Positions 1-64,000 of a stretch of DNA of 64,000 nt are shown in pieces. This stretch comes from Nemertoderma westbladi (Eukaryota > Animalia > Xenacoelomorpha). The stretch's first letter is position 1. Each line of letters opens with the position of its first letter. The stretch spans positions 1 through 64,000 of the forward strand of contig JAUCBJ010001812.1 in the NCBI GenBank assembly GCA_032718475.1, given 5' to 3'. The position numbers and the translations under genes are program-made. Below the pieces are notes generated by a model. That model was not told where the DNA came from. It saw nothing but the letters and a program-made list of their open reading frames with translations, and did no database searches.

Positions 1-306
1 TCAAATAATGTTATAGCTGGTCGTTTGTTTGTCAGACGATATAAATAAAACGGAATAATATGATAAGTGAGTCCGATTATGTGTGAATGAAGTCAGCGTG
101 TAGTATCACACAGTGCTAACTATGGTCAACGATATCATGACGTCATATAGGGAGAGTGATATTAGTCGCTACGATGACGTCACACTTGCGGAATAAACGA
201 GTGGCCGAAGTTACCCTGCTAGTTTATGACGTCAGAGAGACGTCAGTGATGGTGACGTTCTCAACATGATGGTGACGTCACACACGTGGTGATGTTGCCA
301 CGATTA

Positions 307-500
307 CTAATTGTCGAACATGTAGGCGACAAGTTCGTAGACAGCCATGGTGATTGCAATGTTGGGTGTCTGTCTGGTGATATGGGCTGCCAGGCCGCTG
401 TACATGCCGGCCCGGCCCTCGGTGCGAGCCATGCAGGCGAGGCCGTGGAAGACGTGACGATATGTGCAGTCCCGTTGACGCAGTCGTGTCCTTAGAACCT
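307..500 (-). CDS. SLC25A36: Last coding exon of SLC25A36/SLC25A33-like mitochondrial pyrimidine nucleotide carrier (Rim2 family)
   Basis: Minus-strand acceptor ttgcag|AG. Translates (E)VLRTRLRQRDCTYRHVFHGLACMARTEGRAGMYSGLAAHITRQTPNIAITMAVYELVAYMFDN*, which matches the SLC25A33/36 C-terminus (YPHEVVRTRLRE...RQIPNTAIMMATYELVV). In phase with the upstream exon ending CAC G. Confidence 0.93.
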
Positions 501-535
501 CTGCAACGGAATATATTAAAGAGTTACAATTACAG

Positions 536-831
536 TCCGACCGACCGACCGACCGACCGACCGACCGACCGACCGACCGACCGACCGACCGACCGACCGA
601 CCGACCGACCGACCGACCGACCGACCGACCGACCGACCGACCGACCGACCGACCGACCGACCGACCGACCGACCGACCGACCGACCGACCGAACGACCGA
701 CCCCCCCCCCCCCACCGACCGACCGGCACAGTGACCGACCGACCGACCCCCCCACCGACCGACCGGCACAGTGACCGACCGACCGACCGACCGACCGACC
801 GACCGACCGACCGACCGACCGACCGACCGAC
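536..831. repeat. (GACC)n tetranucleotide microsatellite, interrupted by two copies of cccccaccgaccgaccggcacagt
   Basis: Directly visible; lies about 35 nt from the last-exon acceptor. Confidence 0.97.
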
Positions 832-860
832 ACTTTAAAAAATATTGGAACTTTTCTCTA

Positions 861-3800
861 GTACAGTCGAACACCTACCGTGTGGGTTGGTACCTAACTA
901 GGTACCGGTACAGCCGAACACCTACCGTGTGGGTTGGTACCTAACTAGGTACCGGTACAGCCTAACACCTACCGTGTGGGTTGGTACCTAACTAGGTACC
1001 GGTACAGCCTAACACCTACCGTGTGGGTTGGTACCTAACTAGGTACCGGTACAGCCTAACACCTACCGTGTGGGTTGGTACCTAACCAGGTACCGGTACA
1101 GCCTAACACCTACCGTGTGGGTTGGTACCTAACCAGGTACCGGTACAGCCTAACACCTACCGTGTGGGTTGGTACCTAACTAGGTACCGGTACAGCCTAA
1201 CACCTACCGTGTGGGTTGGTACCTAACTAGGTACCGGTACAGCCTAACACCTACCGTGTGGTCTGGTACCTAACTAGGTACCGGTACAGCCTAACACCTA
1301 CCGTGTGGTCTGGTACCTAACTAGGTACCGATACAGCCTAACACCTACCGTGTGGTCTGGTACCTAACCAGGTACCGGTACAGCCTAACACCTACCGTGT
1401 GGGTTGGTACCTAACTAGGTACCGGTACAGCCTAACACCTACCGTGTGGTCTGGTACCTAACTAGGTACCGGTACAGCCTAACACCTACCGTGTGGTCTG
1501 GTACCTAACTAGGTACCGATACAGCCTAACACCTACCGTGTGGTCTGGTACCTAACCAGGTACCGGTACAGCCTAACACCTACCGTGTGGTCAGGTACCG
1601 GTACAGCCTAACACCTACAGTGTGGATTGGTTCCTAACTAGGTACCGGTACAGCCGAACACCTACCGTGTGGGTTGGTACCTAACCAGGTACCGGTACAG
1701 CCTAACACCTACCGTGTGGGTTGGTACCTAACTAGGTACCGGTACTGCCTAACACCTACCGTGTGGGTTGGTACCTAACTAGGTACCGGTACAGCCGAAC
1801 ACCTACCGTGTGGGTTGGTACCTAACCAGGTACCGGTACAGCCTAACACCTACCGTGTGGGTTGGTTCCTAACTAGGTACCGGTACAGCCGAACACCTAC
1901 CGTGTGGGTTGGTATCTAACTAGGTACCGGTACAGCCGAAAACCTACCGTGTGGGTTGGTACCTAACCAGGTACCGGTACAGCCTAACACCTACCGTGTG
2001 GGTTGGTACCTAACCAGGTACCGGTACAGCCTAACACCTACCGTGTGGGTTGGTACCTAACTAGGTACCGGTACAGCCTAACACCTACCGTGTGGGTTGG
2101 TACCTAACTAGGTACCGGTACAGCCTAACACCTACCGTGTGGTCTGGTACCTAACTAGGTACCGGTACAGCCTAACACCTACCGTGTGGTCAGGTACCGG
2201 TACAGCCTAACACCTACAGTGTGGATTGGTTCCTAACTAGGTACCGGTACAGCCGAACACCTACCGTGTGGGTTGGTACCTAACTAGGTACCGGTACAGC
2301 CTAACACCTACCGTGTGGTCAGGTACCGATACAGCCTAACACCTACCGTGTGGTCAGGTACCGATACAGCCTAACACCTACCGTGTGGTCAGGTACCGGT
2401 ACAGCCTAACACCTACAGTGTGGATTGGTTCCTAACTAGGTACCGGTACAGCCGAACACCTACCGTGTGGGTTGGTACCTAACTAGGTACCGGTACAGCC
2501 TAACACCTACCGTGTGGTCTGGTACCTAACTAGGTACCGGTACAGCCTAACACCTACCGTGTGGTCAGGTACCGGTACAGCCTAACACCTACAGTGTGGA
2601 TTGGTTCCTAACTAGGTACCGGTACAGCCGAACACCTACCGTGTGGGTTGGTACCTAACTAGGTACCGGTACAGCCTAACACCTACCGTGTGGTCAGGTA
2701 CCGATACAGCCTAACACCTACCGTGTGGTCTGGTACCTAACCAGGTACCGGTACAGACTAACACCTACCGTGTGGTCAGGTACCGGTACAGCCTAACACC
2801 TACAGTGTGGATTGGTTCCTAACTAGGTACCGGTACAGCCGAACACCTACCGTGTGGGTTGGTACCTAACCAGGTACCGGTACAGCCTAACACCTACCGT
2901 GTGGGTTGGTACCTAACTAGGTACCGGTACTGCCTAACACCTACCGTGTGGGTTGGTACCTAACTAGGTACCGGTACAGCCGAACACCTACCGTGTGGGT
3001 TGGTACCTAATCAGGTACCGGTACAGCCTAACACCTACCGTGTGGGTTGGTTCCTAACTAGGTACCGGTACAGCCGAACACCTACCGTGTGGGTTGGTAT
3101 CTAACTAGGTACCGGTACAGCCGAAAACCTACCGTGTGGGTTGGTACCTAACCAGGTACCGGTACAGCCTAACACCTACCGTGTGGGTTGGTACCTAACC
3201 AGGTACCGGTACAGCCTAACACCTACCGTGTGGGTTGGTACCTAACTAGGTACCGGTACAGCCTAACACCTACCGTGTGGTCTGGTACCTAACTAGGTAC
3301 CGGTACAGCCTAACACCTACCGTGTGGGTTGGTACCTAACTAGGTACCGGTACAGCCTAACACCTACCGTGTGGTCTGGTACCTAACTAGGTACCGATAC
3401 AGCCTAACACCTACCGTGTGGTCTGGTACCTAACCAGGTACCGGTACAGCCTAACACCTACCGTGTGGGTTGGTACCTAACTAGGTACCGGTACAGCCTA
3501 ACACCTACCGTGTGGGTTGGTACCTAACTAGGTACCGGTACAGCCTAACACCTACCGTGTGGGTTGGTACCTAACTAGGTACCGGTACAGCCTAACACCT
3601 ACCGTGTGGGTTGGTACCTAACCAGGTACCGGTACAGCCTAACACCTACCGTGTGGGTTGGTACCTAACCAGGTACCGGTACAGCCTAACACCTACCGTG
3701 TGGGTTGGTACCTAACTAGGTACCGGTACAGCCTAACACCTACCGTGTGGGTTGGTACCTAACCAGGTACCGGTACAGCCTAACACCTACCGTGTGGGTT

Positions 3801-6800
3801 GGTACCTAACTAGGTACCGGTACAGCCTAACACCTACCGTGTGGGTTGGTACCTAACTAGGTACCGGTACAGCCTAACACCTACCGTGTGGGTTGGTACC
3901 TAACCAGGTACCGGTACAGCCTAACACCTACCGTGTGGGTTGGTACCTAACCAGGTACCGGTACAGCCTAACACCTACCGTGTGGGTTGGTACCTAACTA
4001 GGTACCGGTACAGCCTAACACCTACCGTGTGGGTTGGTACCTAACCAGGTACCGGTACAGCCTAACACCTACCGTGTGGGTTGGTACCTAACTAGGTACC
4101 GGTACAGCCTAACACCTACCGTGTGGGTTGGTACCTAACCAGGTACCGGTACAGCCTAACACCTACCGTGTGGGTTGGTACCTAACTAGGTACCGGTACA
4201 GCCTAACACCTACCGTGTGGGTTGGTACCTAACTAGGTACCGGTACAGCCTAACACCTACCGTGTGGGTTGGTACCTAACCAGGTACCGGTACAGCCTAA
4301 CACCTACCGTGTGGGTTGGTACCTAACTAGGTACCGGTACAGCCTAACACCTACCGTGTGGGTTGGTACCTAACTAGGTACCGGTACAGCCTAACACCTA
4401 CCGTGTGGGTTGGTACCTAACCAGGTACCGGTACAGCCTAACACCTACCGTGTGGGTTGGTACCTAACTAGGTACCGGTACAGCCTAACACCTACCGTGT
4501 GGGTTGGTACCTAACTAGGTACCGGTACAGCCTAACACCTACCGTGTGGGTTGGTACCTAACTAGGTACCGGTACAGCCTAACACCTACCGTGTGGGTTG
4601 GTACCTAACTAGGTACCGGTACAGCCTAACACCTACCGTGTGGGTTGGTACCTAACTAGGTACCGGTACAGCCTAACACCTACCGTGTGGGTTGGTACCT
4701 AACTAGGTACCGGTACAGCCTAACACCTACCGTGTGGGTTGGTACCTAACTAGGTACCGGTACAGCCGAACTCCTACTGTGTTGTGGGTTGGTACCTAAC
4801 TAGGTACCGGTACAGCCTAACACCTACCGTGTGGGTTGGTACCTAACTAGGTACCGGTACAGCCGAACACCTACCGTGTGGGTTGGTACCGGTACCTAAC
4901 TAGGTACCGGTACAGCCTAACACCTACCGTGTGGGTTGGTACCTAACTAGGTACCGGTACAGCCTAACACCTACCGTGTGGGTTGGTACCTAACTAGGTA
5001 CCGGTACAGCCGAACACCTACCGTGTGGGTTGGTACCTAACTAGGTACCGGTACAGCCTAACACCTACCGTGTGGGTTGGTACCTAACTAGGTACCGGTA
5101 CAGCCTAACACCTACCGTGTGGGTTGGTACCTAACTAGGTACCGGTACAGCCTAACACCTACCGTGTGGGTTGGTACCTAACTAGGTACCGGTACAGCCT
5201 AACACCTACCGTGTGGGTTGGTACCTAACTAGGTACCGGTACAGCCTAACACCTACCGTGTGGGTTGGTACCTAACTAGGTACCGGTACAGTCGAACTCC
5301 TACTGTGTTGTGGGTTGGTACCTAACTAGGTACCGGTACAGTCGAACTCCTACTGTGTTGTGGGTTGGTACCTAACTAGGTACCGGTACAGCCTAACACC
5401 TACCGTGTGGGTTGGTACCTAACTAGGTACCGGTACAGCCGAACACCTACCGTGTGGGTTGGTACCTAACTAGGTACCGGTACAGCCTAACACCTACCGT
5501 GTGGGTTGGTACCTAACTAGGTACCGGTACAGCCGAACACCTACCGTCGTACCGGCGCCTCCCTCGGTACCTAACTAGGTACCGGTACAGCCGAACACCT
5601 ACCGTGTGGGTTGGTACCTAACCTAGGTACCGGTACAGCCTAACACCTACCGTGTGGGTTGGTACCTAACTAGGTACCGGTACAGCCGAACACCTACCGT
5701 GTGGGTTGGTACCTAACTAGGTACCGGTACAGCCTAACACCTACCGTGTGGGTTGGTACCTAACTAGGTACCGGTACAGCCGAACACCTACCGTGTGGGT
5801 TGGTACCTAACCAGGTACCGGTACAGCCTAACACCTACCGTGTGGGTTGGTACCTAACTAGGTACCGGTACTGCCTAACACCTACCGTGTGGGTTGGTAC
5901 CTAACTAGGTACCGGTACAGCCGAACACCTACCGTGTGGGTTGGTACCTAACTCAGGTACCGGTACAGCCTAACACCTACCGTGTGGGTTGGTACCTAAC
6001 TAGGTACCGGTACAGCCGAACACCTACCGTGTGGGTTGGTACCTAACTAGGTACCGGTACAGCCGAACACCTACCGTGTGGGTTGGTACCTAACCAGGTA
6101 CCGGTACAGCCTAACACCTACCGTGTGGGTTGGTACCTAACCAGGTACCGGTACAGCCTAACACCTACCGTGTGGGTTGGTACCTAACTAGGTACCGGTA
6201 CAGCCTAACACCTACCGTGTGGGTTGGTACCTAACTAGGTACCGGTACAGCCTAACACCTACCGTGTGGGTTGGTACCTAACTAGGTACCGGTACAGCCT
6301 AACACCTACCGTGTGGTCTGGTACCTAACTAGGTACCGATACAGCCTAACACCTACCGTGTGGTCTGGTACCTAACCAGGTACCGGTACAGCCTAACACC
6401 TACCGTGTGGGTTGGTACCTAACTAGGTACCGGTACAGCCTAACACCTACCGTGTGGGTTGGTACCTAACTAGGTACCGGTACAGCCTAACACCTACCGT
6501 GTGGGTTGGTACCTAACTAGGTACCGGTACAGCCTAACACCTACCGTGTGGGTTGGTACCTAACTAGGTACCGGTACAGCCTAACACCTACCGTGTGGGT
6601 TGGTACCTAACCAGGTACCGGTACAGCCTAACACCTACCGTGTGGGTTGGTACCTAACTAGGTACCGGTACAGCCTAACACCTACCGTGTGGGTTGGTAC
6701 CTAACTAGGTACCGGTACAGCCTAACACCTACCGTGTGGGTTGGTACCTAACTAGGTACCGGTACAGCCTAACACCTACCGTGTGGGTTGGTACCTAACT

Positions 6801-9800
6801 AGGTACCGGTACAGCCTAACACCTACCGTGTGGGTTGGTACCTAACTAGGTACCGGTACAGCCTAACACCTACCGTGTGGGTTGGTACCTAACCAGGTAC
6901 CGGTACAGCCTAACACCTACCGTGTGGGTTGGTACCTAACTAGGTACCGGTACAGCCTAACACCTACCGTGTGGGTTGGTACCTAACTAGGTACCGGTAC
7001 AGCCTAACACCTACCGTGTGGGTTGGTACCTAACTAGGTACCGGTACAGCCTAACACCTACCGTGTGGGTTGGTACCTAACCAGGTACCGGTACAGCCTA
7101 ACACCTACCGTGTGGGTTGGTACCTAACTAGGTACCGGTACAGCCTAACACCTACCGTGTGGGTTGGTACCTAACTAGGTACCGGTACAGCCTAACACCT
7201 ACCGTGTGGGTTGGTACCTAACCAGGTACCGGTACAGCCTAACACCTACCGTGTGGGTTGGTACCTAACTAGGTACCGGTACAGCCTAACACCTACCGTG
7301 TGGGTTGGTACCTAACTAGGTACCGGTACAGCCTAACACCTACCGTGTGGGTTGGTACCTAACCAGGTACCGGTACAGCCTAACACCTACCGTGTGGGTT
7401 GGTACCTAACTAGGTACCGGTACAGCCTAACACCTACCGTGTGGGTTGGTACCTAACTAGGTACCGGTACAGCCTAACACCTACCGTGTGGGTTGGTACC
7501 TAACTAGGTACCGGTACAGCCTAACACCTACCGTGTGGGTTGGTACCTAACTAGGTACCGGTACAGCCTAACACCTACCGTGTGGGTTGGTACCTAACTA
7601 GGTACCGGTACAGCCTAACACCTACCGTGTGGGTTGGTACCTAACTAGGTACCGGTACAGCCTAACACCTACCGTGTGGGTTGGTACCTAACTAGGTACC
7701 GGTACAGCCGAACACCTACCGTGTGGGTTGGTACCTAACTAGGTACCGGTACAGCCTAACACCTACCGTGTGGGTTGGTACCTAACTAGGTACCGGTACA
7801 GCCGAACACCTACCGTGTGGGTTGGTACCTAACTAGGTACCGGTACAGCCTAACACCTACCGTGTGGGTTGGTACCTAACTAGGTACCGGTACAGCCTAA
7901 CACCTACCGTGTGGGTTGGTACCTAACTAGGTACCGGTACAGCCTAACACCTACCGTGTGGGTTGGTACCTAACTAGGTACCGGTACAGCCTAACACCTA
8001 CCGTGTGGGTTGGTACCTAACTAGGTACCGGTACAGCCTAACACCTACCGTGTGGGTTGGTACCTAACTAGGTACCGGTACAGCCTAACACCTACCGTGT
8101 GGGTTGGTACCTAACTAGGTACCGGTACAGCCTAACACCTACCGTGTGGGTTGGTACCTAACTAGGTACCGGTACAGCCTAACACCTACCGTGTGGGTTG
8201 GTACCTAACTAGGTACCGGTACAGCCTAACACCTACCGTGTGGGTTGGTACCTAACTAGGTACCGGTACAGCCTAACACCTACCGTGTGGGTTGGTACCT
8301 AACTAGGTACCGGTACAGCCTAACACCTACCGTGTGGGTTGGTACCTAACTAGGTACCGGTACAGCCGAACACCTACCGTGTGGGTTGGTACCTAACTAG
8401 GTACCGGTACAGCCTAACACCTACCGTGTGGGTTGGTACCTAACTAGGTACCGGTACAGCCTAACACCTACCGTGTGGGTTGGTACCTAACTAGGTACCG
8501 GTACAGCCTAACACCTACCGTGTGGGTTGGTACCTAACCAGGTACCGGTACAGCCTAACACCTACCGTGTGGGTTGGTACCTAACTAGGTACCGGTACAG
8601 CCTAACACCTACCGTGTGGGTTGGTACCTAACTAGGTACCGGTACAGCCTAACACCTACCGTGTGGGTTGGTACCTAACTAGGTACCGGTACAGCCTAAC
8701 ACCTACCGTGTGGGTTGGTACCTAACTAGGTACCGGTACAGCCTAACACCTACCGTGTGGGTTGGTACCTAACTAGGTACCGGTACAGCCTAACACCTAC
8801 CGTGTGGGTTGGTACCTAACTAGGTACCGGTACAGCCTAACACCTACCGTGTGGGTTGGTACCTAACTAGGTACCGGTACAGCCTAACACCTACCGTGTG
8901 GGTTGGTACCTAACTAGGTACCGGTACAGCCGAACACCTACCGTGTGGGTTGGTACCTAACTAGGTACCGGTACAGCCTAACACCTACCGTGTGGGTTGG
9001 TACCTAACTAGGTACCGGTACAGCCTAACACCTACCGTGTGGGTTGGTACCTAACTAGGTACCGGTACAGCCTAACACCTACCGTGTGGGTTGGTACCTA
9101 ACTAGGTACCGGTACAGCCTAACACCTACCGTGTGGGTTGGTACCTAACTAGGTACCGGTACAGCCTAACACCTACCGTGTGGGTTGGTACCTAACTAGG
9201 TACCGGTACAGCCTAACACCTACCGTGTGGGTTGGTACCTAACTAGGTACCGGTACAGCCTAACACCTACCGTGTGGGTTGGTACCTAACTAGGTACCGG
9301 TACAGCCTAACACCTACCGTGTGGGTTGGTACCTAACTAGGTACCGGTACAGCCTAACACCTACCGTGTGGGTTGGTACCTAACTAGGTACCGGTACAGC
9401 CTAACACCTACCGTGTGGGTTGGTACCTAACTAGGTACCGGTACAGCCTAACACCTACCGTGTGGGTTGGTACCTAACTAGGTACCGGTACAGCCTAACA
9501 CCTACCGTGTGGGTTGGTACCTAACTAGGTACCGGTACAGCCTAACACCTACCGTGTGGGTTGGTACCTAACTAGGTACCGGTACAGCCTAACACCTACC
9601 GTGTGGGTTGGTACCTAACTAGGTACCGGTACAGCCTAACACCTACCGTGTGGGTTGGTACCTAACTAGGTACCGGTACAGCCTAACACCTACCGTGTGG
9701 GTTGGTACCTAACTAGGTACCGGTACAGCCTAACACCTACCGTGTGGGTTGGTACCTAACTAGGTACCGGTACAGCCTAACACCTACCGTGTGGGTTGGT

Positions 9801-12800
9801 ACCTAACCAGGTACCGGTACAGCCTAACACCTACCGTGTGGGTTGGTACCTAACTAGGTACCGGTACAGCCTAACACCTACCGTGTGGGTTGGTACCTAA
9901 CTAGGTACCGGTACAGCCTAACACCTACCGTGTGGGTTGGTACCTAACCAGGTACCGGTACAGCCTAACACCTACCGTGTGGGTTGGTACCTAACTAGGT
10001 ACCGGTACAGCCTAACACCTACCGTGTGGGTTGGTACCTAACTAGGTACCGGTACAGCCTAACACCTACCGTGTGGGTTGGTACCTAACCAGGTACCGGT
10101 ACAGCCTAACACCTACCGTGTGGGTTGGTACCTAACTAGGTACCGGTACAGCCTAACACCTACCGTGTGGGTTGGTACCTAACTAGGTACCGGTACAGCC
10201 TAACACCTACCGTGTGGGTTGGTACCTAACTAGGTACCGGTACAGCCTAACACCTACCGTGTGGGTTGGTACCTAACTAGGTACCGGTACAGCCTAACAC
10301 CTACCGTGTGGGTTGGTACCTAACTAGGTACCGGTACAGCCTAACACCTACCGTGTGGGTTGGTACCTAACTAGGTACCGGTACAGCCTAACACCTACCG
10401 TGTGGGTTGGTACCTAACTAGGTACCGGTACAGCCGAACACCTACCGTGTGGGTTGGTACCTAACTAGGTACCGGTACAGCCTAACACCTACCGTGTGGG
10501 TTGGTACCTAACTAGGTACCGGTACAGCCGAACACCTACCGTGTGGGTTGGTCCGGTACCTAACTAGGTACCGGTACAGCCTAACACCTACCGTGTGGGT
10601 TGGTACCTAACTAGGTACCGGTACAGCCTAACACCTACCGTGTGGGTTGGTACCTAACTAGGTACCGGTACAGCCTAACACCTACCGTGTGGGTTGGTAC
10701 CTAACTAGGTACCGGTACAGCCTAACACCTACCGTGTGGGTTGGTACCTAACTAGGTACCGGTACAGCCTAACACCTACCGTGTGGGTTGGTACCTAACT
10801 AGGTACCGGTACAGCCTAACACCTACCGTGTGGGTTGGTACCTAACTAGGTACCGGTACAGCCTAACACCTACCGTGTGGGTTGGTACCTAACTAGGTAC
10901 CGGTACAGCCTAACACCTACCGTGTGGGTTGGTACCTAACTAGGTACCGGTACAGCCGAACACCTACCGTGTTGTGGGTTGGTACCTAACTAGGTACCGG
11001 TACAGCCGAACACCTACCGTGTGGGTTGGTACCTAACTAGGTACCGGTACAGCCTAACACCTACCGTGTGGGTTGGTACCTAACTAGGTACCGGTACAGC
11101 CTAACACCTACCGTGTGGGTTGGTACCTAACTAGGTACCGGTACAGCCTAACACCTACCGTGTGGGTTGGTACCTAACTAGGTACCGGTACAGCCTAACA
11201 CCTACCGTGTGGGTTGGTACCTAACTAGGTACCGGTACAGCCTAACACCTACCGTGTGGGTTGGTACCTAACTAGGTACCGGTACAGCCTAACACCTACC
11301 GTGTGGGTTGGTACCTAACTAGGTACCGGTACAGCCTAACACCTACCGTGTGGGTTGGTACCTAACTAGGTACCGGTACAGCCTAACACCTACCGTGTGG
11401 GTTGGTACCTAACTAGGTACCGGTACAGCCTAACACCTACCGTGTGGGTTGGTACCTAACTAGGTACCGGTACAGCCGAACACCTACCGTGTGGGTTGGT
11501 ACCTAACTAGGTACCGGTACAGCCTAACACCTACCGTGTGGGTTGGTACCTAACTAGGTACCGGTACAGCCTAACACCTACCGTGTGGGTTGGTACCTAA
11601 CTAGGTACCGGTACAGCCTAACACCTACCGTGTGGGTTGGTACCTAACTAGGTACCGGTACAGCCTAACACCTACCGTGTGGGTTGGTACCTAACTAGGT
11701 ACCGGTACAGCCTAACACCTACCGTGTGGGTTGGTACCTAACTAGGTACCGGTACAGCCTAACACCTACCGTGTGGGTTGGTACCTAACTAGGTACCGGT
11801 ACAGCCTAACACCTACCGTGTGGGTTGGTACCTAACTAGGTACCGGTACAGCCTAACACCTACCGTGTGGGTTGGTACCTAACTAGGTACCGGTACAGCC
11901 GAACACCTACCGTGTGGGTTGGTACCTAACTAGGTACCGGTACAGCCTAACACCTACCGTGTGGGTTGGTACCTAACTAGGTACCGGTACAGCCTAACAC
12001 CTACCGTGTGGGTTGGTACCTAACTAGGTACCGGTACAGCCTAACACCTACCGTGTGGGTTGGTACCTAACTAGGTACCGGTACAGCCTAACACCTACCG
12101 TGTGGGTTGGTACCTAACTAGGTACCGGTACAGCCTAACACCTACCGTGTGGGTTGGTACCTAACTAGGTACCGGTACAGCCTAACACCTACCGTGTGGG
12201 TTGGTACCTAACTAGGTACCGGTACAGCCTAACACCTACCGTGTGGGTTGGTACCTAACTAGGTACCGGTACAGCCTAACACCTACCGTGTGGGTTGGTA
12301 CCTAACTAGGTACCGGTACAGCCTAACACCTACCGTGTGGGTTGGTACCTAACTAGGTACCGGTACAGCCTAACACCTACCGTGTGGGTTGGTACCTAAC
12401 TAGGTACCGGTACAGCCTAACACCTACCGTGTGGGTTGGTACCTAACTAGGTACCGGTACAGCCTAACACCTACCGTGTGGGTTGGTACCTAACTAGGTA
12501 CCGGTACAGCCTAACACCTACCGTGTGGGTTGGTACCTAACTAGGTACCGGTACAGCCTAACACCTACCGTGTGGGTTGGTACCTAACTAGGTACCGGTA
12601 CAGCCTAACACCTACCGTGTGGGTTGGTACCTAACTAGGTACCGGTACAGCCTAACACCTACCGTGTGGGTTGGTACCTAACTAGGTACCGGTACAGCCT
12701 AACACCTAACGTGTGGGTTGGTTTGGTACCTAACTAGGTACCGGTACAGCCTAACACCTACCGTGTGGGTTGGTACCTAACTAGGTACCGGTACAGCCTA

Positions 12801-12956
12801 ACACCTACCGTGTGGGTTGGTACCTAACTAGGTACCGGTACAGCCTAACACCTACCGTGTGGGTTGGTACCTAACTAGGTACCGGTACAGCCTAACACCT
12901 ACCGTGTGGGTTGGTACCTAACTAGGTACCGGTACAGCCGAACACCTACCGTGTGG
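861..12956 (-). repeat. 47-bp tandem array (~255-260 units) containing the SLC25A36 5' splice donor
   Basis: Plus-strand consensus cctaacacctaccgtgtgggttggtacctaactaggtaccggtacag. On the minus strand it reads CCACACG|GTAGGTGTT..., continuous with the exon end at 12950-12956. Some shortened 35-bp variants occur at ~1580-2790. Confidence 0.97.
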
Positions 12957-13224
12957 ATATGTGCAGAAGGAAGCGATATTTTTACTGCACATGGCAGCGA
13001 GCATAAACATGGCGAAATCTGTCCCAGTCCGCGTCTGTTTAATCGAGTCCTCGTCGTCTCGAGTAAGGATAGACCTTTTTATCTTCTCATATATAAAGAA
13101 ATGTATCACGGTCTCGGAAATCCCGAGATAGGATGCACTGATCCCTCGGAACAACGACCGGGGTCCCTCGAAACGCACAATGTCCCGCACACAGTGCAAG
13201 GAGGCCAGTCGGGAGTTACGGAAA
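12950..13224 (-). CDS. SLC25A36: Internal coding exon (275 nt) of SLC25A36-like carrier
   Basis: Acceptor tttctttcag|T, donor CACG|gtaggt. Translates FRNSRLASLHCVRDIVRFEGPRSLFRGISASYLGISETVIHFFIYEKIK...DFAMFMLAAMCSKNIASFCTYPH, including the family-typical SASYxGISETVIHFxIYE. Confidence 0.95.
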
Positions 13225-14301
13225 CTGAAAGAAATTAATTAAATATTAGGGGATAATTATATTTTATGCGTAAATTTAATACTAAATATATATATAACAA
13301 ACAATACTTTTGCTATTGAATATAGTTTCAGTTACAGTTTCTTTTAACTGTAATCTACAAGCTAAGCGTGATGGGTCTCAACCCTATTTAGAAAATATAC
13401 CTATGCAGATGATGGTTACCAAAGGTTACTAACTAATAATTTAAACAGGCTAAGGAAAATTGACAGTATCAACAATGTGACACTTAAGTGACTGTCGAAT
13501 AAATAGATCATACGCTAGGTAAAAGTAAGTTATCGAATGTATGAAACAAGTATGTAATCGATTTTTCGCGCCTCCGTAGGCAAACATAAAAAATAGACTC
13601 CGTCGTGGTTCTGATTTAAAAATGTAATAATCACTACACAATTATTCCCTTTTTCCCATCGTAATATTTATCTCCGATTATATCCAATATTACGACATAC
13701 TTCCATCCCAGACATCCTTAGCCGGCCTCACCCACCAACTCTAACCAATATTACCGGCTACTCCCCTACGAATCATTGCAATCCAATAAAGGAGGTAACC
13801 ACACAACCTCCCTCCTTTCTCTCATTGGCCCCTTAATATGCCAACCTCACCCACCTATTACTCTAACCCAGTTATTAATAAAGGAATAATTGATTACCTC
13901 TAAACTCTATTGCCGTTCATCAATAATTGGTTATTGGTCAGTCAAACCTAGGCCATGGTCAAACAACCACGTATTAATCATATTTACATGGGTTGAACGA
14001 AAAAACACTGCACAAGAAAGACAAACTCTGTTTAGGTGATAATTAGGGGTCAATTTCATATTGACCCCACACCGGGTTTAAAAGGGGCCACATTTGGATG
14101 GTAAAGTCAGTCCCAAAAAACCAGCCTTATAGTTAGTTACTACTTTACACACAAGTATGTAAATAGTTATTTACATACTGTAATAATTGAAAACCTCCCA
14201 GTAACGTGTTTTTTACTTATCGTGCTTACATAATTAAATCAATTACCTCACATTGTACACTGTACACAGGTAGCCCAAACTGTTACCATGATAACACTTA
14301 C

Positions 14302-14368
14302 CTGTCGTCCAATTGAAGACGAGTTTTTACCATCCAGATGGGGTTGGTGACTGTCACTGTAATGAAAC
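14302..14368 (-). CDS. SLC25A36: Internal coding exon (67 nt) of SLC25A36-like carrier
   Basis: Acceptor cttcttccag|GT, donor GACAG|gtaagt. Translates FITVTVTNPIWMVKTRLQLDD, the carrier signature with the PIW variant typical of SLC25A33/36. Phases fit both neighbouring exons. Absent from the ORF track. Confidence 0.93.
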
Positions 14369-14603
14369 CTGGAAGAAGTTAAAAAGTTATTAATTAAAAT
14401 AATTTATAAAATTAAATAATTTAGGATAATTATAATGGTTATTTTACATTTATTAACCAAATGAGAGGGCAATTGGTCAACAAGCCGAAGCTTATGGGAG
14501 CTCTCTTGCCGACTAATAAGGTCCATAATCACATATGGGCACTTCCTTCGAGGTTGGTTAGTTCTTCCAGATAAACTAGGCCACCCAGCAGCTGTAATAG
14601 ATA

Positions 14604-14730
14604 TGGGGCCGAGCACAATGATGTCACGCTTTTTTTGACGATTTTCAACCCCCCCCCCCCCCCCCCGTGTCACACTCTGGTTCACGAATTTTATAACCCC
14701 CTCCCTCCTTGAACGTGTCACAAAAAATAC
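14604..14730 (+). mobile_element. Probable end fragment of a non-autonomous DNA transposon (GGGCC...tgatgtcacgc...poly-C...tgtcac)
   Basis: The layout resembles termini of poly-C-containing invertebrate MITEs. A related poly-C+tgtcaca piece recurs at ~14992-15026. No partner inverted repeat was found. Confidence 0.3.
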
Positions 14731-16616
14731 CCAGTATAGGTGATAAAAAATGTTAAATTTGAAATTATTATGTTATTAAAACTAAATATTAATACTTCAT
14801 TAATTCAGCTGCACACAATGACTAAACAAGGAAGACATCCCACATATTGAGTCCAGTCAATGTGGTGTTCTTAGAACTAACAATTCATCACATCGATTCG
14901 CGATTACTGGAATAGATTTCACGTCGGCTGTTGATGTTGGTGTGAATTTTATTTGTTCACCAAAGTGCTATTGTGACATCACAAGTATAGCTACCCCCCC
15001 CCCCCCCCATGTCACAAACGTCACAAATAATAATAAAAAATTAAAAACCGACTAAGTTCTAAAATCACCATTCAAGATGTTCGTTTTACCTACAGACCTA
15101 CAGACTATTTTTGCTCAAAAATAATATAATTATTAATTACAATCGATATATTTTCACAGATCTGTGTCATAATTGGACCCAATAGTCCTCCACTGAGCGC
15201 ACACTTGTTCGTTTACTTGTTATTGTTGGGTTGGCCCCGGTTTAATTTCATCAAAGATATACTGAGGTATTTACCCTTCTAACATTTGGCGACAGACAGA
15301 CACGTGTTGTATTGGAAATACAGAGACAAGAAATAAATCTAAACTATAGTTACAAAAACGGAAACTTTTCCTCACCGAAGAAATTACTTTCGTTCACATT
15401 TCAGAGATTTTTAAAAAATGTAATCGTTTCAAATTTTGCCTGACACCTACCTAACCTTATATATATTTAAAAAACAATTAAAATTCAATTTAACTAACAT
15501 AATTAATTGTAATAGTCGATATTAATAAAGTCCTATTTGAAATTGAATTGCGGGCCTAATGCTAGAGACACTTTTAAAGATAATACTGTCGTTATAGAAT
15601 GCTGGACTGAAATATTTTGGATAAACTTTCAGTTTCAGTCCCAAATCAAGGTGCCCCCCCTCCGCAGTCTAGTGGTGCCATGTGGTGCCATGTGCGCCTA
15701 TGACTGGAGTAATTTATATGTTATCATCCTATAGAACTCGCTCCTTCATTAAGAAAATTTTTAAACAAAATATATTTAGTCATATAAAGCAATGGTGAAA
15801 AATAATTAAACGATTAAAATACATATAAAAGATAATTAGTGTGGAAATTCATCAAAACGAATAACCAACAGCAATTCATATCTGTACCCCTTCTTTACGA
15901 AATGCTGACAATATGAAATTATAATAATATTGTAAACCATACAATACATATTATCACAACACAATTAAACAATACAATTAATTATAAACCATATAAATTA
16001 AACACATAAAAACTTAATAATATCCTAACAGTGTAAGTTTGTCAGATAGGAGGGACTTTCAGTTTCAATGCAAACAAAATTCACCCTTCTCCAACATCTC
16101 ATTATTCGCAAAAATAAAACTGTAAACTGTTCTATTGACTTTAGATTATTGTTTTGGTTATAATAACGTGCCAGTGTAACGTGCTCCTAAAAAAATTGTT
16201 AATTTAACATTGAGTGAGATGAGATTTGCGTCGAGTTCCCCACCCCCGTCTCAAGTAGTATGTACTTGTGTATTGAGACTCAACATAATAATATTTACAT
16301 TGGCTGTTGATAAATCATTGGATGAATAAAGAATTCATAATAATAAAAACTAATGTAACAACCAATAATATGAAACTGTATTGCTAATACAATTTAAACG
16401 AACAATAAATTAACTTATATAGACAATTTATTTTCAGTTAACTAATTGGAACTACCTATTAATTTCCCAAAACAAAAAGAATAAGAAGATATACAATAAT
16501 TGCCACTGTTACATTTCAACTGTTATGAAAAGGCATTAAAGATTAATAATGTTACAAATAAATACCGCGGTTTTGAAGTTAGATTAAGCATCCTTAAGTA
16601 AGTATAAGTATAATCC

Positions 16617-17120
16617 TGCACAACTCAAGTCACCCCCACCCTACAACTCAATCACTAACTCCCCACCCTACAACCCATCACCCACTCTACAAACCCTCAC
16701 CCTACAACCCATCACCCACTCTACGCAACCCCTCACACCTCACCCTACCAACTCCATCCCCTCACTCCCCACCCTACAACCCAACCAACCCCGCACTCAC
16801 TCCACTCCCTACAACCCCTCACCCCCACCCTACAACCCATCCACCCCGCACTCTCTCCACCCCTCACCCCTCACTAACTCCCCACCCTACAACCCCTCAC
16901 CCCCACCCAGCAACCCAACCAACCCCTTACAAACTCCCCGCCCTACAAACCCTCACCCTGCAACGCAACCAACCCCCCCCCCCCCCCACCCTACAACACA
17001 GACAACCCCTCACCCTACCAACCCCACATTTACCCCACATCTACCTACCACTCCCGACCCTACAACCCCACCAACCCCTCACTAACTCCCGACCCTACAA
17101 CCCCACCAACCCCTCACTAA
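16617..17120 (-). repeat. Degenerate C-rich (minus strand G-rich) ~35-bp tandem repeat derived from the RDH stop-codon region
   Basis: Perfect duplication actcccgaccctacaaccccaccaacccctcacta at 17050-17084 and 17085-17119 (stop codon at 17095-17097). Decaying ccctacaaccc...cctcac copies continue down to ~16617. Confidence 0.85.
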
Positions 17121-18003
17121 CAACCCACAACCGCCTCGCTTCCTCCCTATCCCTCCCGTAAGCCGAAGCCCTAGCCAACCTACAATCCCCGTAGTACCCA
17201 CCGGACACCAACCCAGACGCCAACGCGCAATGAACCGAGGTCTGGGCGCCCTGCTCGGGTGTCTTCATGACAGCTCGAAGGGGCCACCCGAGCACCGGCA
17301 TCCCGAGAACCGAATACCCAGCTATATGTCTACCCAATTCGGTCTTTACAGCCCCAGGATGAACTGCAAAAGTCGACACATTGGTACCTTTCAACCTTTC
17401 TGATAACTCCAAAGTAAACAACACATTAGCTAACTTGCTCCTACTGTAAGCTTCGAATTTATTATAACTATTTACTAAATGAATGTCGTTCAACTGTAAC
17501 CCGTATAAACAATGCCCCTGGGCCATTGAAGCCACGTTAATTACTCTGCAGTCACTACGAGTCGATTTCATTAGATTCAATAGAAGATTGGTGAGTAGGA
17601 AGTGCCCCAGATGATTGACACCTAGATGCAACTCGAAACCGTCTACAGTTTCTAGTCTTGGGACCATCATAACCCCGGCGTTATTTATTAGTAAATCCAG
17701 TCGCGTTTCCGACTTTAAAATGTTTGACGCGAATTCTCGAATGGATTCCATCGACGCTAAATCGATTCGACGGTGTTGTATCTCAGGGTTACCAGTTGTT
17801 TCACGCAGTTCGCGGGCCGCTGTCTCACCCCGCTGGTCGTCACGGCAACCCAGTATTAGTTTAGCGCCTTTAGCGGCGAGTATCCGCGCAGTCGCACGGC
17901 CGAGTCCGGTGTTGGCCCCGGTTATTATCGCGGTTTTACCGTCCAACCTGCCGCTGCAGTGACACACACCACCGGCGAAGTAGTTACGTAACCAGTCGAA
18001 CAT
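17095..18003 (-). CDS. Intronless retinol dehydrogenase 11/12/13/14-like short-chain dehydrogenase/reductase (302 aa), nested in an SLC25A36 intron
   Basis: Intact ORF with SDR motifs TGANTGLG (TGxxxGxG), NNAG, HLGHFLLTNLLL, catalytic YSRSK (YxxxK), VHPG and KTPEQGAQT. N-terminus YFAGGVC...LDGKTAIITG is typical of RDH12/13-like proteins. Confidence 0.93.
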   Translation of the reverse strand: MFDWLRNYFAGGVCHCSGRLDGKTAIITGANTGLGRATARILAAKGAKLILGCRDDQRGETAARELRETTGNPEIQHRRIDLASMESIREFASNILKSETRLDLLINNAGVMMVPRLETVDGFELHLGVNHLGHFLLTNLLLNLMKSTRSDCRVINVASMAQGHCLYGLQLNDIHLVNSYNKFEAYSRSKLANVLFTLELSERLKGTNVSTFAVHPGAVKTELGRHIAGYSVLGMPVLGWPLRAVMKTPEQGAQTSVHCALASGLVSGGYYGDCRLARASAYGRDREEARRLWVVSEGLVGL

Positions 18004-18379
18004 AGCGACGGATGGATATTAATAAACCATTGCTCACAAAGTCAGTTAAAATAACTTGTGTGCCAACAGCCAACATGTACCAGTTACTGCTACCGCTACC
18101 GGTACCGTGATGTATACCAGTAGGCACTCCCAGACAGCCCCATATAATAATACACTGATCCTCAGCGCGGTACTACAGTACTACAGGACAGTGTAGTAGG
18201 CTTTAGGCAACTACGTAATTGACACAAATATGATATTTAAATTAAAACTTAACGATTTTATCTAGGGATTGGAAGTATCTGTCTGGTCTAGAGGTAAACA
18301 GAATAAAAGAAAGGTTTAAATTATTGTATTTATTATTATAATGGTACCGGTACTGACGTACTGCTGATAGTCTGATAAG

Positions 18380-19095
18380 CAGAAACTTGTTTATGTTTCA
18401 CCTATTGCCATGACAACTAACTGCTCCCAGGACAACGAACTTTTGAACTATATGTTCTTGCTGCAAACTGTAGAAGTGGAGTTTCTAGTACATATATGCC
18501 AAGTTTCAGCTTAAACTGATTAAAAAAGAAAACGGAGGAAGGTTTTCACATTCGGAGAATTCGTCCTCTAGCTGCAAACTGGATAACTGTAGATGAATTA
18601 AATTCCTCAAAAAGACGCAGCATGTGGTCTGGTACATAATGTATATTCCAAGATTCAGCTTAAACAAAACATAATCAAGGATATGGGTAAGGTACTTGCA
18701 TACATATCGCCCTCACGCGGAAGACTGCAGAACTATTCACTTTGAGACATTCCGCCCGCTAGCGGCAGACTAGAGAACTGCAGACGGATGAGCCGCCTTT
18801 GAATAACATAGCTAATGGCCTAGTACAAATCTGCCAGGTTTGAGCTTGAACGGATAAAAATCAAAGAAATGGGAGGATGGGTAGAAAGACATGATGGCTG
18901 TTGAACTAATGGTGTCTGAAAGTCTAAAAAAGCATGTCAATTAGCATTAAAATCATTATTAGCATGTCACATTGGTAACAACGACACAACGACAACAACA
19001 ACTATTTCCCATTATTGAATCACCCTCCTAACAGTGCCAGTTCGTTAAAGCTCCGCCAATTTCGTGGCTCGCCCCACAAGAAGATTATTTTAAAA
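18380..19095 (+). mobile_element. Possible Helitron/Helentron-associated non-autonomous element with internal ~150-190-bp degenerate repeats
   Basis: Three related motifs: tgccaagtttcagcttaaac (18497), ttccaagattcagcttaaac (18646), tgccaggtttgagcttgaac (18832). Followed by a (CAA/CGACA) microsatellite at ~18978-19002 and a short GC hairpin gtgg-ctcgcc-ccac before an AT tract. Family assignment is inference. Confidence 0.35.
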
Positions 19096-19705
19096 TAGTA
19101 GATTATACTTAAAACTCGGCATGAGGCTAGACTCATAAACTCACATATTCGGATTAAACATTTCACAAATTAATTGTATATTTCAAGGTCTGAAATCTAT
19201 TTTAAAGCGAAAAATTGTAATAATTTTTTCACAATTCGAGTAGAATTAATAAAAATAATTGTAATTAGGCTTAAAGTCAGAATTCATATTTTTGAATACA
19301 TTTCTGAGGAAGGAAAGCGTAATATATTTTTTCTGCTGACGTTTTTATATTTTATAATATGAATGGGTATTAAATTGTAATTTCATATATTTTCGCTATG
19401 TTCCATGTAATTTCATGGAAAGTAAAATATAACAGCAATAATACTTTAGATCTATCATAAGGCGGTGCATTAACCAAGAAATATGAGAATCAGAATTGTC
19501 AATTAAAATCAAAACAAATATACAATCAGATAGTGTTCGTTGAAATCACTAATGGTAGAAAATATAAATACCACATCTTAATCCTAATTGAATCTTTAAT
19601 ATTATAGTGGATAAAATAAAAAACTGGAATACTTTATCGCCAACATATCATATCAATTGTTTTGTGTCATAGATTTCTGCTCTGATATTATGTACTGAAT
19701 AATAA

Positions 19706-20110
19706 GTACTATTACTAACTACAGCACTAGGTCGAGCGAACTCGGACAGTGGAAATGAGATCCTTCCAGGATTCCCGATTCTCCATAGTTGTCGCAATTT
19801 CGTTTCTCCCAAGTTCAGTATCCCTTTCAAGTTGATCTATATATGTTATGGCCGGTCGTCCACGACTACGCTTTCCATGAGTTGGTTGCCAGAAAAGTAG
19901 ATCTGGTATGACCTCGTCTTAACTTCTCCAGCAGTGCCCACTGAATCTTAATCTGCGTTCACGGAGGGTGGTTGATACAGGTGGTATTGTACCATAAAGC
20001 TCGGCGTTTGTCATGTGTTGTCTCCAGCTGATGTTTAGGGCTGCCCTTAGTATAGTCTTGTGAATCAACCATCAATTCATTGTTCGAGTGATTTCGTCAG
20101 TGTCCAACAC
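19706..20110 (-). mobile_element. 5'-truncated, degenerate RTE-clade non-LTR retrotransposon (3' end of ORF)
   Basis: Manual translation: WTLTKSLEQ*IDG*FTRL/LRAALNISWRQHMTNAELYGTIPPVSTTLRERRLRFSGHCWRS*DEVIPDLLFWQPTHGKRSRGRPAITYIDQLERDTELGRNEIATTMENRESWKDLISTVRVRST*. These are typical RTE-like C-terminal motifs, with stops and a frameshift, followed by a short TAG-rich tail. Confidence 0.85.
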
Positions 20111-21624
20111 GTACGTGTGAGTGGGCATGACGCACACTATGTCTACATAAGCCCTTGCGTAGAGGTACAATTAGGGAACCTAGTAATTCGACCCCTAGCG
20201 GCCCACAGATGAACTACAGTTAGGTCAGGTCTGTCTGTACGTATAGAATTTCTATGTCATCTGACCCACAAGCTGGACTGGATCTTTTTTCAAATGTTAA
20301 ATAAACATTTCCAGAAGTTTCCATGGAAATAGGAGTTAATTATTGGCAAATGCTACTAAACTAGTCTAAGCAACAAACCAAGTGTGGCCGTTTGTTTAAT
20401 TATCCTTAGCTTCGTGGTTGCTACATGTGTACTAAGTTTGGTTCCAATTAATCTATGATTGGCCCCTTTATTAGAGTACAAACATTTCCAATAAAAAGAA
20501 AGACTGGTCCACTAATTATAACCCCACACTAACTAACCTAACCAACACAAATCACCAAAGAAAACATGGCTAAAGTAAATTTTGTTAATTTTGTAAATTT
20601 TGTTAAACATTGTTAATTTCTATTTGTATCAAAAATGTATTTCTCCCCCTATTTTATAGTACCTATAAAAAGTAAAACAGAACAAAATATATTCATGTTG
20701 AAGCAAATTTCACATTATTATTCTGTAATTTCTAATGTTTTTTCCAATAAATATTGCATCATGCTAAGATAAGTTATAGATAAGAACAAATTAACAGTTA
20801 GAGTTGAGTGATTTCCCCCGCACACAGCGGGTCTAACTCTCGCCAATATCCAGATATATCCGCCCTATATGTCAACCAATACCACCCGCTGATAAAAAGC
20901 ATACCAAATCGCATAAAACAAATATAACCAAAGACGTTAAGTCTAATATAATTCGTAGTTATGTGTACCCAGCGGTGATGCTATATGTAAGGGAGTCATT
21001 GTTATATAGAAACCAAAACGGATGTGGAATTAGTGAAGTGGTTTAAATAGATGACACTTAAACACAGCCCTCACTCATACTGCCAAGATAACATAGAATC
21101 TTAGATACATTCTCTCCCTTTGTGATAAAAACGGCGTTATTGGCATTATGTTATCATTAACTAATATTTTTAAGAGGTCCCATATGAAGGTGTTTAAGAA
21201 TGTGCGTATGACGTTTATTAATAACATCTCATGAAAGATCCCTTACCTAAAAAAAAGGCTATTACCACCCACGTCAACTGGCCTATGAATTGACAAAAAA
21301 ATTACATTTCAAGTTTAGTGCAACTGCTTGTTTGTACCGCTAAACTAAAATAGACTCATTTAATTATTGTTTTTTGAAATTCCCTCTCTGAAGTAGCATT
21401 TTGCCTTGTTCAGTCTTTAACCTTTTTTGGAGATCGTACAGTCAGTCTAGTGTAAACGTAGACTTAATAACACGAATTAATGTAGGTCTGTCCCCAACCA
21501 GTATATACGGTATATAAGTGGCTACTTATTCGGACTCTACCGGTAGGGTATTGGAAATCTGGTAGCCAATTTTTGTTACAGTGATAAATTAATATTATAG
21601 CATATTATTATAAATATAAAAAAT

Positions 21625-21740
21625 TACGCCGTCCGAATTTAGCCAGACCCCCTCCCCCCTGTCTGAAGATGTCCGGAGTTCGAAGACCCCCCCCCCCCCC
21701 CCCCCCCCTGACCTCGGACGTCCTTTAGGGATGCCCCATT
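21625..21740. mobile_element. Probable end fragment of a non-autonomous DNA transposon (poly-C...cggacgtcctttagggatgcccc)
   Basis: Repeated gtccg/gacccc motifs, a poly-C tract and a terminus resembling the opposite end of the element class seen at 14604. Pattern recognition only. Confidence 0.3.
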
Positions 21741-21799
21741 ACGATAAAAAAAGAAACCGTTGATTATTGTAATGGTTCTTATTTTATAATTTATATATA

Positions 21800-22078
21800 A
21801 TATCGTAGCTTAAGTGTCATAAGTCAAAAATTGTAATTGTTCAGGAGAGCCTATAAAAGATATAGAGAGATATGGGGCCTTTCTGCAGTAAAATAGTGTC
21901 AACTGGTATATAATAGGGCTTTACTTTACCACGCAATAAGCATCACTTCCTATTGGTTAAATGTTTAAATCTCCACCAGCTGATAGAGCATGTCTTAAAG
22001 TGTGGAAATTAATAAAAAAAGGTAAAAAGCGACAAAAATCGACTAAGTAGGGCCTTTATGACACTTAAGCTACAATAT
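21800..22078. mobile_element. MITE-like non-autonomous element with terminal inverted repeats
   Basis: gtagcttaagtgtcataa (21805-21822) is the exact reverse complement of ttatgacacttaagctac (22056-22073). The match extends a few more bases with one mismatch into TA-rich flanks. Confidence 0.65.
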
Positions 22079-22373
22079 ATAATATGCAATTCACTTAATA
22101 TATATAACCGGTGTACACTATATGGGATAACTAAGTTATTTTTGGCACATTAATATTGAATAACCCGCATTAAACCCCACCGACTAGCGGCACTGGCTGT
22201 TTCTATCAAACACGTCCCAGATGCAGTAAATGGGACCTCTTTAGAAAATAATATTAATTACTACCGCGGAAAAATGCTTGTACTATTAGTAGAGCGGGGA
22301 GGTGGAAGCAAATAATATAATATAATAAAAAGTAACAAAAACTATTGTTATATATCCAATAACAAACACACAC

Positions 22374-22430
22374 GTGATGGTTAGAGCGTCAGAAATCCAA
22401 CCTTGAGTTACCTAGTTCGATCCCACCTGG
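22374..22430 (+). other. tRNA-derived SINE head or tRNA pseudogene fragment
   Basis: A-box/D-arm-like tggttagagcg and B-box gttcgatcc at tRNA-like spacing. No complete cloverleaf or acceptor stem. Confidence 0.35.
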
Positions 22431-22665
22431 AAGACAACGTCGTCTCCGCTTAAGATTTGCTGCCTCAAAAAAATATTAAGACTACAATTCATCATTTCAG
22501 TTATTTTCAGCTCCAACAGTAAATATGTACGGATAATTAATCAATTAATACCAGATATCACAATAGGCCAATCAGAATAAAAAGAAACGACTTTTTTCGG
22601 TGTTCAAAACCAAATAATAAATGTAGGAAGTTTTAAATTGAATGGATATTTGGATTTTAACTCAC

Positions 22666-22766
22666 TTGCAATGGAAGCGCTAGCAATATGTACTGGAGAA
22701 GTGTCGGGTTCTAGAATCTGGTTGAAATGGTTATGGCAGGAAGCGTAAAGTCCGAAGTAGATAGCC
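22666..22766 (-). CDS. SLC25A36: Internal coding exon (101 nt) of SLC25A36-like carrier; upstream exons are outside the window
   Basis: Acceptor ttctattcag|G, donor GCAA|gtgagt. Translates AIYFGLYASCHNHFNQILEPDTSPVHIASASIA (compare RAIYF...PDSTQVHMISA in vertebrate SLC25A36). In frame with the 67-nt exon. Confidence 0.92.
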
Positions 22767-25700
22767 CTGAATAGAATGCAATTAATTTAGGTAGAATAAA
22801 GTCCGAAGTAGATAGCCCTGAATAGAATGCAATTAATTTAGGTAGAATAAAGTCCGAAGTAAATAGCCCTGAATAGAATGCAATTAATTTAGGTAGAATA
22901 AAGTCCGAAGTAGATAGCCCTGAATGGAATGCAATTAATTTCGGTAGAATAAAGTCCGAAGTAGATAGCCCTGAATAGAATGCAATTAATTTAGGTACAA
23001 TTAATTTAGGTAGAATAAAGTCCGAAGTAGATAGCCCTGAATGGAATGCAATTAATTTCGGTAGAATAAAGTCCGAAGTAGATAGCCCTGAATAGAATGC
23101 AATTAATTTAGGTAGAATAAAGTCCGAAGTAGATAGCCCTGAATGGAATGCAATTAATTTCGGTAGAATAAAGTCCGAAGTAGATAGCCCTGAATAGAAT
23201 GCAATTAATTTAGGTAGAATAAACTCCGAAGTAGATAGTGCTGAATGGAATACAATTAATTTAGGTAGAATAAAGTCCGAAGTAGATAGTGCTGAATGGA
23301 ATGCAATTAATTTCGGTAGAATAAAGTCCGAAGTAGATAGCCCTGAATAGAATGCAATTAATTTAGGTAGAATAAACTCCGAAGTAGATAGTGCTGAATG
23401 GAATACAATTAATTTAGGTAGAATAAAGTCCGAAGTAGATAGTGCTGAATGGAATGCAATTAATTTAGGTAGAATAAAGTCCGAAGTAGATAGTGCTGAA
23501 TGGAATGCAATTAATTTAGGTAGAATAAAGTCCGAAGTAGATAGCCCTGAATGGAATACAATTAATTTAGGTAGAATAAAGTCCGAAGTAGATAGTGCTG
23601 AATGGAATGCAATTAATTTAGGTAGAATAAAGTCCGAAGTAGATAGTGCTGAATGGAATGCAATTAATTTAGGTAGAATAAAGTCCGATTAGATAGTGCT
23701 GAATGGAATGCAATTAATTTAGGTAGAATAAAGTCCGATTAGATAGTGCTGAATGGAATGCAATTAATTTAGGTAGAATAAAGTCCGAAGTAGATAGTGC
23801 TGAATGGAATGCAATTAATTTAGGTAGAATAAAGTCCGAGGTAGATAGTGCTGAATGGAATGCAATTAATTTAGGTAGAATAAAGTCCGAGGTAGATAGT
23901 GCTGAATGGAATGCAATTAATTTAGGTAGAATAAAGTCCGATTAGATAGTGCTGAATGGAATGCAATTAATTTAGGTAGAATAAAGTCCGATTAGATAGT
24001 GCTGAATGGAATACAATTAATTTAGGTAGAATAAAGTCCGAGGTAGATAGTGCTGAATGGAATGCAATTAATTTAGGTAGAATAAAGTCCGAGGTAGATA
24101 GTGCTGAATGGAATGCAATTAATTTAGGTAGAATAAAGTCCGATTAGATAGTGCTGAATGGAATACAATTAATTTAGGTAGAATAAAGTCCGAAGTAGAT
24201 AGTGCTGAATGGAATGCAATTAATCTAGATAGAATAAACTCCGAAGTAAATAGTGCTGAATGGAATGCAATTAATTTAGGTAGAATAAACTCCGAAGTAG
24301 ATAGTGCTGAATGGAATGCAATTAATCTAGATAGAATAAAGTCCGAAGTAGATAGTGCTGAATGGAATGCAATTAATTTAGGTAGAATAAAGTCCGAAGT
24401 AGATAGCCCTGAATGGAATGCAATTAATTTAGGTAGAATAAAGTCCGAAGTAGATAGTGCTGAATGGAATGCAATTAATTTAGGTAGAATAAACTCCGAA
24501 GTAGATAGTGCTGAATGGAATGCAATTAATCTAGATAGAATAAAGTCCGAAGTAGATAGTGCTGAATGGAATGCAATTAATTTAGGTAGAATAAAGTCCG
24601 AAGTAGATAGTGCTGAATGGAATGCAATTAATTTAGGTAGAATAAAGTCCGAAGTAGATAGTGCTGAATGGAATGCAATTAATTTAGGTAGAATAAACTC
24701 CGAAGTAGATAGTGCTGAATGGAATGCAATTAATCTAGATAGAATAAAGTCCGAAGTAGATAGTGCTGAATGGAATGCAATTAATCTAGATAGAATAAAG
24801 TCCGAGGTAGATAGTGCTGAATGGAATGCAATTAATTTAGGTAGAATAAAGTCCGATTAGATAGTGCTGAATGGAATGCAATTAATTTAGATACAATAAA
24901 GTCCGATTAGATAGTGCTGAATGGAATGCAATTAATCTAGATAGAATAAAGTCCGAAGTAGATAGTGCTGAATGGAATGCAATTAATTTAGGTAGAATAA
25001 ACTCCGAAGTAAATAGTGCTGAATGGAATGCAATTAATTTAGGTAGAATAAAGTCCGATTAGATAGTGCTGAATGGAATGCAATTAATCTAGATAGAATA
25101 AAGTCCGATTAGATAGTGCTGAATAGAATGCAATTAATTTAGGTAGAATAAAGTCCGATTAGATAGTGCTGAATGGAATGCAATTAATTTAGGTAGAATA
25201 AAGTCCGAAGTAGATAGTGCTGAATGGAATGCAATTAATTTAGGTAGAATAAAGTCCGAAGTAGATAGTGCTGAATGGAATGCAATTAATCTAGATAGAA
25301 TAAAGTCCGAAGTAGATAGTGCTGAATGGAATGCAATTAATCTAGATAGAATAAAGTCCGATTAGATAGTGCTGAATAGAATGCAATTAATTTAGGTAGA
25401 ATAAAGTCCGATTAGATAGTGCTGAATGGAATGCAATTAATTTAGGTAGAATAAAGTCCGAAGTAGATAGTGCTGAATGGAATGCAATTAATCTAGATAG
25501 AATAAAGTCCGAAGTAGATAGTGCTGAATGGAATGCAATTAATCTAGATAGAATAAAGTCCGATTAGATAGTGCTGAATGGAATGCAATTAATTTAGATA
25601 GAATAAAGTCCGAAGTAGATAGTGCTGAATGGAATGCAATTAATTTAGGTAGAATAAACTCCGAAGTAAATAGTGCTGAATGGAATGCAATTAATTTAGG

Positions 25701-28700
25701 TAGAATAAAGTCCGATTAGATAGTGCTGAATGGAATGCAATTAATCTAGATAGAATAAAGTCCGATTAGATAGTGCTGAATAGAATGCAATTAATTTAGG
25801 TAGAATAAAGTCCGATTAGATAGTGCTGAATGGAATGCAATTAATTTAGGTAGAATAAAGTCCGAAGTAGATAGTGCTGAATGGAATGCAATTAATTTAG
25901 GTAGAATAAAGTCCGAAGTAGATAGTGCTGAATGGAATGCAATTAATCTAGATAGAATAAAGTCCGATTAGATAGTGCTGAATGGAATGCAATTAATTTA
26001 GATAGAATAAAGTCCGAAGTAGATAGTGCTGAATGGAATGCAATTAATTTAGGTAGAATAAACTCCGAAGTAAATAGTGCTGAATGGAATGCAATTAATT
26101 TAGGTAGAATAAAGTCCGATTAGATAGTGCTGAATGGAATGCAATTAATCTAGATAGAATAAAGTCCGATTAGATAGTGCTGAATAGAATGCAATTAATT
26201 TAGGTAGAATAAAGTCCGATTAGATAGTGCTGAATGGAATGCAATTAATTTAGGTAGAATAAAGTCCGATTAGATAGTGCTGAATGGAATGCAATTAATC
26301 TAGATAGAATAAAGTCCGAAGTAGATAGTGCTGAATGGAATGCAATTAATCTAGATAGAATAAAGTCCGATTAGATAGTGCTGAATAGAATGCAATTAAT
26401 TTAGGTAGAATAAAGTCCGATTAGATAGTGCTGAATGGAATGCAATTAATCTAGATAGAATAAAGTCCGATTAGATAGTGCTGAATGGAATGCAATTAAT
26501 TTAGGTAGAATAAAGTCCGATTAGATAGTGCTGAATGGAATGCAATTAATCTAGATAGAATAAAGTCCGAAGTAGATAGTGCTGAATGGAATGCAATTAA
26601 TCTAGATAGAATAAAGTCCGAAGTAGATAGTGCTGAATGGAATGCAATTAATTTAGATAGAATAAAGTCCGATTAGATAGCCCTGAATGGAATGCAATTA
26701 ATTTAGGTAGAATAAACTCCGAAGTAAATAGTGCTGAATGGAATGCAATTAATTTAGGTAGAATAAAGTCCGATTAGATAGTGCTGAATGGAATGCAATT
26801 AATCTAGATAGAATAAAGTCCGATTAGATAGTGCTGAATAGAATGCAATTAATTTAGGTAGAATAAAGTCCGATTAGATAGTGCTGAATGGAATGCAATT
26901 AATCTAGATAGAATAAAGTCCGAAGTAGATAGTGCTGAATGGAATGCAATTAATCTAGATAGAATAAAGTCCGATTAGATAGTGCTGAATGGAATGCAAT
27001 TAATTTAGGTAGAATAAAGTCCGATTAGATAGTGCTGAATGGAATGCAATTAATTTAGGTAGAATAAAGTCCGATTAGATAGTGCTGAATGGAATGCAAT
27101 TAATCTAGATAGAATAAAGTCCGAAGTAGATAGTGCTGAATGGAATGCAATTAATTTAGGTAGAATAAACTCCGAAGTAAATAGTGCTGAATGGAATGCA
27201 ATTAATTTAGGTATAATAAAGTCCGAAGTAGATAGTGCTGAATGGAATGCAATTAATCTAGATAGAATAAAGTCCGAAGTAGATAGTGCTGAATGGAATG
27301 CAATTAATTTAGGTAGAATAAACTCCGAAGTAAATAGTGCTGAATGGAATGCAATTAATTTAGGTAGAATAAAGTCCGATTAGATAGTGCTGAATGGAAT
27401 GCAATTAATTTAGGTAGAATAAAGTCCGATTAGATAGTGCTGAATGGAATGCAATTAATCTAGATAGAATAAAGTCCGAAGTAGATAGTGCTGAATGGAA
27501 TGCAATTAATTTAGGTAGAATAAACTCCGAAGTAAATAGTGCTGAATGGAATGCAATTAATTTAGGTAGAATAAAGTCCGATTAGATAGTGCTGAATGGA
27601 ATGCAATTAATCTAGATAGAATAAAGTCCGAAGTAGATAGTGCTGAATGGAATGCAATTAATTTAGGTAGAATAAACTCCGAAGTAAATAGTGCTGAATG
27701 GAATGCAATTAATTTAGGTAGAATAAAGTCCGATTAGATAGTGCTGAATGGAATGCAATTAATTTAGATAGAATAAAGTCCGAAGTAAATAGTGCTGAAT
27801 GGAATGCAATTAATTTAGGTAGAATAAAGTCCGATTAGATAGTGCTGAATGGAATGCAATTAATCTAGATAGAATAAACTCCGAAGTAAATAGTGCTGAA
27901 TGGAATGCAATTAATTTAGGTAGAATAAAGTCCGATTAGATAGTGCTGAATGGAATGCAATTAATTTAGATAGAATAAAGTCCGAAGTAAATAGTGCTGA
28001 ATGGAATGCAATTAATTTAGGTAGAATAAAGTCCGATTAGATAGTGCTGAATGGAATGCAATTAATTTAGATAGAATAAAGTCCGATTAGATAGCCCTGA
28101 ATGGAATGCAATTAATTTAGGTAGAATAAACTCCGAAGTAAATAGTGCTGAATGGAATGCAATTAATTTAGGTAGAATAAAGTCCGATTAGATAGTGCTG
28201 AATGGAATGCAATTAATTTAGATAGAATAAAGTCCGAAGTAAATAGTGCTGAATGGAATGCAATTAATTTAGGTAGAATAAAGTCCGATTAGATAGTGCT
28301 GAATGGAATGCAATTAATTTAGATAGAATAAAGTCCGATTAGATAGCCCTGAATGGAATGCAATTAATTTAGGTAGAATAAACTCCGAAGTAAATAGTGC
28401 TGAATGGAATGCAATTAATTTAGGTAGAATAAAGTCCGATTAGATAGTGCTGAATGGAATGCAATTAATCTAGATAGAATAAAGTCCGAAGTAGATAGTG
28501 CTGAATGGAATGCAATTAATTTAGATAGAATAAAGTCCGATTAGATAGCCCTGAATGGAATGCAATTAATTTAGGTAGAATAAACTCCGAAGTAAATAGT
28601 GCTGAATGGAATGCAATTAATTTAGGTAGAATAAAGTCCGATTAGATAGTGCTGAATGGAATGCAATTAATCTAGATAGAATAAAGTCCGATTAGATAGT

Positions 28701-31700
28701 GCTGAATAGAATGCAATTAATTTAGGTAGAATAAAGTCCGATTAGATAGTGCTGAATGGAATGCAATTAATCTAGATAGAATAAAGTCCGAAGTAGATAG
28801 TGCTGAATGGAATGCAATTAATCTAGATAGAATAAAGTCCGATTAGATAGTGCTGAATGGAATGCAATTAATTTAGATAGAATAAAGTCCGAAGTAAATA
28901 GTGCTGAATGGAATGCAATTAATTTAGGTAGAATAAACTCCGAAGTAAATAGTGCTGAATGGAATGCAATTAATTTAGGTAGAATAAAGTCCGATTAGAT
29001 AGTGCTGAATGGAATGCAATTAATTTAGATAGAATAAAGTCCGAAGTAAATAGTGCTGAATGGAATGCAATTAATTTAGGTAGAATAAAGTCCGATTAGA
29101 TAGTGCTGAATGGAATGCAATTAATTTAGGTAGAATAAAGTCCGAGGTAGATAGTGCTGAATGGAATGCAATTAATTTAGATAGAATAAAGTCCGAAGTA
29201 AATAGTGCTGAATGGAATGCAATTAATTTAGGTAGAATAAAGTCCGATTAGATAGTGCTGAATGGAATGCAATTAATTTAGATAGAATAAAGTCCGATTA
29301 GATAGCGCTGAATGGAATACAATTAATCTAGATAGAATAAAGTCCGAAGTAGATAGTGCTGAATGGAATGCAATTAATTTAGATAGAATAAAGTCCGATT
29401 AGATAGCCCTGAATGGAATGCAATTAATTTAGGTAGAATAAACTCCGAAGTAAATAGTGCTGAATGGAATGCAATTAATTTAGATAGAATAAAGTCCGAT
29501 TAGATAGCGCTGAATGGAATACAATTAATCTAGATAGAATAAAGTCCGAAGTAGATAGTGCTGAATGGAATGCAATTAATTTAGATAGAATAAAGTCCGA
29601 TTAGATAGCCCTGAATGGAATGCAATTAATTTAGGTAGAATAAACTCCGAAGTAAATAGTGCTGAATGGAATGCAATTAATTTAGGTAGAATAAAGTCCG
29701 ATTAGATAGTGCTGAATGGAATGCAATTAATCTAGATAGAATAAAGTCCGAAGTAGATAGTGCTGAATGGAATGCAATTAATTTAGATAGAATAAAGTCC
29801 GATTAGATAGCCCTGAATGGAATGCAATTAATTTAGGTAGAATAAACTCCGAAGTAAATAGTGCTGAATGGAATGCAATTAATTTAGGTAGAATAAAGTC
29901 CGATTAGATAGCGCTGAATGGAATGCAATTAATTTAGATAGAATAAAGTCCGAAGTAGATAGTGCTGAATGGAATGCAATTAATCTAGATAGAATAAAGT
30001 CCGATTAGATAGTGCTGAATGGAATGCAATTAATCTAGATAGAATAAAGTCCGAAGTAGATAGTGCTGAATGGAATGCAATTAATCTAGATAGAATAAAG
30101 TCCGATTAGATAGTGCTGAATGGAATGCAATTAATTTAGGTAGAATAAAGTCCGAGGTAGATAGTGCTGAATGGAATGCAATTAATTTAGGTAGAATAAA
30201 GTCCGAAGTAGATAGTGCTGAATGGAATGCAATTAATCTAGATAGAATAAAGTCCGAAGTAGATAGTGCTGAATGGAATGCAATTAATCTAGATAGAATA
30301 AAGTCCGATTAGATAGTGCTGAATAGAATGCAATTAATTTAGGTAGAATAAAGTCCGATTAGATAGCGCTGAATGGAATGCAATTAATTTAGATAGAATA
30401 AAGTCCGAAGTAGATAGTGCTGAATGGAATGCAATTAATCTAGATAGAATAAAGTCCGATTAGATAGTGCTGAATGGAATGCAATTAATCTAGATAGAAT
30501 AAAGTCCGAAGTAGATAGTGCTGAATGGAATGCAATTAATCTAGATAGAATAAAGTCCGATTAGATAGTGCTGAATGGAATGCAATTAATTTAGGTAGAA
30601 TAAAGTCCGAGGTAGATAGTGCTGAATGGAATGCAATTAATTTAGGTAGAATAAAGTCCGAAGTAGATAGTGCTGAATGGAATGCAATTAATCTAGATAG
30701 AATAAAGTCCGAAGTAGATAGTGCTGAATGGAATGCAATTAATCTAGATAGAATAAAGTCCGATTAGATAGTGCTGAATAGAATGCAATTAATTTAGGTA
30801 GAATAAAGTCCGATTAGATAGTGCTGAATGGAATGCAATTAATCTAGATAGAATAAAGTCCGAAGTAGATAGTGCTGAATGGAATGCAATTAATCTAGAT
30901 AGAATAAAGTCCGATTAGATAGTGCTGAATGGAATGCAATTAATTTAGGTAGAATAAAGTCCGAGGTAGATAGTGCTGAATGGAATGCAATTAATTTAGG
31001 TAGAATAAAGTCCGAAGTAGATAGTGCTGAATGGAATGCAATTAATCTAGATAGAATAAAGTCCGAAGTAGATAGTGCTGAATGGAATGCAATTAATTTA
31101 GGTAGAATAAAGTCCGAAGTAGATAGTGCTGAATGGAATGCAATTAATCTAGATAGAATAAACTCCGAAGTAAATAGTGCTGAATGGAATGCAATTAATT
31201 TAGATAGAATAAACTCCGAAGTAGATAGTGCTGAATGGAATGCAATTAATTTAGGTAGAATAAAGTCCGATTAGATAGTGCTGAATGGAATGCAATTAAT
31301 TTAGGTAGAATAAAGTCCGATTAGATAGTGCTGAATAGAATGCAATTAATTTAGGTAGAATAAAGTCCGATTAGATAGTGCTGAATGGAATGCAATTAAT
31401 CTAGATAGAATAAAGTCCGAAGTAGATAGTGTTGAATGGAATGCAATTAATTTAGGTAGAATAAAGTCCGAAGTAGATAGTGCTGAATGGAATGCAATTA
31501 ATCTAGATAGAATAAAGTCCGAAGTAGATAGTGCTGAATGGAATGCAATTAATCTAGATAGAATAAAGTCCGATTAGATAGTGCTGAATGGAATGCAATT
31601 AATTTAGATAGAATAAAGTCCGAAGTAGATAGTGCTGAATAGAATGCAATTAATTTAGGTAGAATAAAGTCCGATTAGATAGTGCTGAATGGAATGCAAT

Positions 31701-34700
31701 TAATTTAGATAGAATAAAGTCCGAAGTAGATAGTGCTGAATGGAATGCAATTAATCTAGATAGAATAAAGTAAGAAGTAGATAGCCCTGAATGGAATGCA
31801 ATTAATCTAGATAGAATAAAGTCCGATTAGATAGTGCTGAATGGAATACAATTAATTTTGGTAGAATAAAGTCCGAGGTAGATAGTGCTGAATGGAATGC
31901 AATTAATTTAGGTAGAATAAAGTCCGAGGTAGATAGTGCTGAATGGAATGCAATTAATTTAGGTAGAATAAAGTCCGAGGTAGATAGTGCTGAATGGAAT
32001 GCAATTAATTTAGGTAGAATAAAGTCCGAGGTAGATAGTGCTGAATGGAATGCAATTAATTTAGGTAGAATAAAGTCCGAGGTAGATAGTGCTGAATGGA
32101 ATGCAATTAATTTAGGTAGAATAAAGTCCGAAGTAGATAGTGCTGAATGGAATGCAATTAATTTAGGTAGAATAAAGTCCGAGGTAGATAGTGCTGAATG
32201 GAATGCAATTAATTTAGGTAGAATAAAGTCCGAGGTAGATAGTGCTGAATGGAATGCAATTAATTTAGGTAGAATAAAGTCCGAAGTAGATAGTGCTGAA
32301 TGGAATGCAATTAATCTAGATAGAATAAAGTCCGAAGTAGATAGTGCTGAATGGAATGCAATTAATCTAGATAGAATAAAGTCCGAAGTAAATAGTGCTG
32401 AATGGAATGCAATTAATCTAGATAGAATAAAGTCCGATTAGATAGTGCTGAATGGAATGCAATTAATTTAGGTAGAATAAAGTCCGATTAGATAGTGCTG
32501 AATGGAATGCAATTAATCTAGATAGAATAAAGTCCGAAGTAGATAGTGCTGAATGGAATGCAATTAATTTAGGTAGAATAAAGTCCGAAGTAGATAGTGC
32601 TGAATGGAATGCAATTAATTTAGGTAGAATAAAGTCCGAAGTAGATAGTGCTGAATGGAATGCAATTAATCTAGATACAATAAAGTCCGATTAGATAGTG
32701 CTGAATGGAATGCAATTAATCTAGATAGAATAAAGTCCGAAGTAGATAGTGCTGAATGGAATGCAATTAATTTAGGTAGAATAAAGTCCGAAGTAGATAG
32801 CGCTGAATGGAATGCAATTAATCTAGATAGAATAAAGTCCGATTAGATAGTGCTGAATGGAATGCAATTAATTTAGGTAGAATAAAGTCCGATTAGATAG
32901 TGCTGAATGGAATGCAATTAATCTAGATAGAATAAAGTCCGAAGTAGATAGTGCTGAATGGAATGCAATTAATTTAGGTAGAATAAAGTCCGAAGTAGAT
33001 TGCGCTGAATGGAATGCAATTAATCTAGATAGAATAAAGTCCGATTAGATAGTGCTGAATGGAATGCAATTAATTTAGGTAGAATAAAGTCCGATTAGAT
33101 AGTGCTGAATGGAATGCAATTAATTTAGGTAGAATAAAGTCCGAAGTAGATAGTGCTGAATGGAATGCAATTAATTTAGATAGAATAAAGTCCGATTAGA
33201 TAGTGCTGAATGGAATGCAATTAATTTAGGTAGAATAAAGTCCGAAGTAGATAGTGCTGAATGGAATGCAATTAATTTAGATAGAATAAAGTCCGATTAG
33301 ATTGTGCTGAATGGAATGCAATTAATTTAGGTAGAATAAAGTCCGAGGTAGATAGTGCTGAATGGAATGCAATTAATCTAGATAGAATAAAGTCCGAAGT
33401 AGATAGCCCTGAATGGAATGCAATTAATTTAGGTAGAATAGGGCCTAAAGTCCGATTAGATAGTGCTGAATGGAATGCAATTAATTTAGGTAGAATAAAC
33501 TCCGAAGTAGATAGTGCTGAATGGAATGCAATTAATCTAGATAGAATAAAGTCCGAAGTAGATAGTGCTGAATGGAATGCAATTAATTTAGGTAGAATAA
33601 AGTCCGAAGTAGATAGTGCTGAATGGAATGCAATTAATCTAGATAGAATAAACTCCGAAGTAAATAGTGCTGAATGGAATGCAATTAATTTAGGTAGAAT
33701 AAAGTCCGAAGTAGATAGTGCTGAATGGAATGCAATTAATTTAGGTAGAATAAAGTCCGAAGTAGATAGTGCTGAATGGAATGCAATTAATTTAGGTAGA
33801 ATAAAGTCCGATTAGATAGTGCTGAATGGAATGCAATTAATCTAGATAGAATAAAGTCCGATTAGATAGTGCTGAATGGAATGCAATTAATTTAGGTAGA
33901 ATAAAGTCCGATTAGATAGTGCTGAATGGAATGCAATTAATTTAGGTAGAATAAACTCCGAAGTAGATAGTGCTGAATGGAATGCAATTAATTTAGATAG
34001 AATAAAGTCCGAAGTAGATAGTGCTGAATGGAATGCAATTAATCTAGATAGAATAAACTCCGAAGTAAATAGTGCTGAATGGAATGCAATTAATTTAGGT
34101 AGAATAAACTCCGAAGTAGATAGTGCTGAATGGAATGCAATTAATTTAGATAGAATAAAGTCCGAAGTAGATAGTGCTGAATGGAATGCAATTAATTTAG
34201 GTAGAATAAAGTCCGAAGTAGATAGTGCTGAATGGAATGCAATTAATCTAGATAGAATAAACTCCGAAGTAAATAGTGCTGAATGGAATGCAATTAATTT
34301 AGATAGAATAAACTCCGAAGTAGATAGTGCTGAATGGAATGCAATTAATTTAGGTAGAATAAAGTCCGAAGTAAATAGTGCTGAATGGAATGCAATTAAT
34401 TTAGGTAGAATAAACTCCGAAGTAGATAGTGCTGAATGGAATGCAATTAATCTAGATAGAATAAACTCCGAAGTAAATAGTGCTGAATGGAATGCAATTA
34501 ATTTAGGTAGAATAAACTCCGAAGTAGATAGTGCTGAATGGAATGCAATTAATCTAGATAGAATAAACTCCGAAGTAAATAGTGCTGAATGGAATGCAAT
34601 TAATTTAGGTAGAATAAACTCCGAAGTAGATAGTGCTGAATGGAATACAATTAATTTAGATAGAATAAAGTCCGAAGTAGATAGTGCTGAATGGAATGCA

Positions 34701-37700
34701 ATTAATCTAGATAGAATAAACTCCGAAGTAAATAGTGCTGAATGGAATGCAATTAATTTAGGTAGAATAAAGTCCGAAGTAGATAGTGCTGAATGGAATG
34801 CAATTAATCTAGATAGAATAAAGTCCGATTAGATAGTGCTGAATGGAATGCAATTAATCTAGATAGAATAAAGTCCGAAGTAGATAGTGCTGAATGGAAT
34901 GCAATTAATCTAGATAGAATAAACTCCGAAGTAAATAGTGCTGAATGGAATGCAATTAATTTAGGTAGAATAAAGTCCGAAGTAGATAGTGCTGAATGGA
35001 ATGCAATTAATTTAGATAGAATAAAGTCCGAAGTAGATAGTGCTGAATGGAATGCAATTAATTTAGGTAGAATAAAGTCCGAAGTAGATAGTGCTGAATG
35101 GAATGCAATTAATCTAGATAGAATAAACTCCGAAGTAAATAGTGCTGAATGGAATGCAATTAATTTAGATAGAATAAACTCCGAAGTAGATAGTGCTGAA
35201 TGGAATGCAATTAATTTAGGTAGAATAAAGTCCGAAGTAAATAGTGCTGAATGGAATGCAATTAATTTAGGTAGAATAAACTCCGAAGTAGATAGTGCTG
35301 AATGGAATGCAATTAATCTAGATAGAATAAACTCCGAAGTAGATAGTGCTGAATGGAATGCAATTAATTTAGGTAGAATAAAGTCCGAAGTAAATAGTGC
35401 TGAATGGAATGCAATTAATTTAGGTAGAATAAACTCCGAAGTAGATAGTGCTGAATGGAATGCAATTAATCTAGATAGAATAAACTCCGAAGTAAATAGT
35501 GCTGAATGGAATGCAATTAATTTAGGTAGAATAAACTCCGAAGTAGATAGTGCTGAATGGAATGCAATTAATCTAGATAGAATAAACTCCGAAGTAAATA
35601 GTGCTGAATGGAATGCAATTAATTTAGGTAGAATAAACTCCGAAGTAGATAGTGCTGAATGGAATGCAATTAATTTAGATAGAATAAAGTCCGAAGTAGA
35701 TAGTGCTGAATGGAATGCAATTAATTTAGGTAGAATAAAGTCCGAAGTAGATAGTGCTGAATGGAATGCAATTAATCTAGATAGAATAAACTCCGAAGTA
35801 AATAGTGCTGAATGGAATGCAATTAATTTAGATAGAATAAACTCCGAAGTAGATAGTGCTGAATGGAATGCAATTAATTTAGGTAGAATAAAGTCCGAAG
35901 TAAATAGTGCTGAATGGAATGCAATTAATTTAGGTAGAATAAACTCCGAAGTAGATAGTGCTGAATGGAATGCAATTAATCTAGATAGAATAAACTCCGA
36001 AGTAAATAGTGCTGAATGGAATGCAATTAATTTAGGTAGAATAAACTCCGAAGTAGATAGTGCTGAATGGAATGCAATTAATCTAGATAGAATAAACTCC
36101 GAAGTAAATAGTGCTGAATGGAATGCAATTAATTTAGGTAGAATAAACTCCGAAGTAGATAGTGCTGAATGGAATACAATTAATTTAGATAGAATAAAGT
36201 CCGAAGTAGATAGTGCTGAATGGAATGCAATTAATCTAGATAGAATAAACTCCGAAGTAAATAGTGCTGAATGGAATGCAATTAATTTAGGTAGAATAAA
36301 GTCCGAAGTAGATAGTGCTGAATGGAATGCAATTAATCTAGATAGAATAAAGTCCGATTAGATAGTGCTGAATGGAATGCAATTAATTTAGGTAGAATAA
36401 ACTCCGAAGTAGATAGTGCTGAATGGAATGCAATTAATCTAGATAGAATAAACTCCGAAGTAAATAGTGCTGAATGGAATGCAATTAATTTAGGTAGAAT
36501 AAAGTCCGAAGTAGATAGTGCTGAATGGAATGCAATTAATTTAGGTAGAATAAACTCCGAAGTAGATAGTGCTGAATGGAATGCAATTAATTTAGGTAGA
36601 ATAAAGTCCGAAGTAGATAGTGCTGAATGGAATGCAATTAATTTAGGTAGAATAAAGTCCGAAGTAGATAGTGCTGAATGGAATGCAATTAATTTAGGTA
36701 GAATAAAGTCCGATTAGATAGTGCTGAATGGAATACAATTAATTTAGGTAGAATAAAGTCCGAAGTAGATAGTGCTGAATGGAATGCAATTAATTTAGGT
36801 AGAATAAAGTCCGATTAGATAGTGCTGAATGGAATGCAATTAATCTAGATAGAATAAACTCCGAAGTAAATAGTGCTGAATGGAATGCAATTAATTTAGG
36901 TAGAATAAACTCCGAAGTAGATAGTGCTGAATGGAATGCAATTAATCTAGATAGAATAAACTCCGAAGTAAATAGTGCTGAATGGAATGCAATTAATTTA
37001 GGTAGAATAAAGTCCGAAGTAGATAGTGCTGAATGGAATGCAATTAATTTAGGTAGAATAAAGTCCGATTAGATAGTGCTGAATGGAATGCAATTAATCT
37101 AGATAGAATAAACTCCGAAGTAAATAGTGCTGAATGGAATGCAATTAATTTAGGTAGAATAAACTCCGAAGTAGATAGTGCTGAATGGAATGCAATTAAT
37201 TTAGGTAGAATAAAGTCCGAAGTAGATAGCCCTGAATGGAATGCAATTAATTTAGGTAGAATAAAGTCCGAAGTAGATAGTGCTGAATGGAATGCAATTA
37301 ATCTAGATAGAATAAACTCCGAAGTAAATAGTGCTGAATGGAATGCAATTAATTTAGGTAGAATAAAGTCCGAAGTAGATAGTGCTGAATGGAATGCAAT
37401 TAATTTAGGTAGAATAAACTCCGAAGTAGATAGTGCTGAATGGAATGCAATTAATTTAGGTAGAATAAACTCCGAAGTAAATAGTGCTGAATGGAATGCA
37501 ATTAATTTAGGTAGAATAAAGTCCGAAGTAGATAGTGCTGAATGGAATGCAATTAATTTAGGTAGAATAAACTCCGAAGTAGATAGTGCTGAATGGAATG
37601 CAATTAATTTAGGTAGAATAAAGTCCGAAGTAGATAGTGCTGAATGGAATGCAATTAATTTAGGTAGAATAAAGTCCGAAGTAGATAGTGCTGAATGGAA

Positions 37701-40700
37701 TGCAATTAATTTAGGTAGAATAAACTCCGAAGTAGATAGTGCTGAATGGAATGCAATTAATCTAGATAGAATAAACTCCGAAGTAAATAGTGCTGAATGG
37801 AATGCAATTAATTTAGGTAGAATAAAGTCCGAAGTAGATAGTGCTGAATGGAATGCAATTAATTTAGGTAGAATAAACTCCGAAGTAGATAGTGCTGAAT
37901 GGAATGCAATTAATTTAGGTAGAATAAAGTCCGAAGTAGATAGTGCTGAATGGAATGCAATTAATTTAGGTAGAATAAAGTCCGAAGTAGATAGTGCTGA
38001 ATGGAATGCAATTAATTTAGGTAGAATAAAGTCCGATTAGATAGTGCTGAATGGAATACAATTAATTTAGGTAGAATAAAGTCCGAAGTAGATAGTGCTG
38101 AATGGAATGCAATTAATTTAGGTAGAATAAAGTCCGATTAGATAGTGCTGAATGGAATGCAATTAATCTAGATAGAATAAACTCCGAAGTAAATAGTGCT
38201 GAATGGAATGCAATTAATTTAGGTAGAATAAACTCCGAAGTAGATAGTGCTGAATGGAATGCAATTAATCTAGATAGAATAAACTCCGAAGTAAATAGTG
38301 CTGAATGGAATGCAATTAATTTAGGTAGAATAAAGTCCGAAGTAGATAGTGCTGAATGGAATGCAATTAATTTAGGTAGAATAAAGTCCGATTAGATAGT
38401 GCTGAATGGAATGCAATTAATCTAGATAGAATAAACTCCGAAGTAAATAGTGCTGAATGGAATGCAATTAATTTAGGTAGAATAAACTCCGAAGTAGATA
38501 GTGCTGAATGGAATGCAATTAATCTAGATAGAATAAACTCCGAAGTAAATAGTGCTGAATGGAATGCAATTAATTTAGGTAGAATAAAGTCCGAAGTAGA
38601 TAGTGCTGAATGGAATGCAATTAATTTAGGTAGAATAAAGTCCGATTAGATAGTGCTGAATGGAATGCAATTAATTTAGGTAGAATAAAGTCCGATTAGA
38701 TAGTGCTGAATGGAATGCAATTAATTTAGGTAGAATAAAGTCCGATTAGATAGTGCTGAATGGAATGCAATTAATCTAGATAGAATAAACTCCGAAGTAG
38801 ATAGTGCTGAATGGAATGCAATTAATTTAGGTAGAATAAAGTCCGATTAGATAGTGCTGAATGGAATGCAATTAATCTAGATAGAATAAAGTCCGAAGTA
38901 GATAGTGTTGAATGGAATGCAATTAATTTAGGTAGAATAAAGTCCGATTAGATAGTGCTGAATGGAATGCAATTAATCTAGATAGAATAAACTCCGAAGT
39001 AAATAGTGCTGAATGGAATGCAATTAATCTAGATAGAATAAAGTCCGATTAGATAGTGCTGAATGGAATGCAATTAATTTAGGTAGAATAAAGTCCGAAG
39101 TAGATAGTGCTGAATGGAATGCAATTAATCTAGATAGAATAAACTCCGAAGTAGATAGTGCTGAATGGAATGCAATTAATCTAGGTAGAATAAAGTCCGA
39201 AGTAGATAGTGTTGAATGGAATGCAATTAATCTAGATAGAATAAACTCCGAAGTAAATAGTGCTGAATGGAATGCAATTAATTTAGGTAGAATAAAGTCC
39301 GAAGTAGATAGTGTTGAATGGAATGCAATTAATTTAGGTAGAATAAAGTCCGAAGTAGATAGTGTTGAATGGAATGCAATTAATTTAGGTAGAATAAAGT
39401 CCGATTAGATAGTGCTGAATGGAATGCAATTAATCTAGATAGAATAAACTCCGAAGTAAATAGTGCTGAATGGAATGCAATTAATCTAGATAGAATAAAC
39501 TCCGAAGTAAATAGTGCTGAATGGAATGCAATTAATCTAGATAGAATAAAGTCCGAAGTAGATAGTGTTGAATGGAATGCAATTAATTTAGGTAGAATAA
39601 AGTCCGATTAGATAGTGCTGAATGGAATGCAATTAATCTAGATAGAATAAACTCCGAAGTAAATAGTGCTGAATGGAATGCAATTAATTTAGGTAGAATA
39701 AACTCCGAAGTAAATAGTGCTGAATGGAATGCAATTAATTTAGGTAGAATAAAGTCCGAAGTAGATAGTGCTGAATGGAATGCAATTAATTTAGGTAGAA
39801 TAAAGTCCGATTAGATAGTGCTGAATGGAATGCAATTAATCTAGATAGAATAAACTCCGAAGTAGATAGTGCTGAATGGAATGCAATTAATTTAGGTAGA
39901 ATAAAGTCCGATTAGATAGTGCTGAATGGAATGCAATTAATCTAGATAGAATAAAGTCCGAAGTAGATAGTGCTGAATGGAATGCAATTAATTTAGGTAG
40001 AATAAAGTCCGATTAGATAGTGCTGAATGGAATGCAATTAATCTAGATAGAATAAACTCCGAAGTAAATAGTGCTGAATGGAATGCAATTAATCTAGATA
40101 GAATAAACTCCGAAGTAAATAGTGCTGAATGGAATGCAATTAATTTAGGTAGAATAAAGTCCGAAGTAGATAGTGCTGAATGGAATGCAATTAATTTAGG
40201 TAGAATAAAGTCCGATTAGATAGTGCTGAATGGAATGCAATTAATCTAGATAGAATAAACTCCGAAGTAGATAGTGCTGAATGGAATGCAATTAATTTAG
40301 GTAGAATAAAGTCCGATTAGATAGTGCTGAATGGAATGCAATTAATCTAGATAGAATAAAGTCCGAAGTAGATAGTGCTGAATGGAATGCAATTAATCTA
40401 GATAGAATAAACTCCGAAGTAAATAGTGCTGAATGGAATGCAATTAATTTAGGTAGAATAAACTCCGAAGTAGATAGTGCTGAATGGAATACAATTAATT
40501 TAGATAGAATAAAGTCCGAAGTAGATAGTGCTGAATGGAATGCAATTAATTTAGGTAGAATAAAGTCCGAAGTAGATAGTGCTGAATGGAATGCAATTAA
40601 TTTAGATAGAATAAAGTCCGAAGTAGATAGTGCTGAATGGAATGCAATTAATCTAGATAGAATAAACTCCGAAGTAAATAGTGCTGAATGGAATGCAATT

Positions 40701-43700
40701 AATTTAGGTAGAATAAACTCCGAAGTAGATAGTGCTGAATGGAATACAATTAATTTAGATAGAATAAAGTCCGAAGTAGATAGTGCTGAATGGAATGCAA
40801 TTAATCTAGATAGAATAAACTCCGAAGTAAATAGTGCTGAATGGAATGCAATTAATTTAGGTAGAATAAAGTCCGAAGTAGATAGTGCTGAATGGAATGC
40901 AATTAATTTAGGTAGAATAAAGTCCGATTAGATAGTGCTGAATGGAATGCAATTAATCTAGATAGAATAAACTCCGAAGTAAATAGTGCTGAATGGAATG
41001 CAATTAATTTAGGTAGAATAAACTCCGAAGTAGATAGTGCTGAATGGAATACAATTAATTTAGATAGAATAAAGTCCGAAGTAGATAGTGCTGAATGGAA
41101 TGCAATTAATCTAGATAGAATAAACTCCGAAGTAAATAGTGCTGAATGGAATGCAATTAATTTAGGTAGAATAAAGTCCGAAGTAGATAGTGCTGAATGG
41201 AATGCAATTAATCTAGATAGAATAAAGTCCGATTAGATAGTGCTGAATGGAATGCAATTAATCTAGATAGAATAAAGTCCGATTAGATAGTGCTGAATGG
41301 AATGCAATTAATTTAGGTAGAATAAAGTCCGATTAGATAGTGCTGAATGGAATGCAATTAATCTAGATAGAATAAACTCCGAAGTAAATAGTGCTGAATG
41401 GAATGCAATTAATTTAGGTAGAATAAACTCCGAAGTAGATAGTGCTGAATGGAATACAATTAATTTAGATAGAATAAAGTCCGAAGTAGATAGTGCTGAA
41501 TGGAATGCAATTAATCTAGATAGAATAAACTCCGAAGTAAATAGTGCTGAATGGAATGCAATTAATTTAGGTAGAATAAAGTCCGAAGTAGATAGTGCTG
41601 AATGGAATGCAATTAATCTAGATAGAATAAAGTCCGATTAGATAGTGCTGAATGGAATGCAATTAATCTAGATAGAATAAAGTCCGATTAGATAGTGCTG
41701 AATGGAATGCAATTAATTTAGGTAGAGTAAAGTCCGATTAGATAGTGCTGAATGGAATGCAATTAATCTAGATAGAATAAACTCCGAAGTAAATAGTGCT
41801 GAATGGAATGCAATTAATTTAGGTAGAATAAACTCCGAAGTAGATAGTGCTGAATGGAATACAATTAATTTAGATAGAATAAAGTCCGAAGTAGATAGTG
41901 CTGAATGGAATGCAATTAATCTAGATAGAATAAAGTCCGATTAGATAGTGCTGAATGGAATGCAATTAATCTAGATAGAATAAAGTCCGATTAGATAGTG
42001 CTGAATGGAATGCAATTAATTTAGGTAGAATAAAGTCCGAGGTAGATAGTGCTGAATGGAATGCAATTAATCTAGATAGAATAAACTCCGAAGTAAATAG
42101 TGCTGAATGGAATGCAATTAATTTAGGTAGAATAAACTCCGAAGTAGATAGTGCTGAATGGAATACAATTAATTTAGATAGAATAAAGTCCGAAGTAGAT
42201 AGTGCTGAATGGAATGCAATTAATCTAGATAGAATAAACTCCGAAGTAAATAGTGCTGAATGGAATGCAATTAATTTAGGTAGAATAAACTCCGAAGTAA
42301 ATAGTGCTGAATGGAATGCAATTAATTTAGGTAGAATAAAGTCCGATTAGATAGTGCTGAATGGAATGCAATTAATTTAGGTAGAATAAAGTCCGATTAG
42401 ATAGTGCTGAATGGAATGCAATTAATCTAGATAGAATAAAGTCCGAAGTAGATAGTGCTGAATGGAATGCAATTAATCTAGATAGAATAAACTCCGAAGT
42501 AGATAGTGCTGAATGGAATGCAATTAATTTAGATAGAATAAAGTCCGAAGTAAATAGTGCTGAATGGAATGCAATTAATCTAGATAGAATAAAGTCCGAT
42601 TAGATAGTGCTGAATGGAATGCAATTAATTTAGGTAGAATAAAGTCCGAAGTAGATAGTGCTGAATGGAATGCAATTAATTTAGGTAGAATAAAGTCCGA
42701 AGTAGATAGTGCTGAATGGAATGCAATTAATTTAGGTAGAATAAAGTCCGAAGTAGATAGTGCTGAATGGAATGCAATTAATCTAGATAGAATAAAGTCC
42801 GATTAGATAGTGCTGAATGGAATGCAATTAATTTAGGTAGAATAAAGTCCGATTAGATAGTGCTGAATGGAATGCAATTAATTTAGGTAGAATAAAGTCC
42901 GATTAGATAGTGCTGAATGGAATGCAATTAATTTAGGTAGAATAAAGTCCGAAGTAGATAGTGCTGAATGGAATGCAATTAATCTAGATAGAATAAAGTC
43001 CGAAGTAGATAGTGCTGAATGGAATGCAATTAATTTAGATAGAATAAAGTCCGAAGTAGATAGTGCTGAATGGAATGCAATTAATTTAGGTAGAATAAAG
43101 TCCGATTAGATAGTGCTGAATGGAATGCAATTAATTTAGGTAGAATAAAGTCCGATTAGATAGTGCTGAATGGAATGCAATTAATTTAGGTAGAATAAAG
43201 TCCGATTAGATAGTGCTGAATGGAATGCAATTAATTTAGGTAGAATAAAGTCCGAAGTAGATAGTGCTGAATGGAATGCAATTAATCTAGATAGAATAAA
43301 CTCCGAAGTAAATAGTGCTGAATGGAATGCAATTAATTTAGGTAGAATAAAGTCCGATTAGATAGTGCTGAATGGAATGCAATTAATTTAGGTAGAATAA
43401 AGTCCGATTAGATAGTGCTGAATGGAATGCAATTAATTTAGGTAGAATAAAGTCCGAAGTAGATAGTGCTGAATGGAATGCAATTAATCTAGATAGAATA
43501 AACTCCGAAGTAAATAGTGCTGAATGGAATGCAATTAATTTAGGTAGAATAAAGTCCGATTAGATAGTGCTGAATGGAATGCAATTAATTTAGGTAGAAT
43601 AAAGTCCGATTAGATAGTGCTGAATGGAATGCAATTAATTTAGGTAGAATAAAGTCCGATTAGATAGTGCTGAATGGAATGCAATTAATTTAGGTAGAAT

Positions 43701-46700
43701 AAAGTCCGATTAGATAGTGCTGAATGGAATGCAATTAATTTAGGTAGAATAAAGTCCGAAGTAAATAGTGCTGAATGGAATGCAATTAATTTAGGTAGAA
43801 TAAAGTCCGAAGTAGATAGTGCTGAATGGAATGCAATTAATCTAGATAGAATAAAGTCCGAAGTAGATAGTGCTGAATGGAATGCAATTAATTTAGGTAG
43901 AATAAAGTCCGAAGTAGATAGTGCTGAATGGAATACAATTAATCTAGATAGAATAAACTCCGAAGTAGATAGCGCTGAATGGAATGCAATTAATTTAGGT
44001 AGAATAAAGTCCGAAGTAGATAGTGCTGAATGGAATGCAATTAATCTAGATAGAATAAACTCCGAAGTAGATAGCGCTGAATGGAATGCAATTAATTTAG
44101 GTAGAATAAAGTCCGAAGTAGATAGTGCTGAATGGAATACAATTAATCTAGATAGAATAAACTCCGAAGTAGATAGCGCTGAATGGAATGCAATTAATTT
44201 AGGTAGAATAAAGTCCGAAGTAGATAGTGCTGAATGGAATGCAATTAATCTAGATAGAATAAACTCCGAAGTAGATAGCGCTGAATGGAATGCAATTAAT
44301 TTAGGTAGAATAAAGTCCGAAGTAGATAGTGCTGAATGGAATACAATTAATTTAGGTAGAATAAAGTCCGAAGTAGATAGTGCTGAATGGAATGCAATTA
44401 ATTTAGGTAGAATAAAGTCCGATTAGATAGTGCTGAATGGAATGCAATTAATTTAGGTAGAATAAAGTCCGAAGTAAATAGTGCTGAATGGAATGCAATT
44501 AATTTAGGTAGAATAAAGTCCGATGTAGATAGTGCTGAATGGAATACAATTAATTTAGGTAGAATAAAGTCCGATTAGATAGTGCTGAATGGAATGCAAT
44601 TAATCTAGGTAGAATAAAGTCCGAAGTAGATAGTGCTGAATGGAATGCAATTAATCTAGATAGAATAAACTCCGAAGTAGATAGTGCTGAATGGAATGCA
44701 ATTAATCTAGATAGAATAAAGTCCGAAGTAGATAGTGCTGAATGGAATGCAATTAATTTAGGTAGAATAAACTCCGAAGTAAATAGTGCTGAATGGAATG
44801 CAATTAATCTAGATAGAATAAACTCCGAAGTAAATAGTGCTGAATGGAATGCAATTAATTTAGGTAGAATAAACTCCGAAGTAAATAGTGCTGAATGGAA
44901 TGCAATTAATTTAGGTAGAAAAAAGTCCGAAGTAGATAGTGCTGAATGGAATGCAATTAATTTAGGTAGAATAAACTCCGAAGTAAATAGTGCTGAATGG
45001 AATGCAATTAATCTAGATAGAATAAACTCCGAAGTAAATAGTGCTGAATGGAATGCAATTAATTTAGGTAGAATAAAGTCCGAAGTAGATAGTGCTGAAT
45101 GGAATGCAATTAATCTAGATAGAATAAAGTCCGAAGTAAATAGTGCTGAATGGAATGCAATTAATTTAGGTAGAATAAAGTCCGAAGTAAATAGTGCTGA
45201 ATGGAATGCAATTAATTTAGGTAGAAAAAAGTCCGAAGTAGATAGTGCTGAATGGAATGCAATTAATTTAGGTAGAATAAACTCCGAAGTAAATAGTGCT
45301 GAATGGAATGCAATTAATCTAGATAGAATAAACTCCGAAGTAAATAGTGCTGAATGGAATGCAATTAATTTAGGTAGAATAAAGTCCGATGTAGATAGTG
45401 CTGAATGGAATACAATTAATCTAGATACAATAAACTCCGAAGTAGATAGTGCTGAATGGAATGCAATTAATCTAGATAGAATAAACTCCGAAGTAGATAG
45501 TGCTGAATGGAATGCAATTAATTTAGGTAGAATAAAGTCCGATTAGATAGTGCTGAATGGAATGCAATTAATTTAGGTAGAATAAACTCCGATTAGATAG
45601 TGCTGAATGGAATGCAATTAATTTAGGTAGAATAAAGTCCGATGTAGATAGTGCTGAATGGAATACAATTAATCTAGATACAATAAACTCCGAAGTAGAT
45701 AGTGCTGAATGGAATGCAATTAATCTAGATAGAATAAACTCCGAAGTAGATAGTGCTGAATGGAATGCAATTAATTTAGGTAGAATAAAGTCCGATGTAG
45801 ATAGTGCTGAATGGAATACAATTAATCTAGATACAATAAACTCCGAAGTAGATAGTGCTGAATGGAATGCAATTAATCTAGATAGAATAAACTCCGAAGT
45901 AGATAGTGCTGAATGGAATGCAATTAATTTAGGTAGAATAAAGTCCGAAGTAGATAGTGCTGAATGGAATGCAATTAATTTAGATAGAATAAAGTCCGAG
46001 GTAGATAGTGCTGAATGGAATGCAATTAATTTAGATAGAATAAAGTCCGATTAGATAGTGCTGAATGGAATGCAATTAATCTAGATAGAATAAACTCCGA
46101 AGTAAATAGTGCTGAATGGAATGCAATTAATCTAGATAGAATAAAGTCCGAAGTAGATAGTGCTGAATGGAATGCAATTAATTTAGATACAATAAAGTAC
46201 GATTAGATAGTGCTGAATGGAATGCAATTAATTTAGGTAGAATAAAGTCCGATGTAGATAGTGCTGAATGGAATACAATTAATTTAGGTAGAATAAAGTC
46301 CGATTAGATAGCGCTGAATGGAATGCAATTAATCTAGATACAATAAACTCCGAAGTAAATAATGCTGAATGGAATGCAATTAATCTAGATAGAATAAACT
46401 CCGAAGTAGATAGTGCTGAATGGAATGCAATTAATCTAGATACAATAAACTCCGAAGTAAATAATGCTGAATGGAATGCAATTAATCTAGATAGAATAAA
46501 CTCCGAAGTAGATAGTGCTGAATGGAATGCAATTAATCTAGATAGAATAAACTCCGAAGTAGATAGTGCTGAATGGAATGCAATTAATCTAGATACAATA
46601 AACTCCGAAGTAAATAATGCTGAATGGAATGCAATTAATCTAGATAGAATAAACTCCGAAGTAGATAGTGCTGAATGGAATGCAATTAATCTAGGTAGAA

Positions 46701-49700
46701 TAAAGTCCGATTAGATAGTGCTGAATGGAATGCAATTAATCTAGATAGAATAAAGTCCGATTAGATAGTGCTGAATGGAATGCAATTAATCTAGATAGAA
46801 TAAAGTCCGAAGTAGATAGTGTTGAATGGAATGCAATTAATTTAGATAGAATAAAGTCCGATTAGATAGTGCTGAATGGAATGCAATTAATCTAGATAGA
46901 ATAAAGTCCGAAGTAGATAGTGCTGAATGGAATGCAATTAATTTAGATAGAATAAAGTCCGAAGTAGATAGTGCTGAATGGAATGCAATTAATCTAGGTA
47001 GAATAAACTCCGAAGTAAATAGTGCTGAATGGAATGCAATTAATCTAGGTAGAATAAAGTCCGATTAGATAGTGCTGAATGGAATGCAATTAATCTAGAT
47101 AGAATAAACTCCGAAGTAAATAGTGCTGAATGGAATGCAATTAATTTAGGTAGAATAAAGTCCGAGTAGATAGTGCTGAATGGAATGCAATTAATCTAGA
47201 TAGAATAAAGTCCGAAGTAGATAGTGCTGAATGGAATGCAATTAATTTAGATACAATAAAGTACGATTAGATAGTGCTGAATGGAATGCAATTAATTTAG
47301 GTAGAATAAAGTCCGAGTAGATAGTGCTGAATGGAATGCAATTAATCTAGATAGAATAAAGTCCGAAGTAGATAGTGCTGAATGGAATGCAATTAATTTA
47401 GATACAATAAAGTACGATTAGATAGTGCTGAATGGAATGCAATTAATTTAGGTAGAATAAAGTCCGATGTAGATAGTGCTGAATGGAATACAATTAATTT
47501 AGGTAGAATAAAGTCCGATTAGATAGTGCTGAATGGAATGCAATTAATCTAGATACAATAAACTCCGAAGTAAATAGTGCTGAATGGAATGCAATTAATC
47601 TAGATAGAATAAACTCCGAAGTAGATAGTGCTGAATGGAATGCAATTAATCTAGGTAGAATAAAGTCCGATTAGATAGTGCTGAATGGAATGCAATTAAT
47701 CTAGATAGAATAAAGTCCGATTAGATAGTGCTGAATGGAATGCAATTAATCTAGATAGAATAAAGTCCGAAGTAGATAGTGTTGAATGGAATGCAATTAA
47801 TTTAGATAGAATAAAGTCCGATTAGATAGTGCTGAATGGAATGCAATTAATCTAGGTAGAATAAACTCCGAAGTAAATAGTGCTGAATGGAATGCAATTA
47901 ATTTAGGTAGAATAAAGTCCGAAGTAGATAGTGCTGAATGGAATACAATTAATTTAGATAGAATAAAGTCCGAAGTAGATAGTGCTGAATGGAATGCAAT
48001 TAATTTAGGTAGAATAAAGTGCGAAGTAGATAGTGCTGAATGGAATGCAATTAATCTAGGTAGAATAAAGTCCGATTAGATAGTGCTGAATGGAATGCAA
48101 TTAATCTAGATAGAATAAACTCCGAAGTAAATAGTGCTGAATGGAATGCAATTAATCTAGGTAGAATAAAGTCCGATTAGATAGTGCTGAATGGAATGCA
48201 ATTAATTTAGGTAGAATAAAGTCCGAAGTAGATAGTGCTGAATGGAATGCAATTAATCTAGATAGAATAAACTCCGAAGTAAATAGTGCTGAATGGAATG
48301 CAATTAATCTAGGTAGAATAAAGTCCGATTAGATAGTGCTGAATGGAATGCAATTAATCTAGGTAGAATAAACTCCGAAGTAAATAGTGCTGAATGGAAT
48401 GCAATTAATTTAGGTAGAATAAAGTCCAAAGTAGATAGTGCTGAATGGAATGCAATTAATCTAGATAGAATAAAGTCCGATTAGATAGTGCTGAATGAAA
48501 TGCAATTAATTTAGATACAATAAAGTCCGAAGTAGATAGTGCTGAATGGAATGCAATTAATCTAGGTAGAATAAAGTCCGATTAGATAGTGCTGAATGGA
48601 ATGCAATTAATCTAGATAGAATAAACTCCGAAGTAAATAGTGCTGAATGGAATGCAATTAATCTAGGTAGAATAAAGTCCGATTAGATAGTGCTGAATGG
48701 AATGCAATTAATCTAGGTAGAATAAACTCCGAAGTAAATAGTGCTGAATGGAATGCAATTAATTTAGGTAGAATAAAGTCCGAAGTAGATAGTGCTGAAT
48801 GGAATACAATTAATTTAGGTAGAATAAAGTCCGATTAGATAGTGCTGAATGGAATGCAATTAATCTAGATAGAATAAACTCCGAAGTAAATAGTGCTGAA
48901 TGGAATGCAATTAATTTAGGTAGAATAAAGTCCGAAGTAGATAGTGCTGAATGGAATGCAATTAATCTAGATAGAATAAACTCCGAAGTAAATAGTGCTG
49001 AATGGAATGCAATTAATCTAGATAGAATAAAGTCCGAAGTAGATAGTGCTGAATGGAATGCAATTAATCTAGATAGAATAAAGTCCGAAGTAGATAGTGC
49101 TGAACGGAATGCAATTAATTTAGGTAGAATAAACTCCGAAGTAAATAGTGCTGAATGGAATACAATTAATTTAGATAGAATAAAGTCCGATTAGATAGTG
49201 CTGAACGGAATGCAATTAATTTAGGTAGAATAAACTCCGAAGTAAATAGTGCTGAATGGAATGCAATTAATTTAGGTAGAATAAAGTCCGAAGTAGATAG
49301 TGCTGAATGGAATACAATTAATTTAGGTAGAATAAAGTCCGATTAGATAGTGCTGAATGGAATGCAATTAATCTAGATAGAATAAACTCCGAAGTAAATA
49401 GTGCTGAATGGAATGCAATTAATTTAGGTAGAATAAAGTCCGAAGTAGATAGTGCTGAATGGAATGCAATTAATCTAGATAGAATAAACTCCGAAGTAAA
49501 TAGTGCTGAATGGAATGCAATTAATCTAGATAGAATAAAGTCCGAAGTAGATAGTGCTGAATGGAATGCAATTAATCTAGATAGAATAAAGTCCGAAGTA
49601 GATAGTGCTGAACGGAATGCAATTAATTTAGGTAGAATAAAGTCCGAAGTAGATAGTGCTGAATGGAATGCATTTAATTTAGGTAGAATAAAGTCCGAAG

Positions 49701-52700
49701 TAGATAGTGCTGAATGGAATGCAATTAATTTAGGTAGAATAAAGTCCGATTAGATAGTGCTGAATGGAATGCAATTAATCTAGATAGAATAAACTCCGAA
49801 GTAAATAGTGCTGAATGGAATGCAATTAATTTAGGTAGAATAAAGTCCGAAGTAGATAGTGCTGAATGGAATGCAATTAATCTAGGTAGAATAAAGTCCG
49901 AAGTAGATAGTGCTGAACGGAATGCAATTAATTTAGGTAGAATAAACTCCGAAGTAAATAGTGCTGAATGGAATGCAATTAATTTAGGTAGAATAAAGTC
50001 CGATTAGATAGTGCTGAATGGAATGCAATTAATTTAGGTAGAATAAAGTCCGAAGTAGATAGTGCTGAATAGAATGCAATTAATTTAGATAGAATAAACT
50101 CCGAAGTAAATAGTGCTGAATGGAATGCAATTAATCTAGATAGAATAAACTCCGAAGTAAATAGTGCTGAATGGAATGCAATTAATTTAGGTAGAATAAA
50201 GTCCGATGTAGATAGTGCTGAATGGAATACAATTAATTTAGGTAGAATAAAGTCCGAAGTAGATAGTGCTGAATGGAATGCAATTAATCTAGATAGAATA
50301 AAGTCCGATTAGATAGTGCTGAATGGAATGCAATTAATCTAGATACAATAAACTCCGAAGTAAATAGTGCTGAATGGAATGCAATTAATTTAGGTAGAAT
50401 AAAGTCCGATTAGATAGTGCTGAATGGAATGCAATTAATCTAGATAGAATAAAGTCCGATTAGATAGTGCTGAATGGAATGCAATTAATTTAGGTAGAAT
50501 AAACTCCGAAGTAAATAGTGCTGAATGGAATGCAATTAATTTAGGTAGAATAAAGTCCGAAGTAGATAGTGCTGAATGGAATACAATTAATTTAGGTAGA
50601 ATAAAGTCCGATTAGATAGTGCTGAATAGAATGCAATTAATTTAGATAGAATAAACTCCGAAGTAAATAGTGCTGAATGGAATGCAATTAATTTAGATAG
50701 AATAAAGTCCGAAGTAGATAGCGCTGAATGGAATGCAATTAATTTAGATAGAATAAAGTCCGAAGTAGATAGTGCTGAATGGAATGCAATTAATCTAGAT
50801 AGAATAAACTCCGAAGTAAATAGTGCTGAATGGAATGCAATTAATTTAGGTAGAATAAAGTCCGAAGTAGATAGTGCTGAATGGAATACAATTAATTTAG
50901 GTAGAATAAAGTCCGATTAGATAGTGCTGAATGGAATGCAATTAATCTAGATAGAATAAACTCCGAAGTAAATAGTGTTGAATGGAATGCAATTAATTTA
51001 GGTAGAATAAAGTCCGAAGTAGATAGATAGTGCTGAATGGAATGCAATTAATTTAGATAGAATAAAGTCCGAAGTAGATAGTGCTGAACGGAATGCAATT
51101 AATTTAGGTAGAATAAAGTCCGAAGTAGATAGTGCTGAATGGAATGCAATTAATTTAGGTAGAATAAAGTCCGAAGTAGATAGTGCTGAATGGAATGCAA
51201 TTAATCTAGATAGAATAAACTCCGAAGTAAATAGTGTTGAATGGAATGCAATTAATTTAGGTAGAATAAAGTCCGAAGTAGATAGTGCTGAATGGAATGC
51301 AATTAATCTAGATAGAATAAACTCCGAAGTAAATAGTGCTGAATGGAATGCAATTAATTTAGGTAGAATAAAGTCCGAAGTAGATAGTGCTGAACGGAAT
51401 GCAATTAATTTAGGTAGAATAAAGTCCGAAGTAGATAGTGCTGAATGGAATGCAATTAATTTAGGTAGAATAAAGTCCGAAGTAGATAGTGCTGAATGGA
51501 ATGCAATTAATCTAGATAGAATAAACTCCGAAGTAAATAGTGTTGAATGGAATGCAATTAATTTAGGTAGAATAAAGTCCGAAGTAGATAGTGCTGAACG
51601 GAATGCAATTAATTTAGGTAGAATAAAGTCCGAAGTAGATAGTGCTGAATGGAATGCAATTAATCTAGATAGAATAAACTCCGAAGTAAATAGTGCTGAA
51701 TGGAATGCAATTAATCTAGATAGAATAAAGTCCGATTAGATAGTGCTGAATGGAATGCAATTAATCTAGATAGAATAAAGTCCGAAGTAGATAGTGCTGA
51801 ATGGAATGCAATTAATCTAGATAGAATAAAGTCCGAAGTAGATAGTGCTGAATGGAATGCAATTAATTTAGGTAGAATAAAGTCCGAAGTAGATAGTGCT
51901 GAATGGAATGCAATTAATCTAGATAGAATAAAGTCCGAAGTAGATAGTGTTGAATGGAATGCAATTAATCTAGATAGAATAAAGTCCGAAGTAGATAGTG
52001 CTGAATGGAATGCAATTAATTTAGGTAGAATAAAGTCCGAAGTAGATAGTGCTGAATGGAATGCAATTAATTTAGGTAGAATAAAGTCCGAAGTAGATAG
52101 TGCTGAATGGAATGCAATTAATTTAGGTAGAATAAACTCCGAAGTAAATAGTGCTGAATGGAATGCAATTAATTTAGGTAGAATAAAGTCCGAAGTAGAT
52201 AGTGCTGAATGGAATACAATCAATCTAGATAGAATAAAGTCCGATTAGATAGTGCTGAATGGAATGCAATTAATCTAGATAGAATAAAGTCCGAAGTAGA
52301 TAGTGCTGAATGGAATGCAATTAATCTAGATAGAATAAAGTCCGAAGTAGATAGTGCTGAATGGAATGCAATTAATTTAGGTAGAATAAAGTCCGAAGTA
52401 GATAGTGCTGAATGGAATGCAATTAATCTAGATAGAATAAAGTCCGAAGTAGATAGTGTTGAATGGAATGCAATTAATCTAGATAGAATAAAGTCCGAAG
52501 TAGATAGTGCTGAATGGAATGCAATTAATTTAGGTAGAATAAAGTCCGAAGTAGATAGTGCTGAATGGAATGCAATTAATTTAGGTAGAATAAAGTCCGA
52601 AGTAGATAGTGCTGAATGGAATGCAATTAATCTAGATACAATAAAGTCCGAAGTAGATAGTGCTGAATGGAATGCAATTAATCTAGATACAATAAAGTCC

Positions 52701-55700
52701 GAAGTAGATAGTGCTGAATGGAATGCAATTAATCTAGATAGAATAAAGTCCGAAGTAGATAGTGCTGAATGGAATGCAATTAATTTAGGTAGAATAAAGT
52801 CCGAAGTAGATAGTGCTGAATGGAATACAATTAATCTAGATAGAATAAACTCCGAAGTAGATAGCGCTGAATGGAATGCAATTAATTTAGGTAGAATAAA
52901 GTCCGAAGTAGATAGTGCTGAATGGAATGCAATTAATCTAGATAGAATAAACTCCGAAGTAGATAGCGCTGAATGGAATGCAATTAATTTAGGTAGAATA
53001 AAGTCCGAAGTAGATAGTGCTGAATGGAATGCAATTAATCTAGATAGAATAAACTCCGAAGTAAATAGTGCTGAATGGAATGCAATTAATTTAGGTAGAA
53101 TAAAGTCCGAAGTAGATAGTGCTGAATGGAATGCAATTAATTTAGGTAGAATAAAGTCCGAAGTAGATAGTGCTGAATGGAATGCAATTAATTTAGGTAG
53201 AATAAAGTCCGATTAGATAGTGCTGAATGGAATGCAATTAATCTAGATAGAATAAACTCCGAAGTAAATAGTGCTGAATGGAATGCAATTAATTTAGGTA
53301 GAATAAAGTCCGAAGTAGATAGTGCTTAATGGAATGCAATTAATTTAGGTAGAATAAAGTCCGAAGTAGATAGTGCTGAATGGAATGCAATTAATTTAGG
53401 TAGAATAAAGTCCGAAGTAGATAGTGCTGAATGGAATACAATTAATCTAGATAGAATAAACTCCGAAGTAGATAGCGCTGAATGGAATGCAATTAATTTA
53501 GGTAGAATAAAGTCCGAAGTAGATAGTGCTGAATGGAATGCAATTAATCTAGATAGAATAAACTCCGAAGTAGATAGCGCTGAATGGAATGCAATTAATT
53601 TAGGTAGAATAAAGTCCGAAGTAGATAGTGCTGAATGGAATGCAATTAATCTAGATAGAATAAACTCCGAAGTAAATAGTGCTGAATGGAATGCAATTAA
53701 TTTAGGTAGAATAAAGTCCGAAGTAGATAGTGCTGAATGGAATGCAATTAATTTAGGTAGAATAAAGTCCGAAGTAGATAGTGCTGAATGGAATGCAATT
53801 AATCTAGATAGAATAAAGTCCGATTAGATAGATAGTGCTGAATGGAATGCAATTAATTTAGGTAGAATAAAGTCCGAAGTAGATAGTGCTGAATGGAATA
53901 CAATTAATCTAGATAGAATAAAGTCCGATTAGATAGATAGTGCTGAATGGAATGCAATTAATTTAGGTAGAATAAAGTCCGAAGTAGATAGTGCTGAATG
54001 GAATGCAATTAATCTAGATAGAATAAACTCCGAAGTAAATAGTGCTGAATGGAATGCAATTAATTTAGGTAGAATAAAGTCCGAAGTAGATAGTGCTGAA
54101 TGGAATGCAATTAATTTAGGTAGAATAAAGTCCGAAGTAGATAGTGCTGAATGGAATGCAATTAATCTAGATAGAATAAAGTCCGATTAGATAGATAGTG
54201 CTGAATGGAATGCAATTAATTTAGGTAGAATAAAGTCCGAAGTAGATAGCGCTGAATGGAATGCAATTAATTTAGGTAGAATAAAGTCCGAAGTAGATAG
54301 TGCTGAATGGAATGCAATTAATCTAGATAGAATAAACTCCGAAGTAAATAGTGCTGAATGGAATGCAATTAATTTAGGTAGAATAAAGTCCGAAGTAGAT
54401 AGTGCTGAATGGAATGCAATTAATTTAGGTAGAATAAAGTCCGAAGTAGATAGTGCTGAATGGAATGCAATTAATCTAGATAGAATAAAGTCCGATTAGA
54501 TAGATAGTGCTGAATGGAATGCAATTAATTTAGGTAGAATAAAGTCCGAAGTAAATAGTGCTGAATGGAATGCAATTAATCTAGATAGAATAAACTCCGA
54601 AGTAAATAGTGCTGAATGGAATGCAATTAATTTAGGTAGAATAAAGTCCGAAGTAGATAGTGCTGAATGGAATGCAATTAATTTAGGTAGAATAAAGTCC
54701 GATTAGATAGTGCTGAATGGAATGCAATTAATTTAGGTAGAATAAAGTCCGAAGTAGATAGTGCTGAATGGAATACAATTAATCTAGATAGAATAAAGTC
54801 CGATTAGATAGATAGTGCTGAATGGAATGCAATTAATCTAGATAGAATAAACTCCGAAGTAAATAGTGCTGAATGGAATGCAATTAATTTAGGTAGAATA
54901 AAGTCCGATTAGATAGTGCTGAATAGAATGCAATTAATTTAGGTAGAATAAAGTCCGATTAAATAGTGCTGAATGGAATGCAATTAATCTAGATAGAATA
55001 AACTCCGAAGTAAATAGTGCTGAATGGAATGCAATTAATTTAGGTAGAATAAAGTCCGAAGTAGATAGTGCTGAATGGAATACAATTAATCTAGATAGAA
55101 TAAAGTCCGATTAGATAGATAGTGCTGAATGGAATGCAATTAATTTAGGTAGAATAAAGTCCGAAGTAGATAGTGCTGAATGGAATGCAATTAATTTAGG
55201 TAGAATAAAGTCCGAAGTAGATAGTGCTGAATGGAATGCAATTAATTTAGGTAGAATAAAGTCCGAAGTAGATAGTGCTGAATGGAATGCAATTAATCTA
55301 GATAGAATAAAGTCCGAAGTAGATAGTGTTGAATGGAATGCAATTAATCTAGATAGAATAAAGTCCGAAGTAGATAGTGCTGAATGGAATGCAATTAATT
55401 TAGGTAGAATAAAGTCCGAAGTAGATAGTGCTGAATGGAATGCAATTAATTTAGGTAGAATAAAGTCCGAAGTAGATAGTGCTGAATGGAATGCAATTAA
55501 TCTAGATAGAATAAAGTCCGATTAGATAGTGCTGAATGGAATGCAATTAATCTAGATACAATAAAGTCCGAAGTAGATAGTGCTGAATGGAATGCAATTA
55601 ATCTAGATAGAATAAAGTCCGAAGTAGATAGTGCTGAATGGAATGCAATTAATTTAGGTAGAATAAAGTCCGAAGTAGATAGTGCTGAATGGAATGCAAT

Positions 55701-58700
55701 TAATTTAGGTAGAATAAAGTCCGAAGTAGATAGTGCTGAATGGAATGCAATTAATCTAGATAGAATAAAGTCCGATTAGATAGTGCTGAATGGAATGCAA
55801 TTAATTTAGGTAGAATAAAGTCCGATTAGATAGTGCTGAATGGAATGCAATTAATCTAGATAGAATAAAGTCCGAAGTAGATAGTGCTGAATGGAATGCA
55901 ATTAATCTAGATAGAATAAACTCCGAAGTAAATAGTGCTGAATGGAATGCAATTAATTTAGGTAGAATAAAGTCCGAAGTAGATAGTGCTGAATGGAATG
56001 CAATTAATTTAGGTAGAATAAAGTCCGAAGTAGATAGTGCTGAATGGAATGCAATTAATTTAGGTAGAATAAAGTCCGAAGTAGATAGTGCTGAATGGAA
56101 TGCAATTAATCTAGATACAATAAAGTCCGAAGTAGATAGTGCTGAATGGAATGCAATTAATCTAGATAGAATAAACTCCGAAGTAAATAGTGCTGAATGG
56201 AATGCAATTAATTTAGATAGAATAAAGTCCGAAGTAAATAGTGCTGAATGGAATGCAATTAATTTAGGTAGAATAAAGTCCGAAGTAGATAGTGCTGAAT
56301 GGAATGCAATTAATTTAGGTAGAATAAAGTCCGAAGTAGATAGTGCTGAATGGAATGCAATTAATCTAGATAGAATAAACTCCGAAGTAAATAGTGCTGA
56401 ATGGAATGCAATTAATTTAGGTAGAATAAAGTCCGAAGTAGATAGTGCTGAATGGAATGCAATTAATTTAGGTAGAATAAAGTCCGAAGTAGATAGTGCT
56501 GAATGGAACGCAATTAATTTAGGTAGAATAAAGTCCGAAGTAGATAGTGCTGAATGGAATGCAATTAATCTAGATAGAATAAACTCCGAAGTAAATAGTG
56601 CTGAATGGAATGCAATTAATTTAGGTAGAATAAAGTCCGAAGTAGATAGTGCTGAATGGAATGCAATTAATTTAGGTAGAATAAAGTCCGATTAGATAGT
56701 GCTGAATGGAATGCAATTAATCTAGATAGAATAAAGTCCGAAGTAGATAGTGCTGAATGGAATGCAATTAATCTAGATAGAATAAACTCCGAAGTAAATA
56801 GTGCTGAATGGAATGCAATTAATTTAGGTAGAATAAAGTCCGAAGTAGATAGTGCTGAATGGAATGCAATTAATTTAGGTAGAATAAAGTCCGAAGTAGA
56901 TAGTGCTGAATGGAATGCAATTAATTTAGGTAGAATAAAGTCCGAAGTAGATAGTGCTGAATGGAATGCAATTAATCTAGATACAATAAAGTCCGAAGTA
57001 GATAGTGCTGAATGGAATGCAATTAATTTAGGTAGAATAAAGTCCGATTAGATAGTGCTGAATGGAATGCAATTAATCTAGATAGAATAAAGTCCGAAGT
57101 AGATAGTGCTGAATGGAATGCAATTAATTTAGGTAGAATAAAGTCCGAAGTAGATAGTGCTGAATGGAATGCAATTAATCTAGATAGAATAAACTCCGAA
57201 GTAAATAGTGCTGAATGGAATGCAATTAATTTAGGTAGAATAAAGTCCGAAGTAGATAGTGCTGAATGGAATGCAATTAATTTAGGTAGAATAAAGTCCG
57301 AAGTAGATAGTGCTGAATGGAATGCAATTAATTTAGGTAGAATAAAGTCCGAAGTAGATAGTGCTGAATGGAATGCAATTAATCTAGATAGAATAAAGTC
57401 CGAAGTAGATAGTGCTGAATGGAATGCAATTAATTTAGGTAGAATAAAGTCCGATTAGATAGTGCTGAATGGAATGCAATTAATCTAGATAGAATAAAGT
57501 CCGAAGTAGATAGTGCTGAATGGAATGCAATTAATCTAGATAGAATAAACTCCGAAGTAAATAGTGCTGAATGGAATGCAATTAATTTAGGTAGAATAAA
57601 GTCCGAAGTAGATAGTGCTGAATGGAATGCAATTAATTTAGGTAGAATAAAGTCCGAAGTAGATAGTGCTGAATGGAATGCAATTAATTTAGGTAGAATA
57701 AAGTCCGAAGTAGATAGTGCTGAATGGAATGCAATTAATTTAGGTAGAATAAAGTCCGAAGTAGATAGTGCTGAATGGAATGCAATTAATTTAGGTAGAA
57801 TAAAGTCCGAGGTAGATAGTGCTGAATGGAATGCAATTAATTTAGATAGAATAAAGTCCGATTAGATAGTGCTGAATGGAATGCAATTAATTTAGGTAGA
57901 ATAAAGTCCGAAGTAGATAGTGCTGAATGGAATGCAATTAATTTAGGTAGAATAAAGTCCGAAGTAGATAGTGCTGAATGGAATGCAATTAATTTAGGTA
58001 GAATAAAGTCCGAAGTAGATAGTGCTGAATGGAATGCAATTAATCTAGATACAATAAAGTCCGATTAGATAGTGCTGAATGGAATGCAATTAATCTAGAT
58101 AGAATAAAGTCCGATTAGATAGTGCTGAATGGAATGCAATTAATTTAGGTAGAATAAAGTCCGAAGTAGATAGTGCTGAATGGAATGCAATTAATTTAGG
58201 TAGAATAAAGTCCGAAGTAGATAGTGCTGAATGGAATGCAATTAATCTAGATACAATAAAGTCCGATTAGATAGTGCTGAATGGAATGCAATTAATCTAG
58301 ATACAATAAAGTCCGATTAGATAGTGCTGAATGGAATGCAATTAATCTAGATAGAATAAAGTCCGATTAGATAGTGCTGAATGGAATGCAATTAATTTAG
58401 GTAGAATAAAGTCCGAAGTAGATAGTGCTGAATGGAATGCAATTAATTTAGGTAGAATAAAGTCCGAAGTAGATAGTGCTGAATGGAATGCAATTAATCT
58501 AGATACAATAAAGTCCGATTAGATAGTGCTGAATGGAATGCAATTAATCTAGATACAATAAAGTCCGATTAGATAGTGCTGAATGGAATGCAATTAATCT
58601 AGATAGAATAAAGTCCGATTAGATAGTGCTGAATGGAATGCAATTAATTTAGGTAGAATAAAGTCCGATTAGATAGTGCTGAATGGAATGCAATTAATTT

Positions 58701-61700
58701 AGGTAGAATAAAGTCCGAAGTAGATAGTGCTGAATGGAATGCAATTAATTTAGGTAGAATAAAGTCCGAAGTAGATAGTGCTGAATGGAATGCAATTAAT
58801 CTAGATACAATAAAGTCCGATTAGATAGTGCTGAATGGAATGCAATTAATCTAGATACAATAAAGTCCGATTAGATAGTGCTGAATGGAATGCAATTAAT
58901 CTAGATACAATAAAGTCCGATTAGATAGTGCTGAATGGAATGCAATTAATTTAGGTAGAATAAAGTCCGAAGTAGATAGTGCTGAATGGAATGCAATTAA
59001 TCTAGATACAATAAAGTCCGATTAGATAGTGCTGAATGGAATGCAATTAATCTAGATACAATAAAGTCCGATTAGATAGTGCTGAATGGAATGCAATTAA
59101 TTTAGGTAGAATAAAGTCCGAAGTAGATAGTGCTGAATGGAATGCAATTAATTTAGGTAGAATAAAGTCCGAAGTAGATAGTGCTGAATGGAATGCAATT
59201 AATCTAGATACAATAAAGTCCGATTAGATAGTGCTGAATGGAATGCAATTAATTTAGGTAGAATAAAGTCCGAAGTAGATAGTGCTGAATGGAATGCAAT
59301 TAATTTAGGTAGAATAAAGTCCGAAGTAGATAGTGCTGAATGGAATGCAATTAATCTAGATACAATAAAGTCCGATTAGATAGTGCTGAATGGAATGCAA
59401 TTAATCTAGATACAATAAAGTCCGATTAGATAGTGCTGAATGGAATGCAATTAATCTAGATAGAATAAAGTCCGATTAGATAGTGCTGAATGGAATGCAA
59501 TTAATTTAGGTAGAATAAAGTCCGATTAGATAGTGCTGAATGGAATGCAATTAATTTAGGTAGAATAAAGTCCGAAGTAGATAGTGCTGAATGGAATGCA
59601 ATTAATCTAGATAGAATAAAGTCCGAAGTAGATAGTGCTGAATGGAATGCAATTAATTTAGATAGAATAAAGTCCGATTAGATAGTGCTGAATGGAATGC
59701 AATTAATTTAGATAGAATAAAGTCCGATTAGATAGTGCTGAATGGAATGCAATTAATTTAGGTAGAAAAAAGTCCGAAGTAGATAGTGCTGAATGGAATG
59801 CAATTAATTTAGGTAGAATAAAGTCCGAAGTAGATAGTGCTGAATGGAATGCAATTAATTTAGGTAGAATAAAGTCCGAAGTAGATAGTGCTGAATGGAA
59901 TGCAATTAATCTAGATACAATAAAGTCCGATTAGATAGTGCTGAATGGAATGCAATTAATCTAGATAGAATAAAGTCCGATTAGATAGTGCTGAATGGAA
60001 TGCAATTAATTTAGGTAGAATAAAGTCCGAAGTAGATAGTGCTGAATGGAATGCAATTAATTTAGGTAGAATAAAGTCCGAAGTAGATAGTGCTGAATGG
60101 AATGCAATTAATCTAGATAGAATAAAGTCCGATTAGATAGTGCTGAATGGAATGCAATTAATCTAGATAGAATAAAGTCCGATTAGATAGTGCTGAATGG
60201 AATGCAATTAATCTAGATAGAATAAAGTCCGATTAGATAGTGCTGAATGGAATGCAATTAATCTAGATAGAATAAAGTCCGATTAGATAGTGCTGAATGG
60301 AATGCAATTAATTTAGGTAGAATAAAGTCCGAAGTAGATAGTGCTGAATGGAATGCAATTAATCTAGATAGAATAAAGTCCGAAGTAGATAGTGCTGAAT
60401 GGAATGCAATTAATTTAGGTAGAATAAAGTCCGATTAGATAGTGCTGAATGGAATGCAATTAATTTAGGTAGAATAAAGTCCGAAGTAGATAGTGCTGAA
60501 TGGAATGCAATTAATTTAGGTAGAATAAAGTCCGATTAGATAGTGCTGAATGGAATGCAATTAATTTAGGTAGAATAAAGTCCGATTAGATAGTGCTGAA
60601 TGGAATGCAATTAATTTAGGTAGAATAAAGTCCGAAGTAGATAGTGCTGAATGGAATGCAATTAATTTAGGTAGAATAAAGTCCGAAGTAGATAGTGCTG
60701 AATGGAATGCAATTAATCTAGATACAATAAAGTCCGATTAGATAGTGCTGAATGGAATGCAATTAATCTAGATACAATAAAGTCCGATTAGATAGTGCTG
60801 AATGGAATGCAATTAATCTAGATAGAATAAAGTCCGATTAGATAGTGCTGAATGGAATGCAATTAATCTAGATAGAATAAAGTCCGATTAGATAGTGCTG
60901 AATGGAATGCAATTAATCTAGATAGAATAAAGTCCGATTAGATAGTGCTGAATGGAATGCAATTAATTTAGGTAGAATAAAGTCCGAAGTAGATAGTGCT
61001 GAATGGAATGCAATTAATCTAGATAGAATAAAGTCCGAAGTAGATAGTGCTGAATGGAATGCAATTAATTTAGGTAGAATAAAGTCCGAAGTAGATAGTG
61101 CTGAATGGAATGCAATTAATTTAGGTAGAATAAAGTCCGAAGTAGATAGTGCTGAATGGAATGCAATTAATTTAGATACAATAAAGTCCGATTAGATAGT
61201 GCTGAATGGAATGCAATTAATCTAGATAGAATAAAGTCCGATTAGATAGTGCTGAATGGAATGCAATTAATCTAGATAGAATAAAGTCCGATTAGATAGT
61301 GCTGAATGGAATGCAATTAATTTAGGTAGAATAAAGTCCGAAGTAGATAGTGCTGAATGGAATGCAATTAATCTAGATAGAATAAAGTCCGAAGTAGATA
61401 GTGCTGAATGGAATGCAATTAATTTAGGTAGAATAAAGTCCGAAGTAGATAGTGCTGAATGGAATGCAATTAATTTAGGTAGAATAAAGTCCGAAGTAGA
61501 TAGTGCTGAATGGAATGCAATTAATTTAGGTAGAATTAAAGTCCGAGGTAGATAGTGCTGAATGGAATGCAATTAATTTAGATAGAATAAAGTCCGATTA
61601 GATAGTGCTGAATGGAATGCAATTAATTTAGGTAGAATAAAGTCCGAAGTAGATAGTGCTGAATGGAATGCAATTAATTTAGGTAGAATAAAGTCCGAAG

Positions 61701-64000
61701 TAGATAGTGCTGAATGGAATGCAATTAATTTAGGTAGAATAAAGTCCGATTAGATAGTGCTGAATGGAATGCAATTAATCTAGATACAATAAAGTCCGAA
61801 GTAGATAGTGCTGAATGGAATGCAATTAATCTAGATAGAATAAAGTAAGAAGTAGATAGCCCTGAATGGAATGCAATTAATTTAGATACAATAAAGTACG
61901 ATTAGATAGATAGTGCTGAATGGAATGCAATTAATTTAGATACAATAAAGTACGATTAGATAGTGCTGAATGGAATGCAATTAATTTAGGTAGAATAAAG
62001 TCCGAGGTAGATAGTGCTGAATGGAATGCAATTAATTTAGGTAGAATAAAGTCCGAAGTAGATAGTGCTGAATGGAATGCAATTAATTTAGGTAGAATAA
62101 AGTACGATTAGATAGTGCTGAATGGAATGCAATTAATTTAGGTAGAATAAAGTCCGAAGTAGATAGTGCTGAATGGAATGCAATTAATTTAGGTAGAATA
62201 AAGTCCGAAGTAGATAGTGCTGAATGGAATGCAATTAATTTAGGTAGAATAAAGTCCGAAGTAGATAGTGCTGAATGGAATGCAATTAATTTAGGTAGAA
62301 TTAAAGTCCGAGGTAGATAGTGCTGAATGGAATGCAATTAATTTAGATAGAATAAAGTCCGATTAGATAGTGCTGAATGGAATGCAATTAATTTAGGTAG
62401 AATAAAGTCCGAAGTAGATAGTGCTGAATGGAATGCAATTAATTTAGGTAGAATAAAGTCCGAAGTAGATAGTGCTGAATGGAATGCAATTAATTTAGGT
62501 AGAATAAAGTCCGAAGTAGATAGTGCTGAATGGAATGCAATTAATCTAGATACAATAAAGTCCGAAGTAGATAGTGCTGAATGGAATGCAATTAATTTAG
62601 GTAGAATAAAGTCCGAAGTAGATAGTGCTGAATGGAATGCAATTAATTTAGGTAGAATAAAGTCCGAAGTAGATAGTGCTGAATAGAATGCAATTAATTT
62701 AGGTAGAATAAAGTCCGAAGTAGATAGCCCTGAATGGAATGCAATTAATTTAGGTAGAATAAAGTCCGATTAGATAGTGCTGAATGGAATGCAATTAATT
62801 TAGATAGAATAAAGTCCGAGGTAGATAGTGCTGAATGGAATGCAATTAATTTAGATACAATAAAGTACGATTAGATAGTGCTGAATGGAATGCAATTAAT
62901 TTAGGTAGAATAAAGTCCGAGGTAGATAGTGCTGAATGGAATGCAATTAATTTAGGTAGAATAAAGTCCGAAGTAGATAGTGCTGAATGGAATGCAATTA
63001 ATTTAGGTAGAATAAAGTACGATTAGATAGTGCTGAATGGAATGCAATTAATTTAGGTAGAATAAAGTCCGAAGTAGATAGTGCTGAATGGAATGCAATT
63101 AATTTAGGTAGAATAAAGTCCGAAGTAGATAGTGCTGAATGGAATGCAATTAATTTAGGTAGAATAAAGTCCGAAGTAGATAGTGCTGAATGGAATGCAA
63201 TTAATTTAGGTAGAATTAAAGTCCGAGGTAGATAGTGCTGAATGGAATGCAATTAATTTAGGTAGAATAAAGTCCGAAGTAGATAGTGCTGAATGGAATG
63301 CAATTAATTTAGGTAGAATAAAGTCCGAAGTAGATAGTGCTGAATGGAATGCAATTAATTTAGGTAGAATAAAGTCCGAAGTAGATAGTGCTGAATGGAA
63401 TGCAATTAATCTAGATACAATAAAGTCCGAAGTAGATAGTGCTGAATGGAATGCAATTAATTTAGGTAGAATAAAGTCCGAAGTAGATAGTGCTGAATGG
63501 AATGCAATTAATTTAGGTAGAATAAAGTCCGAAGTAGATAGCCCTGAATAGAATGCAATTAATTTAGGTAGAATAAAGTCCGAAGTAGATAGCCCTGAAT
63601 GGAATGCAATTAATTTAGGTAGAATAAAGTCCGATTAGATAGTGCTGAATGGAATGCAATTAATTTAGATAGAATAAAGTCCGATTAGATAGTGCTGAAT
63701 GGAATGCAATTAATCTAGATACAATAAAGTCCGAAGTAGATAGTGCTGAATGGAATACAATTAATTTAGGTAGAATAAAGTCCGATTAGATAGTGCTGAA
63801 TGGAATGCAATTAATCTAGATACAATAAAGTCCGAAGTAGATAGTGCTGAATGGAATACAATTAATTTAGGTAGAATAAAGTCCGATTAGATAGTGCTGA
63901 ATGGAATGCAATTAATTTAGGTAGAATAAAGTCCGATTAGATAGTGCTGAATGGAATGCAATTAATTTAGGTAGAATAAAGTCCGATTAGATAGTGCTGA
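22747..64000 (-). repeat. 50/51-bp tandem array (~800 units, runs off the window) containing the SLC25A36 3' splice acceptor
   Basis: First unit on the plus strand is aaagtccgaagtagatagccctgaatagaatgcaattaatttaggtagaat. On the minus strand this is ATTCTACCTAAATTAATTGCATTCTATTCAG|GGCTATCTACTTCGGACTTT, overlapping 20 nt of exon 22666-22766. Confidence 0.97.

Follow-up and report, generated by a model that had tools for sequence, protein, structure and literature searches.

Donor and acceptor 'mirage' arrays of unusual size in the introns of an SLC25A33/36-like carrier gene

Two giant tandem arrays occupy introns of a single mitochondrial carrier gene, one built from copies of a donor junction and the other from copies of an acceptor junction of that same gene. 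They are an unusually large case of the described 'mirage' phenomenon, not a new kind of element. The account we consider probable is that both are mirage repeats which likely began as small duplications, likely grew by ordinary repeat turnover and play no role in splicing; they are likely a harmless by-product of repeat growth. The window analysed is the whole 64,000-nt stretch of DNA, and coordinates refer to its forward strand.

The host gene and its two arrays

The host is an SLC25A33/36-like mitochondrial carrier gene, lying on the minus strand with four exons visible in the window:

22666..22766, minus strand: SLC25A33/36-like exon, 101 nt, its acceptor being the last unit of the 51-bp array (open frame; X3 contig)
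14302..14368, minus strand: SLC25A33/36-like exon, 67 nt (Mito_carr; X3 contig positions 1246–1312)
12950..13224, minus strand: SLC25A33/36-like exon, 275 nt, its donor being the first unit of the 47-bp array (alignment to the X3 contig ends exactly at 12950)
307..500, minus strand: last coding exon, with the stop codon at its end (Pfam Mito_carr, E 4e-8; in frame with the preceding exon)

The four exons form a single open frame of 211 aa, identical at 109/208 aligned residues to a fish SLC25 protein, and three of them are spliced together in a contig from run X3, which bears out an earlier, sequence-only reading of this DNA that all exons remain intact and in frame. Pfam Mito_carr matches the 275-nt exon at E 1e-11 and the 67-nt exon at E 1e-4 (22.2 bits, slightly below the 22.3 cut-off); the protein of the former matches entries named as an SLC25 member or as member 36. 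Mito_carr repeats and the closest named matches (only 2 of the 33 candidates: one carries the name member 36, the other an incomplete name) place the gene, by similarity rather than by a tree, in the SLC25A33/36 subfamily. The join between the exons at 12950..13224 and 307..500 is predicted from the reading frame rather than from read alignment. In the fish protein P0001 an annotation insertion falls exactly between PSR and AIYF, a hint that the intron holding the acceptor array may be old rather than gained at a new position through tandem duplication of a proto-splice site. The exon sizes of 101 and 67 nt presumably match those of vertebrates. A search of metagenome contigs for orthologous loci gave two weak 22-residue matches (L001 and L002), which were set aside.

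The arrays, and a microsatellite sharing the last intron with one of them, are as follows:

861..12956, minus strand: donor 'mirage' array of 258 full 47-nt units and a 25-nt partial last unit (unit anatomy; tandem joint in DNA runs X1, X2 and X4)
537..831, no strand assigned: (CCGA)n microsatellite, 295 nt, separating the final spare donor of the last intron from its real acceptor
22746..64000, minus strand: acceptor 'mirage' array of at least 812 units of ~51 nt, extending past the window end (unit anatomy; X1 contigs)

Each donor unit comprises, as previously proposed, the final 7 bases of the exon at 13224–12950 and the first 40 intron bases (junction 12950/12949). Units match one another at 96% of positions (mean pairwise difference 3.7%), the donor GT is intact in 257/258 full units, and 249/258 reproduce the 9-base authentic donor exactly. 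The exon-proximal 150 units are near-identical (3–5 variants per 50); column 16 is A in 222/258 units, with C retained in the first and last. The tandem joint from 12957 to 12911 is present in DNA runs X1, X2 and X4, and summed depth over the array is 2100–3200, against 12–26 on unique DNA, a ratio that fits only to the order of 100 copies. Without the array and the microsatellite, the last intron would measure ~105 nt.

The acceptor unit spans the junction 22767/22766 with 30 intron and 21 exon bases; the sequence-only reading was right that it copies this junction and wrong in its 31 + 20 split, one base fitting either side. It had also called the units copies of the authentic junction: they are derived from it, but most are inexact. 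The first two exon bases are GG in only 26/812 units and CA in most, position +1 carries the interior variant in 785/812, and only 8/812 agree with the authentic site throughout −30 to +2. The nine units nearest the exon all retain GG. AG is intact in 798/812 full units within the window, and a second AG has been acquired upstream in 297/812. The units, of which 89 are distinct, show higher-order patterns, with 94% matches between units and a mean pairwise difference of 5.9%. These counts uphold the expectation of about 250 extra donors and 800 or more extra acceptors. X1 contigs of this array reach a depth of 2.1e4, and depth per window copy is 56.5–60.6 for 6/7 array contigs, so that the mix of variants agrees with the window; read depth suggests a total length of ~70–200 kb, contig depth from assembled short reads being no direct copy number. 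Two haplotypes, 6 bases and 2 gaps apart in 296 nt, both enter the array. The acceptor unit had no match in the metagenome contigs.

Together the arrays account for 84% of the gene span visible here, and both are entered by DNA contigs from two samples and studies, unique contigs stopping 30–51 nt inside. That they are unrelated in sequence was confirmed: 166/1000 shuffles scored as highly as the comparison between the two units, which have no 16-mer in common, and relatedness was rejected. Both show features by which mirages are recognised, namely head-to-tail units within 10–160 bp, a unit lying across a real exon–intron boundary, spare GT or AG dinucleotides kept, regular splicing (one contig), and a homogenised interior from which the boundary units, still holding ancestral letters, are excluded.

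For a seed of 47–51 nt placed at random, the probability of lying across one of the 7 visible junctions is ~0.03; it is ~0.001 for both arrays to do so and ~0.006 for at least two of the window's four arrays, figures that overstate the case given that the window was chosen for these arrays. A hairpin as shared trigger was rejected: although the donor unit can form a local stem of 7 bp, none of 6 folds outdid its shuffles (z −1.0 to +1.2). An Rfam search of positions 1–24000 returned no matches. Two further features lie in the 8.3-kb intron between the exons at 22666..22766 and 14302..14368:

17095..18003, minus strand: intronless RDH12/13-like reading frame of 302 aa, nested in the intron and separate from the arrays (Pfam adh_short, E 3e-33)
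16623..17121, minus strand: third repeat, straddling the stop codon of the RDH frame (a pair of exact 35-nt copies followed by decayed ones)

The RDH frame is up to 54% identical to named RDH11/12/13-like proteins and, among the matches listed, at most 52% identical to Branchiostoma proteins, so the sequence is not amphioxus-like. The unit of the third repeat comprises 27 coding and 8 downstream bases, and the motif across the stop is present 10 times where shuffles would give 0.16. As it spans a stop codon and not a splice site, repeat seeding is not limited to splice signals. RTE-like peptides at 19730–20071 gave no Pfam match.

Splicing across the arrays

Evidence on splicing comes from one assembled contig (2204 nt, depth 290) of one run, X3, which is labelled 'DNA?' and is taken as RNA because of its spliced joints. 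It places three exons contiguously at about 1145–1245, 1246–1312 and 1313–1587, using the first donor and the last, exon-proximal, acceptor; these are the predicted junctions and not different ones. The alignment covers 22768–22664 at the 101-nt exon, with 2-base overhangs assignable to either side, and the joint 13224–14302 is bordered by CT..AC ends. Beyond the 101-nt exon the contig continues into an upstream carrier exon (by eye, GPNLVGVIPA-R against GPNLVGVAPS-R in P0001). Assembled contigs lose rare forms, so that low-level, leaky use of spare sites could be missed. No X3 contig lies on the 45 and ~80 array bases of two aligned stretches, a lack of cover that carries no weight, and runs X5 and X6 contain next to no words of the locus.

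The nearest spare sites lead to stop codons: spare acceptors 1–3 bring an in-frame TAA, and spare donors 1–3 a stop at codon 157/211. Splice motifs are conserved no more than other columns, variable columns numbering 3/9 at donor positions −3..+6 against 19/38 elsewhere (p 0.47) and 9/20 at acceptor positions −20..−1 against 17/31 elsewhere (p 0.57), in a test of low power, with 22 variable columns for the donor and 26 for the acceptor. The 41-kb acceptor array has no AG directly followed by GT on its sense strand, and its GT words match the donor consensus at 5/9 positions at best. The donor unit holds two AGGT words, whose upstream pyrimidine share is 0.50–0.55, against 0.60–0.75 at the four real acceptors, and whose regenerated donors match 5/9.

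Under the account we favour, short tandem duplications straddling the gene's own junctions would have seeded the arrays, and unequal exchange, slippage or gene conversion would have enlarged them. Tolerance would follow if, in long introns, the spliceosome favours the splice sites with the shortest distance across the exon, together with whichever donor is transcribed first; the spare copies hold only 7 or 21 exon bases, and the acceptor array would offer no good donor partner. Such rare mis-spliced products as arose would mostly be cleared by nonsense-mediated decay, as established knowledge of that pathway would lead one to expect. Exon-centred site choice in long introns has precedent; in human data it holds less strongly for acceptors, with the upstream preference only reduced.

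Known systems and rival explanations

Amphioxus 'mirage' minisatellites are described from Adh3, the globins BflGb6 and BflGb9, troponin C and PGBD5, in both 5′ and 3′ boundary types, with units of 10–160 bp and normal splicing (PMC3087553, PMC3902484), end units standing outside homogenisation (PMC3087553). The present arrays share with those accounts the boundary-spanning units, both types, unit length, spare AG and GT, normal splicing and spared end units; they differ in extent, with 258 and at least 812 units (12 kb and more than 41 kb) against 3–6 units in BflGb6, and in their satellite-like higher-order patterns. Human donor-spanning minisatellites are reported from F7 IVS7 (37 bp, 5–9 units), 6-16, CBS IVS13, LMNB2 and PDGF; the first donor alone is used in F7, LMNB2 and PDGF, whereas two spare sites are used too in 6-16 and CBS (PMC1557585). 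As in the F7-type genes, the real donor here lies in the first unit and identical spare donors follow; those genes have 5–26 units against 258, and no acceptor array as described. Spare-site use of the 6-16 and CBS kind was absent from the one contig. Closest in size is the human ABCA7 intron 18 VNTR (~427 units, 10.7 kb), which starts at the exon's donor GT, and for which one-unit retention, exon skipping and a correlation of length with expression and splicing are documented (PMC5954066). Its length is near that of the 12.1-kb donor array and both begin at a donor, but its unit as described begins at GT without exon bases, and the acceptor array is at least 4 times longer. In the Drosophila Y genes kl-3 and kl-5, giant introns are filled with satellite (PMC6508621, PMC11207136). 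There too tandem repeats dominate the span of an expressed gene, although at megabase scale, whereas the arrays here are locus-born junction copies. The kl-3 and kl-5 satellites are simple repeats that are not known to come from the gene's own junctions.

The sequence-only reading had taken known precedents to be donor only and of far fewer copies, and had entertained a lineage-specific process; acceptor-type mirages (PMC3087553) and the ABCA7 array (PMC5954066) contradict the former, and the structure is of the mirage type published in donor and acceptor forms (PMC3087553, PMC3902484), which leaves lineage-specific novelty unsupported. Our literature search, covering mainly openly accessible papers, found no published junction-spanning array above ~427 units and no genome-wide count of junction seeding.

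Neutrality alone does not explain why two large arrays on the junctions of one gene exceed uniform chance within the window. A mutational bias towards the birth of tandem repeats at exon edges, acting in this genome for example through slippage or repair where transcription or splicing pauses, or through repeats creeping until an exon stops them, would make junction arrays a main driver of intron growth; it would add to the favoured account and require no function. In its favour, besides the uniform-chance figures, three of the four window arrays touch a coding edge (donor, acceptor, stop codon), and the authors of the amphioxus globin study, citing several mirage loci, suggest that the phenomenon is more general (PMC3087553). 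Yet this is a single window, selected because of the feature; before growth the last intron probably measured ~105 nt, so that a 47-nt seed touching it would span a junction with a probability of ~0.6; and the folds point to no shared structural trigger. We regard such a bias as possible but unlikely. That the arrays are artefacts, in themselves or in their length, deserves hardly any credence, even though assemblers can miscount where units are as alike as the exon-proximal 150, the evidence comes from short reads, and run X1 may be the source of the window itself: the tandem joint and the unique contigs entering the arrays recur in DNA runs of two samples and studies, the X1 variant mix agrees with the window, and the acceptor array is rich in variants and higher-order patterns.

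The splicing-control device and the stepwise intron removal that had been proposed fare poorly. Arrays maintained for control, as U1 or U2AF decoys, as a transcription delay or through unproductive isoforms tuning carrier level, would account for the GT and AG kept in nearly all units and for both haplotypes running into the acceptor array, and ABCA7 shows that such arrays can change splicing and expression, a point against neutrality (PMC5954066). However, units this young would be expected to retain their motifs, the motif columns are as variable as others, most acceptor copies have drifted at +1/+2, many have the second upstream AG, and the stops after the nearest spare sites make an alternative protein impossible; we find a control role doubtful in the extreme. 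Recursive splicing through repeated sites is scarcely credible: the two AGGT words of the donor unit speak for it, with a pyrimidine share below that of the real acceptors and 5/9 regenerated donors against it, and the acceptor array has no such word in 41 kb.

Splice-site choice among copies, and intron growth

Mirage arrays of this size, one to two orders of magnitude above the amphioxus globin cases, stand out, as does the presence of donor and acceptor forms together in one expressed housekeeping-type gene, where correct splicing, as seen in one contig, withstands ~250 identical donors along with 800 or more spare acceptors. The locus is a natural substrate for asking how the right splice site is selected and if expression depends on array length, and would carry more weight were junction seeding proved to be enriched genome-wide. 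We give an outside chance, and slightly less than to the bias itself, to seeding that prefers coding edges across the genome, with single splice junctions able to expand to locus-specific satellites at least 100 kb long. Growth may even protect itself. Under intron definition, a spare donor would compete if the intron were only ~100 nt long; lengthening by the array plus the 295-nt microsatellite may shift the gene to exon definition and silence the spare sites. If true, splice junctions would have a general path by which to become satellites and giant introns, and the locus would put site choice to a natural test against more than 1000 near-identical decoys.

Anatomy of the host gene and its arrays

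The features to which the text refers, all lying within or forming part of a minus-strand SLC25A33/36-like mitochondrial carrier gene, are as follows.

22766-22666, 14368-14302, 13224-12950 and 500-307, minus strand: host-gene exons, together a single open frame of 211 residues
861-12956: donor array, 47-bp unit, 258.5 copies (Tandem Repeats Finder)
22746 to window end: acceptor array, 51-bp unit, ~808 copies in the main row (Tandem Repeats Finder)
18003-17095, minus strand as for the host gene: RDH12/13-like (RDH) frame, 302 aa, intact and intronless, nested in an intron
17121-16623, minus strand: third repeat, G-rich, across the RDH stop codon, with two exact 35-nt copies followed by ~10 decayed ones

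The 211-residue frame shared 109/208 aligned residues with a fish SLC25 carrier, and of its four exons two scored above the Pfam Mito_carr cut-off, one fell slightly below and one was without match; of 33 candidate proteins screened with the longest exon, 2 matched, one of them named SLC25 member 36. Wrap-around alignment resolved the donor array into 258 full units (7 exon + 40 intron bases), closed by a partial one of 25 nt, and the acceptor array into 812 full units (30 intron + 21 exon bases), the latter count covering only the visible part of an array that continues past the window end. GT was intact in 257/258 donor units, the full 9-base donor being unchanged in 249, and AG in 798/812 acceptor units, of which only 26 retained the exon's first two bases, only 8 matched the real acceptor site from -30 to +2, and 297 carried a second AG ~20 bases upstream. 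This anatomy, with the single frame, bears out the sequence-only reading that both arrays derive from junctions of one gene whose exons remain in frame.

No kinship was detected between donor and acceptor units (166/1000 shuffles reached an equal score); they had no 16-mer in common, and their 16-mers were absent from the rest of the window. Mean pairwise unit difference was only 3.7% (donor) and 5.9% (acceptor), so growth was recent, and would have proceeded via unequal exchange or slippage. In both arrays ancestral letters stand at the end units and the interior is homogenised; of the gene span in view, the two account for 84%. What the partial last unit lacks is the final 22 bases of the donor unit (12910-12931, minus strand), which contain short palindromes and a fold-back of 7-8 bp; these bases could represent a templated insertion with a copy of a 25-nt piece on either side.

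Physical reality, length and splicing

Unique DNA of the locus was present in four sequencing runs, seen as assembled short-read contigs; the DNA runs were X1 (sample S1) and X2 and X4 (sample S2). At the donor edge a joint stepping back 47 bases was present in X1, X2 and X4, and unique contigs of X1 and X2 stopped 30 bases inside the array. At the acceptor edge unique contigs of two haplotypes stopped 30-51 bases inside, X1 and X4 being identical to the window and X2 departing from it by 6 differences plus 2 gaps over 296 bases. The 101-nt exon likewise had three differences (22688, 22700, 22714) that set X2 and X3 apart from X1, X4 and the window; these are two fairly divergent haplotypes. 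Dividing X1 array-contig depth by the window count of the commonest matching string (strings hand-picked) gave 56.5-60.6 per window copy for 6/7 contigs, and 23 for the seventh, whose match is uncertain. Set against a unique-contig depth of ~12-33, this makes the X1 acceptor array ~1.7-4.8 times its visible part, or roughly 1400-3900 units and 70-200 kb, although depth does not measure copy number and the window itself may derive from X1. Both arrays are real, clean and very large. One X2 contig left the acceptor array at 22809 for at least 255 other bases, the first 30 of which matched the acceptor unit by eye at ~22/31 positions, with CAG|GG present on the sense strand; this single unplaced contig resembles an outermost unit that has decayed, such as a junction duplication would be predicted to have at its far end.

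Run X3, despite its 'DNA?' label, was read as RNA, because its 2204-nt contig (depth 290) skips an intron of 1077 nt bounded by CT..AC, and none of the other three runs has this joint. Three exons adjoin directly in this contig. It ends at 12950 although the compared stretch had 45 array bases further on, indicating use of the first donor, and its other end departs from the window at the exon-proximal acceptor, the upstream exon reading GPNLVGVIPA-R by eye (GPNLVGVAPS-R in the fish SLC25 protein P0001). The onward join to the last exon, 500-307, is inferred. As contigs lose rare forms, this represents the main product only.

Consequences of the spare sites

Spare acceptors 1-3, numbered outward from the exon, add an in-frame TAA that sits in the exon-adjoining unit and is thus included in any splice at acceptors further upstream. 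Spare donors 1-3 lead to a stop at codon 157/211, 15 bases before the last junction with the second donor and at least 62 with later ones. No alternative protein is possible from spare sites, and most stop-bearing mis-spliced products would be degraded. AGGT did not occur on the sense strand of the 41-kb acceptor array, where no donor exceeded a 5/9 match, so that this array cannot ratchet or define micro-exons; the AG|GT words of the donor unit appear to lack a pyrimidine tract. Motif columns were as variable as the remaining columns (p 0.47-1.0), which, at low power, does not point to selection either favouring or opposing the spare sites. The splicing device earlier proposed is, on these three grounds (stops, lack of AGGT, motif columns no less variable), unlikely.

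Earlier reports describe use of the first donor in F7, LMNB2 and PDGF, as here (PMC1557585), and, for long introns, choice of the sites closest across the exon, the upstream preference of acceptors being reduced but not abolished (PMC9225289). Because that preference is only reduced, a contribution from the short stretch of exon carried by every spare unit is probable as well. Reed and Maniatis in 1986 reportedly support such a role.

Neighbouring features, seeding and kinship with mirages

The RDH frame, with at most 54% identity to the proteins listed, is possibly a retrocopy. A 582-nt X3 contig (depth 22) covers intronic 15726-16261; it may stem from the RDH 3′ end, from unspliced RNA or from a different transcript. 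Two short peptides at 20071-19730 (minus strand), without Pfam match, resemble the disrupted 3′ part of an RTE-type retrotransposon. Segments 14140-14171 and 16109-16188, in depth bins of 2e4-2e5 in the DNA runs and also present in X3, are ends of abundant interspersed repeats; 21793-22085, with 30-nt inverted repeats spaced 233 nt apart and a related piece at 13478-13512, is possibly a small non-autonomous transposon. A (CCGA)n microsatellite (537-831) ends 36 nt from the last acceptor, and moves the last spare donor to ~380 nt from it, against ~85 nt otherwise.

With uniform seeding, any one array would fall on a junction with probability ~0.03; for both arrays the figure is ~0.001 and for two or more of the four ~0.006, in a window that was selected. 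The last intron has ~105 non-repeat bases, a length at which a 47-nt seed has a ~0.6 chance of spanning a junction. Folding of the units revealed no trigger.

The sequence-only reading knew only donor precedents with far fewer copies, which proves wrong on two papers: amphioxus 'mirages' arise by tandem duplication of 5′ or 3′ exon-intron boundaries in 10-160 bp units, with spare AG/GT, normal splicing and end units outside homogenisation (PMC3087553), and human ABCA7 reaches ~427 units and 10.7 kb beginning at a donor (PMC5954066). Adh, troponin C and PGBD5 are named as mirage loci in PMC3902484. In the literature covered, which is incomplete, no published array matched the acceptor array's size. 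Of six amphioxus mirage features, the last being length instability, the five that assembled short-read contigs can address were all found here, and the arrays belong to this known kind. The stop-codon repeat at 17121-16623 is mirage-like yet sits where a coding sequence ends and no splice site lies, which suggests that coding edges in general may be involved.
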